This document shows positions 1 to 64,000 of a stretch of 64,000 nt of DNA, one piece after another. The position numbers and the translations under genes are program-made. Source of the stretch: an uncultured Candidatus Saccharibacteria bacterium (GTDB taxonomy: Bacteria; Patescibacteriota; JABMPQ01; JAQVVF01). The stretch's first letter is position 1. Every line of letters starts with the position of its first letter. Under the pieces are notes generated by a model that did not search any database, had not been told where the DNA came from, and saw only the letters and a program-made list of their open reading frames with translations. The stretch spans positions 2,046 to 66,045 of the forward strand of contig CAZNOH010000004.1 of the NCBI GenBank assembly GCA_964574655.1, read 5' to 3'.

Positions 1-19
1 AACTATTTCCTATTTTCCC

Positions 20-45
20 TGCCTGCCGGCAGGGCAGGTATTAGC
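20..45. repeat. CCTGCC-N8-GGCAGG hairpin, copy 1
   Basis: tccctgcctgccggcagggcagg; GC-rich palindrome in AT-rich context. Confidence 0.5.
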
Positions 46-3000
46 TATTAGCAAGTTTTTTTAATTCTAAATTCTGGCTGATAACTCCTTCTCTATCTCC
101 GCTAATATCTATTTTGTGCTGAGGCAATTCATAGCCTTGCTTTTGAGATGTAAGGACATATTTATCCTTGCCGACTAAGAAACCATAACGTCCATCTCCT
201 TTAGAAATATCAGCTAAAAGCATTCTTCCATACTTATTATCAAATAGCCTTATAACTGCTTGCGGTAAGGCCTTGTGATTGCTTTGATCAACTGTTTTGC
301 CCCATGAATTTTGACGCTTAACCGCTAATTTTCTGAATACTAGCAATAATATGATGTCAAATACAAAGAGTGCTCCGGTTAGAATGGATGGACTAATGAT
401 TAAGCAAATTAATCCAACGATCGGACCAAATATCGCAACGAAATGATTAAATTTGTGTTGCTTTAAGACTTTTAATAATTGACTATCTGCTTTTTTGATG
501 ACTTCTTTTGGCAGGGTTTCTAAATCATTGATATTTTTAATTGGCGTGGTGATAACTTTTGATGGATTGACTGGATTCTGGAGATAGCCTTCTTGAGGAT
601 CAAGAGGAATATCAAATGAAACAACACCTTTTTCTTTTTGATCATTGCTGGATTGCACTGAGATTGTTTCACCGATATAAGTATTTTCTGCTTTTTTTGT
701 TAGCAAGCGAGAAGGAAACATATAGTAGGATTTTGCAACTGTTATAAAATAATCTCCGGGATCAACAATGAACAGATAACGGCCTTGAAAATCGGTAATT
801 CTGGTAGCTAAAAGCTTGTTAGTATTTTTATTAAACAATCTAACGATTGCCAAATCAATTGGCTGTTTGGTTAATGAATTATAGACAATTCCCCATCTTT
901 TTCTTTTGCCAAAAAATAGAACTGGATGAGTGATGTATTGCAAAAGATATGCTAAATATGGAAGCAAGGCATTAACAAAAGGAACTGCAGCTAAAAGACC
1001 TAGGGCTGTTATCGCTGTCATGATCGGAGCAACATATTTTTTTGCAATTTCTTGCAGGGTCTTATTTTCAAGAAACTTTTGGATATCTTTGATTATTTTG
1101 ACGGTACCATCAATAATATTTTTTGGTATTTTTTCTTCTATAATCTTTATAATTTCAGGTTTTTTTGGTTCCGGCTTTTTTGGTTCAGGTTTTGGTTTTA
1201 CTGGTCCGCCAAATGCAGAGCCAGAAACTGTGTTAGAAACAATATTACTTTCAGTAAATATTATACCAGGATTATAACTGCCAATGCCCTTATTTTCGAT
1301 AACGGTTCCGAAAGGAACAAAATTGTTTACTTGAACTTGGAACTGAATAGAGCCAGAAGTATTTGGATTGACTTGACCTAAATCGACAGTGATTGCGCCT
1401 GGATTTGTTTGATTATAATCTGTATTGTCATTATCTCTAAAATCTGAACGGCTAGCTCCATTTACTACAATCGAATTAGCAATATAACGAGTTGATGAAG
1501 AAATCGGATCAACTACTCTTAAATCGGTAGTTTCTTTTGCCCCTTGATTTGAATAGTCAATTCTGTATGTAATAAAATCACCGCGTGAAATTGCAGAAGC
1601 TCTAGTTCCAATTCCTATAAATAATTCAACTATTAAACATAAAGCAATAATAATTGAAACTGTTGAACAGAAAGCTTTCTGTTTTTTGAATAAATATCTA
1701 AATGTTTGCGATAACTTTCTTCTATTCTTAAAGAAGGAAATTATAAAATAAACAAACGAAACTACTGACCAGAATATTATGATGATAAATAATATAAGAC
1801 TAGTTTTTGATTTTATATTGAAATTGCTAATAAAAGACGTTGCACTTTTAAGCATTGAACTGCCGCTGCTTGATGCACCAGATGCAATTGGCGAGATGCC
1901 GTAAGTTTTTGTAAGTGAAATAAATGGACTTGTTGAAGTAATAATGTATAGCTCGGTATGAACTCCTTCTTTATTACCTGCTCCATCAACACCAAAAAAT
2001 TTTAAGGTAGTATTTTGACTGATCAATATTTTGCCATCATAAACGTTAGAATTTTCTGTTGGCTCTCTGCCATCTGTTGTGAAATAAATTGTGGCTGGTT
2101 TGTTTGAAGATAATGTAACTGCTTGCGGATTATCATAAACTCCACCTTGCGGATTAGCTTGTGTTTCTGGAGCTTCGTAGTCAAAAGTATAAACCTCTTC
2201 TTTTGTGTCAGAAACATTTCCGTATAAATCATTGCCGTAAAACTTTAAAGTAGTATTGCTATTAATATGAATAGCGCCAAGATAATTTGTTCCATTTACT
2301 TTTGGATCGTCGCCATTTGTCGTATATTTAATTTTTCCAATTTGTTCATTAGCTGTAAGCGTAACACCGATCGGACCATTGAATGATCCACCGCGCGGAT
2401 GAGCAGTGATTATTGGTGCGGTGAAATCTAATGACACGGTTGTTGATTTTGTGCCAATATTGCCAGCTGTATCTCTAGCAGTTGCAACAACTGGATCAGC
2501 ACCTTCATTTTCTGTGCCTTGAACACGATAAGAATATCTGATTGATTGAGCGCCGGCTTGAGCATTGTTTGTGGTTGCAGAATTGCCATCTACTGTCACG
2601 GTTGGATTTTCTGACTGAGTGCCATTTATACTGACCGTGATTCTAAGCTCAGTATTTTTTCTACCACGACTTGGCAATACAGAAACATTGCTAATGACTG
2701 GCGCGACATTATCAAGACTGAAGCTAGCAGAAGAAACTGCTGTGCCATTATAAGCCAAGTCATTTGGCGTGACACGAATCATCACACTATTTGAACTAGT
2801 ATTTGGAAGATTAGATTTTGAAGTCCAAACAACATTAACTGTGTTTGGGACTGAAGATGTTGTAGTTGTAATATAACCGGCAGCTGTACCGACTTGATAG
2901 TCAGCGCTATTATTTATCTTTGGATCGCCATAAGTTGCAGTTGTATCTGCGTCAGCTGTTGATAATGTAACTTTGTCGCTCCATGTAGCACCGTTGTCTG

Positions 3001-4276
3001 TTGAATATTCTAGTCTTGCTCGAACATTATTTTGATCTGGATCATTGACTTTGAATGAAATATCGACATTACCTGTGCCATCTAATCTTTGAGATGTGGT
3101 AACACTTCCTGATGTTACAACTGGTCTTAGATCTGTTCTATAAATATAGCCAGTTCCAGATCTTCCTGTACCAGCGAAAAGATAATTATTGTATTTACTT
3201 AAAGTCCAAACTTGCGTTGCAGCTGCTTCGTTGAAATTATCGTCATTAATTTGATCAAAAGCAGCACCATCTTTGGTATGCCAAACTGTACCTAGCAAAT
3301 TCAAGTTGCTTCCAGAGCCAATATAAAAATCATCACTGTCAACTAGCATAGTGCCGAATGCACCAATATTTTTTCCAAAACCGCTGCTTCCGACTTGCGT
3401 CCAAGACCCAACAGCGCCTGTTGAAGTCTCCCAAACTTGGCCTAATCCCCCGCCAGATCTTCTTGTTCCGGCATAAAGCTTGTTATTATATTCAGCTAAA
3501 GACATTACCTCAACATTTGTTCCACTGCCAAAACCGTCATTGTTTGAAAATGCCCAATCAGTGCCATCGCAAGTCGTACACGACCAAATTTCATTAGCAG
3601 TTACATTTATGGTTCCGACATATAATTTGTTGCCAAAACTAGTCATGCTTGAAGCACGAGTATTACTGGTATCACCAAAACCAACTGCACCATCAACTTC
3701 TACCCAATTAGCTGATCCGCATCCACTGGCAAGTGAACAACGATACATTTCAAGACCTGCTCCATTGTTAGTGCCAGCGTAAAGATAACCGTTGAATGAA
3801 TAGAGTGATGAGATAATGTCATTTGCGAATGTGCCATCTATGCCATGAGAGCTCGCTGTAGCCCAATCTCCAGGCGCGTCACAGCCAGTTGATGAGGCGC
3901 ATTTGAAAACAACTCCTCCTGCAGCATTTGTAGTTCCGGTAAATAACGTGCTATTAAATTCTGCGAATGAATTAATGATCGTATTTTCATTGGCAATGAA
4001 ACCACTTGTATTGACTTGTGTAAAATTGATGCTATCTGTAGACATTAGAACTCTTGCGCCACTACCTGATGCATCAGCTGTGCCAACATATAGCTTGTCG
4101 TCAAATACAATACTGCGATTATATTGCTGGTCTGCAACGTTTGAATAAATATTTTGCCAAGTCAAAACATAGGCATCTATTTTTTTGGAAAAATAAAATT
4201 CGCTTACGAAAATAAGCAAAAATATTATGCCTAAAATTATTGGGAAAATAAGCCAACTCTTGTTTCGCTTTTTCAT
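41..4276 (-). CDS. Large secreted/surface multidomain protein (N-terminal signal/TM; Gly/Ser-rich beta-propeller-like repeats; Ig-like and chitobiase/Fn3-like modules with TTDGSxPT-type motif; internal TM; DUF11-like repeat; KPEPKKPE linker; C-terminal carboxypeptidase-regulatory-like fold and TM segments)
   Basis: 1411-aa ORF in AT-rich native composition; the domain motifs listed were read directly from the translation. Confidence 0.7.
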   Translation of the reverse strand: MKKRNKSWLIFPIILGIIFLLIFVSEFYFSKKIDAYVLTWQNIYSNVADQQYNRSIVFDDKLYVGTADASGSGARVLMSTDSINFTQVNTSGFIANENTIINSFAEFNSTLFTGTTNAAGGVVFKCASSTGCDAPGDWATASSHGIDGTFANDIISSLYSFNGYLYAGTNNGAGLEMYRCSLASGCGSANWVEVDGAVGFGDTSNTRASSMTSFGNKLYVGTINVTANEIWSCTTCDGTDWAFSNNDGFGSGTNVEVMSLAEYNNKLYAGTRRSGGGLGQVWETSTGAVGSWTQVGSSGFGKNIGAFGTMLVDSDDFYIGSGSNLNLLGTVWHTKDGAAFDQINDDNFNEAAATQVWTLSKYNNYLFAGTGRSGTGYIYRTDLRPVVTSGSVTTSQRLDGTGNVDISFKVNDPDQNNVRARLEYSTDNGATWSDKVTLSTADADTTATYGDPKINNSADYQVGTAAGYITTTTSSVPNTVNVVWTSKSNLPNTSSNSVMIRVTPNDLAYNGTAVSSASFSLDNVAPVISNVSVLPSRGRKNTELRITVSINGTQSENPTVTVDGNSATTNNAQAGAQSIRYSYRVQGTENEGADPVVATARDTAGNIGTKSTTVSLDFTAPIITAHPRGGSFNGPIGVTLTANEQIGKIKYTTNGDDPKVNGTNYLGAIHINSNTTLKFYGNDLYGNVSDTKEEVYTFDYEAPETQANPQGGVYDNPQAVTLSSNKPATIYFTTDGREPTENSNVYDGKILISQNTTLKFFGVDGAGNKEGVHTELYIITSTSPFISLTKTYGISPIASGASSSGSSMLKSATSFISNFNIKSKTSLILFIIIIFWSVVSFVYFIISFFKNRRKLSQTFRYLFKKQKAFCSTVSIIIALCLIVELFIGIGTRASAISRGDFITYRIDYSNQGAKETTDLRVVDPISSSTRYIANSIVVNGASRSDFRDNDNTDYNQTNPGAITVDLGQVNPNTSGSIQFQVQVNNFVPFGTVIENKGIGSYNPGIIFTESNIVSNTVSGSAFGGPVKPKPEPKKPEPKKPEIIKIIEEKIPKNIIDGTVKIIKDIQKFLENKTLQEIAKKYVAPIMTAITALGLLAAVPFVNALLPYLAYLLQYITHPVLFFGKRKRWGIVYNSLTKQPIDLAIVRLFNKNTNKLLATRITDFQGRYLFIVDPGDYFITVAKSYYMFPSRLLTKKAENTYIGETISVQSSNDQKEKGVVSFDIPLDPQEGYLQNPVNPSKVITTPIKNINDLETLPKEVIKKADSQLLKVLKQHKFNHFVAIFGPIVGLICLIISPSILTGALFVFDIILLLVFRKLAVKRQNSWGKTVDQSNHKALPQAVIRLFDNKYGRMLLADISKGDGRYGFLVGKDKYVLTSQKQGYELPQHKIDISGDREGVISQNLELKKLANS

Positions 4277-4317
4277 TATTTTATTGTTTGTTTTATTATA
4301 CTATTTTTTTGTTTTGT

Positions 4318-4487
4318 ATACAATTTCGATTTGAGATAAAATTGAGGATAACTTTTCAGTCTTAATTTTCAATTTCTAATTTCTAATTTTTATTAAATTT
4401 TTAATTAACTAATTTCTAAACATCGACGACAGAAAAATATTTAAAAATTTAAACATTAAGAATTTATTAGAAATTGAAAATTAGAAA
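4318..4487. repeat. AT-rich imperfect palindrome (aatttctaatttcta vocabulary) with GC core catcgacgacag at 4421-4432
   Basis: Left arm near 4361-4420 is the reverse complement of right arm near 4458-4497; same architecture as 29276-29400 and 31399-31486. Confidence 0.6.
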
Positions 4488-5780
4488 TTAAAAATTCGTT
4501 CTTTGCCACTCTGCACTTTGACGAACTAACAGTTCTTGAGCTCTCTCTGGTTCAGCCATTAATTCTTTAGTTATTTTTTCCATTCTCATGCTTTGAGATC
4601 CTTTTATCAAAACTAAATCACCTGATTTTAAGATTTTGTTTTGAACAAAAAGTCCGGCTTCTTCTGAATTTTGAAATGTAAAAACTTTGTCTTTTGAAAA
4701 GCCAAGACTGATTGCTTCACTTGCAATATATTCGGATGCTTTGCCAACTGCGACAATATAATCTGCAGATTGAGAAGCTAATTTACCTATATCTTTATGG
4801 GCTTCAACTGTTAATGCGCCCAACTCTAACATGTCGGCTAGGCAAGCTATTTTTCTGCCAGATGTTTTTATTTCTTTTAAAGTATTTAAAGCTGACAACG
4901 TTGCTTCTGGAGAAGCATTATAGGTATCATCAATCAGATAAGATCCTTTAATGCCTGGAATTAGATTCATTCTGCCTCTTGGAGCTTTATAATCAAATAG
5001 CAGTTCTGAGATTTCAACTAAATTAATTTTCATTGAGATTGCACATGCAGCTGCTGCTAAAACGGCATAAATTTGAGTTTTACTAAAAATATTTTTCAGC
5101 CTGACTGGAACTTCTTTGCCTTGATAGCGCATTTTAAAATTATAGCCTTGCAAACTTTGTCCTTGAGAAAAATCTGCATTTAAAGATAAATTATCTGCTT
5201 GTAATTCTGATCCTTTAATAAAACCAAAAGTAATTGTTTTTGCTTTTGTTTGTTTTGCTGATAATCTGACGGCAATATCATCATAATTCAAAATTGCAGT
5301 ATCTGCTGAATTTAAGCAACTGATTATTTTTGCTTTTTCTAATAATAACTCTTTTGGACCTTTGAAAAATTCGACGTGAACTGGCCTTTTGCCGATAGCA
5401 GTTATAACAGAAATACTTGGCTTTGCTAAATCTAATAGATAATCCATATCATTCGGCTTGTCAACACCCATTTCTAAAACTAAAATTTTTGGATAATTTT
5501 TTGAACGAATTTGTTTTAGTCCAGAATTAAAAATCTTAAGCCAGCCAATAAGCGAACGGTTAGCTGTTTTTTTACCAATTATTGTTAACGGTAATCCGAT
5601 TTCATTATTATAATTTCCGATTGTTTTTCTGACAGAAAATTTATTTTTCAAAACATGATAAATCGCCTCAACTGTTCCAGTTTTTCCAACACTGCCAGTA
5701 ACGCCAATGATAATTGGTTTTTGATGTTTAATTATTGATTTCGAAATATTTCTTAATATTTTTTGGAGAATAGACTTCAT
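4488..5780 (-). CDS. murF: UDP-N-acetylmuramoyl-tripeptide--D-alanyl-D-alanine ligase (Mur ligase family, MurF-like)
   Basis: Mur ligase P-loop GVTGSVGKTGT; MurF-type IDDTYNASP motif; position in the dcw cluster. Confidence 0.8.
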   Translation of the reverse strand: MKSILQKILRNISKSIIKHQKPIIIGVTGSVGKTGTVEAIYHVLKNKFSVRKTIGNYNNEIGLPLTIIGKKTANRSLIGWLKIFNSGLKQIRSKNYPKILVLEMGVDKPNDMDYLLDLAKPSISVITAIGKRPVHVEFFKGPKELLLEKAKIISCLNSADTAILNYDDIAVRLSAKQTKAKTITFGFIKGSELQADNLSLNADFSQGQSLQGYNFKMRYQGKEVPVRLKNIFSKTQIYAVLAAAACAISMKINLVEISELLFDYKAPRGRMNLIPGIKGSYLIDDTYNASPEATLSALNTLKEIKTSGRKIACLADMLELGALTVEAHKDIGKLASQSADYIVAVGKASEYIASEAISLGFSKDKVFTFQNSEEAGLFVQNKILKSGDLVLIKGSQSMRMEKITKELMAEPERAQELLVRQSAEWQRTNF

Positions 5781-5783
5781 ATT

Positions 5784-6280
5784 AATAACTAAATAACTAA
5801 ATTATAAATAACAAAATTATTTTTTCTTTTCCCTGCCAAAATATATTGAACTCAATATTTTGATTATTTCCTGATATTCTTTTCCTAAATCGATGACTTC
5901 TTCTTTATTACCCAAATTAAGAGAATATAGCATTCTTAACCAACAATCAGTTTCACATGCTTCTTTTCTGGAAATGTTCAAGGAACTTTTGAAATCTTTA
6001 TAGGAATAACCACTACTTGCTTCTGTTAAATTCGCTACAACTGACATTGCTGATCTAATTATTTGCTTGCTGATTTCTTTTGCTTCAATTGAATAAGGAA
6101 TTTTCCTAGCCAATTTGATAACTCGAACTGCTGCTTTAAAACATCTCTGCCAAATATCTTTTTTCTTGTAATCTTTAGACCAAACCATAATCTTAATAAC
6201 TAAATGATAAATAACATAATGACAAAATACTTTAATTTATAATTCTTTTTGTTATTTATAATTTAGTAATTTAGTTATTT
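5784..6280. mobile_element. IVS-like cassette: four-helix-bundle gene flanked by 33-nt terminal inverted repeats (5784-5816 and 6247-6280, one mismatch) plus an extra direct partial copy at 6199-6231
   Basis: aataactaaataactaaattataaataacaaaa versus the reverse complement of ttttgttatttataatttagtaatttagttatt; inserted between ftsI and murF; related copy at 14706-14738. Confidence 0.55.
5817..6188 (-). CDS. Four-helix-bundle protein (23S rRNA intervening-sequence protein family, TIGR02436-like)
   Basis: 123 aa; RSAMSVVANLTEA...LNISRKEACETDCWLRM matches the family consensus; second paralog at 34515-34901. Confidence 0.7.
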   Translation of the reverse strand: MVWSKDYKKKDIWQRCFKAAVRVIKLARKIPYSIEAKEISKQIIRSAMSVVANLTEASSGYSYKDFKSSLNISRKEACETDCWLRMLYSLNLGNKEEVIDLGKEYQEIIKILSSIYFGREKKK

Positions 6281-8013
6281 CAATCGCTCGGTGCTATTTG
6301 ATAGTATTTTAATAATTCTTGAGCAATAGATTTGAATGCTGGACCGGTTACTGATTCGGCCCATACATCTCCACCAGGATTATTTAATTTTACTAAAATT
6401 ACAAAACGAGGATATTTAATCGGACCGAAACCGACAAATGTTGTAATTTTTTTATTTGGATCATAGCCCTTGCCGTCAGCGCTTGGAACTTGAGCAGTAC
6501 CTGTTTTTCCAGCTATTTTATAACCCTCAACTCTGGCTGGCTGTCCAAAACCTTTTTCCATAACTGAAACCATCATTGCTGATAGAGTTTCCGCTGTTTC
6601 TGGTTTAATAACTTGACGGACAGCTTTTGGTTTTGTTGTTTCTTCTGAACCATCTGGCCTGATAACTTTTTTAACGATATATGGTTTTAATAAACGACCG
6701 CCATTTGCAATGCAAGCGATTGCATTTGCAAGCCTCAATGGCGTTGTAGCAATGCCTTGACCAAAACTCATTGTAGCAAAATCCATTTCCGACCATTCGT
6801 TTGGTTTTTTAACTACTGTGCCTATTTCTGTATCTAAGTCTATTCCAGAATTTTCATCAAAGCCATAGTTGATCAAGTAATCGTACATTTTTTCTTTTCC
6901 CAATGTTCTAGCAATTTGAACCATGCCGATATTGTTTGATTTTTCCAAAATCTGCGTGATTGTCAAATCTCCATATGCTTTTTTGTCAAAGTTTTGGATA
7001 GTATACTCGCCTATTTCCATCTTACCGTTATCATTAAATTTTGTATCTGGCGAAATTAAATTGGAATCTAAAGCCATAGAAACTATTAACGGCTTAAAAG
7101 CTGAACCAGGCTCATATTGTTCATAGATATTTGAGTTGCTAAAATCATTAACATTTGCAACGTTAGAATAATCATTCGGATCATAATCTGGATAGCCAGC
7201 CATGGCAATTATCGCGCCAGTCTGCGGATCCATGACAATTGCTGAACCGCTTTCAGCGCCATTTTTTTCAACAGCATCTTTAACAACTGTCTCAACTTTA
7301 TCCTGAATTAAGCGGTCAATTGTTAAAACAATATCGCTGCCATCTTCTGCACCTTGAACTAAATTTTTTGTACCAGAAATAATTTCACCTAGAGTATTTT
7401 TTTCACTTTGTAAAAAACCATTTTTTCCGGAAAGCGTATTGTCATAATATCCTTCAACTCCGTATTGCCCCTTTTTCTGATCATTGACAAAGCCAACAAA
7501 ACCTAAGATATGAGATCCTAAACTCTTGTCTGGATAGTATCTCCAGTCTTCGGTTTGATAGCTAATGCCAGAAAGATTAAGATTTTTAATTTGCTCAATA
7601 GTCTCACTTTCAACTTTATGCTTTATAGGAACATAAAGCCTTTCCTCGTCAGAAATTAAACCAAGAATTTCGTCTTTTGGCATTGAAAGCAGAGGTGTAA
7701 GCAAAATACTGGTAGCATTTTTATCTTCAACCTGCTTTGGGACAGCAAACACCAAATTCATTTTTTTGTTGATAGCTAGAGGATATAATTTTTTGGAAAA
7801 TTTATCTTCAACATAAATCTCGCCTCTTTCAGGAACAAGATCCTCAAACAAGCTATGTTGACCTGAAGCTAATGCTTCGTAATAACCGTATTTAACTACT
7901 TGTAAATTGAATAATCTAAAAACAATTGCAATAACAACGATGACAACTAAAACAAATAGAAAATTTAGGCGATCAAATATTCGGCTTTTTTTTTGCTTTT
8001 TATATTTATCCAC
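6280..8013 (-). CDS. ftsI: Penicillin-binding protein / peptidoglycan D,D-transpeptidase FtsI
   Basis: N-terminal TM; SAFKP (SxxK), KSNN (SxN) and KTGT motifs; dcw context. Confidence 0.85.
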   Translation of the reverse strand: MDKYKKQKKSRIFDRLNFLFVLVVIVVIAIVFRLFNLQVVKYGYYEALASGQHSLFEDLVPERGEIYVEDKFSKKLYPLAINKKMNLVFAVPKQVEDKNATSILLTPLLSMPKDEILGLISDEERLYVPIKHKVESETIEQIKNLNLSGISYQTEDWRYYPDKSLGSHILGFVGFVNDQKKGQYGVEGYYDNTLSGKNGFLQSEKNTLGEIISGTKNLVQGAEDGSDIVLTIDRLIQDKVETVVKDAVEKNGAESGSAIVMDPQTGAIIAMAGYPDYDPNDYSNVANVNDFSNSNIYEQYEPGSAFKPLIVSMALDSNLISPDTKFNDNGKMEIGEYTIQNFDKKAYGDLTITQILEKSNNIGMVQIARTLGKEKMYDYLINYGFDENSGIDLDTEIGTVVKKPNEWSEMDFATMSFGQGIATTPLRLANAIACIANGGRLLKPYIVKKVIRPDGSEETTKPKAVRQVIKPETAETLSAMMVSVMEKGFGQPARVEGYKIAGKTGTAQVPSADGKGYDPNKKITTFVGFGPIKYPRFVILVKLNNPGGDVWAESVTGPAFKSIAQELLKYYQIAPSD

Positions 8014-8279
8014 AGGGTATGCTTAAAATTGGTCTTTTGAAAGACACTTAAAAATCTGTTAAGATGATAAGTGCTCTACTATTACTGCAAAGATATCTTG
8101 GCCAATTAGTCATTTATATTACCATACTTGCTTGTCTTATACACAGGCAATTGGTTATCCATTCATTTGGATAAGAAGCTTTATTTATCTAGTTAGTCGC
8201 TAGATTGTGGCCTTGTTTGTTAAGTGCAGTACTGGTAGAGTTTTTTTGTTGGATAATATACGATTAAATTTGTTATATT

Positions 8280-8663
8280 TTATCTGTTCATGACAACAAC
8301 AGAATTGCCTATTTTATTTATATACACAATATTTTTTGTTTCAACAAGATTCAATTGTTTTGCTGATTGTTTGATATGATCCATTGATCGCAACTCAGCA
8401 GATTTAATTTCTAAATCTTTATTGTCTTGCTTGAGTTCTTCTGTTTTTTTATTAAGCTCTAGTACTTCATAGCTCTTTGTTTGAGATTGGAAAACCTGTG
8501 CTAAAAATAATAAGCCAAGAGCGCAGAATAAAACAACAGTTATTATAGATATTGTAACTGGACCAGCAGTTAATTTATTTTTAACTGTTTTGGTGCGATT
8601 TTTAGAATTTAAATTTTTGTTGACTGTTAAATAGTTTGACATTTTATTTTTGTTTATGTTCAA
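8280..8663 (-). CDS. ftsL: Cell division protein FtsL-like (single TM plus coiled coil)
   Basis: 127 aa bitopic protein between rsmH and ftsI. Confidence 0.5.
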   Translation of the reverse strand: MNINKNKMSNYLTVNKNLNSKNRTKTVKNKLTAGPVTISIITVVLFCALGLLFLAQVFQSQTKSYEVLELNKKTEELKQDNKDLEIKSAELRSMDHIKQSAKQLNLVETKNIVYINKIGNSVVVMNR

Positions 8664-8782
8664 GCGCTGATTGAACGCTGATTTTGAACGCCGATCAACG
8701 CTGATTTTTATATTTTTATTTTTCTTTGTCCGCCGAAGCTCTGAGCTTAAGCGAAGAGCGAAGGCGGATATTTATTAAGTTT

Positions 8783-9745
8783 TTATATTTTTACGGCAAC
8801 CCGTAGTTTTGCTGATCTAGATTTTGAATTATTTTTGATTTCTGAATCAGTTGGTATTATTGGTTTTTTTGTCAATATTTTTAATGATGCTTTGTGATGA
8901 CATTGGCAAATTGGAATTTCTGGCGGACAAAGACATCCTTTGCTTTCAGCTCGAAAAAATTGTTTGACGATTCGATCTTCTAATGAATGGTAAGAGATAA
9001 CTGCAATTTTCCCTTTTTTTTCAATTACTTTTGTTGCATCTTTTAAGGCGTTTGAAATATTTTCTAATTCATTATTAACCGCAATTCTGATAGCTTGAAA
9101 AACTTGGGCTAGATATCTATTTCTGACTCTTTCTGGAACAAGCATCTTTATTGTATCAGCCAATTCAGAGCTCGTTTTTATTTTGCCTTCTGTTCTCTTG
9201 CTTATTATTGCTGAGGTAAGTTTTCGATAATTTTGTATTTCACCAAAATTTCTAAAAATATTCATCAGCTCTTCTTCTTTAGCTTCGTTGATTATTTGGA
9301 ATGCTGATCTGTGTTTTCTCGTTGCTTCGTCAAATTTCATATCTAGCTTTCCCTCTGTTTGAAAAGAAAATCCGCGAGAGCTTTGAAGCTGATAAGTTGA
9401 TAGGCCTAGATCGAATAGAATGCCAGAAATTGGAAAAAACTTGTTTTCGTTAACTATTTTTTCTATTTCTTTAAAATTTTTATTGATAAAAATAATTCTG
9501 TCTTTGTCACCCTTTGGGTGATCACCCGTAGGGTGATATTTTTCTAATCTCTTTGATGCTCTGATAATTGCGTCTTGGTCTAGATCAAATGCCATTACTT
9601 TTCCATTCGGGCCAATCTTTTCTAACAATAATTGCGTGTGTCCGCCATCGCCCAATGTTGCATCTATATAATTTTGATTTGGTCTTGGATTGAAATAATC
9701 AAGTATTTCTTTTGAAAGGACTGGCACGTGGTAATTGTTTTGCAT
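8783..9745 (-). CDS. rsmH: 16S rRNA (cytosine1402-N4)-methyltransferase RsmH/MraW
   Basis: DATLGDGGHT SAM-binding motif; follows mraZ. Confidence 0.9.
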   Translation of the reverse strand: MQNNYHVPVLSKEILDYFNPRPNQNYIDATLGDGGHTQLLLEKIGPNGKVMAFDLDQDAIIRASKRLEKYHPTGDHPKGDKDRIIFINKNFKEIEKIVNENKFFPISGILFDLGLSTYQLQSSRGFSFQTEGKLDMKFDEATRKHRSAFQIINEAKEEELMNIFRNFGEIQNYRKLTSAIISKRTEGKIKTSSELADTIKMLVPERVRNRYLAQVFQAIRIAVNNELENISNALKDATKVIEKKGKIAVISYHSLEDRIVKQFFRAESKGCLCPPEIPICQCHHKASLKILTKKPIIPTDSEIKNNSKSRSAKLRVAVKI

Positions 9746-9835
9746 ATTAGTAAATCATGTTAGTAACTTAGGTACTTAGTTTCTTAGGGCTTAGGGTTCT
9801 TTCCCTAAGTACCAAAGGAACCAAGCCCTAAGCAA

Positions 9836-10267
9836 CTACACCCCAAGCTCTCCTAATTTTTCAGCTATTTCACTGCTATTTTTTTCAGTTGCTAATTTAT
9901 AAGTATTCCATTTTTCTTCATCCCAGATTTCCAAACGATTGAATAATCCAGCGATGATGACTTTTTTTGTGATTGATGAAAAATTTCGTAAATATTGCGG
10001 AACAATTATCCGACCATGGCTGTCTAATTTAACATCCATTGCACCTGCTAACATAAGTCTTGAAAATGCTCTGGTATTAGCTTGACTGATTGGCAAGCTG
10101 GCTAATTTGTTTGCAAGCTTTTCCCATTCTTCTTGAGTATAAAGAAATAAACAATTATCTAAACCTCGTGTAACAACAGCGCCTTTTTTTATTTGGGCGC
10201 GAAATTTGGAAGGAATTGCAAGACGGCCTCTGTCGTCAATTGAATGTTGATATTCGCCGATAAACAT
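9836..10267 (-). CDS. mraZ: Transcriptional regulator MraZ
   Basis: MFIGEYQHSIDDRGRLAIPSKFR N-terminus; duplicated MraZ half-domains. Confidence 0.9.
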   Translation of the reverse strand: MFIGEYQHSIDDRGRLAIPSKFRAQIKKGAVVTRGLDNCLFLYTQEEWEKLANKLASLPISQANTRAFSRLMLAGAMDVKLDSHGRIIVPQYLRNFSSITKKVIIAGLFNRLEIWDEEKWNTYKLATEKNSSEIAEKLGELGV

Positions 10268-10310
10268 CAGAATAAAACTAAAAATATAAGAATGTTGTTA
10301 ACTGAAAATC

Positions 10311-10338
10311 TCCCATTTTGTCCCATTTTGTTCCATTT
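10311..10338 (-). promoter_or_regulatory. Putative MraZ operator: three direct TGGGA/TGGAA repeats at 10-bp period, 44-71 nt upstream of mraZ
   Basis: Plus strand tcccattttg tcccattttg ttccattt; resembles the spaced direct-repeat MraZ boxes known upstream of mraZ. Confidence 0.5.
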
Positions 10339-10476
10339 CAGGTTTATTATACGCCATTTATATACAGTGTCAATGCTCATGAAGAAATTTTCTGGTCGTC
10401 TTTAACCTTATTCTAGCCAAAATTACTGCATCTAAAGTTATCAACAACACAAATATTAAATATCGAATATTTTAAG

Positions 10477-10506
10477 TATTAAAAAACTGCCTCTTCAGAC
10501 AGTTTA
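10477..10506 (-). terminator. Rho-independent terminator downstream of 10530-11147
   Basis: Hairpin actgcctcttcagacagt preceded by an A-run on the plus strand. Confidence 0.5.
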
Positions 10507-10529
10507 ATCTAAAAAATAATAACTAAAAT

Positions 10530-11147
10530 TTAACGAAATAATTTCATGCCAAATTCCTGTTCTTTTTTTCTATGTTTTTCATCTTTTAATTTGTCAACTA
10601 AGACTTTGTGTTTATTATCTAAAATGCTTTTCAAAAAACGATCTTCAATTTTCCTGCGATAGTTAAATTCCTTTTTGCTCATTATAGTATAATTCAATTC
10701 TTGTCCTTGCTGTTTTTCTAATTCATTAATAATTTTTACTAATTTATTTTTTTCAACATTGTCGCCAATAATTAGAATATCAACTCGACTGTCTGATCTG
10801 GTAAAAATTCCAGACAGCGCTGCAAAATCAATGCTTTGAATTTTTTTTATTTCATCTGCAACTTTTTCCTTAGAAACTATGTTTGCTTTTAAAACCAAAA
10901 CACTTAGCTCTTCAATAATATTGCATTCTTTATTGATTTTATAAAACTTTTTTTGATCTTTATCATAAGTCTTTAAAATTCCAACACTTGTTAAATTTTC
11001 TAGCTCTCTTCTTATTGAATTGATTCTTTCCTGTAATTTTCTGGTAATCTCACGAACATAAAAATCGCTGTTTGGGTTTTTAGCAAATAGACTTAAGATT
11101 TTAACTCTTGATTTAGAGCCAAATAGTTTTTCGAGAACGTTTTTCAT
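10530..11147 (-). CDS. Hypothetical winged-helix (ArsR/MarR-like) DNA-binding protein
   Basis: N-terminal VKILSLFAKNPNSDFYVREITRKL wHTH-like segment. Confidence 0.5.
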   Translation of the reverse strand: MKNVLEKLFGSKSRVKILSLFAKNPNSDFYVREITRKLQERINSIRRELENLTSVGILKTYDKDQKKFYKINKECNIIEELSVLVLKANIVSKEKVADEIKKIQSIDFAALSGIFTRSDSRVDILIIGDNVEKNKLVKIINELEKQQGQELNYTIMSKKEFNYRRKIEDRFLKSILDNKHKVLVDKLKDEKHRKKEQEFGMKLFR

Positions 11148-11410
11148 ATTATTATTTATCTGCCAACCGAAATGCTACAAGTTAAACTTGATAAATACGA
11201 TCGGCTGATAATAAATTGAACAGCTTGTATATTTCAGGCTAAAAATGCATAGAGGCTAGCTTTAAAAAATGTTATCATTTACAGTATAAAATGTCAACAT
11301 ATGCATGGTTTTTGCGTCTTGCAATATATTCTATGTAAGCTATAATTAAAATAGTAAAAAATTATATGCGAATATACGGATTCGTTGATTCGTAATTTGT
11401 AGCATTTGAA

Positions 11411-13747
11411 TTGTTAAAGCAATTTTGTTTTATGTCAATAATAAAGTACGAAAATTTAACGGTTCATGATATTTCAACTAATGAAACATTTAGCAAATCT
11501 TTTGTTTTTGATGCACCGAATAGAAAGTCAAATGAATTAGGAAAATTGGCTGTTGTAGTTGATATTAATATGAATACTGATTTTGCTTCAAAAATGTCGG
11601 AGATTATTTCTGATTGCATTAAACAAGAATATTTCAGATTCAGGTCTTCAGAAAATAAGATGATGATGCTTGGCCATTTTGAATCTGCATTAAGCAAGCT
11701 GAATCAGGCATTATCAACATTAGCAGCCGAAGGCTATGTAGAATGGATTGATAAATTACATGTCGGAATCGCTGCTTTGAGTTTGAATAAAATTCATTTG
11801 GCTTATACAGGATCAACAAAGATATTTTTATATAGACAAAATGAAGCAATAGACATAACTTCAGGTCCGACATCTTCGCAGTCTAATCCGATGAAAACTT
11901 TCATTAATGTTGTTTCTGGAGATATGCAAATCAATGATAAGTTATTGATGGTTTCTCCAAATTTTTTGAAATATTTTTCTTTAGAAAAAGTAAAAAGAAC
12001 CTTATCACAATTCTCTGCCAAAGATTCAATTTCTAATTTCAAAAACTTATTGCAAAATTTTGATAATTCGGCTTTATCGGCTGTTGTCTTGGAACTAAAA
12101 GATGAAAAGGAAGCCTATGAAGAAAATTTTGATTTTTTGAAAAAACCAAGAAGACAAACAATTGAAGATTTAATTAATGAACGTTCTGATAAGAATAACC
12201 CAACATCAGCTGAGGAAGAAAAACCGACACCAGCAGTTCGACCTGTCAATTCCGAAGATTGCAAGGTCTATAATTATCATGAGGCAAAACAAAAAAGCCC
12301 AGCCTTGAATATTGATTCTGATAATGATGTTTTAAAAACTTTGCCGAAAAGGAAAAAAAACGGATCTGGTTTTGAAAAATATACTGAACTAGCAAAAGAT
12401 AATATTTTGAGATTCAAAGATTATGCTTTGCCTGTTTTTGAAAAAGTCGTTGGCTCAATTAAATCATTGAAACCAAAATCAAAAGTTCCGGAAAAAAGAA
12501 TTTTGAGCCGAAAAGCAATTTCGACTCGTTCCTATTTATCTCCCAGAATTCTGCCTTCTGAAAACAAACTGCCAAAATTAGGATTAGATAAATTAAAAAA
12601 TGTTTTTACTAATGCATTTTCTTTTGTAGCTGGTTTGCCTACAAAATCAAAAATGATTTTAGGCGGAATTTTGAGTGTTAGTTTAATTTTAGGATTTAGC
12701 ATATTCTTTCATTCAAATAGTCCGGAGCAAAAAGATATAACTGCAACTAAAAAAGTTGATGAAAATTCAATTGTTCAAGCGCAAGATTTGAATAAAAAAG
12801 CTTCAGATGCCTTGATTTATAATGATAATGAAAAAGCAAAAGGATTTTTAATGGAAGCAACTTTGATTTTAAATGATGCAAAAAAAGATAAAAAATATCA
12901 GAAAGATGCTGAAGATTTATTGAAGAGCGTCACAACTCAGCTTGATAAAATTAATAATGTTACTAGATTAAGCAGTTTAGATGCTATTCCTTTGCCAGCT
13001 GATTTTACGGCAAAAGGAATATTGGGACTAGGCGGAAAATTATATTCTTACGACGAAAATAAAGGCGAGGTTTATTTAATTAATGAAAGTAAAAAATCTC
13101 TAGAAAAAACATCTAAGGAATCTAATGGAATCGGCAACTTAAAATATGGAGCGGTAAATTTATTCAAAGATTATATTGAATTTTTGACTGATTCAAATTC
13201 TGTTTCTGAATTTGTCTTAGATGATAATAATATTTATAAAATTGATTTTACTTTAGATCCAAAAGAGAAAGTCACAGCTTTTGCAAATTACTTTGATGCT
13301 TTGTATGTTCTTGATTCTACTAATAATCAAATCTGGAAACATCAAAGAACAATTGATGGCTATAATAAAGGAGAAGAGTGGTTAGAAGGCTTAGATAATG
13401 GAATTAAAGATGCAAATTCATTTGCGATTGACGGCAGTATTTATGTTCTAAAAGATAGTGGCGAGATTGTGAGCTTTTTGTCTGGAAAAAAGGAAGACTT
13501 TTCTGTTAAAAATTTAGATAAATCTTTTGCAGGTGGCAGTAAGATATTTACTTTATTAGACTATGATAATTTGTATGTTTTAGATCCAGCTAACGAAAGA
13601 TTGGCTGTCTTGGATAAAAATGGAAATGTTTTGAAACAATATGCAAATTCGGATTTCAAAAATGCAAAAGATATTTATGTTGATGAAAGCAAAAACAAAG
13701 GATATGTTTTGAGTAATAATAAAGTGCTGACTTCCGATTTAAAATAA
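11411..13747 (+). CDS. Hypothetical 778-aa membrane protein (TM near residue 420, large Lys/Asp-rich C-terminal domain)
   Basis: Long ORF in native composition; no confident family assignment. Confidence 0.5.
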   Translation: MLKQFCFMSIIKYENLTVHDISTNETFSKSFVFDAPNRKSNELGKLAVVVDINMNTDFASKMSEIISDCIKQEYFRFRSSENKMMMLGHFESALSKLNQALSTLAAEGYVEWIDKLHVGIAALSLNKIHLAYTGSTKIFLYRQNEAIDITSGPTSSQSNPMKTFINVVSGDMQINDKLLMVSPNFLKYFSLEKVKRTLSQFSAKDSISNFKNLLQNFDNSALSAVVLELKDEKEAYEENFDFLKKPRRQTIEDLINERSDKNNPTSAEEEKPTPAVRPVNSEDCKVYNYHEAKQKSPALNIDSDNDVLKTLPKRKKNGSGFEKYTELAKDNILRFKDYALPVFEKVVGSIKSLKPKSKVPEKRILSRKAISTRSYLSPRILPSENKLPKLGLDKLKNVFTNAFSFVAGLPTKSKMILGGILSVSLILGFSIFFHSNSPEQKDITATKKVDENSIVQAQDLNKKASDALIYNDNEKAKGFLMEATLILNDAKKDKKYQKDAEDLLKSVTTQLDKINNVTRLSSLDAIPLPADFTAKGILGLGGKLYSYDENKGEVYLINESKKSLEKTSKESNGIGNLKYGAVNLFKDYIEFLTDSNSVSEFVLDDNNIYKIDFTLDPKEKVTAFANYFDALYVLDSTNNQIWKHQRTIDGYNKGEEWLEGLDNGIKDANSFAIDGSIYVLKDSGEIVSFLSGKKEDFSVKNLDKSFAGGSKIFTLLDYDNLYVLDPANERLAVLDKNGNVLKQYANSDFKNAKDIYVDESKNKGYVLSNNKVLTSDLK

Positions 13748-13776
13748 AGATATAAAAAATTAATTAATCAAAATTT

Positions 13777-14013
13777 ATGTCGGAAGTGCTAACTGGTATC
13801 CCCGAGAATGTGAAGAATGAAGAGAAAAATATCGAACTTACACCGGAACAGGAACAAAGCGTTGAAGCTTTGACGGATAGGATAAGATCACTTTTGAATG
13901 ATTATTCAACTCATAAATTATCGCGCAATGGTGCAGAAACAAGGATAACCTATATTGAAAGCGCTTTAAGAAAAGAACTCGACGAAATCGACAAAAAGAG
14001 ACAAACGAACTAA
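13777..14013 (+). CDS. Small hypothetical protein (78 aa)
   Basis: ORF followed by the terminator at 14029-14056. Confidence 0.35.
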   Translation: MSEVLTGIPENVKNEEKNIELTPEQEQSVEALTDRIRSLLNDYSTHKLSRNGAETRITYIESALRKELDEIDKKRQTN

Positions 14014-14028
14014 TCTCGATAAACAAAA

Positions 14029-14056
14029 ACCGAGGCATTAAAGTCTCGGTTTTTTA
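14029..14056 (+). terminator. Rho-independent terminator
   Basis: ccgaggc-attaaa-gtctcgg hairpin plus T6. Confidence 0.6.
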
Positions 14057-14071
14057 GTATTTGTAAATTCT

Positions 14072-14113
14072 GCAAAAAAGAGGTCCGACCTCCCGCTGGA
14101 GGTCGGACCTCTT
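14072..14113 (-). terminator. Rho-independent terminator of rplL (16-bp perfect stem)
   Basis: aagaggtccgacctcc-cgct-ggaggtcggacctctt, followed on the minus strand by a U-run. Confidence 0.75.
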
Positions 14114-14151
14114 ACGTAATTCGCGATTACATTCGCGAAATTCGTACGATA

Positions 14152-14598
14152 TTATTTTAATTCAACTGTAGCGCCGGCTGTTTCTAATTTCTTTTTCAAT
14201 TCTTCTGCTTCAGCCTTAGCAACTTTTTCTTTAATAACTACTGGAGCTTTATCAATCATGTCTTTAGCTTCTTTAAGACCCTTGCCTGTAATTTCTTTTA
14301 CAGCTTTGATAACTTGGATCTTTTGATCGCCGACAGCCTTCAATTCAATGTTGAATTCTGTTTTTTCTTCAGCTTCACCTGCTTCGGAACCTGCAGCACC
14401 TGGCATAGCCATGCTCATTGGAGCAGCTGCTGATACACCGAATTTTTCTTCTAGAACTTTGACTAATTCAGAAAGTTCTAAAACTGACATTTTTTCAATT
14501 CCTTCTACTAAGGTTTTGAATTTTTCTGGAACTACGACGTCTTTTTTTTCAGAAACCTTTTCTTCAACTTTAGCTTCTACTTTTTTTTCTTCTGCCAT
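14152..14598 (-). CDS. rplL: 50S ribosomal protein L7/L12
   Basis: C-terminal domain [22 protein letters not shown]...VELK. Confidence 0.9.
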
Positions 14599-14599
14599 A

Positions 14600-14738
14600 A
14601 ATTTATTGTGGTTTATTAGTTAATTAGTTTATTAGTTAATTAGGAAACTGATTAAGATAGCCTAATCAACTAATATAACTAATTAAACTAATCAAACTTT
14701 ATTATTAATTTAGTTATTTAGTTATTTATAATTTAGTT
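14600..14738. repeat. AT-rich palindromic spacer; its last ~33 nt is a copy of the four-helix-bundle cassette terminal repeat
   Basis: 14706-14738 atttagttatttagttatttataatttagttatt is the reverse complement of the 5784-5816 family. Confidence 0.55.
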
Positions 14739-15258
14739 ATTTCTTGTCTTTCACGGCGCTTAATACATTAATAAGGCCTCGCAAGTTACCTGCCAACACG
14801 TTAACAAAACCAGTGATTGGAGCTTTGATAGTACCAACAGTTCTTGCAAGCATTTCTTCTTTTGAAGGAAGCTTGGCTAAATTCACGACTTCTTTGCTTG
14901 AAAGCAATGCCTTGCCTAAAATACCACCTAATAATTGCATTACCTTGTGCTTTTTAGCAAATTGATGCAAGATCTTTGCTCCTGCTACTTCATCAGCATA
15001 TCCGAAAGCTACTGCGTTTGGTCCTTTAAATTTTTCTAATTTAACATCTTTTAGATCTGAATTTTTCAATGCTAATTCGAATAAAGAATTTTTAACAACC
15101 GATACTTCAACATCTTGTTTCTTAGCTTCTTTTTTTAGCTCTCTGACTTCATTAACTTTCAAACCTGTAAAATTAGCAAAAACTAATGATTTTGCTTTGT
15201 TGAGCTTGTCAGTTGTTTCTTTGACCATCTTTTCTTTTTGTTCTCTTGTTTTGGCCAT
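14737..15258 (-). CDS. rplJ: 50S ribosomal protein L10
   Basis: Conserved L10 fold sequence; upstream of rplL. Confidence 0.9.
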   Translation of the reverse strand: MAKTREQKEKMVKETTDKLNKAKSLVFANFTGLKVNEVRELKKEAKKQDVEVSVVKNSLFELALKNSDLKDVKLEKFKGPNAVAFGYADEVAGAKILHQFAKKHKVMQLLGGILGKALLSSKEVVNLAKLPSKEEMLARTVGTIKAPITGFVNVLAGNLRGLINVLSAVKDKK

Positions 15259-15303
15259 ATATTTTTAATTAAAAATCTAAAATCTAAAGTCTAAAATAAA
15301 AAT

Positions 15304-15450
15304 CTACGGTTTTGCCGTAGGAAATAATATTTTAATATAACATTAGAATATTGAATGTTTTCCTCGGCAAGATTTATCCCGCACATAAAGCGTTATGTGC
15401 TGAACTTGCTGTCTTTGGACTTGTCCTCCGGAGTCTAGCAAGACGGAGGA
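15304..15450. other. Three GC-containing hairpins in the rplJ 5' region at the cassette boundary (15304-15320 ctacgg/ccgtag; 15381-15400 gcacataaagcgttatgtgc; 15424-15450 tcctccg/cggagga)
   Basis: Perfect short palindromes in an otherwise AT-rich spacer; the middle one has a near-identical twin at 40760-40780. Confidence 0.5.
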
Positions 15451-15518
15451 GGATTAAATTAACTTGTAACTATATTTTAGCAAGAAATATTGCATTGTCA
15501 AGAGAAAAAGAAAATATA

Positions 15519-15547
15519 TTGACAATTCTGTCTTAAAGGTGTATATT
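15519..15547 (+). promoter_or_regulatory. Sigma70-like promoter (TTGACA-17-TATATT) for the CsrA island
   Basis: ttgaca at 15519-15524, tatatt at 15542-15547. Confidence 0.5.
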
Positions 15548-15593
15548 TTAATGTTGTGGATGGACTTCCGGAAAGGCAGAACAGGAGGAAGAG

Positions 15594-15929
15594 ATGAAAG
15601 AAACGCTCGCGGTTTTTATTGGCATGCTGCCAATCATCTTTTGTGTTGTTGGCATCATTAGTGCTTCTTACGCAGTTATGCTTCTGTTGTACATTAAATC
15701 AGAGAAGTTCATGCAAATACGACGCTATGTAGCCATGCTCATTATATCCAGCGTTGTTGCTTCAACAGCTGGTTTTTTCATGGTATTCAATCAGTGGAAG
15801 GATGACATAGCTATTTTGTCAAATGCAAAACAATCTTGCGATGTAGAAATGCAGAATTGCAAAGAAAAAATTCGAGGAACAATTATTAATTTACATGGCT
15901 TAGACAGGCAATCTCTTGGGATCCGCTAA
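15594..15929 (+). CDS. Small 3-TM membrane protein (compositionally foreign cassette)
   Basis: GC about 42%; RBS caGGAGGaagag-ATG; hydrophobic segments. Confidence 0.5.
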   Translation: MKETLAVFIGMLPIIFCVVGIISASYAVMLLLYIKSEKFMQIRRYVAMLIISSVVASTAGFFMVFNQWKDDIAILSNAKQSCDVEMQNCKEKIRGTIINLHGLDRQSLGIR

Positions 15930-15970
15930 CTTCACCCCCCCCTATCAAGCTGAATGACTGTTCTTTCTTT

Positions 15971-15994
15971 ACCCTATTTAGTTAGGGTTTTTTA
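15971..15994 (+). terminator. Hairpin plus T-run terminator (ccctatttagttaggg)
   Basis: Near-identical to the terminator at 16830-16851. Confidence 0.5.
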
Positions 15995-16080
15995 TTGACA
16001 AAAATATATGAAATTGGTATTATGATGCTTGCATTGTTCAAATTGCCCTTCATAAAAAAGAAGGACGAGGAGGTCAGGAT

Positions 16081-16566
16081 ATGAAAAAGACGGCGTTGAT
16101 TTTTTTGTTAATGTTTGTCACTTCTCCAGTTTTTGCAAAACCTCAAGTTCAATCTGCTTTTGTCAGCGCAAGGCGTGAAGCTTTCCAAAGCTCTTATGCG
16201 ATGTGTCAAGACAAAGGACTGGCAAGAGAGTTGGGATATGGTACTGGAATTTATATTGAGGACGGTACGGAAAAACCATTTGAATGGTATGCTTGGACTG
16301 TTATTGATGGTTTTGTTCAGTTCCAATTCAATGTTTTGGTGAGCTACGGTGATCGCTACAAAATTATGGTAGAAACTGATTCAATCTCTGACAGGCCTTG
16401 GGATGCAAGAAGTGAAGATTATGAAACCTGTCTTGGAATTGACAATTCATGGGCTTCTTGTTTGCAAAAAAATAATTGCAATTACAAAACAATCTTGGAT
16501 AGCTATTTGGTAAAATTTGAGCGATTTATTTATTTCAAGGAAATGAAAGTAAATGCCTATTACTGA
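16081..16566 (+). CDS. Secreted hypothetical protein with signal peptide (foreign cassette)
   Basis: MKKTALIFLLMFVTSPVFA signal; RBS aGGAcgaGGAGGtcaGGAt-ATG. Confidence 0.5.
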   Translation: MKKTALIFLLMFVTSPVFAKPQVQSAFVSARREAFQSSYAMCQDKGLARELGYGTGIYIEDGTEKPFEWYAWTVIDGFVQFQFNVLVSYGDRYKIMVETDSISDRPWDARSEDYETCLGIDNSWASCLQKNNCNYKTILDSYLVKFERFIYFKEMKVNAYY

Positions 16567-16593
16567 TGCTTCAGTTCGAAAAGGAGGAAGGCA

Positions 16594-16821
16594 ATGCTGA
16601 CGTTGACAAGAAGGTCTGGCGAATCGATCATGATTGGCAATGATATTCGAATCGTTGTCCGTGAAATCAAGGGCAACCAAGTGAGAATCGGTATTGATGC
16701 GCCTAATAACGTTCCTATCTGGCGCGAAGAAATCTATGTGAAAATTCAAGACGAAAGTCAAGATCAAGGTCAACAAAATCAAGACAAAGATCTTGGAGTA
16801 ACTGCTCGCTTAGCACTTTAA
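16594..16821 (+). CDS. csrA: Carbon storage regulator CsrA (75 aa with C-terminal extension)
   Basis: MLTLTRRSGESIMIGNDIRIVVREIKGNQVRIGIDAPNNVPIWREEIY matches the CsrA consensus; RBS aaGGAGGaaGG. Confidence 0.8.
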   Translation: MLTLTRRSGESIMIGNDIRIVVREIKGNQVRIGIDAPNNVPIWREEIYVKIQDESQDQGQQNQDKDLGVTARLAL

Positions 16822-16829
16822 AAAAACAA

Positions 16830-16851
16830 CCCTATTAACTAGGGTTTTTTA
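16830..16851 (+). terminator. Hairpin plus T-run terminator (ccctattaactaggg)
   Basis: 5-bp stem followed by T6. Confidence 0.55.
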
Positions 16852-16884
16852 TTTGCAAAAAATTATGACTCTAAATTTTTATTT

Positions 16885-18009
16885 CTAATTATCTAAATAT
16901 TTTTGTACATTTTTGACATGTTCCTCGCCTGTTTCACTAAAAATTGCCTTTCCTGATTTATCAGTAATGAAATACATATAATTACTTTCTGTTGGATTTA
17001 AAACAGCGTTGATTGCAACCAAGCTTGGATTGCTGATTGGACCTGGCGGTAATCCTTTATGCGTATAAGTATTGTATGGGCTTTTAATTTTTAAATCCTG
17101 AGCAGATGCGCGACTGTCATAATTTCCAGTAACATAAGTGATTGTTGAATCTGATTCTAGTGCTTTTTCTGCTTTGAGACGATTAAAATAAAGTCCGGAA
17201 ACTAGATTCATTTCTTCTGGCGATTTAACTTCTTTTTGAATAATTGATGCTAAAGTCAAAACTTGATTTAATGTCATGTTTTTGCTTTTCACCTGTTCTC
17301 TGATATCTTTAGTTACTTTTTGTCCAAAATTATCGAGCATTTTTTTAATTATTGTCTCTGGATTTGAATCTGCATAAACAAAATAAGTATCAGGATAAAG
17401 ATAACCTTCAAGGCTGGCATCTTTAGGCTTGTCAGCTAAAAAATCATAATTATATTTTTGCGGATTATTAACTTCTGCTAAAAATTTTTCTTGAAAATCT
17501 TTTTTTAATTCATCATACTTAACATTTCTGCTGGCGTTATTTTTTGCATATAAGTCGCCGAGATAATCGGCAATTTGTTTTGAATTCCAGCCCTCTATAA
17601 TAACTATTTTTTGTTGTTGAGAAGATTTATTGCCAGTAATCATTCTGGCAATATCAGCAATACTCATTTTTTGATTAAGTTCATATTTTCCCGGATTAAC
17701 CTTTTTATTAGCAAGCTTTAAGGAAACATAAGTTTTAAAATAGAATTCACTGCTTATTAAACCTTGATTATGCAAATCTTTGGCAAGATCTGAAACGCCT
17801 TCGCCTTTAGCAACATTGAATTCAATAAATTTGCTTGTCTTGCTATTTGATTGATAGAATTTAAAACTAAAAAAAGATGCTAGCAAAAAAAGAATTGCAA
17901 CAATGATAATTATTAATAATCCAAAAATATTATGCTCTTTTTGGAGATGTTTTGATGGCTTGTTGGTAAAAATATTATTTTTGTTGATTGCTTTTTTGAT
18001 GATATCCAT
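16885..18009 (-). CDS. mltG: Endolytic murein transglycosylase MltG (YceG-like)
   Basis: N-terminal TM, YceG domain, LESDSTITYV motif. Confidence 0.75.
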   Translation of the reverse strand: MDIIKKAINKNNIFTNKPSKHLQKEHNIFGLLIIIIVAILFLLASFFSFKFYQSNSKTSKFIEFNVAKGEGVSDLAKDLHNQGLISSEFYFKTYVSLKLANKKVNPGKYELNQKMSIADIARMITGNKSSQQQKIVIIEGWNSKQIADYLGDLYAKNNASRNVKYDELKKDFQEKFLAEVNNPQKYNYDFLADKPKDASLEGYLYPDTYFVYADSNPETIIKKMLDNFGQKVTKDIREQVKSKNMTLNQVLTLASIIQKEVKSPEEMNLVSGLYFNRLKAEKALESDSTITYVTGNYDSRASAQDLKIKSPYNTYTHKGLPPGPISNPSLVAINAVLNPTESNYMYFITDKSGKAIFSETGEEHVKNVQKYLDN

Positions 18010-18178
18010 GAGTGTTAATTTTTAATTTTCAATTTCTAATTTTTATTAAATTTCTAATTACCTAATTTCTAAAATATTTCAAGGATAGAATTAAATTTTA
18101 ATAAAAACAATATTCAAAACTGTTTGAAAATTATTCATTAATTATTTAATAGAAATTTAAAATTAGAAATTAGAAATT

Positions 18179-19264
18179 TTAGAGATATTGTTCTTTCTTT
18201 TTTTCTTTCAAGCTTTCAACTATTTTCTTAACATCCTGAGCTCTACTTTGTGGGCAGACTAACAAAGCATCAGGCGTATCAATAATAATCATATCATCTA
18301 CTCCAATTGTGGCAATTATCTTGTCCTTGGGACCGTAAACTAAACATCCAGTTGTATCAAGACCTTCCCATGTAGCTTTAACCATGTTTTTAGAAGCGTC
18401 TTGTTCTTTTGATAGCTGATCGTATAAAACATCCCAAGCACCAATATCGCTCCAGCCAAATTCACCCTTGATAATTAGGACATCTTTTGGATCCATTTTT
18501 TCAGTTATCGCATAATCAATTGAATCTTTAGGCATTTTTTTAAATTCTGCATCTGCTTTTTTCAGATCTTTGTTTTTTAATAATTCTTTAATTTTTGCTA
18601 AAGATTTATAGTGAACTGGAGAGTATTTTTTGTAGGCTTCTAGAAATAATTTTGGAGTCCACATATAAAAATTAGCATGCCATAAATAATCGCCGGCTTT
18701 TAAATAGCGCTCGGCAGTTTTGTAATCTGGTTTTTCAACATGTCCTTTGAATTCAAAAATTTTGATGCCATTTGTTTCAGAGTGCTTCTTGCCAATATGA
18801 GTATAGCCTAATACAGTACTTGGAAAATTTGGAGAAATAGCAATATCCATCATCTTGCCAGTTTTATCAATTATTTTAGACGCTAACTTGAGAGATTGAA
18901 TGAATTTTTTAACATCAGCAATATAATGATCTGATGGAATAAAAACCATTGGATCATTTGGAAATTTGTTGTCTAAATAAGCAGCGACAAATCCCATAGC
19001 TGGAGCAGTATCTCTTTTTTCTGGTTCAACAATAATATTTTCTTTACTAATCTTTGGAAAAATCTTTTTGATAATTTTGGCGAATTTTTGATTGGTGGAG
19101 AAATAGATATCTTCTTTTTTGAAGTCATTCAAAAATCTTTCATACGTTAATTCAATCATTGTCTTTTCAGAAATAATTTTGCTGAATTGTTTTGGAGTTG
19201 CTTCTCTGCTTTGAGGCCAAAATCTAGTGCCTGTTCCTCCTGCTAAGATAACGATTTTGAGCAT
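18179..19264 (-). CDS. Sugar-1-phosphate nucleotidyltransferase (mannose-1-phosphate guanylyltransferase-like)
   Basis: ILAGGTGTRFWP nucleotide-binding motif. Confidence 0.7.
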   Translation of the reverse strand: MLKIVILAGGTGTRFWPQSREATPKQFSKIISEKTMIELTYERFLNDFKKEDIYFSTNQKFAKIIKKIFPKISKENIIVEPEKRDTAPAMGFVAAYLDNKFPNDPMVFIPSDHYIADVKKFIQSLKLASKIIDKTGKMMDIAISPNFPSTVLGYTHIGKKHSETNGIKIFEFKGHVEKPDYKTAERYLKAGDYLWHANFYMWTPKLFLEAYKKYSPVHYKSLAKIKELLKNKDLKKADAEFKKMPKDSIDYAITEKMDPKDVLIIKGEFGWSDIGAWDVLYDQLSKEQDASKNMVKATWEGLDTTGCLVYGPKDKIIATIGVDDMIIIDTPDALLVCPQSRAQDVKKIVESLKEKKKEQYL

Positions 19265-19427
19265 AAATTTGAAATTAAATTACAAATCCCAAATTCCAAA
19301 CAAATCACAAATTCCAAATTACAAAATGTTTGAATATTACAATTTGCAATTTGTTTGGGATTTGGAACTTTTTTATTGGTTATTCGATATTGTTATTTTA
19401 CCAGAATAACAAAAATGAGACAATAAA

Positions 19428-19545
19428 TAAAAAAAACTCGACACTGAATCGAGTTTTAAGGTTCTACCGCCCTTTAGGGCGGGTTGGGGAAACTTTAGTT
19501 TCCAGCGATTTTGATAACTAAAAACTAAAGTTTTTTCGACCCCAA
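19428..19545 (-). terminator. trxB terminator plus a cluster of four short hairpins sharing cTTTAg loops
   Basis: actcgacactgaatcgagt with U-run; ccgccctttagggcgg; ggaaactttagtttcc; cccaactaaagttggg. Confidence 0.5.
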
Positions 19546-20457
19546 CTAAAGTTGGGTAGAAGTTTTTAAATATTCATAAACTGAAGTTGCAGATATTGCC
19601 CCTTCTGATGCTGCTGTCACAATTTGTTTTAATTCGTTCGATCCAGTTGTAATATCGCCAGCTGCAAAAACGCCATCAACATTTGTTTTGCAGGCATTGT
19701 CAACAATTATTAAATTATCTTTGTTCAATTCAACATGCAAGCATTGAGCTAAAGCTGTCTGCGGTTTGGCACCGATTTCAATAAATAATCCGCCGACTTC
19801 CAATTCTTTGCCATTATCCAAAATAATTTTTTCTAAGCATTTCTCGCCTTTAGCTTCAATTACATTGGCATTATAGATAACTTCGATTTTTTTATTCTTT
19901 AATATTTGATCAACCCAAATTGGTTCAGCCTTTAATTTTTCTTTACGATAAATCATATAAACTTTGCTGGCATGTTCTGCTAAAAGTAAAGTTGAAACAG
20001 CAGCTGAATTTCCACCGCCGACAACTGCGATTACTTTGCCTTTGCAAAAAATAGCATCGCAAGTAGCACAATAAGCAACGCCTTTGCCAGTTAATTCTTT
20101 TTCTCCAGGAACATTTAACTTTCTTCTTTCAGAACCTAAAGCTAAAATAATTGATTTTGATTGATAGTGCTTGTCAGGAGTCAAAATAGTGAAAAGACTG
20201 TCTTCTTTTTTAATATCAGAGATTTCTTCCATCAAAATCTTAACGCCATAATGTTCAACGTGTTTTTTAAAATCAGCCATTAATTCAATACCAGATTTTC
20301 CTAAAACGCCTGGCCAATTTTCTACTTTTGGAGCAGACATTGCAAGTCCGCCGATTTCTTTGGCCAATACTAAAGTATTAATTTTATATCTGGCTGCATA
20401 GATTGCAGCTGTATAACCTGCTGGACCAGCTCCAATTATTATTAAATCGTATATCAT
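19546..20457 (-). CDS. trxB: Thioredoxin-disulfide reductase
   Basis: GAGPAGYTAAIYAAR FAD site; CATCD redox centre. Confidence 0.85.
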   Translation of the reverse strand: MIYDLIIIGAGPAGYTAAIYAARYKINTLVLAKEIGGLAMSAPKVENWPGVLGKSGIELMADFKKHVEHYGVKILMEEISDIKKEDSLFTILTPDKHYQSKSIILALGSERRKLNVPGEKELTGKGVAYCATCDAIFCKGKVIAVVGGGNSAAVSTLLLAEHASKVYMIYRKEKLKAEPIWVDQILKNKKIEVIYNANVIEAKGEKCLEKIILDNGKELEVGGLFIEIGAKPQTALAQCLHVELNKDNLIIVDNACKTNVDGVFAAGDITTGSNELKQIVTAASEGAISATSVYEYLKTSTQL

Positions 20458-20460
20458 AAA

Positions 20461-21936
20461 TTATTTTAACTTCTTTAAAACTTTATCCTTACTAGGTTCT
20501 TTACCATGTTCAGTAATATATTCCAAAATGAATTTGTCTGCTTTTTCTAAATATTCTCCAATCTCTTTACCAGGTTTTAAATTAAAATTAGCCATAATAT
20601 CTTGCCCATCAATAACATGTCTAAATGTTTTGATTTCTGATTTTTTGAATTGTTCGCGCATATTATTAATATAATTGCGAACTTCTGTAATTCTTGCTAA
20701 ATTTTTTTCTTGAGTTGGACCATATGATGCTTTTGTATCAACATAATATAAATCTAAAAGTTCATCACCTAATTTCGGATCATCAATAAAATATTTTTTG
20801 ATAGTATTTGGACGCATATCTTCGACTTTTCCGGATACAAAAAACATGTGGTATTTTACCAGCCAGACTATTTCGCTAGTTAATTTGTTTGGCAATTTTA
20901 AACGGTTGCAGACTATGGAAGCTACTTTTGCTCCTTCTTCAGAATGTTCGTCTGATCTGACTCGGTCAACTCCATCTTTTTCTGGAGTTTTTGTTGTGCT
21001 TGGTTTACCAATGTCATGAAGTAAAGTTGCTAGCTTGAAGCGGACTGTTGTATTTTTTTGAATAAAACTTAAAGCCAGTTTTGTGTGTTCATAAACATCA
21101 CCTTCTTCATGAAATTCTTTTGGCTGGACAATTCCTTTGCATTCTTCAATTTCTGGCAATAAAATATTTAGTAATTTACATTGATCATAAAGATCTAGAA
21201 ATTTAACTGGATTTGCATCAAGTGATTTTAATAATTCTTTGGAAACTGTTTCAAATGGAACAGCATCTAAAATTTTTGGAGCATCATCTTTGATTGCCGT
21301 CCAAGTTTTTTCTTCAATTTTAAAATTAAATTTTAAGGAAAATCTGATAGCTCTTAAGATTCTAGAATAATCTTCTTGGAATCTTTTTGCAGGATTGCCG
21401 ACTGCTTTGATTATTTTATTCTCAATATCTCGTTGACCTAAATATGGATCAACTAAAGCGTCATTTTTAATATCATAAGCAATGGCGTTGATTGTTAAAT
21501 CACGTCTAGATAGATCAATTTCAATTGGCAATTCTGGATCTGATTGAACATCGAAATCGCGATATGCGCCAGTTCCTAAGGCCTCTTCTGTTCTAGGCAA
21601 GGCAATATCAAAAGCCTCCATTTTTTGGCCCATAAATTCTGGATCTTTTGGAACAAATTTAAAAACACCGAAAGATGCGCCAACTAATTCAACTGATCCA
21701 TATTTTCCTAAAAACTTTTTGAGATCATCTGCCTTAATCTTAGTAACAACAAAATCAAGATCTTTAGATTCTAAACCTAAAATTTGATCACGCACAAAAC
21801 CGCCGACTAAATATATTTTGGCGTCTTTAAAATCGTTAATTAATGCATCAAGAAATTCAAAAGTCTTGGCTTTTTTAGCATTAATGATATAATTCTTTAG
21901 GTTTTCTGTAGGATTATGATTCATGGAATTATGCAC
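20461..21936 (-). CDS. cca: CCA-adding tRNA nucleotidyltransferase with HD domain
   Basis: GGFVRD...DLDFVV Pol-beta NTase motifs; HDIGK HD motif. Confidence 0.75.
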   Translation of the reverse strand: MHNSMNHNPTENLKNYIINAKKAKTFEFLDALINDFKDAKIYLVGGFVRDQILGLESKDLDFVVTKIKADDLKKFLGKYGSVELVGASFGVFKFVPKDPEFMGQKMEAFDIALPRTEEALGTGAYRDFDVQSDPELPIEIDLSRRDLTINAIAYDIKNDALVDPYLGQRDIENKIIKAVGNPAKRFQEDYSRILRAIRFSLKFNFKIEEKTWTAIKDDAPKILDAVPFETVSKELLKSLDANPVKFLDLYDQCKLLNILLPEIEECKGIVQPKEFHEEGDVYEHTKLALSFIQKNTTVRFKLATLLHDIGKPSTTKTPEKDGVDRVRSDEHSEEGAKVASIVCNRLKLPNKLTSEIVWLVKYHMFFVSGKVEDMRPNTIKKYFIDDPKLGDELLDLYYVDTKASYGPTQEKNLARITEVRNYINNMREQFKKSEIKTFRHVIDGQDIMANFNLKPGKEIGEYLEKADKFILEYITEHGKEPSKDKVLKKLK

Positions 21937-22028
21937 TGAAACTCGGTTTTTGAAAAAACCGAGTTTCTAGGTTTCTAAAAAACTAGTTTCTCATAAATAT
22001 TTTACCTTAAATTTAACTTTGCGTAAAT

Positions 22029-22060
22029 AAAAAAAGGCATTCTAAATTGATTATGCCTTT
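22029..22060 (-). terminator. Hairpin terminator overlapping the stop of 22051-22353
   Basis: aggcattctaaattgattatgcct with an A-run on the plus strand. Confidence 0.5.
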
Positions 22061-22353
22061 CGCAATTCCCAAATAATAGTGCGACGTTGATCATCAAGAC
22101 CGCATCCAATTATGAACGAGATTTCATCTTCTAACAATGTTTCAACAAAATCTTCCAAAATAATTCTTGGAATCGAGGATTTTGGAGTTCTGAAATCGAT
22201 GATCACGTCTTGATCCTGAAAATTTCTGGCAACAACAATTCGTCCATCCCAAAGCCTGAACTCAACTTCTAGATTATGCTTGAGCTGATCATCTAGTTGA
22301 TAAGGATTCGACATGTATCCGAGTAAATCAGACTGGTCTTGCAGTTCTCTCAA
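22051..22353 (-). CDS. Hypothetical 100-aa protein (foreign cassette); probable TTG start behind a GGGAGG SD. The ORF track extends it to ATG at 22383
   Basis: GC about 45%; aaaGGGAGGtgtacc-TTG; every other foreign cassette has GGAGG 6-10 nt before its start. Confidence 0.45.
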   Translation of the reverse strand: MRELQDQSDLLGYMSNPYQLDDQLKHNLEVEFRLWDGRIVVARNFQDQDVIIDFRTPKSSIPRIILEDFVETLLEDEISFIIGCGLDDQRRTIIWELRKA

Positions 22354-22402
22354 GGTACACCTCCCTTTTCTGCGTGTATTCAATACTATACTAATTTATC
22401 AT

Positions 22403-23596
22403 TTAAGTCAACAGGATAAAGACCTTGTCATTTTTTCTAACTCGCTTATCAACTCTCAAAGCCACTAAGTCACTTTTTTTAGCTTTTGTAATTTTTTGAT
22501 GATTGTTTTCGAGTGAACTAATTTTTTGTTCAAAGAAACTTGTTTGTCCTTCAACTAAAATTTTATCGCCAATCTTTAATGAATGGTGTTTCAAATCAAT
22601 TTCCGCAACTTTTATATTAGCATAATAATTTGTTACATAGCCAACTAGAACTTTTTTAACTGCACTTGCATTGTCAGCTTTTTCATAACTAATTCCAGAT
22701 TTATCAGGCTTACTAAAATAAAAGCCAGTTGAATAGCCTCGATTATAAACAGTATCTAATTCAGCCTGCCATTTATTTACTTTTTCCTGACTAAATGTTT
22801 TATCAAAATAAGCATTAACTGCTTCTTTATAGCATCTTGAAGTTACTTCGATGTATCTTGGATCTCTGCGCCTACCTTCAATCTTAAATGAATCAATGCC
22901 AGCTTTGATTAATTCTGGAACATATTTGATCATGCATAAATCTTTTGCAGACATAAAATATTGGCCTTTGTTAACTATTTTTTTTCCTTCTGGATCTTGC
23001 AAAATCCATTCTTTACGGCAAGGTTGAGAACAAGTTCCGCAATTAGCTGATGTGCCATATAGATAGCTAGATAAAATACAACGGCCAGAAATTGCCAAAC
23101 ACATTGCGCCATGGACGAATGTTTCTATTTCTATCTTAACTTTTTTCTTTAATTTCTTGATATCCTGCAAAGACATTTCACGTGCTAAGACAATTCTTTT
23201 TGCGCCAAGTTTTTGATAAAATATTGCTGTTTTGTAATTGCTAATATTCGCTTGTGTGGAAATGAAGAAATTGACCTTAAACTTTTTAGCTAGCTCAACT
23301 AAGCTTAAATCCCAAATTATAATGGCATCAACGCCTACTTGTTTGGCTTTTTTTATCAATTTTTCGGCTTTTTTGAGGTCATTATTATAGATGGCGGAAT
23401 TGACCGTTAAGTAGCTTTTTAAGCCAAATCGATGGCATTTTTTAATAAATCTAGGCATATCCCTTAATTTAATGCCTGAATGAGCGCGCATGCTTAGATT
23501 ATCAGAAATGCCAAAATAGACTGCGTCAGCGTAATCTTTGCAGGCATCAAGTGAAGCAAAATCGCGAATTGGGCTCATTGTTTCTGGTTGTTTCAT
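22403..23596 (-). CDS. Peptidase U32 family protein (RlhA/TrhP-type RNA hydroxylation enzyme family)
   Basis: GAMCLAISGRCILSSYL...CGTCSQPCR signature. Confidence 0.75.
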   Translation of the reverse strand: MKQPETMSPIRDFASLDACKDYADAVYFGISDNLSMRAHSGIKLRDMPRFIKKCHRFGLKSYLTVNSAIYNNDLKKAEKLIKKAKQVGVDAIIIWDLSLVELAKKFKVNFFISTQANISNYKTAIFYQKLGAKRIVLAREMSLQDIKKLKKKVKIEIETFVHGAMCLAISGRCILSSYLYGTSANCGTCSQPCRKEWILQDPEGKKIVNKGQYFMSAKDLCMIKYVPELIKAGIDSFKIEGRRRDPRYIEVTSRCYKEAVNAYFDKTFSQEKVNKWQAELDTVYNRGYSTGFYFSKPDKSGISYEKADNASAVKKVLVGYVTNYYANIKVAEIDLKHHSLKIGDKILVEGQTSFFEQKISSLENNHQKITKAKKSDLVALRVDKRVRKNDKVFILLT

Positions 23597-23669
23597 AATT
23601 TGGTATTGTCACATTTTAAAACATAAAAGTCAAGAATACAAAAACAAGGCCTAAAGCCTTGTTTTAATT

Positions 23670-25064
23670 TTACTTAACTCCGATTCCGAACCAATATTTT
23701 GTCTTTTTGAATTTTGTAAAATATTTAACTTTAATTTGCCTTTTATTTTTGACCTGAACAATTTTTGTGTTCTTCCAATATTTGGTTAATTTTTTCCAGT
23801 CTGATTTTTTAGTTCTAAATTTTAAAGTCAGATCAGATTTTTTAAGATCGCTTTGTTTCTTTTTTAAATTATTATAAATTTTCTTACTATATTTGAAAGT
23901 AACTTGAATTTGATATTTTTGGCTAGCATTAGCAGATATATAATTTTTTAAATTTGTTTCTAGCTTCCAATATCTTTTTAAAGTCTTGTTTTTGTTGTCT
24001 AACCATTTTGGCGGATATTTGTTATATTGCGTCCATTTCATCCAATAAGCCTTGTCTTGAGTTAAGATGCTTGGCAGGCTTTTAAAATAGATAACTAGTT
24101 TTTGACCTGTTAAGGTATATCCGTTCAAAGCATTTTCTAAAACAATTCTATCATTATTAACTAAATTCTGTTCTTCTTGTTGCCTTTCCTCCTCTTCTAT
24201 TACTTCGGCGCAATTTTGATAATAAAAAGGATAATTAGAATATGCAAAAATTTGCGGAGTGGCATCTTCGGCTAGATAAATATTAGTAGTTGTATTTGGA
24301 CAAGCAGGCTGTACAGCAACACCTTCTTGAGCGCTACCTGGCATATTATAGCTATTTAAAACTGTGCCATTAGCTTGCATTTCTAAAAGTAAATCAGAAC
24401 TATCAAAAATAGCGTACAAAATTTGAGTTGAAGGTTCGTAATCTAAGCCCGATAAATCTGTTGTACCTGCTTGTGGAATAATGTTACCAATAAAGCCTAC
24501 TGAATTGCTGACGCTTAAATTAATGTCAAAAACATAGATCTTGCCATCACCTTGATGGCCGGTATAAAATAAACCGCCAGAAGCAGAATTAGAATACGGA
24601 TGATCGTTGTTTGGGACAAAGGTTAAAGCCTCTAAACCTTGACCTGAAATATCCGGCATCCAAGATGACAAATCCCAAGATTTGCCAGTCATTGCCCAAG
24701 TATTGAGATCAAATTCATAAATAGTTCTGTTATCCTCACGGCCAACGTAAATATAATTACTGCTTGGATTAGCAACTGTAATGCCCTCTAAATCAAAGGC
24801 ACTACCATAATACCAATTGTGCAAAATTGCGCCTGTACTAGTCATTTCTGTAATATTGCCAGAATCACCAACTACAAATAATGTGCCTAATCTAGAATGC
24901 CAAGCCAAGCCGCTTGGTTCATAAACTATTGGATCAGGAGGTAAATTTGTACCAATATCCGTGCCTGTTCCTGCTGGCCAAGGATTGGCAGCATAAGAAT
25001 TAGAAGAAAGCAAAAAAAATAACCCGAAAATCAGTGTTGCAGAATAAGATAATATTTTTGTCAT
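23670..25064 (-). CDS. Secreted beta-propeller-like protein with Lys/Trp-rich C-terminal tail
   Basis: Signal peptide; SGLAWHSRLGTLFVVGDSG; 4-nt ATGA overlap with the upstream NYN gene. Confidence 0.55.
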   Translation of the reverse strand: MTKILSYSATLIFGLFFLLSSNSYAANPWPAGTGTDIGTNLPPDPIVYEPSGLAWHSRLGTLFVVGDSGNITEMTSTGAILHNWYYGSAFDLEGITVANPSSNYIYVGREDNRTIYEFDLNTWAMTGKSWDLSSWMPDISGQGLEALTFVPNNDHPYSNSASGGLFYTGHQGDGKIYVFDINLSVSNSVGFIGNIIPQAGTTDLSGLDYEPSTQILYAIFDSSDLLLEMQANGTVLNSYNMPGSAQEGVAVQPACPNTTTNIYLAEDATPQIFAYSNYPFYYQNCAEVIEEEERQQEEQNLVNNDRIVLENALNGYTLTGQKLVIYFKSLPSILTQDKAYWMKWTQYNKYPPKWLDNKNKTLKRYWKLETNLKNYISANASQKYQIQVTFKYSKKIYNNLKKKQSDLKKSDLTLKFRTKKSDWKKLTKYWKNTKIVQVKNKRQIKVKYFTKFKKTKYWFGIGVK

Positions 25065-25726
25065 TTTGTTTTAGTATTTTCTTTTTTTATAAATTTTCTT
25101 AAATCTGCTTCAACAAGAATTCTCTGAATATCAGTACAGGCAATCATTGTTTGTAATGGCTTGGTTGCATTTTCTTTGTTGACAAGCATAGAAAAACCAA
25201 TGTATTCAACTTTTTTGTGATGTCGTCTCCTAATCCAATCTATGGCTGGAACTAAATCAGCATCCGAACTAATTAATATTGCTGTATCATATTTGTCATC
25301 AACTGCGCCGACGATTAAATCAGTTGCTAATTTTACGTCAATTCCCTTTTCCCGCATTCTTTCATATTCAATATACTTAACACCTTGAGCTAAAAGTTTT
25401 TTATAATTTTTTGTTCTGCTATCTATCATTGTTTTTTCTGTTCTGATTCTAAGCTTACTTGTCTTAATATGCCATTTTGTTGCTTTCAAAATATTAAAAA
25501 ATTTGGTCTGCGTTGACATTGCTATTTTGCTTTTTGGATTATCTTGTTGCTCGCGAACACTTCCGACATAAAATCTTTTGCTAACAACATTCCTGCCATT
25601 TGCAAGAAAATCAACAAATTCGTCAAATAAAAATGAAGATTCTTGAGTATTTAATTTTTTGATTGCTAAATGATGAAAATTACCGCCATCAATATAAATA
25701 CAGATTCTTTCTTTTTTGTTTATCAT
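25061..25726 (-). CDS. NYN-domain (PIN-like, LabA-type) protein
   Basis: IYIDGGNF...REKGIDVKLATDLIVGAVDDKYDTAILISSDADLVPAIDWIRRR. Confidence 0.7.
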   Translation of the reverse strand: MINKKERICIYIDGGNFHHLAIKKLNTQESSFLFDEFVDFLANGRNVVSKRFYVGSVREQQDNPKSKIAMSTQTKFFNILKATKWHIKTSKLRIRTEKTMIDSRTKNYKKLLAQGVKYIEYERMREKGIDVKLATDLIVGAVDDKYDTAILISSDADLVPAIDWIRRRHHKKVEYIGFSMLVNKENATKPLQTMIACTDIQRILVEADLRKFIKKENTKTK

Positions 25727-25867
25727 ATTTTAAATTTTAACATAAAATAAAAAATCCTGCACACTCTTCCACTTGCGTGGAACAGGCACAGGAGACTTTA
25801 TGTTTTTAATATAACAGGAATATAGATGTTGTCAAGATTTTTTGGGTATAACATATACAAACTCGAA

Positions 25868-25938
25868 CGGGCGAGGAAGGAATTGAACCCTCAGTTTCAG
25901 CTTTGGAGGCTGATGGTTTACCGTTAACCGACTCGCCC
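25868..25938 (-). tRNA. tRNA-Trp (anticodon CCA)
   Basis: Cloverleaf folded by eye: acceptor GGGCGAG/CTCGCCC, anticodon loop CTCCAAA, T-loop TTCAATT; no encoded 3' CCA. Confidence 0.7.
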
Positions 25939-26592
25939 ATGTATATTCAAAAATGCTTTTGCTATATATAGAATTTCTTTTGCGAAGCTAGTATCATAAT
26001 AACAAACATTCACACAGCCGGGATAACCTTCTTTAATGCGTTTAGCAGTATGCGGTTTCTGATATGGCTTTATAAATTGCGATTTTTTTATGCCCGTAAC
26101 TTTTGACCAGAATAAAATTTGTTTCTGAATTGAATGATACTCGTGCAAATGTAATGCAACTCTAAAATTTTTTTCATCAATATCAAATGCAGATCGCAAT
26201 AAGAAAACAAATGTTTTAATTAATTTGGGATCAGAATTAGTAAATTGTATCTTTCGGGGACTTTTGGCGCCTTCACACCAATATAGCAACGCGCAAATTA
26301 TTTTTTGATGGTCTTTAGAGAATAAATTATCTCTGACTAGGCTTTTTGACTTTTCACTAATTATTTTTTCAAAATTTTCTCGCTTTCTTCTTTGTACTAA
26401 TTTTGACTTTTCTCTTCCGAAAATTCCTCTTTTAATTAGTCTAGTTTTAGCTTGATTAGATAATTTAATATTTTTTAGCCAAAAAGAAGCAGTACTCTTA
26501 GAAATTACTACTTTCTCGGAGATTTCATTCAACGAAAAACCGGCTTTTCTCAACTTGATTGCTTTTTGGTATTTTTCTTTTAATCTAATCAT
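25924..26592 (-). CDS. HTH-domain protein with a possible LAGLIDADG-like core; 3' end overlaps tRNA-Trp by 15 nt
   Basis: N-terminal GFSLNEISEKVVISKSTASFWLKN HTH; LLYWCEGAKS. Confidence 0.45.
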   Translation of the reverse strand: MIRLKEKYQKAIKLRKAGFSLNEISEKVVISKSTASFWLKNIKLSNQAKTRLIKRGIFGREKSKLVQRRKRENFEKIISEKSKSLVRDNLFSKDHQKIICALLYWCEGAKSPRKIQFTNSDPKLIKTFVFLLRSAFDIDEKNFRVALHLHEYHSIQKQILFWSKVTGIKKSQFIKPYQKPHTAKRIKEGYPGCVNVCYYDTSFAKEILYIAKAFLNIHGRVG

Positions 26593-26649
26593 CGAACCTA
26601 TAATAATGATTACGTATAAGCACTATTATTATAACGTAGATTTTAAAGG

Positions 26650-26780
26650 ACTGAAATCCTAAATCCCAAATCCCAAAAAACAAACAAATTACAAATCACA
26701 AACTACAAAATTTGTTTCTTGGTTTGTTCTTTGTAATTTGGGATTTGTTTGGAATTTGGAATTTGTTATTTCGTCTCTTT
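26650..26780. repeat. AT-rich palindrome (caaatcc/ggatttg vocabulary)
   Basis: cctaaatcccaaatcccaaaaaacaaacaaattacaaatcacaaactacaaaatttg mirrored by ttgtttcttggtttgttctttgtaatttgggatttgtttggaatttgg; related copy at 19265-19380. Confidence 0.55.
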
Positions 26781-26921
26781 ATGCATTGCATGCTTCTTGC
26801 ATTTCTTGCAGAATTTTTTAATCTCAATTTTATTTTTAAGAACTTTCTTATTCTTGCGAGAATAATAATTAATTGATTTGCATACTGTGCATTCTAGTTT
26901 GATGAGATTATCTTGTGGCAT
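26766..26921 (-). CDS. rpmG: 50S ribosomal protein L33
   Basis: Not in the ORF track (51 aa): MPQDNLIKLECTVCKSINYYSRKNKKVLKNKIEIKKFCKKCKKHAMHKETK; L33 Cys4 zinc ribbon. Confidence 0.75.
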   Translation of the reverse strand: MPQDNLIKLECTVCKSINYYSRKNKKVLKNKIEIKKFCKKCKKHAMHKETK

Positions 26922-26998
26922 CGTGGTTGAAAATTAAAAGTTTTATAATTAACCTCAGTATAAGTAAAAAAAATGATTTGGTCAAGGAATTTTGGAAA

Positions 26999-27080
26999 TT
27001 GGAGCGTCAGAACTTCGGAGCGTCAGAGCGTCGGACGTTACGCCGTTCTGACGCTCCGATTTCCGACGTTCTGAAGCTCC
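26999..27080. repeat. 80-nt imperfect inverted repeat (ggagcgtcagaac / gttctgacgctcc) at the left boundary of the high-GC island
   Basis: ttggagcgtcagaacttcggagcgtc ... gacgctccgatttccgacgttctgaagctccaa. Confidence 0.5.
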
Positions 27081-27091
27081 AATTTACGAAT

Positions 27092-27120
27092 AAAAAAAAG
27101 AAGACCGGTAAGGGTCTTCT
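27092..27120 (-). terminator. Rho-independent terminator of the 617-aa high-GC gene
   Basis: agaagacc-ggtaa-gggtcttct followed on the minus strand by U7. Confidence 0.65.
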
Positions 27121-27215
27121 GAAGGAACGGGAATAGATAGAAATGTGCGGGTAGGTCTGCGTCACGTTGCGTGAGCAGAAACTGAAGTTGTCTGAAGTGT
27201 TGTTGGAAGGTTTTA

Positions 27216-29069
27216 TCAGCCGCCGTTGCCCTTCAGCCGTGGCTTGGCGCTGATCTGCTCGACCGGCTGACCATTGAGCCAGGCGGCCGTCTCGTCCGGC
27301 GTGGCCTCGTTGCTCTGCCCGCTGCCACCCTCGTTGCCGTGGGTGCCGCGCGGGTTCCTCTTCTGGATCGCGCTGCGGACCTGCGGCCCGTCCGGGTTCT
27401 TGGCCATGTACTTCTCGATGCGCATCTTCAGCGTCATCGTCCACAGCTTCCCGATGGCCAAACTGCCGTCCCGCCAGCTGTCATGCTGGTCCTGGGACAT
27501 CTCGTACAGCTCCGCGGCTTGCTCGGGCGTGAGGCTCGAGTCGCTCTTCAGCTTCTCGACGATGAGCTGCTTGCGCAGCTCCATCGCCTGCCACGCCTCC
27601 CACGCCGTCAGCACCACCAGCCGAGGCACCCAGAACTTCCCGCCGCCCTCGGCCTTCTTCAGTCGCCCCTCCTTGTCCACGACCCGGACCGGCACGATCG
27701 CCGTCCGGAAGAGGGGCTTGTTTTCCCGCCCGTAGGTGGTGAGCTGCGTCCCCTCTTCGCTGTTGTTGGGGTTGTCGCTCTTCACCATCAGGCCAGGGTC
27801 GGCCCGGAACCTCTCCAGGTCACCCCAGGACCGAGAGATTTCGGCCGTATTCAGCTTGCCACCGATCAGCCGACGCAACCACTCGATCGTGGCCTCGTGT
27901 TCCTTGTGCTCCTCGCTCGGCGCGGTCTCGGGGGCCAGCTCGATGAGGTCGGCGAGGTCGTCCACGACGCCCTCGACGTACTCGGCCTTCTTGCCCGCCG
28001 CTTCCTTCGCCCGCTGCTCCATCTCGGCGATCTGCTGACGCTCCCACGTCTCGCGGTTGATCTCGTGGATGTTCTTGAGCAGCTGCCATGCTTCCGACCC
28101 GCGGTACTTCCGGCTCTTCTCCATCAGCTCGACACGGAGCGCATCCATGCACTCCTGCGAGAGCTTGCCGGCCAGGGTCTCCGCGTTGCGCTCGTCCTTG
28201 AACTCGGGGTGGTGCTCGGCCATGATCTTGTCCCACACCGCCCACGAGCCTTCGACCATCTCCTTCTCGCGCTTGCCGGCCCACCGAGCCCACTTAATGT
28301 AGCCGTCCTTGTAGGTGAAGCTCAGGGGCTCCCGCAACGCGGGGTTTTCCCGGTTCAGGAGCGGCCGTAGCAGCTTCATCCCCGTCTCGATCTTGCCCAG
28401 CACGGGCATGCAGATCGCCGGGGGCTGCTGGTCCTTGTTGAAGTACCCCGGCTTCAGCTTCTTCATGAGCTGGACGACGGTACCTCGCTTGTCGCCCTGG
28501 GACAGGTGGATCTCGCTCATCGCGATCACCACGATGCCGTTCGGGCTGAAGGCCTGGTTCTCACCGAGCTGATCCGACACCACGAGCACCTCTTCCGGGT
28601 GGAAGAAGCACCCGACGGCCTTCGGGTAGTCCGGCTCGCTCGCCTTGTGGTAGTCCTCGTTGTCCTTCTCGCGCTGCTGCCGGTTGCGCTCCCGCGCGGC
28701 CTTCCGCCGTTGCTGCCGGGCGCGCCTCATGTCCTGCTTCTCCTGCCGGGTGAGCGGGCGCCCGACCTTGGCCTCCTCGGCCGCCTCCTCGGCTTGGGTC
28801 TCCTGCTCGTCCTCGTCGTCCCCGTCCTCGACCACGACGCCGTCCTCCACCACGGGGGCGGGGGGCTCGGCGACGGGCTGCTCGGTCACGATCTCGGTCT
28901 GCTCGGTCTTCTTGACGCGGGGCTTGCGCACCCGCTTCGGCTTCTCGACCTTCTCGGGCTCAACCTGGGCCTCCTCGGCCTGGGTCTCGCCATCCTTCAC
29001 CTCCTTCTTCTGCTCGGTGTTGTTGACGGTGATCTGGGAATCGGTCTTGGGTCCGCGCTTCGTACTCAT
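27216..29069 (-). CDS. Hypothetical 617-aa protein, about 65% GC: N-terminal ~140-aa charged disordered region (KPKRVRKPRVKK) then a large alpha-rich globular region; no recognised family
   Basis: Single long ORF with strong codon periodicity; RBS aGGAGGgtagaagag-ATG; own promoter-like TTGACA...TATAAA and own terminator; the plus-strand ORFs over it are high-GC artefacts. Confidence 0.6.
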   Translation of the reverse strand: MSTKRGPKTDSQITVNNTEQKKEVKDGETQAEEAQVEPEKVEKPKRVRKPRVKKTEQTEIVTEQPVAEPPAPVVEDGVVVEDGDDEDEQETQAEEAAEEAKVGRPLTRQEKQDMRRARQQRRKAARERNRQQREKDNEDYHKASEPDYPKAVGCFFHPEEVLVVSDQLGENQAFSPNGIVVIAMSEIHLSQGDKRGTVVQLMKKLKPGYFNKDQQPPAICMPVLGKIETGMKLLRPLLNRENPALREPLSFTYKDGYIKWARWAGKREKEMVEGSWAVWDKIMAEHHPEFKDERNAETLAGKLSQECMDALRVELMEKSRKYRGSEAWQLLKNIHEINRETWERQQIAEMEQRAKEAAGKKAEYVEGVVDDLADLIELAPETAPSEEHKEHEATIEWLRRLIGGKLNTAEISRSWGDLERFRADPGLMVKSDNPNNSEEGTQLTTYGRENKPLFRTAIVPVRVVDKEGRLKKAEGGGKFWVPRLVVLTAWEAWQAMELRKQLIVEKLKSDSSLTPEQAAELYEMSQDQHDSWRDGSLAIGKLWTMTLKMRIEKYMAKNPDGPQVRSAIQKRNPRGTHGNEGGSGQSNEATPDETAAWLNGQPVEQISAKPRLKGNGG

Positions 29070-29275
29070 CTCTTCTACCCTCCTAGGAGTCTTGGAACCA
29101 GAAACTGAAAACGCGCGCGCTCTAAACGCAGCATTGCACTGCGAAAAGCCATGTCCTGGAATAGTGGGAATAATCTGAATAATAATAATTTTTTATAACC
29201 TTCCAAATTGTCAGTGTTCTAGAATTACTATCAATATCTTGGCTCAAAATATTTTGAGACAAACTGCTGACAGCT

Positions 29276-29400
29276 AACTTTTAATTTACAATTATCAATT
29301 ATCAATTTTCAATAAATGACCAATTACCAATTTTCAATCCGACGACAACTGTCATTGTAAATTGATCATTGAAAATTTATTGTAAATTGGAAATTGATAA
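29276..29400. repeat. AT-rich palindrome (aattatcaatt vocabulary) with core ccgacgacaac
   Basis: Arms mirror around 29339-29349; native-style element separating the two high-GC cassettes. Confidence 0.55.
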
Positions 29401-29553
29401 TTTTTAAACGTCCGCCTCAAATAACAATGTATCCATTATTATTTCAGGTGGTGCCACAGAAAATGTGGCAAGAAAAGGTACTGGGGGATGGAATGTGGGG
29501 TTCGCTGAAGTGCTTGGGTGAGTTACTAGGCTCGTCGCTTGATCAGGTCAGGC

Positions 29554-29772
29554 TCAGCCCGACTTGGATCCCCGCGACTTGCCCTTCGCGCTGAGCTCCT
29601 GCGAGGTCTTGCCGGCACCAGCGACGACGGCGCCACGTGCCGGGGCCAGGTCACCGACGGCGACCTCGCCAAGGTTCTTCTCCTTCGTCTTCGCCTTCGC
29701 CGGACACATGCCCTTGCCATGCCGGTCGCCTCCGCTCTGAACTCGCTGGTGACAGTAGATGCAGTTCGACAT
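29554..29772 (-). CDS. Small 72-aa high-GC protein with CxxCH...C zinc-ribbon-like N-terminus and Lys-rich tail
   Basis: agaaGGAGGaaaagtcgcg-ATG; MSNCIYCHQRVQSGGDRHGKGMCPAKAKTKEK...; the ORF track places the start 18 codons upstream, but the SD-positioned ATG is at 29772. Confidence 0.5.
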   Translation of the reverse strand: MSNCIYCHQRVQSGGDRHGKGMCPAKAKTKEKNLGEVAVGDLAPARGAVVAGAGKTSQELSAKGKSRGSKSG

Positions 29773-29832
29773 CGCGACTTTTCCTCCTTCTCTCGAGTGA
29801 CTCTCTATTGGTCCCCCTCCCCGCAAACGTGA

Positions 29833-29999
29833 CTGAGATAATAGCTAATAGTTGATAGCTAATAGTCGTTCTATTAGCTCTTAGCTATAAGCTATTATCA
29901 CGATTCCGTCCATTTATTAGAGGCCGAAATGGCTCGGCAAGGACTAAAAAAGATTAATTCCCTGGAGACCATTTCACCTCCTCTAATAGATAGACGGAG
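29833..29999. other. Structured non-coding segment: atagctaatag palindrome (29833-29906) then a 19-nt inverted repeat (tccgtccatttattagagg / cctctaatagatagacgga) enclosing a ~55-nt core
   Basis: Perfect or near-perfect complementarity read directly; no ORF. Confidence 0.4.
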
Positions 30000-30338
30000 T
30001 TCGCAAGTTCCTAAAGTTATAAAGTTCATAAAGTAGGGACGAAACACTGCTTCGTCTGCGTTGATTGACATATTTGAAGTAAGCTTGATTTGAGCTTGAA
30101 CCTTGCATTATATTACTGTATTTTAACCGTGTCAAGGGTATTCTACACATTATTATGCTTTTTCATTGGCTACTACTACTTTTTGCTTTAGATAAGGCAA
30201 AAACAAAAATGTGCTTTATGGCACATTCTGTCTATTTTTACTGACATCTTATATAATATCAACTAATATATATTTCGCAAGCTTTTGTCTTCAAATTGCT
30301 AGTTTTTGCTACATATTACTCTAATCTGTTGAAAAGTC

Positions 30339-30366
30339 TTGACAAATTCTGCGGGTTTGATATATT
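30339..30366 (+). promoter_or_regulatory. Sigma70-like promoter TTGACA-16-TATATT
   Basis: ttgaca 30339-30344, tatatt 30361-30366. Confidence 0.5.
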
Positions 30367-30402
30367 ACTAAGTTATAAATTATCTTGATCTTTATCTATC
30401 TT

Positions 30403-30486
30403 AGAACAGGAGACAACGCCCGCATGAGGCGTGCTGTTCTCCTTCCCCCTGCGGAAGAGGAGGTGGCTATGGGCGACGGAGACTAG
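30403..30486 (+). ncRNA. Candidate small RNA or leader: GC-rich hairpin (30403-30440) plus GGA-rich tail with GGAGG and a 5-codon mini-ORF (ATG GGC GAC GGA GAC TAG, 30469-30486)
   Basis: agaacag-gagacaacgcccgcatgaggcgtg-ctgttct; five GGA motifs in ~85 nt; mid-GC unlike its surroundings; no downstream CDS on this strand. Confidence 0.3.
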
Positions 30487-30645
30487 ACGAAGTACGAAAG
30501 TTAAAAAGTTGTAAAGTTGAAGGTCAAAACGAGCGTCGCGGAGCAACTAAAAATGAATTCAAAATTTGAACCCTGGATCAAAAAGCCGAGCTTATGCCCG
30601 GTTTTATTTTGCTTGCGAGTTAAAAGTTAAATGTTAACAGTTAAC

Positions 30646-31398
30646 TTATAACTTACTTGCTGATTCCCATGCAAGATAGAATAAGGATCTTATCGTATTT
30701 GCGATTTCTTTATTTTCGATGATTACGCCGGATAGTTTGCCCTTCAAAGATGCAATGGCAACTTTATTATTATAAATTGTTAAATCTGAAGTAACCGGAT
30801 ATTTATCAAATGGAACAAATCTTCTCTCCCCTAATCTTTTTGGGCGGATAACTTCTCCTTTTACTGCAGTATAGATTGCATAGGTAGCAATTTTTTTTTC
30901 AGTTCTTCTTTCAGCAAATTCTTTGTTTTCTTCTGGCGTAAAAACTTTATTAAGATCATCAAGGCAATACATTGATTCTATTTTTTTGTCTGTTGTTTTT
31001 AAAAAATCTTCACGCATTGATAAAAGTCCTTGTCTGCCTTCAAAAAATCTAACTGTTGGTTTTTCAGTTGGTAAATTATATAATGCCTTGAATTCTGGCA
31101 AAATATTTTCAAATTCTTTTTGCTTTTGATCGATGTCTTCTTTTTGTTGGTGCAAAAGACTAACTAGCTTGTCTGGAGATTCAGCTACAAAATATGTTTT
31201 TTTATCTTTTTCGAAAGTTGTTACAATTCCTTTTTTTTGTAATGACTCTAAAATAAAATAAGCAGTTGGTCGATTGATCCCTGCTTTTTTAGAAATATTT
31301 AAAACTGTGTCATATCCCAATTCCAAAGCAGCCAAGTAAACTTTTGCTTCCTTGTCAGATAATCCTAGCTTAATAAGTTCTTGAGAGAGTAAAGACAT
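30646..31398 (-). CDS. TrmB-family transcriptional regulator
   Basis: N-terminal KLGLSDKEAKVYLAALELGYDTVLNISKKAGINRPTAYFILESLQKKGIV HTH. Confidence 0.7.
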   Translation of the reverse strand: MSLLSQELIKLGLSDKEAKVYLAALELGYDTVLNISKKAGINRPTAYFILESLQKKGIVTTFEKDKKTYFVAESPDKLVSLLHQQKEDIDQKQKEFENILPEFKALYNLPTEKPTVRFFEGRQGLLSMREDFLKTTDKKIESMYCLDDLNKVFTPEENKEFAERRTEKKIATYAIYTAVKGEVIRPKRLGERRFVPFDKYPVTSDLTIYNNKVAIASLKGKLSGVIIENKEIANTIRSLFYLAWESASKL

Positions 31399-31486
31399 GT
31401 TAAAAAATTTAAAAGTAAAAATTCAAAAGTTAAAAATATTCGTCGACGATAATTTTGTTATTTTTAATTTGAAATTTATAATTTTA
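31399..31486. repeat. AT-rich palindrome with core tcgtcgacgat (31440-31450)
   Basis: Third member of the CGACGA-core spacer palindromes. Confidence 0.5.
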
Positions 31487-31560
31487 TGGAGCCCTCTGTC
31501 AGAATCGAACTGACATATGCAGTTTACAAAACTGCTGTTCTGCCACTGAACTAAGAGGGC
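31487..31560 (-). tRNA. tRNA-Thr (anticodon TGT), CCA encoded
   Basis: GCCCTCTTAGTTCAGTGGCAGAACAGCAGTTTTGTAAACTGC...GGTTCGATTC...AGAGGGCTCCA. Confidence 0.75.
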
Positions 31561-31641
31561 AACGTGAATTTTAAATTTCTAATTTTAAATTTCAAAACTT
31601 GACGGTTTCGAAATTCGAAATTTTAAATTCAAAATTTAGCT

Positions 31642-31724
31642 TGGGTAGGGCAGGGTTCGAACCTGCGAAGCCCGAAGGCATCAGATTTACAGTCTGATCC
31701 ATTTGACCGCTTTGGTACCTACCC
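31642..31724 (-). tRNA. tRNA-Tyr (anticodon GTA), long variable arm
   Basis: GGGTAGGTACCAAAGCGGTCAAATGGATCAGACTGTAAATCTGATGCCTTCGGGCTTCGCAGGTTCGAACCCTGCCCTACCCA. Confidence 0.75.
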
Positions 31725-31767
31725 ATTTGTTTATAATTATAATTTATTTTGCTTGAAAGATCAAGCT

Positions 31768-31800
31768 ATCCGCCTCCGTCCTGCGGGACTACGGTGGATG
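31768..31800 (-). repeat. R2 copy of a conserved structured element (atccgcc...gtggat), 2 nt after tRNA-Thr(GGT)
   Basis: Aligns with R1 at 40653-40684; compensatory C-G to U-A change in the inner stem and a G-U in the outer stem. Confidence 0.5.
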
Positions 31801-31802
31801 AA

Positions 31803-31875
31803 AGCCGTTGACCGGAATCGAACCGGTGACCTACTCCTTACCATGGAATTGCTCTGCCGACTGAGCTACAACGGC
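31803..31875 (-). tRNA. tRNA-Thr (anticodon GGT)
   Basis: GCCGTTGTAGCTCAGTCGGCAGAGCAATTCCATGGTAAGGAGTAGGTCACCGGTTCGATTCCGGTCAACGGCT. Confidence 0.75.
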
Positions 31876-32084
31876 CCCGTACCAAGTTTCTTGTAATTAA
31901 GACACCTAATTTTGATTTAAATAAATCGTTAAAAAAGTTTAGAGCGTCAAATACAGAAACTTGGTTCGGGGCAGGCCCAGTTCACCCCGTACCAAGTTTC
32001 TGTATTAATATTTACGAATATATTTTTTTTATATTCAATATCCAAAGCCAGGAACTTCGACTTGATTAACTTGGTTCGGGGTTA
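31876..32084. repeat. REP-like repeat family gaaacttggtWcgggg: four copies including a 19-bp-stem hairpin at 31954-32013
   Basis: Copies at 31876-31892, 31956-31972, 31993-32011 and 32068-32084. Confidence 0.5.
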
Positions 32085-32720
32085 TTTCCTTCTGATTGAT
32101 AAGTCTTTTTTTAGATTTCTGATTTTGTAGATTTCAGTTTGTGATTCCAAATCATTAGGATTCAATTTTACGGCTTGCTCGTATGCTGATTGCGCATCAC
32201 TCAGAATTTGTTGGATAAAATATATTTTTCCTAAACCTTTGTATGCAACAATGTCTTTTGAATCTTTTTTGATTAATTCTAAATAAACTTTCTCTGCTTC
32301 TTTGTATTCTTTTTTTCCGGTTAGAAGCTCCGCTTTCGCGCGAAGACTAATTGGAGATTTAGTTTCTGTTTTGGAAATTGGTCTTACAGCAGAAACAGAT
32401 TTTGGACGATTAATGATTAGTTTTCTAACTTCTTGCACAGATGCGCTGTCTTCCCTACTATCTTCCTTTTTAATTTTATCTTTAAGATTTCTTAAATTTA
32501 CAATCTTTGCAAAAACAGCCTGCATAATACTAACAGAAAAATCAATTATTGATTTTCCAGCTTTTTGAAATAATGATTTTTCTTTATTCTTATTCTCTAC
32601 TTTTATCTTTGCAACTTCGGGAAATTTTCTAGCGACAATTACAATAATACCAGCTAAAGCTAGAATGATAATTATTTCTGGAATTAAAGTTTGTAATGTA
32701 AACATTGCTATCAATTTCAA
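32082..32720 (-). CDS. Membrane-anchored TPR-like hypothetical protein
   Basis: N-terminal TM; C-terminal TPR-like helices. Confidence 0.5.
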   Translation of the reverse strand: MKLIAMFTLQTLIPEIIIILALAGIIVIVARKFPEVAKIKVENKNKEKSLFQKAGKSIIDFSVSIMQAVFAKIVNLRNLKDKIKKEDSREDSASVQEVRKLIINRPKSVSAVRPISKTETKSPISLRAKAELLTGKKEYKEAEKVYLELIKKDSKDIVAYKGLGKIYFIQQILSDAQSAYEQAVKLNPNDLESQTEIYKIRNLKKDLSIRRK

Positions 32721-32820
32721 ATTCTAAATTTTAAATTTCAAATTAATTTTAAATGATCGAATTTTAAAAATATTTTGAAATTAAGAAATTTGAAATTTAT
32801 TTAAAATTTTAAATTAGAAA

Positions 32821-33612
32821 TTATCTTTCGGGTAATTTTACTGTTATTCTTGTTTTGTCATCTAGTATTATTTCCAGGCTTCTAGTTAATAGATTTCGGC
32901 CGATAACTGTGCCGACGCCTTCTTTTGCCCTAACTCTTTTGCCAATTGGCGGAAAATCTTTGGATAATTCTTGATATAATTCTTTTTCGTATGCTAGACA
33001 ACAAACAAGCCGACCGCAGACGCCAGAAATTCTTTCAGAACCTCTTTGGACCATTTGCTGTTCACGAGCCATATCTGTTGTGATGCTAGCAAAATCTTTT
33101 AAGAAACGATTACAACAAAGCTCACGTCCGCAAAGTCCACAGCCTCCATATTTTGCTGCAACGTCGCGAGAGCCTACTTGTTGCAAGCGAATTGATTTTT
33201 GGAATTTTTTAGTTAAATCTTTTACTAACTCTCTAAAGTCAACTCTGCTCTCGGCTGTGAAATAAAAAATTATTTTTGATCCATCAAAAGCATAATTTGC
33301 CGCAACTATTTTCATGTCTAGATCATGTTTGCTAACTAACTCCTTGCAAACCTTTAATGTCTCGTCTTGCTTTATTTTATAGCTTGCTTGTTTTTCCAAA
33401 TCAGTTGTAGTTGCTTTTCTTAAGATTGTTTTTAAAGCAAACTCTAGCTTTGTTTCATCAACTTCTTTGTTTGCAAAAACAACCGTACCGATTTCTGTTC
33501 CTTGTTCGGTCTCGACAATTACCTTGTCTTCTTTTTCCAATAAAATATTATTTTGGTCAAAGTTATAGACTTTATCTAAAACGTTAAATTTTATTCCAGC
33601 TATGATCTTCAT
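32821..33612 (-). CDS. ricT: PSP1 C-terminal domain protein (YaaT/RicT-like)
   Basis: PSP1 fold sequence with Cys cluster GGCGLCGRELCCNRF...CGRLVCCL. Confidence 0.65.
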   Translation of the reverse strand: MKIIAGIKFNVLDKVYNFDQNNILLEKEDKVIVETEQGTEIGTVVFANKEVDETKLEFALKTILRKATTTDLEKQASYKIKQDETLKVCKELVSKHDLDMKIVAANYAFDGSKIIFYFTAESRVDFRELVKDLTKKFQKSIRLQQVGSRDVAAKYGGCGLCGRELCCNRFLKDFASITTDMAREQQMVQRGSERISGVCGRLVCCLAYEKELYQELSKDFPPIGKRVRAKEGVGTVIGRNLLTRSLEIILDDKTRITVKLPER

Positions 33613-33747
33613 AAAATTCTAAACTCTAAATTCTAAACCCTAAATAAATTCAAAATTCAAATTTCTAAAACTCAAAGATTTTAAAGCTTTTGGGTTTTGT
33701 TATTTGAATTTAGGATTTAGAATTTTGTATTTCTAAATAATTCAATA

Positions 33748-34446
33748 TTATTTAATAATAGTTCCAATCTTTTCACCTGCAATAACTTTTTTCAGATTGT
33801 CTTCCTTTTTAACATTAAAAACTACAATAGTCAATCCATTATCGCGCGCTAGAGAGAAAGCAGTCTGATCCATGACAGCTAATTTTTTAGATAGTACTTC
33901 GTCATAAGAAAGTTCATCATATTTTTTTGCATTTGGATTTTCATTTGGATCAGAATCATAAACGCCATCAACATTAGTTGCTTTTAAAACAATGTCACAA
34001 TTTGTTTGCAAAGCATGCAACACGGCACCAGTATCAGTTGAAAAAAATTGGTTACCAGTTCCTCCACCCATAATAACAATCTTTTTTTCATCCATATAAT
34101 GGATTGCTTTTCCAGGAGTGTAATATTGAATAATATAAGGCATGTAAATTTGCGATAGTGCCCTTGCTTCTTGATGTCCAAATTTATCAATTGCTTCACG
34201 CAAATTAATAGCATTCATCACTGACCCTAGCATTCCGAGATTATCAGCAATAGTTCTTTTCATTTCTTTTTCTTCCTTGCCACGATAAATATTACCAGCG
34301 CCGATTTCAACAATTACTTGCTTGCCCATTTTTACTAATTCAACAATTTGGCTAGCATATTTAGAAACTGTTTCTTGGTCGATTCCAAAATCTTTGTCAC
34401 CCATCATTAATTCACCTGATAATTTTAACATTATTCGATTGTACAT
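33748..34446 (-). CDS. pyrH: UMP kinase
   Basis: MLKLSGELMM N-terminal signature; amino-acid kinase fold. Confidence 0.85.
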   Translation of the reverse strand: MYNRIMLKLSGELMMGDKDFGIDQETVSKYASQIVELVKMGKQVIVEIGAGNIYRGKEEKEMKRTIADNLGMLGSVMNAINLREAIDKFGHQEARALSQIYMPYIIQYYTPGKAIHYMDEKKIVIMGGGTGNQFFSTDTGAVLHALQTNCDIVLKATNVDGVYDSDPNENPNAKKYDELSYDEVLSKKLAVMDQTAFSLARDNGLTIVVFNVKKEDNLKKVIAGEKIGTIIK

Positions 34447-34458
34447 AGTTTTGTTTTT

Positions 34459-34951
34459 AAGTAAAAATTAAAAAGTAAAAAGGTAAAAGTTACAAGTCAA
34501 AAGTCAAAAAACTATTAATAATATTTTTTGGCTTTTGCTTTTAAAATTATTGAAGCTAAAATATTTGTAATTTCGTTTAATTCTTCCAATAAACTTTTTA
34601 CTTCGCTTAAAATATTTTGATTTTTTGTAAGATCAGAATCCCTCAACAATCCTAACCAAAATTTTGATTCATTGCCAGACCTTAAAGCAATGCCATAATA
34701 CTTAATAAATTCTTTCTTAGATGAAGACGCCTGAACCTCAATGATATTTGCACCAATGCTACTTCCTGACCTGAGCAATTGTTTCAAAATAACTTCCGTT
34801 GATAAATTTCTAGGAAATTTGTTAGAAAGTTTAATTATCCTAATAGCAAAAAAATAAACTCTTTTCTTAATATCATAAATTTTCCCTTCTTCGTTCGTCA
34901 TTTTTTTACTTTTTTACTTGTGGCTTTTTACTTTTTCCTTTTGACTTTTAC
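34459..34951. mobile_element. IVS-like cassette: second four-helix-bundle gene flanked by gtaaaag/gtcaaaag-vocabulary inverted arms (34459-34510 and 34902-34951) between pyrH and tsf
   Basis: Arms share k-mers in inverted order; a homologous gene-free arm lies at 42165-42215. Confidence 0.5.
34515..34901 (-). CDS. Four-helix-bundle protein (TIGR02436-like), paralog of 5817-6188
   Basis: RLLRSGSSIGANIIEVQASSSKKEFIKYYGIALRSGNESKFWLGLL. Confidence 0.7.
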   Translation of the reverse strand: MTNEEGKIYDIKKRVYFFAIRIIKLSNKFPRNLSTEVILKQLLRSGSSIGANIIEVQASSSKKEFIKYYGIALRSGNESKFWLGLLRDSDLTKNQNILSEVKSLLEELNEITNILASIILKAKAKKYY

Positions 34952-34958
34952 CTTATCA

Positions 34959-35549
34959 TTAAATTTCGAATCTCGTAAATCTTTTGATCACAATTTTTTC
35001 TCCCAACTTCGCAGTTGTTTCAACTAATAAATCTTGAACAGTTTTTTCAGGATCTTTAACTAGAGCTTGAGTTGTTAAAGCATTTTCTTCACAATATTTT
35101 TTTACTTTTCCGTCCATAATTTTGTCAGCAATCTCTTTTGGTTTGCCCATCTTATTGATTTCTTCTTGCCATTCTTTTTTTAATTCTTCTAATTTTTCAG
35201 CTGGAACTTCTTCAGGAGAAATACAAATTGGATTTGAGGCTGCAACTTGAATAGCAATATCGTGCGCCATTTGTTGGAAATCTTGGTTTCTTGCTACAAA
35301 ATCTGTTTCACAAAGCAATTCAACCATTGTGCCAATTTTTTTGTTAGCATGAATATAACAATCAATAATGCCTTCACTTGCTTCTCTACCTGCTTTTTTA
35401 GCCATGATTTCTTGGCCTCTTTTCTTTAATAATTTGATTGCTTCATCATAATTTCCATTTGCTTCTTCTAAGGCTTTTTTACAGTCCATCATGCCTGCTC
35501 CAGTTTGCATTCTTAGATTTTTGATGTCTTCCATTTTTATTTGCGTCAT
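34959..35549 (-). CDS. tsf: Elongation factor Ts (short form)
   Basis: N-terminal UBA-like LRMQTGAGMMDCKKALEEANGNYDEAIKLLKKRG. Confidence 0.85.
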   Translation of the reverse strand: MTQIKMEDIKNLRMQTGAGMMDCKKALEEANGNYDEAIKLLKKRGQEIMAKKAGREASEGIIDCYIHANKKIGTMVELLCETDFVARNQDFQQMAHDIAIQVAASNPICISPEEVPAEKLEELKKEWQEEINKMGKPKEIADKIMDGKVKKYCEENALTTQALVKDPEKTVQDLLVETTAKLGEKIVIKRFTRFEI

Positions 35550-35580
35550 ACGTTTATTGTTAAAATTTTGAAATAGATAT

Positions 35581-35670
35581 TCCGCGATTTCTGCGTTTTA
35601 TTCTGCATTTTCTGCGATTAGGGCTTTAACGCAGAATGACGCTGAAATGTACGCAGAAGACGCAGAATAC
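35581..35670. repeat. Gene-free palindrome of the tctgcg/cgcaga vocabulary family (three tctgcg units, then three cgcaga units)
   Basis: Same family, including the attccgcgattt string, as the arms flanking the GxxExxY gene at 55708-56254. Confidence 0.55.
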
Positions 35671-35913
35671 AAATATCTCGTAATTTATATTGTTGACAAA
35701 TTAATAATTATATAATATAATATTTAGTGCTCTTTTTAAATTCAGCTATTGTTTTGATCATGAGTTATCCCTATTATCCGCGTGTAATCCGTTAAAATCC
35801 GTTTTTCAAAAACGCGGGTGCAGACTGATTGCACACGGATAAAACGGATAACTTGCAACTTCAGAGTAGCAGAACTAAAACGCAAAGTCAAAGGCAAAAC
35901 GAGGAGGAAGAGA

Positions 35914-37419
35914 ATGGCTGAGCCAGTAGATCTTGATCTTGATGATCTGCTCGAATTGCTTGTTTCTACAGATCCAATGCCAAAGTCTGGTTCTTGTGCA
36001 AAAGCTTCCACTTGTTTGGAAAAAAAAGATTTTGCTGGTGCTTTGTCTCATTGTGAGCAAGCTCTTGAAGAAGATCCTTGCAATGGATTGGCAATGAATC
36101 TCCAAATTCATGTCCTGTTCGAATCTGATCAAAAAGATTTGGCAATGGCAAAGCTTGGATATTTGCTGAAATTCTTTCCAAATCTTCAAAGCGCAAATCT
36201 TACTGAACTTGTAGCATTGTTTTCTGATCGAGATGACGAGATTGGTTATCTCACGTTTCAAGTAAAAGCTTGCTTGGAACAAAGGAGATTTGAAGATGCA
36301 ACTAATTATTGCAATGATGCTCTATTGATAAATCCTCTGTCTTGCCAAGCACTTTGCTTGCAAGTGCAGATTCAACTTTCCATGAAGGAATTTGACAAAG
36401 CTGAATATGGCCTGCGCCATTTACTGAAATATTATGGCCAAAACAAGCAAGTAGGTTTTCTAGCAAGAAACTATATTGAAGCAATGATTGCTGAAGACAA
36501 GTTTGCTGATGCATTGATCTTCTTTGTCCAGTTCAGAGAGGATCGCTCTCTGGCTTTGAGCTATGTTGGAACAGCTTGTTCAAGGTATGCAGAATACGAA
36601 CGTAAGGCTGTCAAAGAGCTTGAAGACCGCAACGAACAAAGATTAAAGCTGGCTGAAGCAGAAATAGTTTTCAGAGAAGCAATCGCATATTTGCAAGACT
36701 TGCCAATCTTTTTGATTCAGGCCTTTGAGGGCTTGCTCTATGTGTATCTGGAATGGTCTAAGAAATTCAAGGATGACAAGATCGTTGAGATGCTGGCACT
36801 CCTGAATCAAGCAGAAAGTCTGCAAGTCAGAGTGCCGCCAAGAATCTATGCTGCTTTTGTCTTTTACTATGCACGTAAGCCGTCCTTTTTTTGCCAAGCA
36901 ACAGAGTACTTGGCGAGATGCAGATTGGCTGACGCAACTGATGAAAAAGCTGTACAGGCAACTCGCGCATACTTGGGACATTTGAAAGAGCATCGCCGAA
37001 CTGCAGCTAACGTAACAGATCGCGAAATGAAAATAACAAGACTGCAACAACTGGCATTAGTCTGCAAAGATGCTTTGAAGTTATTTAATGATAGAGAAAT
37101 TCTGGCAGCGATTTCAGTGAATCTGCTCTTCATCTTTCTCTTGATCTCCAAAATGGTTGCCAAATCACGATTATCAGATATGCTAGAAACACTGCAATCT
37201 TTGGAGATGGTGGTTGATGAAGAAAACCGTACGCCAGAAATGTATCTGCCTTTTGTCTATTATTTCACGCAAGTGAGAAAAGACAAAAATCAGGCAGATT
37301 ATTTCATGGCTCGTTGCGAACAACATATTTGTTCAAATGAAAAAGAGTACCTTGAACCAGCATACGTGGCTTATCAAGTCGCATTTGGAACGTCCTTTGG
37401 GATTGATCAGTCTTCATGA
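35914..37419 (+). CDS. Hypothetical alpha-helical TPR-like protein (~502 aa; foreign cassette)
   Basis: GC about 42%; RBS aacGAGGAGGaagaga-ATG at 35914 (the ORF track extends upstream without a start); hairpin plus T-run after the stop. Confidence 0.55.
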   Translation: MAEPVDLDLDDLLELLVSTDPMPKSGSCAKASTCLEKKDFAGALSHCEQALEEDPCNGLAMNLQIHVLFESDQKDLAMAKLGYLLKFFPNLQSANLTELVALFSDRDDEIGYLTFQVKACLEQRRFEDATNYCNDALLINPLSCQALCLQVQIQLSMKEFDKAEYGLRHLLKYYGQNKQVGFLARNYIEAMIAEDKFADALIFFVQFREDRSLALSYVGTACSRYAEYERKAVKELEDRNEQRLKLAEAEIVFREAIAYLQDLPIFLIQAFEGLLYVYLEWSKKFKDDKIVEMLALLNQAESLQVRVPPRIYAAFVFYYARKPSFFCQATEYLARCRLADATDEKAVQATRAYLGHLKEHRRTAANVTDREMKITRLQQLALVCKDALKLFNDREILAAISVNLLFIFLLISKMVAKSRLSDMLETLQSLEMVVDEENRTPEMYLPFVYYFTQVRKDKNQADYFMARCEQHICSNEKEYLEPAYVAYQVAFGTSFGIDQSS

Positions 37420-37615
37420 GAGGCTGATTTTTTTTGCTTACGAATCGCACAAATGCCTTACGACCGCGAATCTCGCTAATACACTTTTTGGCTTATTCTT
37501 CCCATTTCCCACGTCCTATTTCCCATTTCACAAATGGCATTGACAAAAATAAGGTGCTGTGATATGATGAAAGGCTCTAAATTCGGAGCGTACTCTCACA
37601 GCGTGGAGGTATGAG

Positions 37616-38206
37616 ATGTCTCGCCAGGTTCCGGTGGATCAGTTCGAAGGGCTGGGGCTCCTGCCCCTGATCATCCTCGTAAAGGTGGCCGGAATCGGTC
37701 CCTGGATTGAGGCTCTGCTGCCCGAACGGCAGTACAACGCAGACGCGGTTGCCGCAAGGCGCCGCAAGGAGGCGGAGGAACTCGGAATCTCGTTCGGGAT
37801 CCGACGTGACGGGATGGATGACACAGGTTGCAACGTGATCTGCAACCGGCAATTCGTGTGGATCGACGCTCTTCTGGCGGGATTCGCCATGGAGAGATAC
37901 AAGATCACGGAAGCGAGCTGGTTCTGGCGCGAGGATGAGCGAGGACGGAAGCGCTTCCTCCAGCTCGCCTTCACCATGACCGGCGATGCTATTTCTCTAC
38001 CGAAACGTGTTTCACGGATGTTCGCCGTGGGCGTGGTTCCTTTCGTGAACGTCTGGGCAAACGTTCGCGAGAGTGGTGAAGAGCTGTTTCGGCTCGACAC
38101 CATCAATGTCCCTAGCCCCCGCATGAACGTGGTGGCCGAGGAGGAGTTGCACTGCAGCTTCTCTCCCGGTCGATACACCTACCTCACCACCGCTCCCCAC
38201 CGCTAG
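37616..38206 (+). CDS. Hypothetical 196-aa protein (GC about 58%; foreign cassette)
   Basis: RBS gtGGAGGtatgag-ATG; followed by the terminator at 38249-38278. Confidence 0.55.
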   Translation: MSRQVPVDQFEGLGLLPLIILVKVAGIGPWIEALLPERQYNADAVAARRRKEAEELGISFGIRRDGMDDTGCNVICNRQFVWIDALLAGFAMERYKITEASWFWREDERGRKRFLQLAFTMTGDAISLPKRVSRMFAVGVVPFVNVWANVRESGEELFRLDTINVPSPRMNVVAEEELHCSFSPGRYTYLTTAPHR

Positions 38207-38248
38207 GCCCCCCCCACACACACCCGCACCTTTCTACCCGCCCTTTGA

Positions 38249-38278
38249 AACCGATTGCATTCTGCAGTCGGTTTTTTC
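38249..38278 (+). terminator. Rho-independent terminator
   Basis: aaccgattgca-ttc-tgcagtcggtt with G-U, then T6. Confidence 0.65.
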
Positions 38279-38346
38279 TTGGGAAAAATTTTGAAAATAA
38301 AAATGCCCGACCTGTAAGATTGGACAAAATTTAATTATTTAAAAAC

Positions 38347-39759
38347 TTATTTTTTAACTGGTGTTAAAACTGTAAACAAATAATCTTTAAATTTTGTTTT
38401 TATATTCTCTATTGTTCCAAGTTCTAATACTTTCAAAGAATCAATTTCTTTTTGCGAAACCCATGATGGAAGTGGCAGGCCTTGGCACAATGTAAAAATA
38501 TGAGATAAAAACGTTGTAGCGTAGGCGCCTTTGTGCAGATCAAAAGAAATTGCTACTCCCTCTTCTAAACAGCAAAATGAATTGATTGTTGGAATTAATT
38601 TTGATGGCACTTCAGAATGCTTTAGCCAGATGAATGGAAATGGCTTTAAATTTTTGACAAAATAATTTGTTTTATCAAAAGTTAATAAATCATTATAGAA
38701 ATTTTGATCAGAACTATTAGTGCTTAAAAACAAAGGAAATTTTTGTGGCAAGCTAATATTATTTCTAACAAACTGAGACATTTTTTTGTTGAATAAATAG
38801 CTCCCATAGGCATAGACCCATAATCTTACTTGATCTTTAATAGTAGTTAAAGCTTGAATGTATTCATCTTTATTCTTGCTTAGATATTTTAAAACCTTGA
38901 TTTCATTCTGGAAAGTATGTGGAAGCTGTTCATAAATTTTTAAAATTTTGTCCCACTGGCCGTAAATTAATTTTGCTTGATCACGGAATTCTTGAACAAG
39001 CGGAATTTCATTTTTGCCTTGAGCAACTAATAAAGCCTTAACAGCCAATTCATATTCTCCACGGCAAACTATAATGCCAAGCTTGTGAGCAATCCCCCTG
39101 CTTCCTCCAAATCTTTGACTGCCGAAAAAATTATAGAAACCGCTAGTTTTAATTTTTTTTATTTTTTCATACAGAGAATTTGGGTTGTACAAATTTTGTG
39201 TTCGGATAAAAATAGTAAATCTATTTCCTTGTAAATTGCCTGGCTGTAATGCACCCTTGCCCAAGACAATGTTTTTCAAAATTATACCAGGTATTTTTAA
39301 TTCTTTGATTTTGCTCAAAGCCACTTGTCGAAAGCTTAATCTTTGAGAAGTAACGGCAATAGCATCTTTTAGTCCAGCATGTCCGATTTGTTTTTGTTCA
39401 ATTCCTAATGATTTTGCAATTCGCTCAATTGCGACCAATGTTGAAACTCCAACTTTGATCATGTCAGCATAGACTGTCTCGCCTTCTTGATCAATTAAGT
39501 TTTTGTCATTTTCTGGATCAATTGTGGTAATTCTGCCATCTTGAGTAATCTCTTCAACGATAAAATCAACTGGTGAAAAACGCAAAAAACCCAAAGACAA
39601 GTCAGAAATAATTTCAATACCAAAGTCTTGGAGTAATTTTTGATCTTCGGTGATTGGATTTTGCCTTTCTAACTTTTTTGGGTTTTCTTTTCTAGCTTTT
39701 TCAAGAAAATCACATTCCTTCAACCAAGCATCGTACGATGTTTGATTTTGATTTTCCAT
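38347..39759 (-). CDS. truD: tRNA pseudouridine(13) synthase TruD
   Basis: FSPVDFIVEEI and GFYNFFGSQRFGG TruD motifs. Confidence 0.7.
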   Translation of the reverse strand: MENQNQTSYDAWLKECDFLEKARKENPKKLERQNPITEDQKLLQDFGIEIISDLSLGFLRFSPVDFIVEEITQDGRITTIDPENDKNLIDQEGETVYADMIKVGVSTLVAIERIAKSLGIEQKQIGHAGLKDAIAVTSQRLSFRQVALSKIKELKIPGIILKNIVLGKGALQPGNLQGNRFTIFIRTQNLYNPNSLYEKIKKIKTSGFYNFFGSQRFGGSRGIAHKLGIIVCRGEYELAVKALLVAQGKNEIPLVQEFRDQAKLIYGQWDKILKIYEQLPHTFQNEIKVLKYLSKNKDEYIQALTTIKDQVRLWVYAYGSYLFNKKMSQFVRNNISLPQKFPLFLSTNSSDQNFYNDLLTFDKTNYFVKNLKPFPFIWLKHSEVPSKLIPTINSFCCLEEGVAISFDLHKGAYATTFLSHIFTLCQGLPLPSWVSQKEIDSLKVLELGTIENIKTKFKDYLFTVLTPVKK

Positions 39760-39861
39760 TATATTTTATTATTTATTATTCCGGCCTGAAGGCCGGACCA
39801 CAAACAAGATAAATACATTTTTCACCAAGTCGTGGGCCAGGCTTTAGCCTGGCAATTTTAT

Positions 39862-40599
39862 TTATCTTGGATTTTGTGTTGGAAATTTTTTAACGCTACC
39901 AACTTCTAGCTCTGGTTCTTTATGACTTTCTTTTATAGCTTCAGCAAAAGTATCAGCCATAAGTTGTATAATTTTGATAGCATCGTCATTGCATGGAACT
40001 GGATAATTAATGATTTCTGGATTTGCATTTGCATCAACTAAAGCAATCGTAGGAATGCCTATTACTATCGCTTCTTTCACTGCAGATTTATTGTCCATTA
40101 CATCTATAAAGAATAATGCTTCTGGCAATTTGTCTAAATTCTTTAAGCCACCGATTTTTTGATTTAATTTTTCTATATCTTCTAGCATTAATTGTTTTTC
40201 GTATTTTGTATAATTCTTTTCCATTTCTCCAGTTTCTTTTTGCTTTTCTAGTGTTCTTAATTTTTGAATTAAATTATGGATTGTTTTGAAATTTGTCAAA
40301 GTTCCACCAAGCCATCTTGTTGTAACATAAGGCATATTGCATGAAATAGCTGCTTTTTTTACAATTTCTTTGCCTTGTCTTTTTGTACAGATAAAAACAA
40401 TTTTTCCACCTTTGCTCGTGATTTGTGTAACGTAATCCAATGCTTTTCCAAGCATTTCTTTAGTTTTTGAAAGATTGATAATATAAACGCCTTCTTTTTT
40501 AGTGAAGACATAATCTTTCATTCTTGGATCCCACTTTGCTGCCTTGTGGCCAAAATGAGCGCCGGCTTTTAGTAATTCTTGGATTGTTGGAGTTTTCAT
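39862..40599 (-). CDS. rpsB: 30S ribosomal protein S2
   Basis: Conserved S2 sequence throughout. Confidence 0.9.
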   Translation of the reverse strand: MKTPTIQELLKAGAHFGHKAAKWDPRMKDYVFTKKEGVYIINLSKTKEMLGKALDYVTQITSKGGKIVFICTKRQGKEIVKKAAISCNMPYVTTRWLGGTLTNFKTIHNLIQKLRTLEKQKETGEMEKNYTKYEKQLMLEDIEKLNQKIGGLKNLDKLPEALFFIDVMDNKSAVKEAIVIGIPTIALVDANANPEIINYPVPCNDDAIKIIQLMADTFAEAIKESHKEPELEVGSVKKFPTQNPR

Positions 40600-40652
40600 A
40601 ATAATTCTTAATAATTAAATTATACTTTATAAATATTATATTAACAAAACTT

Positions 40653-40684
40653 CACGCATCCGCCTACGCTCTGCGGAGCTATGG
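40653..40684 (-). repeat. R1 copy of a structured element (atccgcc-tac-gctc-tgcg-gagc-tat-ggcggat)
   Basis: 7-bp outer stem, internal loop, 4-bp inner stem with tgcg loop; homolog R2 at 31768-31800. Confidence 0.5.
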
Positions 40685-40707
40685 CGGATAAAAAAAATTC
40701 GCCCATG
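40685..40707 (-). terminator. Hairpin ttcgcccatggcgaa followed on the minus strand by U8
   Basis: Read directly. Confidence 0.5.
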
Positions 40708-40759
40708 GCGAACTAAGAAATTTGTCCTTAGTCCGCCGTTTTCGTCATCCCATATTACC

Positions 40760-40822
40760 ACCCAGCACATAAATACGTTATGTGCATGGGAGGAAGGTAA
40801 ATGGTCAGAAAACGTGTGGTGT
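40760..40822. other. gcacataaatacgttatgtgc hairpin, then GGGAGGAAGG plus an 8-codon mini-ORF (ATG GTC AGA AAA CGT GTG GTG TAT TAG, 40796-40822)
   Basis: Twin of the hairpin at 15381-15400; mid-GC segment in the rpsB upstream region. Confidence 0.4.
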
Positions 40823-40886
40823 ATTAGTCAGCTGTTATAATTTAACAGTAACTTGAAATAAATATAACATGATAAAATAATTTTGG

Positions 40887-40909
40887 CAAGAGAAATAAAA
40901 AAGACCGGT
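40887..40909 (-). terminator. Terminator of the 148-aa foreign gene
   Basis: agaccgg-taaa-ccgatct (U-G wobble) with U-run on the minus strand. Confidence 0.55.
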
Positions 40910-40928
40910 AAACCGATCTAAAATGAAC

Positions 40929-41375
40929 TTATTGAACTGCTCGAACTCCAATGGAAATTTTTTGCTTTGACGGAGCAGATGTGCTCTGATTTTCTATAAA
41001 GATTTTGGCAACTATCCAATCGTTTCTTCGGCTGTATGAAGTCCAGAGGTAGGTTGTTGCATCTTCCTTGTCATGCCTATAAATTTGTTTATCTTGATCT
41101 GGAAATTCAATGCTGATTGCATAATTTTCTGGTGCTTTGACAACGAATGTATACCAGCGCTTGAAGAATACAATAGGAATAGCCAAACAGGCTGGAATCT
41201 TTTGGTTATCAATTTCAACCAAAATATATGGCGACTGGACATTGACATATGGCTCAACAACTTGACAGCCTGTCTTTTTCAAATACTGCTTGACTACTTC
41301 TGGAACTACTACTTTTTGAGCGAAAGCTTCGGTTGCTAAAAGGAACACACACAAAGCAATCAGTCTGATAAGCAT
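40929..41375 (-). CDS. Secreted hypothetical protein with signal peptide (foreign cassette)
   Basis: MLIRLIALCVFLLATEAFA; RBS agaGGAGGagagag-ATG; GC about 42%. Confidence 0.5.
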   Translation of the reverse strand: MLIRLIALCVFLLATEAFAQKVVVPEVVKQYLKKTGCQVVEPYVNVQSPYILVEIDNQKIPACLAIPIVFFKRWYTFVVKAPENYAISIEFPDQDKQIYRHDKEDATTYLWTSYSRRNDWIVAKIFIENQSTSAPSKQKISIGVRAVQ

Positions 41376-41444
41376 CTCTCTCCTCCTCTTTCTGACTGTG
41401 AATGGGACCTTTTATTGTATTATAAATTCAACTAATTGTCAAGT

Positions 41445-42161
41445 CTAATCCTTTTTCGCAATCGTAATCAGATTATAACCGTTCCTCCAATTTGATCTTT
41501 CACCTTTCTTAACATAATACTGCTCTTCAACTTTGAAGCCTGTACTTTGTAATAAACTTGCTAATTCTTTCTTAGTAAAAGCATGATAATAGCGATCAAC
41601 AACTCCAAAGCGAGCTTTCCAAGGCATGTAAACGTCCTTCAAATCTAATTCTCGATGCTTGCCAGCAACACTTGAAAAAGAATATTTTAATGTCTGCCAG
41701 AAATATTTTGCTTGAAAGAGATTCCAGTTGGTCATTAATAAATAGCTATTTGGCTTCAAAATATGATGAAAATCTCTTAGAACTTGCAAACGCAATTCTT
41801 TAGATGGAATGTGCTGATATGCAGCAACGCAGAAAATTATGTCAAAAGTTTCTGTTTCAAAATGTAAATCCAACAACTCCATTTGTCTAAAATTTCCAAA
41901 TTGATATTTAGTTTTAGCTTCATTAATCAAAGCATAGCTATTATCAACGCCAAGATATTTAATATTTTTATTCTTCAACAATTGATAAAGACGGCCATTG
42001 CCACATCCTGCATCAAGGATGTTTTGATTGGGCTTTACAAATTTCATTAAATCTTCTAATTCTTGCCACGAAAAAGCACGAGTTGCAGAGAATTCTTTGG
42101 CTAAAGATTTGTAATCTTGCTTTGTTTTATCGATTAATTTTTGGGCATATTCTTTTTGCAT
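41445..42161 (-). CDS. Class I SAM-dependent methyltransferase (Trm9/ALKBH8-MTase-like)
   Basis: ILDAGCGNGRLY motif I; ~238 aa; divergently paired with the Elp3-like gene. Confidence 0.65.
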   Translation of the reverse strand: MQKEYAQKLIDKTKQDYKSLAKEFSATRAFSWQELEDLMKFVKPNQNILDAGCGNGRLYQLLKNKNIKYLGVDNSYALINEAKTKYQFGNFRQMELLDLHFETETFDIIFCVAAYQHIPSKELRLQVLRDFHHILKPNSYLLMTNWNLFQAKYFWQTLKYSFSSVAGKHRELDLKDVYMPWKARFGVVDRYYHAFTKKELASLLQSTGFKVEEQYYVKKGERSNWRNGYNLITIAKKD

Positions 42162-42261
42162 AAAGGTAAAAGTAAAAAATAAAAAGGAAAAAGTTACAAT
42201 TCAAAAGTAAAAAAAACTGACGTTGACAAGAATGGCTTAATGTTATATTCTTGGTAGAACT

Positions 42262-43872
42262 ATGAAACCAACAGAAGAATTAATAATTAAAACTTTAAAA
42301 AAAAAATCTTTTTTAAGATCCAAATTTGAATTGGAAAAAAGAAAAATTTCTAAAAAATATAAATGCGAGTTACCTACTAATATTTTAATATTATCAGTTT
42401 ATCGCGATTTAATCAAAAAGAAAAAAAATAAGCCTAACAAAAATTTTGAAGAATTATTAAAAAAACAAAAAACTAGAACATTATCTGGCATTGCTTCAAT
42501 TGCAATTTTTACAAAACCATACAAATGTCCTGGCAAATGTTTGTATTGTCCAAGTCAACCGAAAATGCCAAAAAGCTATTTGAATGATGAGCCAGCAGTA
42601 ATGCGGGCAATTCTTTGTAACTATTCGCCTAAAAAACAGATTGAAACAAGATTAGAAGCTTTGAATATCTGCGGACACAAGACTGACAAAATTGAATTAA
42701 TTATTATGGGTGGATCATGGAGCGCATTTCCGAAGTCTTATCAAAACAATTTTGTTTGGCGATGCTTTAAGACGGCAAATGAATTTAATCATGGAGTTAA
42801 AAGTTATAAGTTAAAAGTTAAAAGTAACTTAACGACTGAACAAAAACGCAATGAAAAAGCGAAACATAGAATTATTGGAATGACTCTTGAGACAAGACCA
42901 GATTTGATTGATGAAAAAGAAGTAATCAGAATGCGAAAACTTGGCGCAACAAGAGTTGAGCTTGGTGTACAAAGTGTCTATGATGATGTTCTAAAATTCA
43001 ATAATCGCGGACATCTTGTTGCTAGAACAATTTTGGCGACTAAACTTTTGAAAGACGCTGGATTTAAAATCAACTATCATATGATGCCGAATTTGCCAAA
43101 AAGTAATAAAGAAAAAGATCTGCAAATGTTCGAAGAATTATTTTCTAATTCTTCTTTTCAGCCAGACATGTTAAAAATATATCCTTGCGTTTTAACTAAG
43201 AATTCTAAATTATTTAAAGTTTGGAAGGCCGGAAACTATAAACCTTACAATGACAAAGAAATTGTTGATTTGTTAATTAAGATTAAACAGAATATTCCTA
43301 AATATGTAAGGATAATGAGATTAGGTCGCGATATACCAGCAAATGATATTGTTGCTGGAAATAAAATGTCTAATATTAGACAAGTTGTTCATGCAAAGAT
43401 GATTGAACAAAATTTGATTTGTAAGTGCATAAGATGCAGAGAAATAAAGAACGAAATATTGAATATTAAATATTTAATATTAAGAAGACATGATTATTTT
43501 GCGTCTGGAGGCAAAGAAATATTTTTAAGTTTTGAAGATATCAAATTAAACAAAATTTTGGCTTATTTGAGACTCAGGATCCCTTCTCAATATTTTAGTC
43601 ATGAAAAACATTTCGTTAAAGTTTTAAATAATTGTGCTATAATAAGAGAATTGAAAAGTTTAGGTCAGATGGTGGAGATTAATCAGAAAAATAAAAAAGC
43701 ATCTCAGCATAAAGGCTTGGGTAAAAAGTTGATGCGAGAAGCAGAAAAAATTATAATAAAAGAATTTAAGCTAGATAAAATTGCTGTAATTTCCGGAGTT
43801 GGAGTGAGAGGTTATTATAAAAAGCAAGGATATAAATTCAAAGATAGCTACATGATTAAAAATATAAAATAA
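42262..43872 (+). CDS. elp3: Elp3-family radical-SAM/GNAT protein (tRNA U34 carboxymethyluridine synthase homolog)
   Basis: CPGKCLYCP radical-SAM cluster; C-terminal GNAT QHKGLGKKLM; N-terminal basic region. Confidence 0.65.
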   Translation: MKPTEELIIKTLKKKSFLRSKFELEKRKISKKYKCELPTNILILSVYRDLIKKKKNKPNKNFEELLKKQKTRTLSGIASIAIFTKPYKCPGKCLYCPSQPKMPKSYLNDEPAVMRAILCNYSPKKQIETRLEALNICGHKTDKIELIIMGGSWSAFPKSYQNNFVWRCFKTANEFNHGVKSYKLKVKSNLTTEQKRNEKAKHRIIGMTLETRPDLIDEKEVIRMRKLGATRVELGVQSVYDDVLKFNNRGHLVARTILATKLLKDAGFKINYHMMPNLPKSNKEKDLQMFEELFSNSSFQPDMLKIYPCVLTKNSKLFKVWKAGNYKPYNDKEIVDLLIKIKQNIPKYVRIMRLGRDIPANDIVAGNKMSNIRQVVHAKMIEQNLICKCIRCREIKNEILNIKYLILRRHDYFASGGKEIFLSFEDIKLNKILAYLRLRIPSQYFSHEKHFVKVLNNCAIIRELKSLGQMVEINQKNKKASQHKGLGKKLMREAEKIIIKEFKLDKIAVISGVGVRGYYKKQGYKFKDSYMIKNIK

Positions 43873-43920
43873 ATTTGTTCTTTTAAATTTGGAGAAAGAG
43901 AACCCAAGCAGGAGGGAAAG

Positions 43921-45021
43921 ATGACGACATGCGAACGGCATCCTGAATCAAGACAAACTTTTTGTTTTTTCTGCGGAGAATATGGATGCTCGAAATGTAT
44001 GGCAAGAATTGGAAAGCACAACATCTGTGGAAAATGTGCAAAACAACTCCATGAAGCAATTACTCCGCATCAATTGGCAATCTTTTCCGGTCGGTCCAAT
44101 GAGCCTTTGGCACAAAGAGTTTGTTCTATTCTAGGTATTCCTTTGGGACAAATGCGTTTTAAGGATTTTGAAGGCTCAGAAATGCGTCCACAATTTTTGG
44201 AGAATATCAGAGGTAAGAGAGTATTTATTTTGCAACCAACTGTTGCCGGCGAAGATGCAATTGGTGCAAAAATGCGTGAAGAACTTTTATTAATGGTTCG
44301 AGCTGCAAAACAGGCTTCTGCCCAAGAAGTTTGCGTTGTAATTCCAGATTTTGCATATCAACGACAAGAGCGAAAAACACAAGCAAGAATTGCAATTTCC
44401 GCTCGACTAATGGTTGATCTTCTTGAAACTGCCGGTGCTGATAGATTTGTTTTCCTCGATCTTCATGCTGGGGCAATACAAGGCTTTACTTCTAAGCCTG
44501 CTGACCATCTCTGGGCTACTCCGCTACTGTTGAAAGAAGCTTTAGCCGATCATGTTGCTCCTGGACAAACAGTTTTTCTGACTGATGCAGGTTATGCCAA
44601 AGTTGTCAGTGCGTATGCAAGAAAATTTGGAGTTGATTTTGCAGTTGCCCATAAAGAAGGAAGAGACAAAAAAGATGATCAAATTGATAGCATCAGAATT
44701 GTTGGCGATGTACGTGGAAAAATAGTAGTAATCATTGATGATATCGTTAAATCAGCAAAAACGATGATTGAAATGGCAAAGGCTTGCTTGAGAGATGGAG
44801 CAATAAAAGTTGTTGGCGCAGGAATTCATGGAGAATTGACAGAAGGTGCGGCTGAAAGAATTGAACTTTCTTGTTTGGAATTTTTGGCTATTACTGATAC
44901 TGTTCATATTTCTGACAAAAAACGCAATAAGAAAATTGTGATAGTGTCTACAGATAAGCTAATTGCTCAAGCAATCAAAGCAATTTACGAGTATGGATCA
45001 GTTTCTGAACTTTTTGACTAG
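43921..45021 (+). CDS. Ribose-phosphate pyrophosphokinase (Prs)-like protein with N-terminal Cys-rich zinc ribbon (foreign cassette)
   Basis: HPESRQTFCFFCGEYGCSKCMARIGKHNICGKC; Prs core FLDLHAGAIQGF; divergent PRPP loop IIDDIVKSAKTM; RBS caGGAGGgaaag-ATG. Confidence 0.6.
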   Translation: MTTCERHPESRQTFCFFCGEYGCSKCMARIGKHNICGKCAKQLHEAITPHQLAIFSGRSNEPLAQRVCSILGIPLGQMRFKDFEGSEMRPQFLENIRGKRVFILQPTVAGEDAIGAKMREELLLMVRAAKQASAQEVCVVIPDFAYQRQERKTQARIAISARLMVDLLETAGADRFVFLDLHAGAIQGFTSKPADHLWATPLLLKEALADHVAPGQTVFLTDAGYAKVVSAYARKFGVDFAVAHKEGRDKKDDQIDSIRIVGDVRGKIVVIIDDIVKSAKTMIEMAKACLRDGAIKVVGAGIHGELTEGAAERIELSCLEFLAITDTVHISDKKRNKKIVIVSTDKLIAQAIKAIYEYGSVSELFD

Positions 45022-45023
45022 TT

Positions 45024-45047
45024 AACCGCTTTTACGCGGTTTTTTTA
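45024..45047 (+). terminator. Rho-independent terminator
   Basis: aaccgc-ttttac-gcggtt plus T7. Confidence 0.65.
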
Positions 45048-45193
45048 TTTACCATTGGCTTGTTAAAAGTCTATAAATTATGCATTTTTACCGACTAAAT
45101 ACATAATCTTAGAATATCGAACAAAGCCTAATTTTTTGCATAAACTTCTAACTGGCCTTGCAATTTATTATATTTAGTGTATAATGGTTTCAT

Positions 45194-45460
45194 ATGAAAG
45201 AAAAAATCCATCCAAAATTTGGTCCAGCAACAATCAAATGCGCTTGCGGAAACACAATCAAAACAGCATCTACAGTAAGCGAGATGAATGTTGAAATTTG
45301 TTCATCTTGCCATCCAACATTCACTGGCAAAGCAAAATTTGTTGATACTGCTGGTATGCTTGACAAATTCAAGGCTAGACAAGAAAAATCTTTGAAGCTT
45401 AAAGTTGCTAAAAAAGACAAAAAGCCAAGAATCAAAAAAGAAGCTAAAGAAAATAAATAG
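45194..45460 (+). CDS. rpmE: 50S ribosomal protein L31 with Lys-rich C-terminal extension
   Basis: MKEKIHPKF...[10 protein letters not shown]; a TATAAT box sits about 7 nt upstream of the ATG, suggesting a leaderless-like start. Confidence 0.85.
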
Positions 45461-45470
45461 CTGATTTTTA

Positions 45471-45501
45471 AACAGAGTTTTTTGTTAATACTCTGTTTTT
45501 T
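45471..45501 (+). terminator. Rho-independent terminator of rpmE
   Basis: aacagagt...actctgtt plus T6. Confidence 0.6.
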
Positions 45502-45601
45502 GTTATAATAAACATGTGAAGATTAAATTGTTATATTGCCAAATTGCTAAACGTAATTTGCTTTAACAATTTAACAATTGAACAATTAAGCAATTACGAC
45601 T

Positions 45602-46666
45602 ATGGAAGAAAAATTAAAGAAAATTAGAGAAGAATACAATAAAATTAATCAGGAACTAAGCTCTTCAGAGATAGTTTCTGATAGCTTAAAATTGACAAAA
45701 TTATCTAAAAGAGCAGCCGAATTGAGACAGACTATTGATTTATTAAATAGATATGAAGAAGTTGCAAAACAGATTAAAGAAAATGAAGAATTGATTGCAT
45801 CTGAACAAGACAAAGAATTAATTGCCATGGCGACCGAAGATTTGGATGATTTGAAAATTGAATTTGAAAATTTAAGGAAAGATTTGGAAGTTGAATTATT
45901 GCCAAAAGATCCAAGTGATTCTAAAAATGCTATCATGGAAATTCGTGCTGGAGCTGGAGGAGACGAGGCAGCTTTATTTGCAGCCGAGCTTTTCAGGATG
46001 TATTCAAAATTTGCAGAAAGCAAGAATTGGAAAATAGAAATAATGGATTCTAACAGAACAGGAATCGGCGGTTTTAAGGAAATTATTTTTGTTGTAAAGG
46101 GCGATAATGTTTTCAGAACTTTAAAATATGAAAGCGGAGTGCATCGCGTTCAAAGAGTTCCAGAAACTGAAAAACAAGGCAGGATTCATACTTCAACTGT
46201 AACCGTTGTGGTCTTGCCAGAAGTTGAAGAAGTCGAATTTAGCATTGATCCAAAAGATCTAAGAATTGATGCTTTTTGTTCTCAAGGAGCAGGCGGACAA
46301 AGCGTTAACACAACCTATTCAGCAATTAGAATTACTCATATACCTACTGGTGTCACAGCTTCTTGCCAAGATGAAAGATCTCAGCAAAAAAATAAAGCGA
46401 AAGCAATGAAAGTTTTAAGATCAAGAGTGCAAAATAAACAAGAAGAAGAAAAATCACAAAAGGCTGGACAAGATCGTAAAATGCAAATTGGAACTGGAGA
46501 TAGATCAGAAAAAATTAGAACTTACAATTTTCCTCAAGATAGAGTTACTGATCACAGAATAAAATTTACAACAAAAAATTTGCCGACTGTTTTGGCTGGA
46601 AAGCTGGATCCAATATTGGATAAACTTAAAGAAGAAGATCAACGTCTCAAAATGAGTATTAGTTAA
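45602..46666 (+). CDS. prfA: Peptide chain release factor 1
   Basis: GGQSVNTT; tripeptide-anticodon region reads PET rather than the usual PAT or PVT. Confidence 0.8.
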   Translation: MEEKLKKIREEYNKINQELSSSEIVSDSLKLTKLSKRAAELRQTIDLLNRYEEVAKQIKENEELIASEQDKELIAMATEDLDDLKIEFENLRKDLEVELLPKDPSDSKNAIMEIRAGAGGDEAALFAAELFRMYSKFAESKNWKIEIMDSNRTGIGGFKEIIFVVKGDNVFRTLKYESGVHRVQRVPETEKQGRIHTSTVTVVVLPEVEEVEFSIDPKDLRIDAFCSQGAGGQSVNTTYSAIRITHIPTGVTASCQDERSQQKNKAKAMKVLRSRVQNKQEEEKSQKAGQDRKMQIGTGDRSEKIRTYNFPQDRVTDHRIKFTTKNLPTVLAGKLDPILDKLKEEDQRLKMSIS

Positions 46667-46816
46667 TTTAAAAGCATTTTTTCTTAAGCCTGAATACTTC
46701 TTGATAAATTTTGCTAAGATATTCGGAAATTCTGATATTAGATATTACGTTAAAATTATTTTTAATATCTTAATTTCTTAATATCCGAATATCTAATATT
46801 TGATTTAAAAAACAAA

Positions 46817-47989
46817 ATGTTAAACCTAAAGTTGACTAAAAAGGAAATATTAAACATTGTTTTTTTGTTTGTGGGCTGGCGCTTGGTTTTGCAATTCATT
46901 GCCTTCCTTGGAAAATATCGCCTTTTTTTATCAACTGACAATGCTTATGATCACCTTTCTCCCTGGCACATTGATAAATTACCAGAATTTCTACAATATT
47001 TTGTAAAATGGGATTCTGGTTTTTATTTGGAAATCGCGGAAAAAGGATATTTTTTTGATCAAGCAAAAAATTTGTATAATGTAGCCTTCTTCCCTCTTTA
47101 TCCGTTGTTAATCAAAATATTTAGTTTTATTTTTCAATCTCGAGTAATTTCTGGAATTATTATATCAACTTTGGCTACTTTTGGCGCTTGTTTCTTTTTG
47201 TATAAACTTGCTAAACTTGAATTAAAGGATAATAATTCTGCCTTAAAATCAGTATTTTATTTTTTGATTTTTCCAACAGCTGTTTTTATAGCATCAATTT
47301 ATACTGAATCTTTATTTATATTTTTGGCAGTTGCATGTTTGTATTTTGCGAGAACAAAAAGGTTTGCGATTGCTTCATGTTTTGGTTTTTTTGCTGCTAT
47401 ATCTAGACCGATTGGCATAATTTTGTTTTTAGTTTTGATTTTGGAATATTTGGAACAGATTAATTTTAAATTCAAAGAAATTAAATTAGACATCTTGTGG
47501 ACGTTGCTTGTTCCAGCTGGTCTTTCAAGTTACATGATTTTTTTATGGATAAAGTTTAAAGATCCTTTATTATTTTTGAAAGCGCAAAATGCTTGGGATC
47601 GTAAAATTGGTTTTGATTTTTGGGGAATTTGGGTTGATCTAAAAAATCACGTTCATGACATTTTTTATCCATCACAAAATTTTGCTTTTTCGTTAAGAAA
47701 TGACTTTGAGTTTTTTTTCTTTATAACTTTTTTAATTCTGTCTATAATAGTCTTTTTTAGACTAAGAAAGTCTTATGGATTATATTGCTTTCTTGCTTTA
47801 CTAATTCCTTTTTTAACTGGCTCTCTAATTTCAATGACTAGATTCACATTAGTTTTATTTCCTGTTTTTATTTTGTTAGCTAAATTTACGATAAAGAGAG
47901 AATGGCTGAATTACTTTATAATTATGCTATTTTCAATGATGCTGAGTTTATTTACGATAATGCTTGCAAATTGGTATTGGATAGGATAA
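46817..47989 (+). CDS. Polytopic membrane protein (possible glycosyltransferase-like integral membrane family)
   Basis: About 10 predicted TM helices; native composition. Confidence 0.5.
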   Translation: MLNLKLTKKEILNIVFLFVGWRLVLQFIAFLGKYRLFLSTDNAYDHLSPWHIDKLPEFLQYFVKWDSGFYLEIAEKGYFFDQAKNLYNVAFFPLYPLLIKIFSFIFQSRVISGIIISTLATFGACFFLYKLAKLELKDNNSALKSVFYFLIFPTAVFIASIYTESLFIFLAVACLYFARTKRFAIASCFGFFAAISRPIGIILFLVLILEYLEQINFKFKEIKLDILWTLLVPAGLSSYMIFLWIKFKDPLLFLKAQNAWDRKIGFDFWGIWVDLKNHVHDIFYPSQNFAFSLRNDFEFFFFITFLILSIIVFFRLRKSYGLYCFLALLIPFLTGSLISMTRFTLVLFPVFILLAKFTIKREWLNYFIIMLFSMMLSLFTIMLANWYWIG

Positions 47990-48023
47990 AATAAAATGCT
48001 CTCTCAAAGAAGGAGGAGAAGAG

Positions 48024-48308
48024 ATGACTACTCACCGAATTCATCTAGATACTGGCGAAGGTAATTATATTTTCATACCGGAAGAAAAAAATGGCTTTTT
48101 GTTTTTCAAGCCTGAAGATCAACATTTGTTTGACTGCGGACCAAATTGGACAATCGGATATGTCTTTGAAAACGGAATTCCGAACGAAAATATCAAACCA
48201 GAAAAGATTGAAGATTTGAAAATCGGAATGGAAATGACATTGTTTTGCACAAGCTACGTTGATGCTTGGACAAAAGGCACTATTGAAAAAATCGAGCAAG
48301 TTCCTTGA
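48024..48308 (+). CDS. Hypothetical 94-aa protein (foreign cassette)
   Basis: RBS aagaaGGAGGagaagag-ATG; terminator follows. Confidence 0.45.
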   Translation: MTTHRIHLDTGEGNYIFIPEEKNGFLFFKPEDQHLFDCGPNWTIGYVFENGIPNENIKPEKIEDLKIGMEMTLFCTSYVDAWTKGTIEKIEQVP

Positions 48309-48321
48309 CGAATTGCACATT

Positions 48322-48349
48322 AGGTTCATAATATTTATGAACCTTTTTT
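48322..48349 (+). terminator. Rho-independent terminator
   Basis: aggttcataa-tattt-atgaacct plus T6. Confidence 0.65.
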
Positions 48350-48374
48350 ATTAGAACAACTTTTTTAGAATAAT

Positions 48375-49229
48375 ATGACTATAAAAGATATTTTAGAAAA
48401 ATCATCATTAGAATTGAAAAATATTTCTAGCTCTCCAGATTTAGATGCAGAAATTTTGTTGTCTTTTGTTTTGAAAAAAAATAAAGAATTTTTATTTGCA
48501 AATCCAGAAATTAAATTAAATCAAGAACAACTTAGACAATTTGATCAGCTTTTAGAGAGAAGAAAAAAACATGAACCAATTGCTTACATTATTAATAATA
48601 AAGAATTTTTTGGAATAAATTTTTATGTTGATAAAAGAGTATTGATTCCAAGACCGGAAACGGAAATTTTGGTTGAAGAAGCAATTGAAGAAGGCAAGAA
48701 GAGGATTGAGAAAAAATTTATTAATAAAGAAATAAAAATTGTTGATGTTGGAACTGGATCTGGATGCATTGCTATTTCATTGGCATTAAATTTGCCAGAA
48801 GCGCATATTTGGGCAACTGATATTTCTAAAGACGCTTTAGAAGTTGCCGAGAAAAATAGAATTAAAGAAAAAGTTGGAGTTGAATTTATGCCAGGCAATT
48901 TACTTGAGCCACTTGAAAATAACAAGGTTGATATAATTTGTGCTAATTTGCCATATATAACTGTTGAACAATTAGATCTGACTGAAGAAGATGTGAGAAA
49001 ATTTGAACCAAAGACTGCTTTAATTGCTAAAGAAGAAACGACGTTATATTCTGAATTGCTAGACCAAGCTCCAAAATATTTGAATAAAAATGGCATTATA
49101 TTTTTGGAAATTGATCCGGTTTTTAAAGATAAAATAATGAAGCTGGTTCAAGAAAAAATGCCAAATGCAAAATACGTGATTAAAAATGATTTAGCTGGAT
49201 GTGAGAGAGTGATGATAATTTGGACATAA
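48375..49229 (+). CDS. prmC: Release factor glutamine methyltransferase PrmC/HemK
   Basis: VDVGTGSGCIAISLA; NLPY (NPPY-type) motif. Confidence 0.8.
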   Translation: MTIKDILEKSSLELKNISSSPDLDAEILLSFVLKKNKEFLFANPEIKLNQEQLRQFDQLLERRKKHEPIAYIINNKEFFGINFYVDKRVLIPRPETEILVEEAIEEGKKRIEKKFINKEIKIVDVGTGSGCIAISLALNLPEAHIWATDISKDALEVAEKNRIKEKVGVEFMPGNLLEPLENNKVDIICANLPYITVEQLDLTEEDVRKFEPKTALIAKEETTLYSELLDQAPKYLNKNGIIFLEIDPVFKDKIMKLVQEKMPNAKYVIKNDLAGCERVMIIWT

Positions 49230-49255
49230 AAAAAGATTAGAAATGAATCTAATCT
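49229..49255 (-). terminator. Terminator of the NYN/OST-HTH foreign gene
   Basis: gattag-aaatgaat-ctaatc with U-run on the minus strand. Confidence 0.55.
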
Positions 49256-50197
49256 TCAGAAAAGAGCTTGAACTGATTCTAGAAGTCCTTCGTTGAGAGC
49301 TACTTGGACGAAAATATGTGCACGATCAAGAATGTAATAGACCCTATCGCTCTGTTCTTTTTTGAGAATGTTACAATCGATCAAGACGCTCAAAATTCCT
49401 CTGATGATGCCCTCGTCAAAGAAATGACCAGAAATCGCAAACCTTCCTTGGTCTTTCAAATAGTCCAGATAATATTTGAAACCATATTTTCCTGGCTTCA
49501 TCGAATTAATTGCAATAATTACATCTAGAGAAATTTTTAGATCGCGACAATGCACAAGTCCGGAATTTTCAAGTGCATCAATTAACCGGCTCGGACTTTC
49601 AAATGGTTGATTCAAAAATGTTCTTATATCATCAGAAACTTGAACTGCTGGTGGCTTTTCGCACGGCACTTCCAGCCTGATCGTTTTGTGCACGACTTGC
49701 TGGAGACTTTTGTTGCCTTCAGGACTATTGATCACAAGAATGACTGTTTTACGATGTTGTCTGGCGCGATTGATCACAGGAAGAAAGTCGCGATCGTGCG
49801 TGGCAAAAACAAAGATATTAATATCTGGACGTTTTTCTAGAAAATCATACACGTCATTGACCATCATTTCATCAACAGTATCCTTGGGCTTTTCAGATCC
49901 ATTAAGCTTCGGGCAATGAATCACTTTAAAGCCCTGAATTTGTGCCTTGGTCAGTAGATCATAACTGTTATTTCCTGCATTAGCGATAAAACGAACATCT
50001 GTGTAAATGCCAAGATATTCGATTGTGCCAATCACCAAAAGTTCCTGAAACAGAAATGAAAAAGTCTCAACACTCATTTGATTGCCTGCAAGCATATTAT
50101 CGTAATCCATGAACAAGGCAATTTTGTTGATTACTGTATTCTCTTCCCTTAACTGAATTTGACTGTTTTCTGCCATCTTCTCCTCCTCGTTGTTCAA
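49256..50197 (-). CDS. NYN (PIN-like RNase) domain protein with C-terminal OST-HTH/LOTUS-like domain (foreign cassette)
   Basis: IALFMDYDNM NYN signature; RBS acGAGGAGGagaag-ATG; GC about 42%. Confidence 0.55.
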   Translation of the reverse strand: MNNEEEKMAENSQIQLREENTVINKIALFMDYDNMLAGNQMSVETFSFLFQELLVIGTIEYLGIYTDVRFIANAGNNSYDLLTKAQIQGFKVIHCPKLNGSEKPKDTVDEMMVNDVYDFLEKRPDINIFVFATHDRDFLPVINRARQHRKTVILVINSPEGNKSLQQVVHKTIRLEVPCEKPPAVQVSDDIRTFLNQPFESPSRLIDALENSGLVHCRDLKISLDVIIAINSMKPGKYGFKYYLDYLKDQGRFAISGHFFDEGIIRGILSVLIDCNILKKEQSDRVYYILDRAHIFVQVALNEGLLESVQALF

Positions 50198-50283
50198 AGG
50201 TCAAGAAAATCGGTATTTTAAAGCATATCATTTTTTTATTGTTTTGTCAATCGTAATATTTATTTTTACTTTGTTTAAGCCAA

Positions 50284-50308
50284 AACCACGCATGAAGCGT
50301 GGTTTTAT
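50284..50308. terminator. Bidirectional-looking hairpin terminator (aaaaccacgc-atgaa-gcgtggtttt)
   Basis: Perfect 10-bp stem flanked by A and T runs. Confidence 0.6.
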
Positions 50309-50321
50309 AATATTTGTGAAA

Positions 50322-50345
50322 TTCCTGCCTACCGGCAGGCAGGTG
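50322..50345. repeat. CCTGCC-N8-GGCAGG hairpin, copy 2 (copy 1 at 20-45)
   Basis: cctgcctaccggcaggcagg versus ccctgcctgccggcagggcagg at the window start; both lie just 3' of minus-strand genes. Confidence 0.5.
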
Positions 50346-50369
50346 TGATAAATTCGTGCAGATTCGCGA

Positions 50370-51581
50370 TTATAGTACTTCAACACTGAATCCTTCTGGT
50401 ACAACTGTAATCCATGTTTGACCTCGATTTAATTTTATTTCGGAACCTGTAGAATCATAGAATTTTGTTCTGTCTGTGCGATCTGCTTTCTTCCATATTC
50501 CTTCAACCATTTCTCCATCGCGGAAAACTTGAACTTTGCCCTCGCCAGTAACAATTAACTGCAATCTGCCGTAGTCATCCATAACTTCTTCTTTTGGAAT
50601 ATGCTGGATAATAACATTTTTTGGAGCAATTTGACTATCATTAACTACGTCTTTATGTTCAATGCCGATTGGATTAAAACGGAGATAAGTGTTTGTTTCT
50701 GGATCGTATTTATATTCTACAGAATAATCGCCAGCAAAATTAATTTTTATATCTTGACTTGTCGTTGGTAGATTTTCTTTTCTTTTTTGATCTTTAAATT
50801 TCCAAGAATCATATTTTGATTTTATGCTTTCTAGCTTTCGATCACGCAAGGCTAAATTTAATGTTTTGGTTGATGCAAAAAGATTATGCGGAGCTTCACC
50901 TTCACCTCGCCAGAAATATGGAGCGCCAACACCGATTTGTTCAAGATCTTCAATCTTGAAATCCCTAATTGCATCTAATGCTTCTTGAGAACCGCCGCAA
51001 TGAGCATATAAAGCATTATATTCTGAAACCCATTGCAAGAAATATGGACGAGCAGATCTGACTGGATGAATTTCATCGGCTTGATTTCCAGCATAGAGTG
51101 CCATGAATCTAGTGATATTTCCTTCTACTACTGTTTCATAAACAACTTGGGCTTGGCTTAATGCGTGCTGAGGACGAACATCAACTAAGTTTTCAATCAT
51201 TACTGCAACAGGATATTTGTTAGCATCTGCAGTTGGAACAATTACGCCATCTAAACGCCTAGGCATTTCTTTTGGCTGATCCTTGACCATTTTTAATTTT
51301 TCTTGAAAAGTCGTGTCCTTATCTTTAGTAACTAAAAAATAGATGCCAAATCCAATTCCTATCAATAATAAAACTCCGACAATAATACCAACGATTTGCG
51401 CCCAACGATTGTCTCTGAAAAACTGAATAATTTTATTCGGCTTTTTTGCACCTAGATTTTCTTTTTTTGGAGCACTTTTAGTGTCATTTTTAACAACTTC
51501 TTTTGAATTTAAAGTTGGTTTCATCTGGTAAGTATTGTTCGTTTTGATGTCCAAACTTGGTTTTTTGTTTTCCATGGTCAA
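50370..51581 (-). CDS. DUF3048-like secreted/lipoprotein-type protein
   Basis: N-terminal TM; core resembles the DUF3048 family; family assignment is from memory. Confidence 0.5.
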   Translation of the reverse strand: MTMENKKPSLDIKTNNTYQMKPTLNSKEVVKNDTKSAPKKENLGAKKPNKIIQFFRDNRWAQIVGIIVGVLLLIGIGFGIYFLVTKDKDTTFQEKLKMVKDQPKEMPRRLDGVIVPTADANKYPVAVMIENLVDVRPQHALSQAQVVYETVVEGNITRFMALYAGNQADEIHPVRSARPYFLQWVSEYNALYAHCGGSQEALDAIRDFKIEDLEQIGVGAPYFWRGEGEAPHNLFASTKTLNLALRDRKLESIKSKYDSWKFKDQKRKENLPTTSQDIKINFAGDYSVEYKYDPETNTYLRFNPIGIEHKDVVNDSQIAPKNVIIQHIPKEEVMDDYGRLQLIVTGEGKVQVFRDGEMVEGIWKKADRTDRTKFYDSTGSEIKLNRGQTWITVVPEGFSVEVL

Positions 51582-51597
51582 AATTTAAATATTAATT

Positions 51598-52068
51598 TTA
51601 TAATTCTTTTAATGTTAGTTTTTGTATTTGTAATTCTAAAACATTAACCTTACTTTTTACTTTTTCTAAATCTAAAACCAAAGCGTTGACATCTTCTTGT
51701 TCTGTTATTGAAATTTGATTATCTTTTTGTTCCAGCTGTTCCGTTTCTCTCTCAATGATTGTTAATCTTGATCCGACACTTTCTAGCCCTTGTTTAATTT
51801 CTGATATTTCGAACTCTATCTTATCAAATCTTTTATCGACTTGCTCAAATCTCTCATCAACTTGATCGAAGCCTTTTTTAACAATCAAAGCTAGGTGATC
51901 AATCTTTTGATCAAACTTTTTCTCAACTCTCTTCTCAAATTTGTCAAATCTTTGATCTAATTTTCTGTCAATCTTTACATCAAGCTTAGTAAATTCTTGT
52001 TCGAATTTTCTGTCAATCTTTTGTCCAAATTTATCAAATGCTTGATTGAGATCGTTTTTAGTTAACAT
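51598..52068 (-). CDS. Coiled-coil hypothetical protein with KFDQ/RFDK repeats
   Basis: 156 aa, periodic repeats. Confidence 0.4.
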   Translation of the reverse strand: MLTKNDLNQAFDKFGQKIDRKFEQEFTKLDVKIDRKLDQRFDKFEKRVEKKFDQKIDHLALIVKKGFDQVDERFEQVDKRFDKIEFEISEIKQGLESVGSRLTIIERETEQLEQKDNQISITEQEDVNALVLDLEKVKSKVNVLELQIQKLTLKEL

Positions 52069-52167
52069 AAAATTATCTTTATGGATAAATTTAGAATAAC
52101 ATCTTTTTTACTTTTTGTCAGGTGTTGATAACGTGGGAAATGAGATATGTGAAATGGGAAATGGGAA

Positions 52168-52605
52168 CTAAACTTTTTCAAAAATTATTTTTTTGTTTTT
52201 AAGATCAGCAAAATATATTTCAGTTTTTACTCTTTTATACTTTTTCTCTAATATTTTTTTTGATTTAATCAAATTTTTAAGATGCACTTTTTTTTCTTTT
52301 TCAGGATTATTGTCAAATGCTTTTAAACCGCCATAAGCCCCGCAATCGATATGGTCAATCAAAATAATGTTTTTGATGTGATGTAGTTTTGTGGAAACTT
52401 CTAGTTGATCAAAAACAGTTTTTTTGTGAGCTAAATCTTTTGGATTGGCAATTGTTTTTGTAGCACCAGCTAGAGTAATCAAATCAACTTTTTTTAATTT
52501 TAACTCCTGGTTAATAAATTTAATTGTTGCATCTTTAAAACGAAAATCAATGCAAAATATTGTAGCAGCTTCAGCATGATGTTCGTTGATAAATTTGTAG
52601 GACAT
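52168..52605 (-). CDS. Short beta-carbonic-anhydrase-like protein (CxDxR and HxxCG motifs)
   Basis: FCIDFRF and IDHIDCGAYGG; only 145 aa. Confidence 0.4.
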   Translation of the reverse strand: MSYKFINEHHAEAATIFCIDFRFKDATIKFINQELKLKKVDLITLAGATKTIANPKDLAHKKTVFDQLEVSTKLHHIKNIILIDHIDCGAYGGLKAFDNNPEKEKKVHLKNLIKSKKILEKKYKRVKTEIYFADLKNKKIIFEKV

Positions 52606-52749
52606 AAATTACAATTTCTAATTATTAATTCCTAATTTCTATTCAATTTTCAATAACTAATTCCAAAATTACTACTAAATTTGAATAACTTTTTTTAAAA
52701 TTTTTCATTTAAAATTCAATGGAAATTAGTAATTAGAAATTAGTAATTT
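52606..52749. repeat. AT-rich palindrome (aatttctaatt / aattagaaatt vocabulary) between the CA-like gene and atpC
   Basis: Arms mirror each other; same vocabulary as 4318-4487 and 18010-18178. Confidence 0.5.
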
Positions 52750-53175
52750 TTATCTATACACTTTCTTAGATTTTCTCTTCTTAACAACTTTAAGTCTTGC
52801 CAAAGATCGGCGCAAATCAGCGGCTGCAGCAGAGTATTCTTCTTTTTTCAAATCTTTTTTAGCCATTGTTTCTTTGGCTTGCTTCATAGCTTCTTCAGCT
52901 TTTTGCTCATCAATTTCTTCAGCATGTTCAGCAGCGTCGGCTAAAACGATTGCTTTGTCAGGATTAATTTGGGCAAAACCACCAGAACAGGCTAGAATTG
53001 TTTCATTACTGCCTTGTTTTATTCTAATTTCTCCGGGGGCTAAAGAAGTGACCAAATGAAGATGTTTTGGCAAGATTCCAATTTCGCCTTCTTCGGTTGG
53101 CAAAACAACGGAGTCAACTTCGTCATTAAAAACTTGTTTTTCTAAACTGATAATTTCTAGGATTAATTTAGACAT
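52750..53175 (-). CDS. atpC: ATP synthase epsilon subunit
   Basis: Sequence and operon position. Confidence 0.85.
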   Translation of the reverse strand: MSKLILEIISLEKQVFNDEVDSVVLPTEEGEIGILPKHLHLVTSLAPGEIRIKQGSNETILACSGGFAQINPDKAIVLADAAEHAEEIDEQKAEEAMKQAKETMAKKDLKKEEYSAAAADLRRSLARLKVVKKRKSKKVYR

Positions 53176-53179
53176 TCCA

Positions 53180-53310
53180 TTTTAATAGCTAATAACCAAT
53201 AACCAATAATCAACGAATAACCAATATCCAATAACTAAATAATCAAAGATCAAAATTGGTTATTGAAATTTGATTATTGATTATTCTTTGGATATTGATT
53301 ATTGGTTATT
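53180..53310. repeat. AT-rich palindrome (ccaataa / ttattgg vocabulary) between atpD and atpC
   Basis: aataaccaataaccaataatcaacgaataacc mirrored by ggttattgaaatttgattattgattatt. Confidence 0.5.
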
Positions 53311-54696
<1,386 letters not shown>

Positions 54697-54786
54697 CTAA
54701 TTCCTCTCTAATACTTTTCTCGAATGCGATCTCGAATTCGCTCATTAGAGATAGCATTCGGTTTATTAGAGATGAATTAGGGAAAT

Positions 54787-55701
54787 TTAAGATTTAAGGG
54801 CTTCTGCTCCTGCTGTAATTTCCGCTAACTCTCGAGTAATATTGGCTTGTCTTGCTTGATTATAAGTGAAGCTTAAATCGGAAATCATGTCTTTAGCATT
54901 ATAAGAAGCATTTTGCATTGCAACCATTCTAGCGGAATGTTCGGAAGCAGTTGATTCAACGATTGCTTGGTAAACTTGCATGTCAACTAATCTTGGCAAA
55001 AGAGTTGCTAAAATTTGTTGAGCTGATGGCTCAAAAATATATTCAGTCTTTGTTTTTTGCAAAGTATTTTTTTCAATTACCTCTTCTTCTTTTTTGCCAG
55101 TTTTGGTCAGATCAATTAATTTATTTTTTTCAAACGGAAGCAGTTGTTGCATTTTAGCGTCTTGTTTTAAAGTGGAAACATATTCGGTAAAGAGAATATT
55201 TATTTGATCATATTTTGCTGATGTGAAAGTATCAATTGGAATTTGAGCAATTGAGGTTGCATCAGTTATTTTAATTTTGTCGCCGATTCTTTCGTATTGA
55301 GCAATAATGTTGCCGATTTTTTTAACAAAATCAATTCCCTTTTTGCCAACGCAAAGAAAATCTATTTCTTGATTTTCTTTTTTTGCTTGGTCTAAAAATT
55401 TTAAAGTCTTTTTAAATAAATTAGAATTCAATCCGCCACAAAGTCCTTTGTCAGGAGAAACTAGGACAACTAAAACTTTTTTGACTGCTCTTTTGTTTAA
55501 TAATGGATGCGCGCCTTTTTGCATGTTCTCGGAAATACTGCCCAAAACTTCAAGAGCAGTCTTGGCATAATATCGCGTACGCAAAGCAGCCACTTGCGCT
55601 TTTTTCATCTTGGCAGCTGCAACCATCTGCATGGCTTTAGTGATCTGTTTTGTATTATTTATAGATTTGATGCGACGTTTTAGGTCTCTGGTAGATGCCA
55701 T
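54787..55701 (-). CDS. atpG: ATP synthase gamma subunit
   Basis: Conserved N- and C-terminal helices. Confidence 0.85.
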   Translation of the reverse strand: MASTRDLKRRIKSINNTKQITKAMQMVAAAKMKKAQVAALRTRYYAKTALEVLGSISENMQKGAHPLLNKRAVKKVLVVLVSPDKGLCGGLNSNLFKKTLKFLDQAKKENQEIDFLCVGKKGIDFVKKIGNIIAQYERIGDKIKITDATSIAQIPIDTFTSAKYDQINILFTEYVSTLKQDAKMQQLLPFEKNKLIDLTKTGKKEEEVIEKNTLQKTKTEYIFEPSAQQILATLLPRLVDMQVYQAIVESTASEHSARMVAMQNASYNAKDMISDLSFTYNQARQANITRELAEITAGAEALKS

Positions 55702-55707
55702 AGTATT

Positions 55708-56254
55708 GACGCAGAATTACGCAGAAGCTAACGCAGAAGACGCAGAACTTTTGCATCTTGCTGTGTCATAAACTCTACGAATTATTTCTGCTCCTTTAGG
55801 ATAACCAAAATTGACTAGAAATCCTAATTTATATTGTGAATTCTTAAGGTAATGCCAAAATTGTTCGATGTCTTGTTTGAACAAATTTGGTTTTGCTTTG
55901 AGTTCAATTAGAATTTTATCATTAATAATTAAATCTGGTATATAAATTCCAATTTTCTTGTTTAAATAATAAATACTTATTCTCTTTTGTTTATCAACTT
56001 TAAAACCTTGCTGTAGCAATCCGAAATAAAATGCTTCCTGATAAACTTTTTCTTTATGTCCGCTACCTAAAGTTTTATAAATCTCAAAGATAATTCCTCT
56101 GATTTTATATGATTCTTGTTTATATAAAAAGTCTGCCATTTCCCTCCTAAAATAACTTACTTATTTTTTATCTGCATTGTCTGCGTCAACTTCTGCATTA
56201 TTCCGCGATTTGTTTTCTGCTTTTTCTGCGTTCGCTTCTGCGTCATTCTGCGTT
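55708..56254. mobile_element. IVS-like cassette inside the atp operon: GxxExxY gene flanked by cgcagaa repeats (55708-55748) and inverted tctgcg repeats (56170-56254)
   Basis: Same repeat family as the gene-free palindrome at 35581-35670; located between atpA and atpG. Confidence 0.55.
55717..56139 (-). CDS. GxxExxY-family protein (PD-(D/E)XK-like, rRNA-IVS-associated family, TIGR04256-like)
   Basis: SYKIRGIIFEIYKTLGSGHKEKVYQEAF...ILIELKA...KLGFLVNFG; the last ~12 codons run into the flanking repeat and may be an ORF-caller artefact. Confidence 0.65.
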   Translation of the reverse strand: MADFLYKQESYKIRGIIFEIYKTLGSGHKEKVYQEAFYFGLLQQGFKVDKQKRISIYYLNKKIGIYIPDLIINDKILIELKAKPNLFKQDIEQFWHYLKNSQYKLGFLVNFGYPKGAEIIRRVYDTARCKSSASSALASA

Positions 56255-57774
56255 ATAACCCATTCTTTTGGAACAACATTTTTTTTGAAATCATCAATTG
56301 CAGTTGTTAATTCTTGTTCAATACTTTCAAAATCTTTAGTTTCTTCAATTTTCTTTAATAATTCTTTTTTATTATTATTAAAATTTTCATGCATCTTTGA
56401 TTCAAATTCTGAAACTTTTTCAACTTTGATATCATCAATTAAGCCTTTTGTAGCAGCAAAAATAATTGAAACTTGATTGCCAACTGAAAGTGGACTATAT
56501 TGTCCTTGCTTTAAAATTTCAGTAACTCTTTTACCTCGCTCTAACTTGTTTTGTGTTTCTTTGTCTAATTCAGAACCAAATTGAGCAAAGGCTGCTAATT
56601 CTCTAAATTGAGCTAAGTCTAGACGGATTTTGCCAGCAACTTTTTTCATTGCTTTTGTTTGAGCAGCTGAACCAACACGAGAGACTGAAAGACCTGGATT
56701 CACAGCTGGACGTGTACCGGCATAGAACAAATCTGATTCCAAAATAATCTGGCCATCAGTAATTGAGATAACATTTGTTGGAATATAAGCTGACATATCA
56801 CCACCTTGAGTTTCAATGATTGGCAAAGCTGTTAAAGATCCTCCGCCAAGTTTTTCATTAAGACGAGCCGCTCTTTCCAAAAGTCTGGAGTGAAGATAAA
56901 AAATATCGCCTGGATAAGCTTCACGACCTGGTGGGCGTCTTAATAAAAGTGAAATTTGACGATAAGACCAAGCATGCTTAGATAAATCATCATAAATAAT
57001 TAAAGCATCTTTTTTATTGTCCATAAAATATTCGCCCATTGCACAACCAGTGTATGGCGCTATATACCAAAGCGGAGCTGGATCAGATGCAGCTGCAACG
57101 ACAATGATTGTGTGTTCCATGGCGCCATTTTTTTCTAGCTCGCTAACTAATCTAGCAATTTTTGATGCTTTCTGACCAATGGCAACATAAATACAAATTA
57201 AATTTTTGCCTTTTTGATTGATGATTGTGTCAATTGCAATAGCTGTTTTTCCAGTCTGGCGATCACCAATGATAAGCTCTCTTTGTCCTCGACCAACAGG
57301 AATCATCGAATCGATAGCTTTGATACCAGTTTGAACTGGAGTGTCAACATTTTGTCTGGCTAAAACGCCTGGCGCGATTTTTTCTATTGGATAGCTTTTG
57401 TCTGCCTTGATCTCGCCCTTGCCGTCGATTGGTTCACCTAACGCATTGACAACGCGACCAACTAAATTTTTTCCGACATTAACTTCTAAAATGCGACCAG
57501 TTGATTTTACAGTATCGCCTTCTTTAATTTTTAGATAATCTCCCAAAATAATTGTGCCAACATTGTCTTCCTCTAAATTCAAAGCAACGCCAAAAACCGA
57601 CTCGCCTTCTGATGTTACGAATTCAAGCATTTCTAAACTGGCACAATCAGAGAGGCCATAAATTTGAGCAATGCCATCGCCGATTTTGGTGACAATGCCG
57701 ATTTTGTCTAATTTTGTCTTGGCTTCAAATGATTTTATTTTTTCTTTTAAAGCGTCTAGAATTTGTTCTGGCAT
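56161..57774 (-). CDS. atpA: ATP synthase alpha subunit; the called C-terminal ~30 aa are encoded by the tctgcg repeat, so the true stop may lie further upstream
   Basis: GDRQTGKT P-loop; conserved core. Confidence 0.9.
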
Positions 57775-57810
57775 AATTTTAAAATTAAAAAGTAAAAATG
57801 ATGTAACTCT

Positions 57811-57896
57811 GTCATCCTGAGCCGCAGCGAAGGATCCCCTGCTTAAAATGCAAATCTTTTATCCATGGGATTCTTCGGCTGCGGCCTCAGAATGAC
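57811..57896. repeat. Large intercistronic hairpin 1 of a GC-rich 27-nt repeat family (gtcatcctgagccgcagcgaaggatcc paired with ggattcttcggctgcggcctcagaatgac) between atpA and atpH; the atpH stop codon lies inside the repeat
   Basis: Read directly; about 27-bp stem with ~30-nt loop. Confidence 0.6.
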
Positions 57897-58426
57897 AATT
57901 GTTGCCGTAAATTATTTATTTTTCCTAATAAGCTGGCATCAATCATTTGATCTCTTGTCTGGATAATTAGGCCGCCTAAAATGTTTGGATCAATTGAAAT
58001 ATTTAAATAAACTTTTTTATTAGTTTGCTTGACTAATTTTTCTTTAATTATATTTTGCTCTTCAGAAGTTAATGGAATTGCGGAAATTATTTTCGCTTCA
58101 ATAATATTCTTTCGTTCTTTAATTATTTTTTCAAAATATCTTTGAGCAGATTCTAGAATTGCTAATTCATTCTTCTTTAAAAATATTGAAATAAAATTGT
58201 GAGAATAATTTGATAATTCTTGCTTGAATAAATCTTTGATCGTTTGATTTTTATCTGCCAAGTCTTCAATTGGATTGGAAAGATATTTTTTTAATTTTAA
58301 ATCTTCATTTGTTTTGGCAACAAAAAGTTTTAATTCCAAATTTATTTTATCTAAAATATTTTCTTGACTGGCAAGACTGTATAATGCTTCAACATATTGT
58401 TTGATTTCTTGTAAACCTTTTTGCAT
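57887..58426 (-). CDS. atpH: ATP synthase delta subunit (OSCP)
   Basis: Size, operon position and OSCP-like helical N-domain. Confidence 0.75.
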   Translation of the reverse strand: MQKGLQEIKQYVEALYSLASQENILDKINLELKLFVAKTNEDLKLKKYLSNPIEDLADKNQTIKDLFKQELSNYSHNFISIFLKKNELAILESAQRYFEKIIKERKNIIEAKIISAIPLTSEEQNIIKEKLVKQTNKKVYLNISIDPNILGGLIIQTRDQMIDASLLGKINNLRQQLSF

Positions 58427-58437
58427 TTTTTTAAATT

Positions 58438-58513
58438 GTCATTCTGAGCCGTAGCGAAGAATCCCGTAAATGTTCAATAAACTTTGGGATCCTTCACTGC
58501 GGTTCAGGATGAC
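58438..58513. repeat. Large intercistronic hairpin 2 of the same 27-nt family (gtcattctgagccgtagcgaagaatcc paired with ggatccttcactgcggttcaggatgac) between atpF and atpH
   Basis: Arm sequences cross-match hairpin 1 arms (a~rc b', b~rc a'). Confidence 0.6.
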
Positions 58514-58521
58514 AGGGTAAA

Positions 58522-59034
58522 TTATGACTTAATTTTAAATTTATCAATCTCGTTGATTGCTTCGTTAATTAATTCGCGCTGTTTTTGCTCATCTAGAGCC
58601 TTCTTTAAGACAGATTGCGTTGCTAACATTGTTAAATCAGTGGCTTCTTTTTTGACATCGCTAAGCAATTTTTCTTTTTCGCCTTGCATTTCTGCGGTTG
58701 CTTTTTTGACAATTCTTTTGGCATCATCTTCGGATTTGGAAATAATATCTTTGCGAACTAATTCGGCATCTTTTCTGGACTGATCTAAAATCTTAGTTGC
58801 TTGTTTTTTAGCGGATTCTTCTTTTTCTAATTTCATTTTTTCAGCATTGGCTAATTCTTTGGCAACTTCATCAGCTTGTTTCATGCTGGTATCAATTTTT
58901 TTCTTTCGTTCGTCAAACATTTTGAGGATTGGCTTGTATAAAAATCTTTTCAATAAAAATAGAAGAATTAAAAAATTAATAATTTGAGCTAAGAGCAATA
59001 ATGGCTTGATGCCTAATTGATTGAGAACTTCCAT
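58522..59034 (-). CDS. atpF: ATP synthase Fo b subunit
   Basis: N-terminal TM then long charged helix. Confidence 0.8.
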   Translation of the reverse strand: MEVLNQLGIKPLLLLAQIINFLILLFLLKRFLYKPILKMFDERKKKIDTSMKQADEVAKELANAEKMKLEKEESAKKQATKILDQSRKDAELVRKDIISKSEDDAKRIVKKATAEMQGEKEKLLSDVKKEATDLTMLATQSVLKKALDEQKQRELINEAINEIDKFKIKS

Positions 59035-59175
59035 ATGTTTGTTTGAAAATATAAAAAAATAAAAATATAAAACTTGTTAAAAAGATTTTTTATATTTTTA
59101 TATTTTTAGGTTTTTAAATGCAATCTCTTTAAATTTACGCCAACAATCTAAAATTATTGGCGCTTTCTAAAGAAA

Positions 59176-59421
<246 letters not shown>

Positions 59422-59499
59422 TCATTTGCGATTAAAATTATTCATTTTAAATCGATTGTCTGGAAGTTAGTGAATTAGTTTTAAAATTAGAAATTAAAT

Positions 59500-60423
59500 T
59501 TAATTATGGGCTTCTTCATGAACTTGTGATGCCATTGTTATAAAAACTAAAGTCAACATTGAGAAAATTAGAGCTTGAATGAAACCAACAAATAATTCCA
59601 TGCCGATAAAAGGAAGGGGCAGTAAATACGGCATTAAAAAAGACATAACTAACAATAAAACCTCGCCAGCAAAGATGTTGCCAAAGAGACGAAAGGAGAA
59701 TGACAGCAGGCGTGAAACTTCGGAAATAATTTCCAAAAGACCGACGGCAAACTGAATTGGGCCGGAAAAATTAAAGAATTTTTTACTGTAAGCTTTAGCG
59801 CCAACAATCATAATGCCAAATATTTGAATACTGACGACAGAAATAATTGCTAAGGCTAGCGTAAAATTCAAATCAGAACTTGGCGAACGAAGAAATGGAA
59901 TAAGATGTTCTTCTTCTTTCGTTTCTTTTTCTTCAGATTTTTTGTCTTCAATTTTTAGAGTATCAGCTTTTTCGGCATTTTCATAGGTGTTAATTGACTT
60001 TTCATCTTTAATTTGTATTTCTTCTTTGTTGGCTTTGGCAATGGCAATCAAGCTTGGCAAACCGGAATTTACATGCTTTTGCTCGCTAACTTCATGCTGA
60101 GGTTTTAAACCAATACTGTCCAGACCTGGCAAGGCTTCAGTCCAATTGCAGGCAATGACAAAAAGAAAAATTGTGGCGACAAGCGGAAAAAATCTGCGAG
60201 TCAATTTTTCACTTTGAGTAATGCCATTAAAAAGTCTAAGCAAAGCTTCAATAATTGTTTCCATGAAATTTTGCAAACCAGATGGAACAAGCTTCATTTT
60301 TCTGGTTGCTAGAATGGAAATAATAATTAAAAAAGCCATTACAATCCAAGTAATGATTAAAGTATTAGTAACTGGCAATGGGCCGATATGAAATAATTCT
60401 TCGGCAACTAATGAAATCTTCAT
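59500..60423 (-). CDS. atpB: ATP synthase Fo a subunit with ~75-aa hydrophilic Lys/Glu-rich insertion in the first periplasmic loop
   Basis: Conserved C-terminal TM helices (RLFGNIFAGE); the insertion is a direct observation. Confidence 0.8.
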   Translation of the reverse strand: MKISLVAEELFHIGPLPVTNTLIITWIVMAFLIIISILATRKMKLVPSGLQNFMETIIEALLRLFNGITQSEKLTRRFFPLVATIFLFVIACNWTEALPGLDSIGLKPQHEVSEQKHVNSGLPSLIAIAKANKEEIQIKDEKSINTYENAEKADTLKIEDKKSEEKETKEEEHLIPFLRSPSSDLNFTLALAIISVVSIQIFGIMIVGAKAYSKKFFNFSGPIQFAVGLLEIISEVSRLLSFSFRLFGNIFAGEVLLLVMSFLMPYLLPLPFIGMELFVGFIQALIFSMLTLVFITMASQVHEEAHN

Positions 60424-60429
60424 GTTAAA

Positions 60430-60687
60430 TTATTTTTTATTTTTTGAATCTGGTTTTTTAGAAACTTCTAAAAATGGCAAAACTGTTTTATAAACGCCAA
60501 TTGTTGATGCAACAATTGAAATAATAAGGCCGATAAAGAGAAATAAAGGAGAGGTCTTGAAATAACGGTCTAAAAATACGCCAGCAACAGTAAAAATTAC
60601 TAATGGAATAACAATTGTATAGCCCATTTGAAATGAGAGTCTTAATGCTGAAAAATCTTTAGGAGCAATTGTTATTTTTTGAGACAT
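60430..60687 (-). CDS. atpI: ATP synthase protein I / AtpZ-like small membrane protein
   Basis: Two-TM 85-aa protein immediately upstream of atpB. Confidence 0.55.
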   Translation of the reverse strand: MSQKITIAPKDFSALRLSFQMGYTIVIPLVIFTVAGVFLDRYFKTSPLFLFIGLIISIVASTIGVYKTVLPFLEVSKKPDSKNKK

Positions 60688-60733
60688 TTAAATGAATAAA
60701 GGCAAAAACCATTATCTGGCTTTTGCCTTTTAA

Positions 60734-61441
60734 TTATTCTTTTTTAGCTTCTTTTTTTACTTCTTTCTTTTCAGGTGCTGCTTTTCCTTCTGTTTCTGTG
60801 CTTTCAGCTTCTGGCTCTTCTTTTTTGACACCTTCAACTTTTTCAACATCTTCTTCAACGTCTTCCTTCAAAGATTCAAGCTCTTTTTCAGAACGAGGAG
60901 GCGTAACTGTTGCAACAACTTCTTCTTGATCTAAAGAAGTTACGACGTTTTGAGGAAGTGGCAAATCTTTTATTTTAATAACATCTTCAAAAGTATTAAG
61001 AGATGAAATATCTACAATAATTTCTTTAAGCAGATCAGCTGGCAAGCATTCAACTTCAATTTCATTGATATTTTTAACTAAAACACCTTCTAAATCTTTT
61101 ATGGCCTTTGATTGACCAATAAATTTCAATTCAACGTTTGCAGTGATCTTTTGAGTCATATCAACTCTTAAAAAATCGATGTGGATAACAGTATCCTTGA
61201 TTGGATCAAATTGAACATCCTTGATAAGTGCATTTTCTTTTTTTCCATCAATGTCCAAGCCAAGAACTGTACTCTCGCCTGCTTCTTTGTATAGCTTGAC
61301 AAAATTATTATATATTAACTCAATATGCAATGGTTTGAAATTTTTTCCATACAAAACAGCTGGAATTAATTTATTTTCTCTCATTTCACTTAAGGATTTT
61401 TTTAAATCTCTTGTTTTTGCTTTCAATATTAGTTCTGGCAT
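60734..61441 (-). CDS. rplY: 50S ribosomal protein L25 / general stress protein Ctc with acidic-Lys-rich C-terminal tail
   Basis: LKAKTRDLKKSLSEMRENKLIPAVLYG N-terminus. Confidence 0.75.
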   Translation of the reverse strand: MPELILKAKTRDLKKSLSEMRENKLIPAVLYGKNFKPLHIELIYNNFVKLYKEAGESTVLGLDIDGKKENALIKDVQFDPIKDTVIHIDFLRVDMTQKITANVELKFIGQSKAIKDLEGVLVKNINEIEVECLPADLLKEIIVDISSLNTFEDVIKIKDLPLPQNVVTSLDQEEVVATVTPPRSEKELESLKEDVEEDVEKVEGVKKEEPEAESTETEGKAAPEKKEVKKEAKKE

Positions 61442-61607
61442 AGGATAGATTAGTTAACAGTTAACAGCCAAGAGTTAACAGAATATGATAACTTAGAAAC
61501 CGCTAACGATTATGAATTTAATAAAATAAAAAAGACTATTTTTCGCAAAATCAATCAAGAATAATTATAGCATCTTTATTTTTTTTGGCAATATTAAATT
61601 CTAAATT

Positions 61608-61937
61608 TTAATGTTTTGTTTTTGACAAATGCTGATAAGCATAGATTACATCGTCAGAATTTATTTCTTTTGCTTTTCTGAATCTTAGAACATCTTCATA
61701 TGTGAGATCAGTAACCAAGCCAATTGAGCTGATGCCCATTGGATTTGCTATTAGACTGGCCAAAACAGAGCATCTGCATTTTTGACAGTAAGCATGGATT
61801 AAGAATGAGTCTTTTTTTTCAGAAATAATTCTCGCTTGATCGATGCTGAATTTGGTATTGCAAAATGGGCAGATGGAAAGCCATTTAACTTTTTCTAGCA
61901 TCTCGTGATTGTTCTTCTTAATATTATCTTCAAGCAT
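61608..61937 (-). CDS. Hypothetical zinc-ribbon protein (CPFC...CQKCRC)
   Basis: 109 aa with two Cys pairs. Confidence 0.4.
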   Translation of the reverse strand: MLEDNIKKNNHEMLEKVKWLSICPFCNTKFSIDQARIISEKKDSFLIHAYCQKCRCSVLASLIANPMGISSIGLVTDLTYEDVLRFRKAKEINSDDVIYAYQHLSKTKH

Positions 61938-62045
61938 ATTTACATTATATATGTAATGGTATTTTTTTCAAGAAATAATTGACGATACTGACTTTTTTTG
62001 TTAAGCTCATACTAGTTCTTTGCAAGAAGGGAGAGGAGGAGAAAA

Positions 62046-62774
62046 ATGGGAAACAGACAGATTAGCATGGATGATGCTCTAGTATTGTTAGCTCAACAAC
62101 AAATAGATCAGTTTAATCAATGGAGGCAACAGAATAGTGTATCAAAAGAAACGCTTGTTATCCCAGGCGATTTTTGTCAGCACTTCAATATGTTTGATTT
62201 TTCTGGCTGTAACTTAAGCGGGGCTAATTGCAGAGGCTTGAAATTGTCTGCAGAAGACGGTAAATTTTTGGTAAAAGCATGCCAAGTGGATTTTTCTTAT
62301 TCTGATTTGAGCGATGCTTATTGCAAAGGCGTTGATTTTTCAGGATCTGATTTTACTGGCACGAAATTGAATGGGACTGATTGCAGATGTTGCAATTTCG
62401 ATCGCTGTAAAATTTCGGCTGAACAGCTCAAATCTTGCAAGATCAGCGATGCAAAATTGACTAGAATTAACTTTAGAGACGGCTTTTCCTCTCAACGTCA
62501 AGATTTGCGCGGAGTAGACTTTTCAGAATCAATTTTTGGAGACTACTCATCACTAGAGAATTGTGATTTGCGAGGAGCAATGTTTTTTGGCACTTATTTG
62601 AAGGCTTCAGCAAAATTTGATGGCGCTAGGTTTTCTGGAAATATTGAAGATCTTGGACTTTCTTTACATCAAATGGATGGACTTAATTTATTGAACAAAT
62701 CAATTCTGCCTCTGCCTTGGCTGACTCTTCTGATGGAATACAGAAAGATGACATTACGATTTCCAAAAAAATAG
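62046..62774 (+). CDS. Pentapeptide-repeat protein (foreign cassette)
   Basis: Tandem A(D/N)LxG-type pentapeptides (FSGCNLSGANCRGLKLS...); RBS gaGAGGAGGagaaaa-ATG; terminator follows. Confidence 0.6.
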   Translation: MGNRQISMDDALVLLAQQQIDQFNQWRQQNSVSKETLVIPGDFCQHFNMFDFSGCNLSGANCRGLKLSAEDGKFLVKACQVDFSYSDLSDAYCKGVDFSGSDFTGTKLNGTDCRCCNFDRCKISAEQLKSCKISDAKLTRINFRDGFSSQRQDLRGVDFSESIFGDYSSLENCDLRGAMFFGTYLKASAKFDGARFSGNIEDLGLSLHQMDGLNLLNKSILPLPWLTLLMEYRKMTLRFPKK

Positions 62775-62788
62775 ACGAACGTTATTTC

Positions 62789-62815
62789 AATCTCACATAT
62801 TTGTGGGATTTTTTA
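62789..62815 (+). terminator. Rho-independent terminator, convergent with the ftsW/rodA stop
   Basis: aatctcaca-tatt-tgtgggatt plus T4. Confidence 0.55.
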
Positions 62816-63934
62816 TTTGAATTCTAAACCCTTATATCTAACAAAGATACTCTGGACAATTCCCAAAGAGATCATGCTGGCAATCATGGCGCTTCCGCCA
62901 TAGCTGACTAGAGGAAGCGGAACTCCAGCAATTGGCATAATGCTTAAATTCATTCCTATATTAACAAGGATCTGGAAAGTAAAACCAATGGCAATTCCAC
63001 AACAAACCATTAATCCAAATTCATCGCGCGCTTTCATGGCGGTTCTTAAGATTCTAAAAATTAGAACAAAAAATAGCACTAATAAAAATGAACTGCCAAT
63101 AAAACCAAGCTCTTCAGAAATTACTGCAAATATAAAATCAGTGTGTTGAGCTGGTAAAAATTTTAATTGGCTTTGACTGCCATGGCCCAAGCCTTGACCT
63201 GTCATTGCTCCTGAACCGATGGCAATTTTGGCTTGAATCATATTATAGCCCTGACCTAGAGGATCTGCTTCAGGATTGATAAAGCTAGTAATTCTATTTT
63301 TTTGATAATCATATAAAAAGAAATTCCAGACAATGGATGTAAGTGCCAAGCCAATAATGACGATTGCTAGAATGTATGATTTTTTTAATCCTGATATCAA
63401 AAGCATTCCAAACCAAGTAACAACCAAAACTAAAGCTGAACCCATATCAGGCTGAAGCATAATTAAAAATGAAGGAATCGCCATGATAATTCCAGAAACA
63501 ATTACGTGTTTTAAAATGCTTTGCTTTTTTGCATTGACAAAATATCTTGCCAATATAACGATTAAAGCAATTTTAATAAATTCTGCTGGCTGGAATTGAA
63601 AAAAACCAAGATTAAACCAGCCCTTGGTGCCTTGAAAAATTGTTCCAAAGAAAAGAACCAAAACTAAAGAAACCGTAAAAATGGTATACAGAATATACGC
63701 GTAGCTTTGAAAAATTCGGTAATCTAGAATTATCATTATAAAGAATAATACTAGACCAAGAACAACAGCAATTATTTGCTTAACAACAAAGTCTTGCAAT
63801 CCTTCTTGATAAGTAGTGCTAATGATCGCTGCTAAACCTAAAACCGCCAATAAAAGCATTGACGAAAATAAAAACCAATCAAGTTTTTTAAAAATTTGAA
63901 GAAACTTGAGCATAAAAAAATTTTCAATTATCAA
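62813..63934 (-). CDS. ftsW: SEDS-family peptidoglycan glycosyltransferase FtsW/RodA
   Basis: 10-TM SEDS topology; conserved C-terminal region. Confidence 0.8.
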   Translation of the reverse strand: MIIENFFMLKFLQIFKKLDWFLFSSMLLLAVLGLAAIISTTYQEGLQDFVVKQIIAVVLGLVLFFIMIILDYRIFQSYAYILYTIFTVSLVLVLFFGTIFQGTKGWFNLGFFQFQPAEFIKIALIVILARYFVNAKKQSILKHVIVSGIIMAIPSFLIMLQPDMGSALVLVVTWFGMLLISGLKKSYILAIVIIGLALTSIVWNFFLYDYQKNRITSFINPEADPLGQGYNMIQAKIAIGSGAMTGQGLGHGSQSQLKFLPAQHTDFIFAVISEELGFIGSSFLLVLFFVLIFRILRTAMKARDEFGLMVCCGIAIGFTFQILVNIGMNLSIMPIAGVPLPLVSYGGSAMIASMISLGIVQSIFVRYKGLEFK

Positions 63935-64000
63935 TATTCAATTTTCAATGTTCAATTCGTTCGTTTGAAAATTGATTCATTGATAATTTAATGTAAATTG

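Follow-up and report, generated by a model that had tools for sequence, protein, structure and literature searches.

Small genes of rRNA intervening-sequence families between inverted repeat arrays inside essential operons of an uncultured Candidatus Saccharibacteria bacterium

Why should small genes of families that are associated with the intervening sequences (IVSs) of rRNA sit inside essential protein-coding operons, each of them enclosed by long inverted repeats? This question is raised by a stretch of 64,000 nucleotides from an uncultured Candidatus Saccharibacteria bacterium (GCA_964574655.1 CAZNOH010000004.1:2046-66045; in the following "the window"), for which an initial annotation had proposed mobile cassettes that have colonised mRNA operons and excise themselves at the RNA level. 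The window consists of low-GC DNA (~32%) and contains no rRNA according to Rfam. Its closest relatives are metagenome-assembled genomes of Patescibacteria (CPR), with "Patescibacteria group bacterium STF1_73" on top (MurF identity 87%). The reading as mobile IVS-type cassettes is supported by the results reported here, and the interpretation of the initial annotation as a whole is supported in part. That the three loci are small IVS-type cassettes, which are heritable and were once mobile at the DNA level, is the best explanation as a whole, and its probability is judged to be slightly better than even.

The three genes and the genes flanking them are the following:

4488-5780, minus strand: murF, flank of site 1
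5817-6188, minus strand: HB1, four-helix-bundle (4HB) gene, 123 aa (PF05635, 2.6e-25; TIGR02436, 1.5e-27)
6280-8013, minus strand: ftsI (FtsI-type PBP), flank of site 1
33748-34446, minus strand: pyrH (UMP kinase), flank of site 2
34515-34901, minus strand: HB2, 4HB gene, 128 aa (PF05635, 9e-19; TIGR02436, 2.8e-23)
34959-35549, minus strand: tsf (EF-Ts), flank of site 2
54787-55701, minus strand: atpG (ATP synthase gamma), flank of site 3
55717-56139, minus strand: GxxExxY / PDDEXK_3 gene, 140 aa (PF13366, 2.4e-30; TIGR04256, 1e-29)
56161-57774, minus strand: atpA (ATP synthase alpha), flank of site 3

The assignment of two 4HB proteins and one GxxExxY protein to IVS-associated families was confirmed by HMM scores far above the curated cut-offs. 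HB1 reached 89.1 bits with PF05635 and 95.9 bits with TIGR02436, and HB2 68.1 and 82.2 bits (cut-offs 33.8 and 24), while the GxxExxY protein scored 105.7 bits with PF13366 and 103.3 bits with TIGR04256 (cut-offs 22 and 35). Curator notes of NCBIfam/TIGRFAM reportedly mention both an IVS location and a multicopy occurrence. The 4HB family is large, a single-sequence search with HB1 yielding 3756 cluster representatives (50% identity) at E <= 1e-3. HB1 is homologous by sequence to PDB 2rld (5e-13) and 2gsc, two 4HB proteins with five chains in their crystals according to the PDB deposits, and PMC4990558, citing Lin 2006, also points to a pentamer. By analogy, HB1 and HB2 would be homopentameric toroids. 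The GxxExxY protein exhibits the motifs GHKEKVY and PD-x9-ELK, and its catalytic residues (E30, D69, E79 and K81) are the same in all 18 homologues compared. The sequence AGGAGG lies 5 nt upstream of its ATG. A comparison of this protein with PDB sequences gave no match and a scan of viral contigs no relatives; comparison of an ORF of the GC-rich island with plasmids likewise gave no match. None of the three cassette proteins contains a transposase domain, nor did any of them match the PADLOC models of defence systems (0 matches).

At each of the junctions ftsI/murF, tsf/pyrH and atpA/atpG the spacer is essentially filled by one cassette, and all cassette genes are co-oriented with the genes flanking them. 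No sigma-70-like promoter was predicted on the minus strand of cassette 1, and no intrinsic terminator in this cassette and its surroundings (5700-6400). Each gene is enclosed by repeat arms, which are listed here as they follow one another in the mRNA:

6247-6279, minus strand: site 1, 5' arm (mRNA sense), array of about four TAAATTAC-like octamers, adjoining the ftsI stop codon
6192-6222, minus strand: site 1, internal extra copy of the arm, just upstream of the HB1 start codon
5784-5816, minus strand: site 1, 3' arm (mRNA sense), ending 3 nt before the murF ATG
34904-34954, minus strand: site 2, 5' arm of tandem AAGTNAA heptamers, preceded at a few nt by the tsf stop codon
34459-34509, minus strand: site 2, 3' arm, ending 12 nt before the pyrH ATG
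56171-56253, minus strand: site 3, 5' arm region, two direct ACGCAGAA array copies (56215-56253 and 56171-56207)
55709-55747, minus strand: site 3, 3' arm, TTCTGCGT array in sense, ending 7 nt before the atpG ATG

All arms are AT-rich and measure 33-50 nt. At site 1 the arms (5784-5816 and 6247-6279) are complementary over 33 nt at 97%, so that both the 33-nt terminal inverted repeats and the extra copy described in the initial annotation could be confirmed. The extra copy (6192-6222), which is also kept in a relative (L010/L003), can pair locally with the 5' arm at 6244-6274 (31 nt, 84%). The arms of site 2 (34459-34502 and 34904-34947) are only 75% complementary over 44 nt, with 30-nt sub-stretches reaching 83%, and those of site 3 (55709-55747 and 56215-56253) are complementary over 39 nt at 90%. 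At this last site the ACGCAGAA units are separated by short spacers, the 3' arm includes the last part of the GxxExxY ORF, and atpA reads through the 5' arm, which gives AtpA a tail of ~32 aa rich in NAE/DAE. With a simple, ungapped procedure for ORF calling and inverted-repeat scoring, the scores were 30, 19 and 27 for sites 1, 2 and 3, respectively, whereas 500 shuffles had mean scores of 7-8.5 and maxima of 13, 13 and 12. The claim that in each case a gene with long inverted arms on either side interrupts a core operon is therefore sound. Indeed, MFE and centroid folds of the sense RNA paired the arms across the gene at all three sites, as the initial annotation had expected, with a folding z-score for the whole cassette of -5.7 at site 3 and of only -1.6 at sites 1 and 2.

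It might be asked whether low-complexity similarity arising by chance, or the Avd gene of a diversity-generating retroelement, could produce such an arrangement. The spacers are AT-rich and repetitive, and Avd, the accessory protein of these retroelements, belongs to PF05635 and is a pentameric, basic, nucleic-acid-binding four-helix bundle. Nevertheless, the arms beat all 500 shuffles and were absent around all 126 control genes of the survey described below, by which chance is excluded. Unlike in Avd systems, the immediate neighbours are the housekeeping genes murF, ftsI, tsf, pyrH, atpA and atpG, and neither a reverse transcriptase nor a pair of template and variable repeats is found nearby; the retroelement reading was rejected on these grounds. 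Taken together, this pair of explanations has a practically negligible probability. An interpretation of the arms as terminators or REP elements was also rejected, given the lack of any terminator-like site in 5700-6400 and the build of the arms as AT-rich arrays of 33-50 nt.

Motifs of the arm families also occur in the window without a gene:

35578-35672, minus strand: gene-free hairpin of the ACGCAGAA/TTCTGCG family (site 3 motif), upstream of tsf, -45 kcal/mol, z -7.4
42162-42215, no strand assigned: solo GTAAAAG-type array without inverted partner and without predicted structure (z 0.19)
14706-14738, no strand assigned: solo AATAACTAAAT-type array in the rplJ/rplL spacer, unpaired

Three gene-free members of the arm families had been named by the initial annotation, of which the first is a true hairpin, whereas the other two are unpaired solo arrays; the array at 14706-14738 adjoins a hairpin of another motif (~14610-14700). 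The further idea that these members represent empty versions of the filled sites does not hold, the real comparison of empty and filled states being that of orthologous loci in other genomes. Palindromes of like build with other motifs are present in nearly every spacer of the window. Strong local hairpins numbered 21 in 11 kb of intergenic DNA and 0 in 53 kb of coding DNA, and a shuffled control contained 1 hairpin. The cassette arms are part of a much larger population of hairpins and arrays, the gene-free members of which differ between the window and its 87% relative.

How general the bracketing of such genes by inverted arrays is was addressed for the 4HB family by a metagenome scan, which was seeded with a 4HB alignment (A3), an alignment of seven proteins (A2) being too diverse. 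The scan gave 80 loci from unrelated metagenomes with a GC content of 0.31-0.62, of which 69 were evaluable for arms; this sample was retrieved with two peptide patterns and represents one PF05635 subclade with some near-duplicates. A bracketing inverted repeat with a score of at least 14 was found at 51 of the 69 loci, compared to none of 126 neighbouring ORFs (Fisher 6e-32). Of 53 arms, 41 had a period of 7 nt and 12 a period of 8 nt, and an arm comprised ~4-5 units (median copy number ~3.9). The polarity of the arrays is fixed relative to the gene, with counts against the complements of 16:0 for AAGT and 16:1 for AATG. Protein identity was 67% with a shared motif and 53% without, and the motif flavour can persist down to ~50% protein identity, which is well past neutral decay. 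The upstream neighbour was co-oriented with the 4HB gene in 55 of 59 loci (93%, baseline 75%, p 3e-4), while the orientation of the downstream neighbour was at baseline. The upstream co-orientation fits a putative dependence of the cassette on read-through transcription.

A regulatory explanation of these regularities is conceivable. In this case a pentameric ring would bind about five heptamers in its own mRNA in a TRAP-like manner, so that the arms regulate the gene, and the complementary arm, as an anti-array, would cover the start region or leave it accessible. The specificity of the motif for a protein clade with its conservation to ~50% identity, the ~4-5 units per arm alongside homologues that crystallise with five chains, and the alternative pairings offered by the internal arm copy beside the start codon at site 1 all agree with autoregulation. 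It is, however, difficult to reconcile with the same architecture around a protein of unrelated fold, the GxxExxY nuclease, and with the occurrence of the same motifs in gene-free hairpins and in solo arrays, and it leaves the insertion polymorphism and the rRNA locations described below unexplained. Autoregulation is considered quite unlikely as the explanation of the whole.

The cassettes are connected to rRNA by three loci of the 4HB sample (L100, L101 and L120), the genes of which lie inside 23S rRNA (identified with Rfam), making them bona fide IVSs. Their arms have CAGTTGA/AATTGA heptamers in common with each other and with a locus outside of rRNA (L109), where the 4HB gene follows a ruvA-like ORF. 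The kinship with rRNA IVSs claimed by the initial annotation is thereby borne out, since these 23S rRNA loci carry the same kind of arms, and the design of the operon cassettes is, judged by sequence, identical to that of true 23S rRNA IVSs. The ORF-bearing 23S IVSs of Leptospira, Coxiella burnetii, Xanthomonas and Brucella, as well as the rRNA insertions of CPR with 23S_rRNA_IVP ORFs, encode the same two ORF families. In both groups the element has a length of ~430-550 nt and no promoter of its own, and its gene is enclosed by a terminal complementary stem of ~30 bp, which is a prediction in the case of the cassettes. The tandem heptamer units in the arms resemble those of the Coxiella IVS, which has a 28-bp terminal stem that is cut by RNase III and 3-4 tandem GACAGAT heptamers (PMC4990558). 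In a survey of rRNA insertions in CPR, 23S_rRNA_IVP ORFs were found in 16S and 23S genes alike. LAGLIDADG/GIY-YIG insertions occur in CPR rRNA genes, too (PMC11270868).

The window cassettes nevertheless differ from 23S IVSs in several respects. They are located in protein-coding operons (dcw, tsf-pyrH and atp) instead of rRNA, and their arms are translatable as tails of flanking ORFs. Excision by RNase III, with the rRNA fragments left unligated, is established for rRNA IVSs, while for the window cassettes it would follow by analogy. The window proteins are subject to strong purifying selection, whereas the Coxiella protein S23p is reported to be decaying and probably untranslated. With regard to the origin of IVSs, the hypotheses of a transposon remnant and of a mobile element were described as still unresolved (PMC4990558).

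Comparison of syntenic loci, proposed in the initial annotation as a check, proved informative for the ftsI/murF junction, which in other Patescibacteria is empty, occupied by a hairpin only, or filled with a non-orthologous cassette. The gene order rsmH-ftsL-ftsI-murF is kept in more distant Patescibacteria, with a variable spacer between ftsI and murF. This spacer has a length of 11-24 nt in seven loci (L016-L021 and L046), which are treated as empty, and consists of a gene-free hairpin of 145-234 nt in two others (L012 and L015). In a further locus (L011) it is filled by another 4HB gene, whose arms differ as well (TAACGTA heptamers). The protein encoded there is 18% identical to HB1, compared to 55% for MurF and 50% for FtsI. 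As an ortholog with a similar dN/dS would be expected to be about as conserved as the flanks, the most plausible reading is that this cassette occupies the ftsI/murF junction independently.

The same motifs also accompany related genes elsewhere, which favours the mobile unit proposed by the initial annotation. A relative of HB1 with 70% identity and the same TAATAACTAAATTATAAAT arms adjoins a DUF5678 gene (L009), and a relative of HB2 with 57% identity, enclosed by GGTAAAA arms, has a PPDK-like and a glmS-like gene as its neighbours (L187). GxxExxY homologues with 59-68% identity are located in operons for pilins or surface proteins, all of them with ACGC[AG]GAA repeats upstream and TTC[CT]GCGT repeats downstream. 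The motif appears to move with its protein clade into other genomic contexts, down to ~50-57% protein identity. For PDDEXK_3 proteins, a phylogeny with "multiple transfers, mixed clades" has been reported (PMC3424549).

Site turnover of this kind could also result from homing into pre-existing hairpins, which is a variant of the cassette model. The hairpins would be MITE-like and the gene a homing-type passenger, whose product cuts empty cognate hairpins; in their repair from a filled copy the arms would provide the homology. In line with this are the gene-free hairpin of the cassette 3 motif in the same window, the density of hairpin families in the genome, the invariant PD-(D/E)XK catalytic residues and the hairpin-only and filled states of one site. 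The 4HB protein, however, has no nuclease motif, most hairpin flavours of the window have no cognate gene there, and no filled/empty pair with identical flanks was found among the loci compared. This variant is regarded as very unlikely.

Similarities of the cassettes to known homing endonuclease genes are their small, selfish-looking ORFs at conserved sites with a sporadic distribution, the coexistence of empty and filled states of one site (ftsI/murF across lineages) and, for one cargo (GxxExxY), a nuclease fold with an intact active site. No group I/II intron RNA as in mobile introns was found in the cassettes, and Rfam yielded no relevant family (whole window at the gathering threshold; sites 1 and 3 by E-value). 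Homing genes also differ from them by the 4HB cargo without a nuclease motif and by the arms, which are repeats borne by the element and not host exon sequence. With MITEs or foldback transposons and with REP/REPIN elements, the cassettes share the intergenic location, the palindromic structure, the multi-copy families, the existence of gene-free beside gene-bearing copies, and differences in presence or absence between relatives. Their terminal inverted repeats correspond to those by which IS and MITE elements are recognised, and terminal inverted repeats of foldback elements are composed of short tandem repeats as well. In contrast to MITEs and REP elements, no transposase or RAYT is recognisable in the cassettes, the cargo being a 4HB or a small PD-(D/E)XK protein, and the arms are AT-rich arrays of 7-8-nt units as opposed to GC-rich REP stems. 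No target-site duplication was seen, and there was no closely related empty site among the loci compared.

The 87% relative has a cassette of matching motif flavour at each of the three junctions (L010/L003-6, L185 and L170), including an ortholog of HB2 with 88% identity at tsf/pyrH (L185). The dN/dS was 0.07 for HB1 (versus its ortholog in L010) and 0.10 for GxxExxY (versus L170), compared to 0.05-0.11 for the flanking genes, the dS of which (~0.6-1.0) is similar to that of the cassette genes. Due to the low dN/dS and a dS like that of the flanks, the cassette proteins are evidently functional and the cassettes vertically inherited since the split. The non-coding parts of the cassettes are 84-88% identical, whereas synonymous sites differ at 54%; the arms are therefore under constraint as well. 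In at least one case an arm substitution has its counterpart on the opposite arm (AACTAAA/TTTAGTT to AACAAAA/TTTTGTT). Both the cassette genes and the arms are under purifying selection, which is strong for the proteins. With all three fixed in the nearest relative (dS ~0.6-1), the cassettes are evidently not recent colonists, and movement in this lineage was presumably ancient or rare. In a reduced genome, strong selection of this kind is equally compatible with proteins that benefit the host and with selfish ones.

This conservation gives some weight to the idea that the cassettes are domesticated, operon-internal RNA elements, i.e., host processing or stability signals which tune stoichiometry, with proteins that are host factors, without any mobility today and with a resemblance to IVSs that reflects nothing but shared ancestry. 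Besides the conserved positions, the low dN/dS (0.07-0.10) with a dS like the flanks and the conservation of the arms well above that of synonymous sites, it could draw on the strict location of hairpins between genes (21/21) and on the fact that neither a transposase nor a target-site duplication was seen. On the other hand, the same unit of motif and gene is found in unrelated contexts, including 23S rRNA, the ftsI/murF junction holds a non-orthologous cassette or empty spacers in other genomes, gene-free hairpins show turnover between the window and its 87% relative, and the reported PDDEXK_3 phylogeny is one of multiple transfers. Domestication as the full explanation is judged unlikely, though it still carries appreciable weight.

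The architecture of the cassettes and its restriction to these genes, the joint travel of motif and gene with changes of location and host, the site polymorphism among lineages, the common design with true 23S rRNA IVSs and the selection on gene and arms can be regarded as shown. According to the preferred reading, a cassette consists of one promoter-less gene, encoding either a 4HB protein of the pentamer family or a PD-(D/E)XK protein (GxxExxY), between inverted arrays of ~4-5 short units with a sequence specific to the protein clade. It settles in rRNA helices or in the very short gaps that separate co-transcribed genes, and is transcribed from the host promoter. Within the polycistronic RNA the arms would pair into ~30-40 bp of dsRNA, a stem that RNase III may cut as in rRNA IVSs; the RNA of the cassette would be detached in this way, and the insertion would become tolerable. 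For this cutting we rely on the analogy to rRNA IVSs. A comparison of G:U and A:C mismatches in 57 arm pairs revealed no excess of G:U on the sense strand (50 vs. 61, p 0.34), in a test that is weakened by the ungapped alignment and by the register ambiguity of tandem arrays, and hence gives no positive sign that the pairing of the arms is selected in RNA rather than in DNA. The repeat units would serve as binding sites of the cassette's own protein, which in turn would mediate mobility or maintenance. That the encoded protein recognises its own arrays is inferred from the co-variation of motif and protein, from the match of about five units with the pentameric 2rld/2gsc, and from the invariant PD-(D/E)XK site. 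At the DNA level, the movement might depend on the arms in the manner of a transposon, or on a nuclease that drives homing into cognate hairpins by way of the homology between arms.

IVSs with their stems and ORF families are already known, and the abundance of these families outside of rRNA is implicit in genome annotation. No description was found in the open-access literature of inverted heptamer arrays that generally bracket such genes or of their clade specificity, nor of IVS-type cassettes that split essential mRNA operons. The nature and spread of IVSs and the role of their ORFs are questions that have been standing since the early 1990s. The results presented here recast them in that the ORF and the inverted heptamer arrays form one unit, in which the array sequence co-varies with the protein, and in that the same units inhabit both rRNA and ordinary operons. 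The comparison, which covered about 90 related loci, suggests that classical rRNA IVSs represent a subset of a far larger class of mobile cassettes, apparently one without a previous description. A likely role is thereby suggested for two very large families of "unknown function".

A more far-reaching proposal, which is put forward tentatively and is on balance doubtful, is that rRNA IVSs are the rRNA-resident minority of a large, unrecognised superfamily of promoter-less mobile cassettes, characterised by array recognition, an RNase III stem and gene-free derivatives. If this were true, a pentameric 4HB or a PD-(D/E)XK protein would recognise its own arrays of about five 7-8-nt units in order to move or persist, and the same arrays would fold into an RNase III-type stem that renders the insertion into essential transcripts harmless. 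The gene-free derivatives would then account for a large part of the intergenic DNA of Patescibacteria. The results themselves bear on the dense palindromes in the intergenic DNA of CPR and on genome annotation, arms being translated as tails of AtpA and of the cassette proteins.

The four-helix-bundle (4HB) type of cassette was also found in other genomes. Three loci (L100, L101 and L120) are termite-gut metagenome contigs that contain 23S rRNA genes (Rfam LSU, 131-698 bits) with 4HB genes, which are flanked by CAGTTGA/AATTGAG heptamer arrays. Because of this location within 23S rRNA and these flanking arrays, the three are true intervening sequences of the same design as the cassettes in the window. 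At the ftsI|murF junction of a different Patescibacteria MAG (L011) a 4HB gene of 117 aa (L011:2072-2506) is present with TAACGTA-type arms, and this cassette seems to have come to occupy the site independently.

For the GxxExxY cassette at atpA|atpG, the arms could be compared with those of the counterpart locus L170 from the relative with 87% MurF identity. Most units have changed alike between the two relatives, with the 5′ arm unit being ACGCAGAA in the window and ACGCGGAA in L170; the 3′ arm of L170 retains a single TTCTGCG and a single TTCCGCG unit. This shared direction of change suggests that the units undergo concerted evolution. The arms are also read as protein. The atpA ORF continues for approximately 32-36 codons after the AtpA family model stops, and this tail (56161-56265), which has a similar equivalent in L170, is coded by the arm array of the cassette. 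Likewise, the GxxExxY ORFs exhibit S/A-rich C-terminal tails read from the 3′ arm.

Strong hairpins of tandem 7-8-nt motifs occur 21 times in the window, in several motif flavours (TTCTAAAT, CAAATCC, CCAATAA and others). As all 21 are intergenic, they take up a large share of its 11 kb of non-coding DNA. Examples are:

4364-4496, intergenic hairpin (downstream of murF)
19289-19365, intergenic hairpin
26661-26771, intergenic hairpin
29290-29402, intergenic hairpin
52604-52757, intergenic hairpin
53191-53310, intergenic hairpin

The first of these and another gene-free hairpin upstream of rsmH (9746-9835) are missing in the 87%-identical relative (locus L010), where the sequence at both places is unrelated to that of the window and the adjoining promoter-like segment is conserved. 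Turnover of gene-free hairpins is therefore faster than that of gene-bearing cassettes.

In the region 42162-42261, a solo GTAAAAG array (42162-42215) abuts the start codon of a methyltransferase gene, and beside it lies a perfect promoter (TTGACA-N17-TATATT) serving the divergent radical-SAM gene. The atp operon spacers carry two copies of a palindrome of high GC content (tgtcatcctgagccgcagcgaaggatcc… with the complementary sequence), which is a class distinct from the AT-rich heptamer hairpins:

57800-57886, GC-rich palindromic element
58437-58514, GC-rich palindromic element

Two islands, 27000-29900 and 35800-38200, reach a GC content of 0.56 and 0.445, respectively, compared to 32% for the genome, and may represent foreign DNA or a gene set of odd composition. 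Their ORFs include:

27216-29069, minus strand, K/E-rich protein of 617 aa
29554-29826, small high-GC ORF
35818-37419, plus strand, ORF with weak TPR matches only

Matches of the 617-aa protein to Pfam, PADLOC and plasmids were sought and none were found. Elsewhere, the 16567-16884 spacer contains a small unlisted ORF (16594-16820), putatively CsrA-like from reading of the spacer sequence.

What the first reader, a model, noticed from the sequence alone, without database searches (positions are those of the whole stretch)
15300..62820. Thirteen SD-bearing, self-terminated, compositionally foreign single-gene cassettes scattered through an SD-less AT-rich core genome
Native genes (atp, dcw, r-proteins, prfA and others) sit in about 30% GC DNA and show no Shine-Dalgarno motif before their start codons; several have a TATAAT box almost abutting the ATG. 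Thirteen ORFs have clearly higher GC (about 40-45%, 58% or 65%) and every one carries GGAGG 6-10 nt upstream of its start, often in the form GGAGG-agaagag-ATG; most are followed by their own hairpin/T-run terminator. Coordinates: 15594-15929, 16081-16566, 16594-16821, 22051-22353, 27216-29069, 29554-29772, 35914-37419, 37616-38206, 40929-41375, 43921-45021, 48024-48308, 49256-50197, 62046-62774. They are inserted one by one between, and sometimes within, housekeeping operons (for example between prfA and prmC, between rpsB and tsf, and next to rplJ). Natural piecemeal HGT on this scale, with such uniform ribosome-binding sites but at least three donor GC classes, would be highly unusual. The alternatives are an engineered or chimeric sequence, or a dedicated translation regime for acquired genes.
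Basis: seen in the sequence. Interest (0 to 1): 0.8.

Follow-up and report, generated by a model that had tools for sequence, protein, structure and literature searches.

The report
Second gene class in tiny bacterium
In this AT-rich, ultra-small (Patescibacteria) bacterium about one gene in five is a self-contained accessory unit with a textbook ribosome-binding site and a higher G+C content that is actively kept high over evolutionary time, so these genes are a natural, long-resident second class of genes and are neither engineered nor freshly imported DNA.

Summary
All 13 listed ORFs have GGAGG 5-10 nt before the start (anti-SD pairing -10.3 to -12.6 kcal/mol). Only 1 of 50 other genes does, and that one is itself a small PD-(D/E)XK insert. 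The 13 also differ in GC3 and synonymous codon use (p about 1e-7). At least 7 have a recognisable sigma70-type promoter 29-57 nt upstream. Ten or eleven have a hairpin/T-run terminator.

The interpretation needs changing. The window is a natural Patescibacteria (CPR) genome. Independent assemblies and four related genomes show the same two gene classes at syntenic positions, so it is not engineered or chimeric. The units are not recent imports either. Six are shared with a relative whose neutral sites have diverged by about 0.9 substitutions per site, several were lost in another relative, and no homologues exist outside this clade. The 617-aa gene keeps GC3 0.90-0.93 in three lineages although its fourfold sites are near saturation. 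Its changes are mostly C<->G (69) rather than G/C->A/T (18); neighbouring AT-rich genes show 2 versus 32. High GC is therefore actively maintained.

Best reading: an old, fast-evolving accessory gene set expressed through a separate, SD-dependent route. Why its GC is held high is unknown. The clade's 16S anti-SD could not be checked.

The parts
15519..15997 (+). Unit 1. Promoter TTGACA-17-TATATT, 46-nt leader, GGAGG with a 5-nt spacer. CDS 15594-15929 (111 aa, three hydrophobic segments; membrane protein by inspection). Terminator CCCTA..TAGGG+T6ATT.
   Evidence: GC3 0.39
15995..16856 (+). Unit 2, bicistronic. Promoter TTGACA-17-TATTAT. CDS 16081-16566 (161 aa, N-terminal signal-peptide-like sequence) and CDS 16594-16821 (CsrA, Pfam PF02599), each with its own GGAGG. 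One terminator after CsrA.
21960..22411 (-). Unit 3. CDS 22051-22353 (100 aa, TTG start, GGGAGG with a 6-nt spacer) between the peptidase U32 gene and the CCA-adding enzyme gene.
27093..29215 (-). Unit 4, high GC. CDS 27216-29069 (617 aa, GC 0.66, GC3 0.93). About 100-nt leader (about 0.54 GC) with GGAGG (9-nt spacer). Conserved AT-rich upstream region CTAGAACACTGACAATTTGGAAGGT. Terminator GAAGACC..GGTCTTC+T8.
29554..29830 (-). Unit 5, high GC. CDS 29554-29772 (72 aa, Cys-rich N-terminus, GC 0.66, GC3 0.81) with GGAGGA (10-nt spacer). Orthologues in L007, and L004 by motif. No terminator found.
35693..37435 (+). Unit 6. Consensus TTGACA-17-TATAAT about 200 nt upstream (read by eye). CDS 35914-37419 (501 aa, TPR-like) with GAGGAGGAAGAGA-ATG. 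Terminator overlaps the stop. Absent from L002, present in L007 with an identical RBS.
37540..38280 (+). Unit 7, high GC. Promoter TTGACA-17-TATGAT (88% conserved in L002), 47-nt leader. CDS 37616-38206 (196 aa, GC 0.60, GC3 0.74). Terminator about 38251-38280.
40895..41442 (-). Unit 8. Promoter TTGACA-17-TACAAT. CDS 40929-41375 (148 aa, signal-peptide-like N-terminus). Terminator GATCGG..CCGGTC+T6ATT. Absent from L002 and L003; present in L007 (44% aa identity).
43890..45052 (+). Unit 9. CDS 43921-45021, ribose-phosphate pyrophosphokinase with a Cys-rich N-terminal extension. GGAGGG with a 5-nt spacer; terminator AACCGC..GCGGTT+T run. Absent at this site in L002; present in L003 and L007.
47964..48352 (+). 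Unit 10. CDS 48024-48308 (94 aa) between the PIG-V-like gene and prmC. AAGGAGGAGAAGAG-ATG; terminator GGTTCATAA..TTATGAACC+T6ATT. Orthologue in L002 (56% aa identity).
49228..50250 (-). Unit 11. Promoter TTGACA-17-TATGCT. CDS 49256-50176 (306 aa, NYN domain; true start is the ATG at 50176). Terminator abuts the stop. Absent from L002 and L003.
61990..62818 (+). Unit 12. CDS 62046-62774 (242 aa, pentapeptide repeats) with GAGGAGGAGAAAA-ATG. Terminator TCTCACA..TGTGGGA+T6ATT. Lies between a 109-aa ORF and ftsW/rodA.
55717..56139 (-). AT-rich (GC3 0.19) PD-(D/E)XK_3 gene inserted between atpA and atpG. It is the only gene outside the 13 with a strong SD (TAGGAGGGAA-ATG).

Best explanation
The window comes from a natural Patescibacteria (CPR) genome that holds two kinds of transcription unit.

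Core genes are about 30% GC. Their translation-initiation regions are 84% A+T and G-poor, with no SD, and some are leaderless.

Interspersed between them are autonomous accessory units.
- Shown: at least seven units have a recognisable sigma70-type promoter; five read ATTGACA-like/17/TAnnAT.
- Shown: each has a perfect GGAGG 5-10 nt from the start, and the leader is roughly 30-200 nt where a promoter can be placed.
- Shown: most end at their own intrinsic terminator, which insulates the neighbouring housekeeping operons.
- Shown: their proteins are restricted to this clade and evolve fast (44-75% identity where neighbours are 84-92%). They include signal-peptide-like and membrane proteins, TPR, pentapeptide, NYN and CsrA.
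- Shown: the units are ancient residents of fixed intergenic sites that are occasionally lost or gained as whole units.
- Shown: their higher GC, up to GC3 0.93, is maintained. G/C->A/T changes at synonymous sites are filtered out while C<->G changes pass.
- Inferred: because their start regions are GC-rich, they cannot use the unstructured A/U-rich entry route of core mRNAs. They depend on SD:anti-SD recruitment of 30S subunits. This gives the cell a separate, separately controllable translation channel for host-interaction or regulatory genes.
- Inferred: the GC-retaining force acts on the transcript (stability, structure or decoding), because the GC island coincides with the transcribed region.
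For: Natural origin and taxon.

Dichotomy in SD, composition, codon use, terminators and promoters. The same association holds in relatives (Fisher p=2.6e-6).

SD conserved in orthologues while the UTRs diverge.

Synteny and presence/absence:
- The TPR unit, the 148-aa unit, prs and the NYN unit are absent from L002 at gaps of 4-100 nt.
- The TPR unit, the 196-aa unit, the 148-aa unit, prs and the 72-aa unit are present in the more diverged L007.

Fast protein evolution and calibration: native fourfold sites differ 0.45-0.56, about 0.86 substitutions per site.

Maintenance of GC:
- Orthologues of the 617-aa gene have GC3 0.93/0.93/0.90, with 43-56% of fourfold sites different.
- Lineage-specific changes are S>S 69, S>W 18, W>S 3. 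Native genes give S>W 32, S>S 2 (Fisher p=3.5e-14).
- Neutral decay would predict GC3 of about 0.62-0.65.

GC island equals transcript: GC falls to 0.12-0.38 within about 40 nt of the promoter and in the spacer between two GC-rich genes.

No outside homologues: 3 hits among 5.8e9 proteins and 6 among 1.84e9 representatives for the 617-aa protein; 5 hits for the TPR protein, the only one carrying a source name being labelled Patescibacteria.

A mid-GC paralogue of the 617-aa central domain exists in L007. GGAG is the most depleted 4-mer inside the high-GC genes (z=-6), which suggests they are read by anti-SD-bearing ribosomes.
Against: - The 16S rRNA 3' end of this clade was not available. A subgroup of Parcubacteria is reported to lack the anti-SD motif (PMC9297842).
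- Avoidance of SD-like motifs in native genes is weak (AGGA ranks 15/256, GGAG 67/256). Use of the SD by the cell's own ribosomes is therefore inferred, not shown.
- No expression data exist.
- No known mechanism explains selection for GC3 0.9 in a 32% GC genome. UTR GC (about 0.5) lies between the baseline and the fourfold sites (0.93). That fits neither pure codon selection nor pure RNA-level selection.
- For the ten mid-GC units the shift is modest (GC3 about 0.35 against 0.24). Weak codon selection in lowly expressed genes could explain it.
- The 196-aa family shows lower GC3 (0.45) in the most distant relative, so some decay may occur.
- Orthologue sets are small (3-4 genomes) and parsimony counts at near-saturated sites are approximate.
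Confidence: 0.55

Rival explanations
1. Recent piecemeal horizontal transfer. Each unit came, with its own RBS and terminator, from one of several SD-using donors of different GC and has not yet ameliorated.
For: Atypical GC and codon use. Presence/absence differences between relatives. GC1 and GC2 are also raised in the high-GC genes, as expected after long residence in a GC-rich genome. CsrA, prs and NYN are widespread families that could have been imported once.
Against: Units are syntenic in relatives separated by about 0.9 substitutions per neutral site. The distribution fits ancestral presence plus loss. There are no homologues outside the clade. GC3 is stationary, with C<->G turnover instead of decay. 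AT-rich promoters and flanks are conserved along with the gene. No integrase, repeats or tRNA-end junctions were seen at the empty/filled sites.
Confidence: 0.1
2. Artefact or design: an engineered construct, a chimeric assembly or a mis-binned contig.
For: Uniform-looking GGAGG-purine-ATG sites and tidy terminators. Abrupt GC steps.
Against: A Logan contig from raw reads is 100% identical across a junction. JGI, ENA, Logan and GTDB assemblies from other samples carry diverged orthologues in the same places. Flanking modules share only 9-14-nt consensus motifs.
Confidence: 0.01
3. GC-biased gene conversion at recombination hot spots. Accessory loci that are often exchanged between strains are driven GC-rich and diverge fast, without selection on the RNA.
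For: It links flexibility, fast divergence and high GC. The S>W deficit with tolerated S<->S changes is also what gBGC predicts.
Against: GC alternates between 0.65 and 0.15-0.3 over tens of bases at transcript edges, and the 450-bp spacer between two GC-rich genes is AT-rich. UTRs are only about 0.5 GC. The effect is far larger than reported for bacteria (own knowledge: Lassalle et al. 2015).
Confidence: 0.12
4. A regulon defined by its RBS. The SD/GGA-rich leaders are binding sites for the cassette-encoded CsrA, or for a C/U-rich RNA, which switches the whole class on or off. This is compatible with the best explanation.
For: CsrA is itself one of the units. All leaders carry GGA within GGAGG(A), and several carry extra GGA motifs. 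A conserved structured RNA next to rpsB displays CCUUCCUCC in an internal loop. GGA is depleted in coding regions.
Against: GGA is implicit in any SD. Only 3-4 of the 13 sites match the RNA beyond GGAGG (by inspection). The RNA looks like an rpsB attenuator leader. There are no binding data.
Confidence: 0.1
5. Genes tuned for expression in another cell. The canonical promoter, SD and GC-rich codons match a GC-rich host into which nucleic acid is delivered by the episymbiont.
For: Expression signals and codon usage are foreign to the resident genome yet conserved. Some Parcubacteria are reported to lack the anti-SD.
Against: No transfer machinery or precedent is known. There are three different GC levels. 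Ordinary secreted, membrane and housekeeping-type (prs, CsrA) products are in the same class. Native genes show some SD-like motif avoidance.
Confidence: 0.03

Closest known systems
Phage 'morons' (Hendrix/Juhala; own knowledge)
   Same: Single genes with their own promoter and terminator, inserted between neighbouring genes. Nucleotide composition differs from the flanks. Present or absent between relatives.
   Different: Here they lie in a cellular chromosome among housekeeping operons, with no phage genes (PHROGs negative). They are old and syntenic, and are set apart from the host genes by use of an SD.
Leaderless/SD-independent versus leadered/SD gene classes in Mycobacterium and Deinococcus (PMC3898074, PMC4633059, PMC4007540; listed, not read here)
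   Same: Two initiation modes coexist in one genome and are tied to different functional gene sets.
   Different: As I recall (own knowledge), in those organisms many core genes use an SD and the classes do not differ in base composition. Here no core gene in 64 kb has an SD, and the SD class is compositionally distinct and accessory.
Bacteroidia: SD-poor genomes with a retained but occluded anti-SD, where rare SD-bearing genes such as rpsU are regulated through it (own knowledge: Jha 2021, McNutt 2023)
   Same: SD confined to a small special subset of genes in an otherwise SD-less, A-rich-leader genome.
   Different: Different phylum. Here the subset is about 20% of genes, consists of clade-specific accessory units, and is GC-shifted. 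The state of the anti-SD is unknown.
Genomic islets/HGT with amelioration (own knowledge: Lawrence & Ochman 1997)
   Same: Atypical GC and codon usage in accessory genes.
   Different: No decay toward the genome composition despite near-saturated synonymous divergence. There are no donor homologues and no mobility genes.
Anti-SD-lacking Parcubacteria (Tsurumaki et al. 2022, PMC9297842)
   Same: A CPR lineage whose core genes have no SD.
   Different: That work reports loss of the rRNA motif. Here a conserved SD-bearing gene class argues that an anti-SD is in use, but this was not tested.

Membership tests
Recently transferred genomic islet | Atypical composition relative to the resident genome | tested here: met
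   GC3 and codon-use differences, p about 1e-7
Recently transferred genomic islet | Absent from close relatives and gained on the terminal branch | tested here: not met
   Five units are shared with the more diverged L007 and missing from, or replaced in, L002. This pattern fits loss.
Recently transferred genomic islet | Composition decaying toward the host (amelioration) | tested here: not met
   GC3 is 0.90-0.93 in three lineages; S>S 69 against S>W 18; neutral expectation about 0.62
Recently transferred genomic islet | Homologues in plausible donor lineages | tested here: not met
   3-6 homologues in total, all in AT-rich CPR contexts where context was readable
Phage moron / prophage gene | Own promoter and terminator, inserted between genes | tested here: met
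Phage moron / prophage gene | Located in a phage or prophage | tested here: not met
   Flanks are atp, dcw, r-protein, prfA/prmC, tsf and rpsB genes. There are no PHROG hits of note.
Integron gene cassette | Promoterless ORF followed by attC, arrayed next to intI | tested here: not met
   The units have their own promoters, are scattered and lie on both strands. No integrase was found among the roughly 50 window proteins scanned against Pfam (a few small ORFs were not scanned). Long palindromes occur in native spacers as well.
Engineered expression cassettes | Re-used identical RBS, promoter or terminator parts; no natural diverged orthologues | tested here: not met
   Only 9-14-nt consensus matches between units. 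Diverged orthologues occur in five other assemblies.
SD-led leadered mRNA class | Leader of tens of nt with strong anti-SD complementarity at 5-10 nt, conserved in orthologues | tested here: met
SD-led leadered mRNA class | Resident 16S rRNA carries the CCUCC anti-SD | not testable with these tools
Indirect motif-avoidance evidence is weak.

The most novel reading that the evidence does not exclude
A Patescibacteria clade maintains a compositionally and translationally insulated second gene-expression channel. About 20% of its genes, all clade-specific and fast-evolving, keep a perfect SD and a selectively maintained GC-rich coding sequence (GC3 up to 0.93 in a 32% GC genome), so they can be switched independently of the SD-less core. 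Possible switches are ribosome state, CsrA or an anti-SD-like RNA, or a special tRNA subset. In the extreme version the genes are read in a different cytoplasm. Selection that holds synonymous sites G/C-rich in single genes of an AT-rich bacterium would itself be a new phenomenon.
Probability: 0.2. Interest if true: 0.9.

Novelty: new variant of a known kind. Interest (0 to 1): 0.68.

Why it matters
CPR bacteria are a large, uncultured part of bacterial diversity, and how they initiate translation is poorly known. Some are reported to have lost the anti-SD.

A clean split between an SD-less core and an SD-dependent accessory gene set would give a sequence-readable marker for the genes most likely to mediate host interaction. 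It would affect gene calling and start prediction in these genomes. It would also provide a natural system for studying how two initiation modes are balanced.

Single genes held at GC3 of about 0.9 in a 32% GC genome through about one substitution per neutral site contradict the usual amelioration picture. This points to an unrecognised force on synonymous sites.

Tried and rejected
- A concatenated query of seven ORFan proteins found nothing, not even the proteins themselves. This was a tool limitation and a wasted search. Exact look-up showed that each of the ten cassette proteins looked up is a singleton cluster at 90% identity.
- The AlphaFold model of the 617-aa protein from a 3-sequence alignment was poor (pLDDT 50), so I ran no fold search. 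Its function stays unknown.
- PHROGs and Pfam gave nothing for the ORFans.
- A metagenome scan for the 196-aa family added only one locus.
- I looked for target-site duplications or terminal repeats at empty versus filled sites and found none. The intergenic DNA is too diverged for exact boundaries.
- I tested avoidance of SD-like motifs in native genes as a proxy for a working anti-SD. It is present but not outstanding among 4-mers, so it is inconclusive.
- I tested for an avoided A/U-rich RNase-type motif in the high-GC genes. Nothing stood out beyond GGAG, GGGG and TA-containing words.
- Rfam gave no match for the conserved non-coding elements.
- Literature searches found no description of this gene-class split in CPR.

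Full report
**What the window is.** The 64-kb window is about 32% GC, with islands of 55-69% GC at 27.0-29.1, 29.5-29.8 and 37.6-38.2 kb. Pfam annotation gives a gene set typical of CPR/Patescibacteria:
- a dcw cluster (mraZ, mraW, PBP, Mur ligase, ftsW);
- an atp operon;
- rplJ-rplL, rpsB, tsf, pyrH, rpmE, prfA and prmC;
- truD, an Elp3-like radical-SAM protein, TrmB and DUF3048.

The closest genomes in GTDB are 'Patescibacteria group bacterium STF1_73' (L002, about 82% nt identity) and MAG CSMAG_2461 (L003, about 72%). A 645-kb Patescibacteria contig (L007) is syntenic over 16 kb.

- *SD motif.* All 13 ORFs carry GGAGG with a 5-10-nt spacer. Pairing with the anti-SD is -10.3 to -12.6 kcal/mol for 13/13. 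Only 1/50 other genes reaches -6 or lower. Their median (+0.6) is weaker than that of random 20-mers (-0.9).
- *Start regions.* Upstream regions of the other genes are 16% GC and almost free of G. Those of the cassettes are 51% GC.
- *The one exception.* The single AT-rich gene with an SD (55717-56139) is a PD-(D/E)XK_3 gene inserted between atpA and atpG. No true housekeeping gene in the window has an SD.
- *Composition.* GC, GC3 and synonymous-codon likelihood separate the two sets with p of 3e-7, 7e-7 and 2e-7.
- *Promoters.* Five units have near-consensus promoters (TTGACA-17-TAnnAT, at least 10 of 12 positions) 38-57 nt before the ATG. Two more have weaker matches at 29 and 31 nt.
- *Terminators.* Ten or eleven of the 13 end in a hairpin plus TTTTTTATT, against 10/50 other genes.
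- *Corrections.* The NYN gene starts at 50176. The 161-aa gene and CsrA form one bicistronic unit. prs has native-like GC3 (0.24). Native genes are not uniformly leaderless, because several have long leaders that still lack an SD.

**Not an artefact and not engineered.**
- A Logan contig from SRR13723393 is 100% identical over 25549-28377. It spans the junction between an AT-rich gene and the 66% GC gene.
- Diverged orthologues of the units occur at the same positions in JGI, ENA, Logan and GTDB assemblies from other samples.
- The units' flanks share only 9-14-nt consensus stretches (the SD/purine run, ATTGACAAAA, T6ATT). They do not share re-used parts.

**Not recent piecemeal transfer.**
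- *Presence and absence.* In L002 the TPR, 148-aa, prs and NYN units are missing at gaps of 4-100 nt, while the 94-aa and 196-aa units are present. L002 and L003 carry other inserts at other spacers.
- *Ancestral presence.* The more diverged L007 carries orthologues of the TPR, 196-aa, 148-aa, prs and 72-aa units at the same sites. For the TPR gene the RBS is identical. These units were therefore present in the common ancestor and lost in L002.
- *Generality.* L007, L003 and L004 also hold further SD-bearing, GC-shifted units: MYG1 exonuclease, several small ORFs and a 755-aa GC-rich gene. Across the relatives, SD presence associates with GC3 of at least 0.30 (Fisher p=2.6e-6).
- *No donors.* The 617-aa protein has 3 hits among 5.8e9 proteins and 6 among 1.84e9 representatives. 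Where context could be read, it is AT-rich and CPR-like. The TPR protein has 5 hits; the only one with a source name is labelled Patescibacteria, and its three contigs are syntenic CPR contexts.
- *Singletons.* All ten cassette proteins looked up are singletons at 90% identity.

**High GC is maintained.**
- *Calibration.* Native orthologues of the window and L007 are 84-92% identical in protein (truD 71%). They differ at 45-56% of fourfold sites, about 0.86 substitutions per site after correction.
- *Cassette genes over the same span.* The 196-aa gene keeps GC3 0.74/0.81 (0.86 in L002) and the 72-aa gene keeps 0.81/0.88.
- *The 617-aa gene.* Its orthologues in the window, L004 (with flanks syntenic to the window) and L006 are 61-69% identical in protein. 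They differ at 43-56% of fourfold sites, where saturation is about 56%. All three have GC3 0.90-0.93 inside flanks of about 0.28 GC.
- *Direction of change.* Majority-rule polarisation of 146 shared fourfold sites gives 69 C<->G changes, 18 G/C->A/T and 3 A/T->G/C. In neighbouring native genes, G/C sites give 32 G/C->A/T and 2 C<->G. The contrast has p=3.5e-14.
- *Neutral expectation.* Under the native substitution regime, a GC3 of 0.93 should have fallen to about 0.62 per lineage.
- *Conclusion.* G/C->A/T changes are being removed in these genes.
- *Sharp edges.* The GC island matches the transcript. GC is about 0.54 in the 5' UTR and 0.6-0.8 in the CDS. It drops to 0.12-0.38 within about 40 nt at the promoter and in the 450-bp spacer between the two GC-rich genes. 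That sharpness argues against tract-wise biased gene conversion.
- *Family not fixed in GC.* A mid-GC (0.37) paralogue of the 617-aa central domain exists in L007.

**What the units encode and how fast they change.** Products include:
- CsrA, an NYN-domain protein, a pentapeptide-repeat protein and a TPR-like protein;
- Prs with a Cys-rich N-terminal extension;
- two proteins with signal-peptide-like N-termini and one small membrane protein;
- several ORFans.

Orthologues are 37-75% identical where neighbouring core proteins are 84-92%. The SD is kept in every orthologue even though the leaders diverge. The promoter of the 196-aa unit is 88% conserved, while the protein is only 37% identical.

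**Mechanism proposed.** Each unit is transcribed from its own promoter, translated after SD-mediated 30S binding, and terminated at its own terminator. Core mRNAs start translation without an SD, on A/U-rich or leaderless 5' ends. GC-rich start regions cannot use that route, which would explain why a perfect SD is indispensable and conserved in this class. The outcome is a separate channel for fast-evolving accessory functions. The transcript-delimited, selection-like retention of G/C is shown. Its cause (RNA stability or structure, decoding, or something else) is not known.

**Is the SD read by the cell's own ribosomes?** This is inferred only. GGAG is the most depleted 4-mer inside the high-GC genes (z=-6). 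Avoidance in native genes is unremarkable. The 16S 3' end could not be obtained. A Parcubacteria subgroup is reported to lack the anti-SD (PMC9297842).

**Rivals.**
- Recent HGT (0.10) and artefact or design (0.01) are disfavoured by the evidence above.
- Biased gene conversion (0.12) fits the substitution pattern but not the sharp edges.
- A CsrA- or RNA-controlled regulon (0.10) is compatible with the best explanation but untested.
- Expression in a host cell (0.03) is not excluded until the anti-SD is checked.

**Novelty.** The ingredients are known: moron-like autonomous units, dual initiation modes and atypical accessory genes. Five full-text searches found no description of the combination seen here. 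That combination is an SD-free core, an SD-obligate accessory class making up about 20% of genes, and single genes held at GC3 of about 0.9 in a 32% GC genome with C<->G turnover.

Noticed in passing
window 40690-40815, minus strand (upstream of rpsB): A conserved structured RNA of about 125 nt, 94% identical in L002 and 82% in L007; L003 keeps the 3' half. The consensus fold has 35 pairs, 8 of them with compensatory changes, and the folding z-score is -5.1. An internal loop displays CCUUCCUCC, which is anti-SD-like. The 3' end has a hairpin that competes with a terminator (UUCGCCAUGGGCGAA+U8). It looks like an rpsB (uS2) attenuator leader or an sRNA. There is no Rfam match.
   Followed up: partly
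window 29893-29998 (mini-ORF 29898-29972, minus strand): A 107-nt non-coding-looking element, 89% identical to L004 302-408. It contains GAGGAGG-4 nt-ATG and a 24-codon ORF inside a long hairpin whose 3' arm (CCUCU) can mask the SD.
   Followed up: partly
window 5817-6188, 34515-34901, 55717-56139: Small AT-rich genes sit inside housekeeping operons. Two are '23S rRNA intervening-sequence protein' genes, one in the dcw cluster and one between pyrH and tsf. One is a PD-(D/E)XK_3 gene between atpA and atpG. Together they form a second, compositionally native kind of single-gene insert.
   Followed up: partly
window 26644-26781, 19284-19370, 32719-32813, 33645-33719, 29837-29899 and others: Long imperfect palindromes (arms of 30-67 nt) built from short A/T-rich repeats occupy many intergenic spacers. 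They bracket both core genes and cassettes. Their function is unknown; they could be terminators or REP-like elements.
   Followed up: no
window 43921-44060 (N-terminus of prs): Ribose-phosphate pyrophosphokinase carries a Cys-rich (zinc-ribbon-like) N-terminal extension of about 45 aa. The extension is conserved in L003 and L007.
   Followed up: no
window 29120-29150 versus L004 about 1690-1720 (5' UTR of the 617-aa gene): The leader hairpin shows a compensatory change: CGCAG..CUGCG in the window against CGUGG..CCACG in L004, with the same UGCAA loop. This suggests a functional leader structure (by inspection).
   Followed up: no
L007 4549-5157: A Y1 (IS200/IS605-type) transposase gene lies next to TrmB, flanked by repeated GAAACTCGGTTTTCTATTAATC sequences. 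It is absent from the window.
   Followed up: no
window 41-4276: A 1411-aa AT-rich ORF with chitobiase/Fn3-associated domains, probably a large surface protein.
   Followed up: no

Follow-up and report, generated by a model that had tools for sequence, protein, structure and literature searches.

Organization of the yceG–rplJ locus

The window, which is the whole 64-kb stretch of DNA analyzed here, belongs to a Patescibacteria genome of ~31% GC, whose ribosomal protein L10 is 89% identical to that of a 'Patescibacteria group bacterium' MAG, followed by those of Doudna- and Moranbacteria-type MAGs. Between yceG and the promoter and leader of rplJ lies a module of three genes (ORF1, ORF2, and csrA), for which the following features were identified; L009 denotes a sister species.

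14737..15258, minus strand: rplJ (Pfam L10)
15288..15436, minus strand: 5′ leader of rplJ (probable L10 leader; Rfam RF00557, 38.2 bits, E=3.4e-4)
15320-15304, minus strand: terminator-like end of the rplJ leader, a hairpin with a T-run
15423..15453, no strand assigned: window-specific hairpin, GUCCUCC...GGAGGAGGA, an insertion within the 5′ portion of the rplJ leader
15474..15501, minus strand: promoter-like site of rplJ, TTGACA-16-TAAAAT with TG, located 18 nt from the ORF1 promoter, which points the other way
15505-16860: lineage-specific accessory module with ORF1, ORF2, and csrA
15519..15547, plus strand: predicted promoter P1 of ORF1, TTGACA-17-TATATT, kept in L009
15554..15593, plus strand: ORF1 leader, purine-rich and unstructured, with three GGA in addition to a GGAGGA SD that lies 5 nt ahead of the ATG
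15594..15929, plus strand: ORF1, 111 aa, predicted to have two TM segments, with a pair of Cys in its tail
15971..15988, plus strand: predicted intrinsic terminator T1, ACCCTATTTAGTTAGGGT plus a T-run, kept in L009
15995..16023, plus strand: predicted promoter P2 of the ORF2-csrA operon, TTGACA-17-TATTAT with TG
16081..16566, plus strand: ORF2, 161 aa, signal-peptide-like N-terminal segment and 4 Cys
16567..16593, plus strand: 27-nt intercistronic spacer between ORF2 and csrA, with the csrA SD AAAAGGAGGAAGG
16594..16821, plus strand: csrA, 75 aa, N-terminus MLTLTRR, R44 within I-W-R-E-E, 20-aa Q/D-rich tail
16828..16846, no strand assigned: predicted terminator T2, AACCCTATTAACTAGGGTT, each strand having a T-run

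Since a second consensus promoter (P2) follows directly after the first terminator, the block was counted as two predicted transcription units, P1-ORF1-T1 and P2-ORF2-csrA-T2, and a single three-gene operon was ruled out. P2 is kept in L009 and recognizable in L047, a third relative, while neither a promoter nor a terminator was found in the ORF2-csrA spacer. T2 is bidirectional, being common to csrA (plus strand) and the convergent yceG (minus strand), and it is followed by a degenerate repeat of the P2 −35 region (34 nt, 82%). Within the window, the CCCTA..TAGGGTTTT pattern occurs only in the two terminators, where 0 occurrences were expected. The order rplL-rplJ-ORF1-ORF2-csrA-yceG was seen in three independent Logan assemblies, which, together with the synteny in the sister species, rules out an assembly chimera. 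The organism is present in the samples SRR13723393, SRR13723396, and SRR13723397.

A sequence-only reading of the window had described this locus as a mid-GC, compositionally foreign block next to rplJ, in which a membrane protein and a secreted protein precede CsrA under one promoter of their own, with two near-identical terminators. Most of this description was borne out by our analysis, including the gene content (a two-TM ORF1 and a predicted secreted ORF2), the neighborhood of rplJ, the P1 promoter itself, and both terminators, while the extension of the P1 unit over all three genes gave way to the finding of P2 after T1. The composition of the island is also raised over the core, with a GC of 0.37-0.42 and a GC3 of 0.33-0.39, compared with a core GC3 of 0.234 +/- 0.026 (i.e. 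4-6 sd above).

The rplJ leader

The three GC hairpins at 15304-15450, previously taken as the left boundary of the island, were instead assigned to the probable L10 leader of rplJ on the minus strand. The window match to RF00557 lies below the gathering score (38.2 vs GA 44 bits, in a 1.7-kb search), and L10 leaders at the same place in the relatives L011, L009, and L010 scored 59.5, 45.8, and 45.0 bits, respectively. On the strength of the window match and these three relatives above the gathering score, the island-boundary assignment was dropped; the leader belongs to the rplJ-rplL operon and not to the island. Like RF00557 members, the window copy immediately precedes rplJ on the rplJ strand, carries the core AAGACAGCA...UGCCGAGG, and ends in a hairpin and U-run; it is 89% identical to that of L009. 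Unlike typical members, it is sub-gathering, and its 5′ part contains an additional hairpin of 31 nt (15423-15453). The plus strand of this hairpin is rich in GGA, and its rplJ mRNA strand is rich in CCUCC; it folds at −15.1 kcal/mol (z=−2.3, minus strand), is present in a single copy in the window, and is absent from the sister L009 in the alignment.

Sequence features of CsrA

The assignment of a typical CsrA to 16594-16821 was confirmed by Pfam PF02599 (88.6 bits, cut-off 27, E=2.5e-25; residues 1-52 on profile positions 1-52 of 53) and by two NCBIfam equivalogs, NF002469 (93.3 bits, cut-off 73) and TIGR00202 (81.2 bits, cut-off 70.1). Comparison with the PDB entries of RsmA (1vpz) and Escherichia coli CsrA (1y00) revealed ~60% identity and an end-to-end alignment (E ~3e-16). 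Mutagenesis of E. coli CsrA places the RNA-binding residues in the strand that carries L2, L4, R6, and R7, in the V42-H43-R44-E45 region, and at I47. In the window CsrA, residues L2, L4, R6, R7, V40, R44, E45, E46, and I47 are present, while the PDB alignment identified two substitutions, V42 to I and H43 of the VHRE motif to W, the latter at a position occupied by Y or F in the closest relatives. Positions H43 and R44 were both covered for the plasmid-borne RsmQ, in which H43A led to weaker RNA binding (PMC9928087). With W in place of H43, the RNA affinity or specificity of the window CsrA may thus differ. Taken together, the window CsrA is intact and probably functional.

The gammaproteobacterial CsrA/RsmA proteins (1y00, 1vpz) resemble the window CsrA in family and length class, with the ~60% identity extending over residues 1-57, and they have the N-terminal MLxLTRR, KGNQVRIG, and REEIY segments as well as R44 in common with it. 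Unlike these proteins, the window CsrA carries W43 and a Q/D-rich C-terminal tail; its gene is predicted to be the distal gene of an operon, after a secreted-protein gene; its host is a CPR bacterium with SD-less core genes; and no CsrB/RsmY-like GGA-sponge RNA was found in the 64-kb window. The FliW-partnered CsrA of the Bacillus type (5dmb, 1t3o) has a counterpart in a near relative of the window CsrA, P0005 (65% identity), which adjoins fliW and a flagellin gene; P0005 and the window CsrA have MLTLTRRSGE..IVVREI in common, and position 43 is aromatic in both. However, the Bacillus-type structures match the window CsrA less well (E ~3e-12 vs ~3e-16), the window CsrA fails the NF001844 equivalog (41 bits vs 106), and neither FliW nor flagellin is found in the window. 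In agreement with the earlier reading, the flagellar context was missing by two approaches, tblastn with FliW and flagellin across the 64-kb window (best E 0.6) and a search for flagellar Pfam families among its sizeable ORFs. Likewise, no Rfam sRNA family that might serve as an antagonist reached the gathering score in the window, and its intergenic regions contain no GGA array. No donor of csrA was found: none of the nearest homologues exceeds 68% identity, and their surroundings are unrelated, comprising a contig of 75% GC, one two-component and one SIR2 locus, and the fliW-flagellin locus.

ORF1 and ORF2

ORF1 matches no known family, and its homologue in L009 displays 27% identity at the protein level and 68% at the nucleotide level. 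ORF2 has no Pfam or NCBIfam family; an exhaustive HMMER search retrieved 28 representative homologues (E<=1e-3), while a word-indexed search returned the query alone and neither the JGI metagenome scan nor the viral scan yielded any. ORF2 is a member of a small uncharacterized family of predicted secreted proteins. Its single-sequence structure model was poor (pLDDT 47), the alignment-based AF2 model was good (pLDDT 90.4), and neither PDB nor BFVD yielded a significant fold match for the latter.

Variation of the yceG-rplJ slot among relatives

In the sister species L009, ORF1, ORF2 (55% identity), and the regulatory DNA are kept (the promoters and leaders of ORF1 and ORF2 are 86-87% identical to the window at the nucleotide level, with 87% for the ORF1 leader), and csrA is gone, leaving its SD (AAAAGGAG), the last ~12 nt of the gene, and the terminator. 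In L047, ORF2 (51%) is followed 13 nt later by a gene for a 91-aa Pfam-CsrA protein and by the same terminator. This CsrA-like gene is rearranged, with R44 changed to D in its first copy; it has the unusual W43 in common with the window CsrA, and no relatives of this variant were found among 5.8 billion proteins. The slot itself varies in content among L009, L010, L011, L019, L021, and L046: L046 has a yceG-rplJ gap of 226 bp, and unrelated cargo occupies the gap in L010, L011, L019, and L021.

Given its atypical composition and its patchy presence among close relatives, we read the island as accessory and foreign; on these comparisons, it is an old, dispensable, and compositionally foreign accessory module. 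No integrase or transposase ORF was found in the 15.3-16.9 kb region, and no flanking repeat pair was found apart from the duplicated terminator/promoter junction; a transposon-like insertion was ruled out on both grounds. CsrA/Rsm proteins of mobile elements (RsmQ of pQBR103, and those of Legionella and Pseudomonas plasmids, ICEs, and phages) also reside in foreign, variably present DNA, and we identified CsrA homologues of 48-66% identity on 22 IMG/VR viral contigs. Unlike these, the window island lacks integrase, conjugation, and phage genes as well as flanking repeats, and its host belongs to a different phylum. We know of no resident Csr system in the window host with which cross talk could occur. 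CsrA-family genes are frequent on plasmids, and RsmQ of pQBR103 provides a precedent for an acquired CsrA taking over translational control (PMC9928087).

GGA motifs and two classes of translation initiation

The motif GGAGG is found ~6 nt before the start (median 6) in 14 mostly accessory genes of the window, which have raised GC3, and in none of ~50 core genes. The same SD style is found on accessory genes of the relatives L009 and L010 at loci without csrA. This lineage has two translation-initiation classes, SD-less core genes and strong-SD accessory genes with a distinct GC3; the anti-SD motif has been reported missing in about half of Parcubacteria (PMC9297842). The window contains no rRNA.

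The leaders of all three island genes had been described as unusually rich in GGA and interpreted as the sign of an imported CsrA regulon. The quoted leader strings are indeed present, and the SD regions of the other atypical cassettes proved similarly GGA-rich; what did not hold up was an excess over the SD and composition. In the −40..−1 region, ORF1 carries five GGA and ORF2 three, one of them at the SD in each case. Beyond the SD core, we counted three GGA for ORF1 (1.38 expected, P=0.11), two for ORF2 (0.57 expected, P=0.08), and none for csrA (P=1.0), and a Mann-Whitney test gave no difference between the island leaders and those of the other SD-led genes (P=0.20). The preferred site of CsrA is a GGA in a hairpin loop (PMC9928087), and neither the MFE nor the centroid folds of the three island leaders and the two L009 leaders placed any GGA in a loop. 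The ORF1 leader was, in fact, less structured than 197 of 200 shuffles (z=+1.96). Since the GGA density matches that of a GGAGG SD plus purine-rich leader composition, the density having been named in advance as decisive, the motif evidence for a regulon falls: the GGA richness stems from a strong SD, GGAGG(A), set in an unstructured leader of purine-rich composition, and is no CsrA signature. This design is common to all SD-led, mostly accessory genes of the clade.

A regulon in which the acquired CsrA binds the GGA/SD of all SD-led accessory genes, with the SD-less core untouched, is unlikely on this evidence, even though several observations are compatible with it. With 14 GGAGG genes set against ~50 SD-less core genes, a GGA-binding repressor would automatically be selective. 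In addition, the ORF1 leader has GGA sites 19-25 nt upstream of its SD, a spacing that suits bridging by one CsrA dimer. The segment 15402-15651 of the plus strand, comprising the window-specific hairpin and the ORF1 leader, contains 10 GGA per 250 nt (mean 2.6), which places it among the densest stretches of the window, the others being GC-rich CDS. One GGA each in the ORF1 and ORF2 leaders is absent from the csrA-less sister, which would be the pattern expected of a real CsrA-target relationship, although n=2. Against such a regulon, apart from the absence of both a GGA excess and loop GGA, stand the SD-led accessory genes of the same style at the csrA-less L009 and L010 loci, the retention of the leaders by the sister after the loss of csrA, and the tight SD-start spacing, which ribosome binding explains and CsrA does not. 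That CsrA controls the acquired genes as a regulon is possible, but nothing tested supports it.

The broader notion that an acquired CsrA acts as a selective translational gatekeeper of SD-led, largely foreign genes in a Parcubacteria-type CPR lineage we regard as very unlikely. If true, it would constitute a translational analogue of xenogeneic silencing, in which the additional GGA sites as well as the GGA/CCUCC hairpin, all absent in the csrA-less sister, would be CsrA footprints, and the discrimination of two initiation classes by a GGA-binding protein would give a minimal genome a novel means of controlling the genes it acquires.

Functional interpretation of the module

As it stands, the csrA gene of this accessory slot is an ordinary one. 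Our preferred explanation, an accessory module in a variable slot with an intact CsrA, a GGA content explained by the SD, and a dispensable csrA, is one that we hold, taken as a whole, to be probable with some reservation. In the first unit, P1 would drive the two-TM membrane protein ORF1 up to T1; in the second, P2 would drive the predicted secreted, Cys-containing ORF2 and then csrA, with bidirectional T2 at the end. Our analysis shows the identities of the genes, the transcription signals, the composition, the distribution among relatives, and the motif statistics, and from these and from homology we infer RNA binding, its targets, and the secretion of ORF2. Proteins of the CsrA family bind GGA or A(N)GGA RNA as homodimers; by homology, the window CsrA would do so at GGA sites in 5′ leaders and block ribosome access, and it would most likely target the SD regions of ORF1 and of the operon to which csrA itself belongs. 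The module is older than the split from the nearest relatives, and csrA is deleted in the sister and rearranged in the third relative. Almost nothing is known of post-transcriptional regulation in CPR bacteria, and an intact CsrA for which neither FliW nor a sponge RNA is visible, and which is linked to a rapidly evolving predicted secreted protein, offers a concrete, testable entry point.

It is also conceivable, though quite unlikely, that csrA arrived with or beside ORF2 by horizontal transfer and is a passenger that has no maintained function and has not yet decayed. The deletion in the sister species, the rearranged L047 gene with its R44 to D change and its orphan status among 5.8 billion proteins, the lack of FliW and sponge RNA in the window, and the frequency of CsrA genes on mobile elements (the 22 IMG/VR contigs; plasmids, PMC9928087) would all fit such a passenger. 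The window copy, however, is full length, retains the core residues save H43, scores above the equivalog cut-offs, and has kept a strong SD and terminator. Furthermore, CsrA is ~60% identical to proteobacterial CsrA, yet ORF2 has diverged to 51-55% among the close relatives, which argues for purifying selection on csrA in the lineage. Transcripts of csrA were also reported among the highly expressed genes of ultra-small groundwater prokaryotes (PMC9938205), which likewise speaks against a passenger.

Finally, by analogy with FliW/flagellin or CesT/effector pairs, ORF2 or its unsecreted precursor might antagonize CsrA in a secretion-coupled partner switch, which would account for the lasting ORF2-csrA adjacency (two genomes and a remnant in a third) and would suit the weak fold matches of ORF2 to SycE and Spa15 (E 0.2-0.7, TM <=0.36), type III secretion chaperones that we take to be of the same class as CesT, but this is highly improbable, as these matches are not significant, the signal-peptide-like N-terminus and 4 Cys of ORF2 suggest an extracytoplasmic protein, and its more distant homologues never adjoin CsrA.

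A point against the accessory-module explanation that we prefer is that csrA, lost in the sister species and decaying in L047, could be on its way to losing its function.

Gene organization and transcription signals of the csrA island

Between 15.3 and 16.9 kb, three plus-strand ORFs (ORF1, ORF2 and csrA, together the island) are flanked by two minus-strand core genes, rplJ and yceG.

Features of the island and its flanks
14737-15258, minus strand: rplJ, core gene flanking the island
15519-15547, plus strand: P1, predicted promoter upstream of ORF1, TTGACA-17-TATATT
15594-15929, plus strand: ORF1, 111 aa, two hydrophobic segments, C-terminal Cys pair
15971-15988, plus strand: T1, predicted terminator of ORF1
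15995-16023, plus strand: P2, predicted consensus promoter, TTGACA-17-TATTAT with extended TG, beginning 7 nt past T1
16081-16566, plus strand: ORF2, 161 aa, signal-peptide-like N-terminus (MKK, 15 hydrophobic residues, VFA/KP), four Cys
16594-16821, plus strand: csrA, 75 aa, 27 nt behind ORF2, own Shine-Dalgarno (SD) sequence
16828-16846: T2, predicted terminator after csrA, T-runs on both strands
16885-18009, minus strand: yceG, core gene flanking the island, convergent to csrA

Our scan recovered P1 and both terminators, all of which an earlier reading made from the sequence alone had picked out; that reading's single three-gene block under one promoter had to be revised, since P2 directly follows T1 and thus divides the block into two units, P1-ORF1-T1 and P2-ORF2-csrA-T2. 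The terminator pattern shared by T1 and T2 occurs at these 2 sites only within the window, where none is expected, and the 34 nt spanning T1 into P2 recur after T2 with 82% identity. Given its T-runs on both strands, T2 probably serves the convergent yceG as well. An assembly chimera was ruled out by the order rplL-rplJ-ORF1-ORF2-csrA-yceG in three independent Logan assemblies.

The island encodes an intact CsrA with only distant database relatives

Sequence comparison strongly supports the identification of 16594-16821 as the typical CsrA that it had been taken for. Its product matches Pfam PF02599 (88.6 bits, E=2.5e-25), passes two NCBIfam equivalogs (NF002469, 93.3 bits, cut-off 73; TIGR00202, 81.2 bits, cut-off 70.1) and aligns end to end with the solved structures of Pseudomonas aeruginosa RsmA and Escherichia coli CsrA (~60% identity, E ~3e-16). 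In this alignment, L2, L4, R6, R7, V40, R44, E45, E46 and I47 are kept; I stands in place of V42 and W in place of H43. As RNA binding by the plasmid homologue RsmQ is lowered by H43A (PMC9928087), W43 is the sole caveat; position 43 is also aromatic in the nearest database relatives (Y in P0002, F in P0005).

The best database relatives share only 57-68% identity and have unrelated gene neighbourhoods (a contig of 75% GC, adjoining a kinase; a two-component locus; a SIR2 locus; a fliW-flagellin locus), and 22 viral contigs carry CsrA homologues of 48-66% identity. These relatives do not single out a donor of csrA. Since a study of ultra-small groundwater prokaryotes lists csrA as one of their highly expressed genes (PMC9938205), its presence in such organisms is by itself already known. 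The window contains no flagellar gene and, by tblastn, no FliW, in agreement with the sequence-only reading.

The yceG-rplJ slot and the age of the ORF2-csrA operon

Ribosomal protein L10 of the window is 89% identical to that of a 'Patescibacteria group bacterium' MAG (contig L009, a sister species), 69% to that of a second MAG (L010) and ~50% to those of Doudnabacteria and Moranbacteria MAGs. In relatives, yceG and rplJ adjoin and are co-directional, with the following content between them.

Content of the yceG-rplJ slot in relatives' contigs
L046 (Kuenenbacteria MAG), 5775-6001: gap of 226 bp
L010, 3500-5790: five small SD-led membrane ORFs
L011, 1100-6000: three paralogous secreted proteins of ~480 aa
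L019, 2760-6000: HicAB-like pair and other genes
L021, 1130-3970: HicAB-like pair and other genes

The short gap in L046 and the unrelated cargo elsewhere indicate that the slot is an accessory-gene hotspot. The sister L009 carries homologues of ORF1 and ORF2 on the same strand as in the window. Between the two species, the promoters, leaders and terminators of these homologues share 80-89% identity and the flanking core genes 81-82%, compared with only 68-70% nucleotide identity for the two coding sequences (protein identity 27% for ORF1 and 55% for ORF2); both proteins thus evolve more quickly than the DNA that regulates them. The csrA gene is absent from the L009 locus: 3' of the ORF2 stop, AAAAGGAG stands where the csrA SD would be, followed by ~40 unalignable nt, a stretch matching the final 12 nt of csrA, stop included, and then the terminator.

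Among representatives of a 1.8-billion-protein library, the closest to ORF2 is P0032 (49-51% identity), encoded on the 1-kb contig L047. There, a CsrA-like gene (640-915, 91 aa) begins 13 nt after the ORF2 homologue and is followed by the same terminator as in the window. Its product contains two Pfam CsrA stretches, a partial internal duplication, and has W43 in common with the island CsrA; the first copy carries D where R44 would be, the second, partial copy ends in FREEI, and no other relative was found among 5.8 billion proteins. No CsrA neighbour was found beside more distant ORF2 homologues (27-35% identity). Taken together, the three loci show that the ORF2-csrA operon is older than the split of the three genomes, after which csrA was lost by deletion in one lineage and became rearranged in a second.

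The ORF2 family is small (28 representatives at E<=1e-3); its members, of ~160-180 aa, share a hydrophobic stretch at the N-terminus and a conserved core, ARxxGWGTGxY...FxWFAxxNSDG, and we infer ORF2 to be an extracytoplasmic protein. AlphaFold gave a confident model of it from an alignment (pLDDT 90.4, pTM 0.81), and comparison of this model with solved and viral structures returned no significant match (best E 0.048 and 0.006, respectively; TM <=0.37).

Hairpins at the left edge probably belong to the rplJ leader

The hairpins previously assigned to the left boundary of the island probably form instead a minus-strand L10 leader of rplJ, downstream of a predicted rplJ-facing promoter (15501-15474, minus strand, TTGACA-16-TAAAAT with TG). 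The Rfam L10_leader model matches 15288-15436 (minus) from end to end, terminal hairpin and U-run included, with 38.2 bits (E=3.4e-4), below the gathering score of 44. Orthologous leaders in three relatives score 59.5, 45.8 and 45.0 bits, and the leader is 89% identical between the window and L009, which together make the hairpins the probable autoregulatory leader of the adjoining rplJ-rplL operon. The hairpin at 15423-15453 (31 nt, GTCCTCCGGAGTCTAGCAAGACGGAGGAGGA) is an insertion in the 5' part of this leader that is specific to this genome; it is missing from L009 and has no further copy within the window. On the strand of the rplJ mRNA it folds stably (z=-2.3), and through it the mRNA gains CCUCCUCC and GGAGGA.

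GGA-rich leaders mark a gene class

When the 40 nt before every gene in the window were listed, ~50 core genes had AT-only upstream regions without an SD. These contain short AT-rich word repeats that differ between genes (e.g. 15262-15300, 14600-14640, 33613-33650), such as tctaaaatctaaagtctaaaat before rplJ and taactaataaactaattaactaataaa before rplL. In 14 genes, GGAGG lies 3-10 nt (median 6) ahead of the start, within a uniform, purine-rich context that usually reads (c/a)gaGGAGGa(g/a)aagagATG.

Starts of the SD-led genes
Plus strand: 15594, 16081, 16594, 35914, 37616, 43921, 48024, 62046
Minus strand: 22353, 29069, 29772, 41375, 50176, 56139

They are mostly accessory, including genes for TPR, NYN and pentapeptide-repeat proteins, a PDDEXK_3 gene inserted within the atp operon, several unknowns, and a pair of genes with 60-66% GC. 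GC3 is 0.33-0.39 in nine of the 14, the three island genes among them, against 0.234 +/- 0.026 in 22 core genes; a prs gene with native GC3 is likewise SD-led. Since accessory ORFs of L009 and L010 carry the same SD style, GGA-rich leaders are a gene-class trait in the clade and not a trait of the CsrA island.

On the present evidence we consider it fairly probable that the island is an old, compositionally foreign and dispensable accessory module of two units, whose last gene is a probably functional CsrA that would act mainly on its own and neighbouring leaders. A CsrA regulon extending over all SD-led genes is unlikely. In its favour are one GGA each in the ORF1 and ORF2 leaders and a GGA/CCUCC hairpin, all present in the window and not in the csrA-less sister, as well as the GGA content of 15402-15651 (+), which ranks with the highest of any 250 nt in the window (10 versus a mean of 2.6); these observations are too few to weigh heavily. 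The GGA-rich SD regions noted in the sequence-only reading are indeed shared by the other atypical cassettes, but the GGA density, which it had linked to CsrA binding, is explained by the GGAGG SD and leader composition. That reading had itself given such a result as one that would refute its GGA argument. The SD core alone gives one or two GGA per leader, and GGA outside it do not exceed composition (ORF1, 3 versus an expectation of 1.38 when its own leader is shuffled, P=0.11; ORF2, 2 versus 0.57, P=0.08; csrA, 0). Other SD-led genes have 0-2, from which the island leaders do not differ (Mann-Whitney P=0.20). Hairpin prediction for CsrA binding gave no support either, as the predicted leader folds place no GGA in hairpin loops; the ORF1 leader has unusually little structure in the window and the sister species alike.

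That csrA is a decaying passenger gene, with its deletion in L009 and rearrangement on L047 to be set beside the residues kept in the window, is rather improbable. CsrA as a selective gatekeeper of SD-led foreign genes, an idea that joins the SD dichotomy to a report that about half of Parcubacteria lack the anti-SD motif (PMC9297842), is distinctly improbable, and a secretion-coupled partner switch between ORF2 and CsrA highly so.

Other features of the window

Ordinary CPR housekeeping genes are present, including an mraZ-mraW-ftsL-PBP-mur cluster, the atp operon, tsf, rpsB and prfA. The rplJ-rplL pair lacks an upstream rplK-rplA, and the 64 kb yielded neither an L1 nor an L11 gene; what follows tRNA-Trp (25867-25939) is an NYN-domain gene instead of secE-nusG-rplKA. 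There may be a connection with a previously described CPR group without uL1 (PMC9297842). The SD-led PDDEXK_3 nuclease-family gene (55717-56139, minus) lies between atpA and atpG, and two '23S rRNA intervening sequence protein' family genes (5817-6188 and 34515-34901, both minus) are found among core genes.

At 27000-29900, a block of 63-66% GC interrupts the ~31% GC genome, with ORFs at 27216-29069 and 29554-29772 (both minus). The former encodes 617 aa (GC3 0.93, charged low-complexity N-terminus), has its own predicted consensus promoter (30135-30107), SD and terminator (27120-27099), and found no match in Pfam, NCBIfam or PDB. A second high-GC cassette (37616-38206, plus, 60% GC) encodes 196 aa. 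Either a recent acquisition from a high-GC organism or mis-assembly could account for these cassettes.
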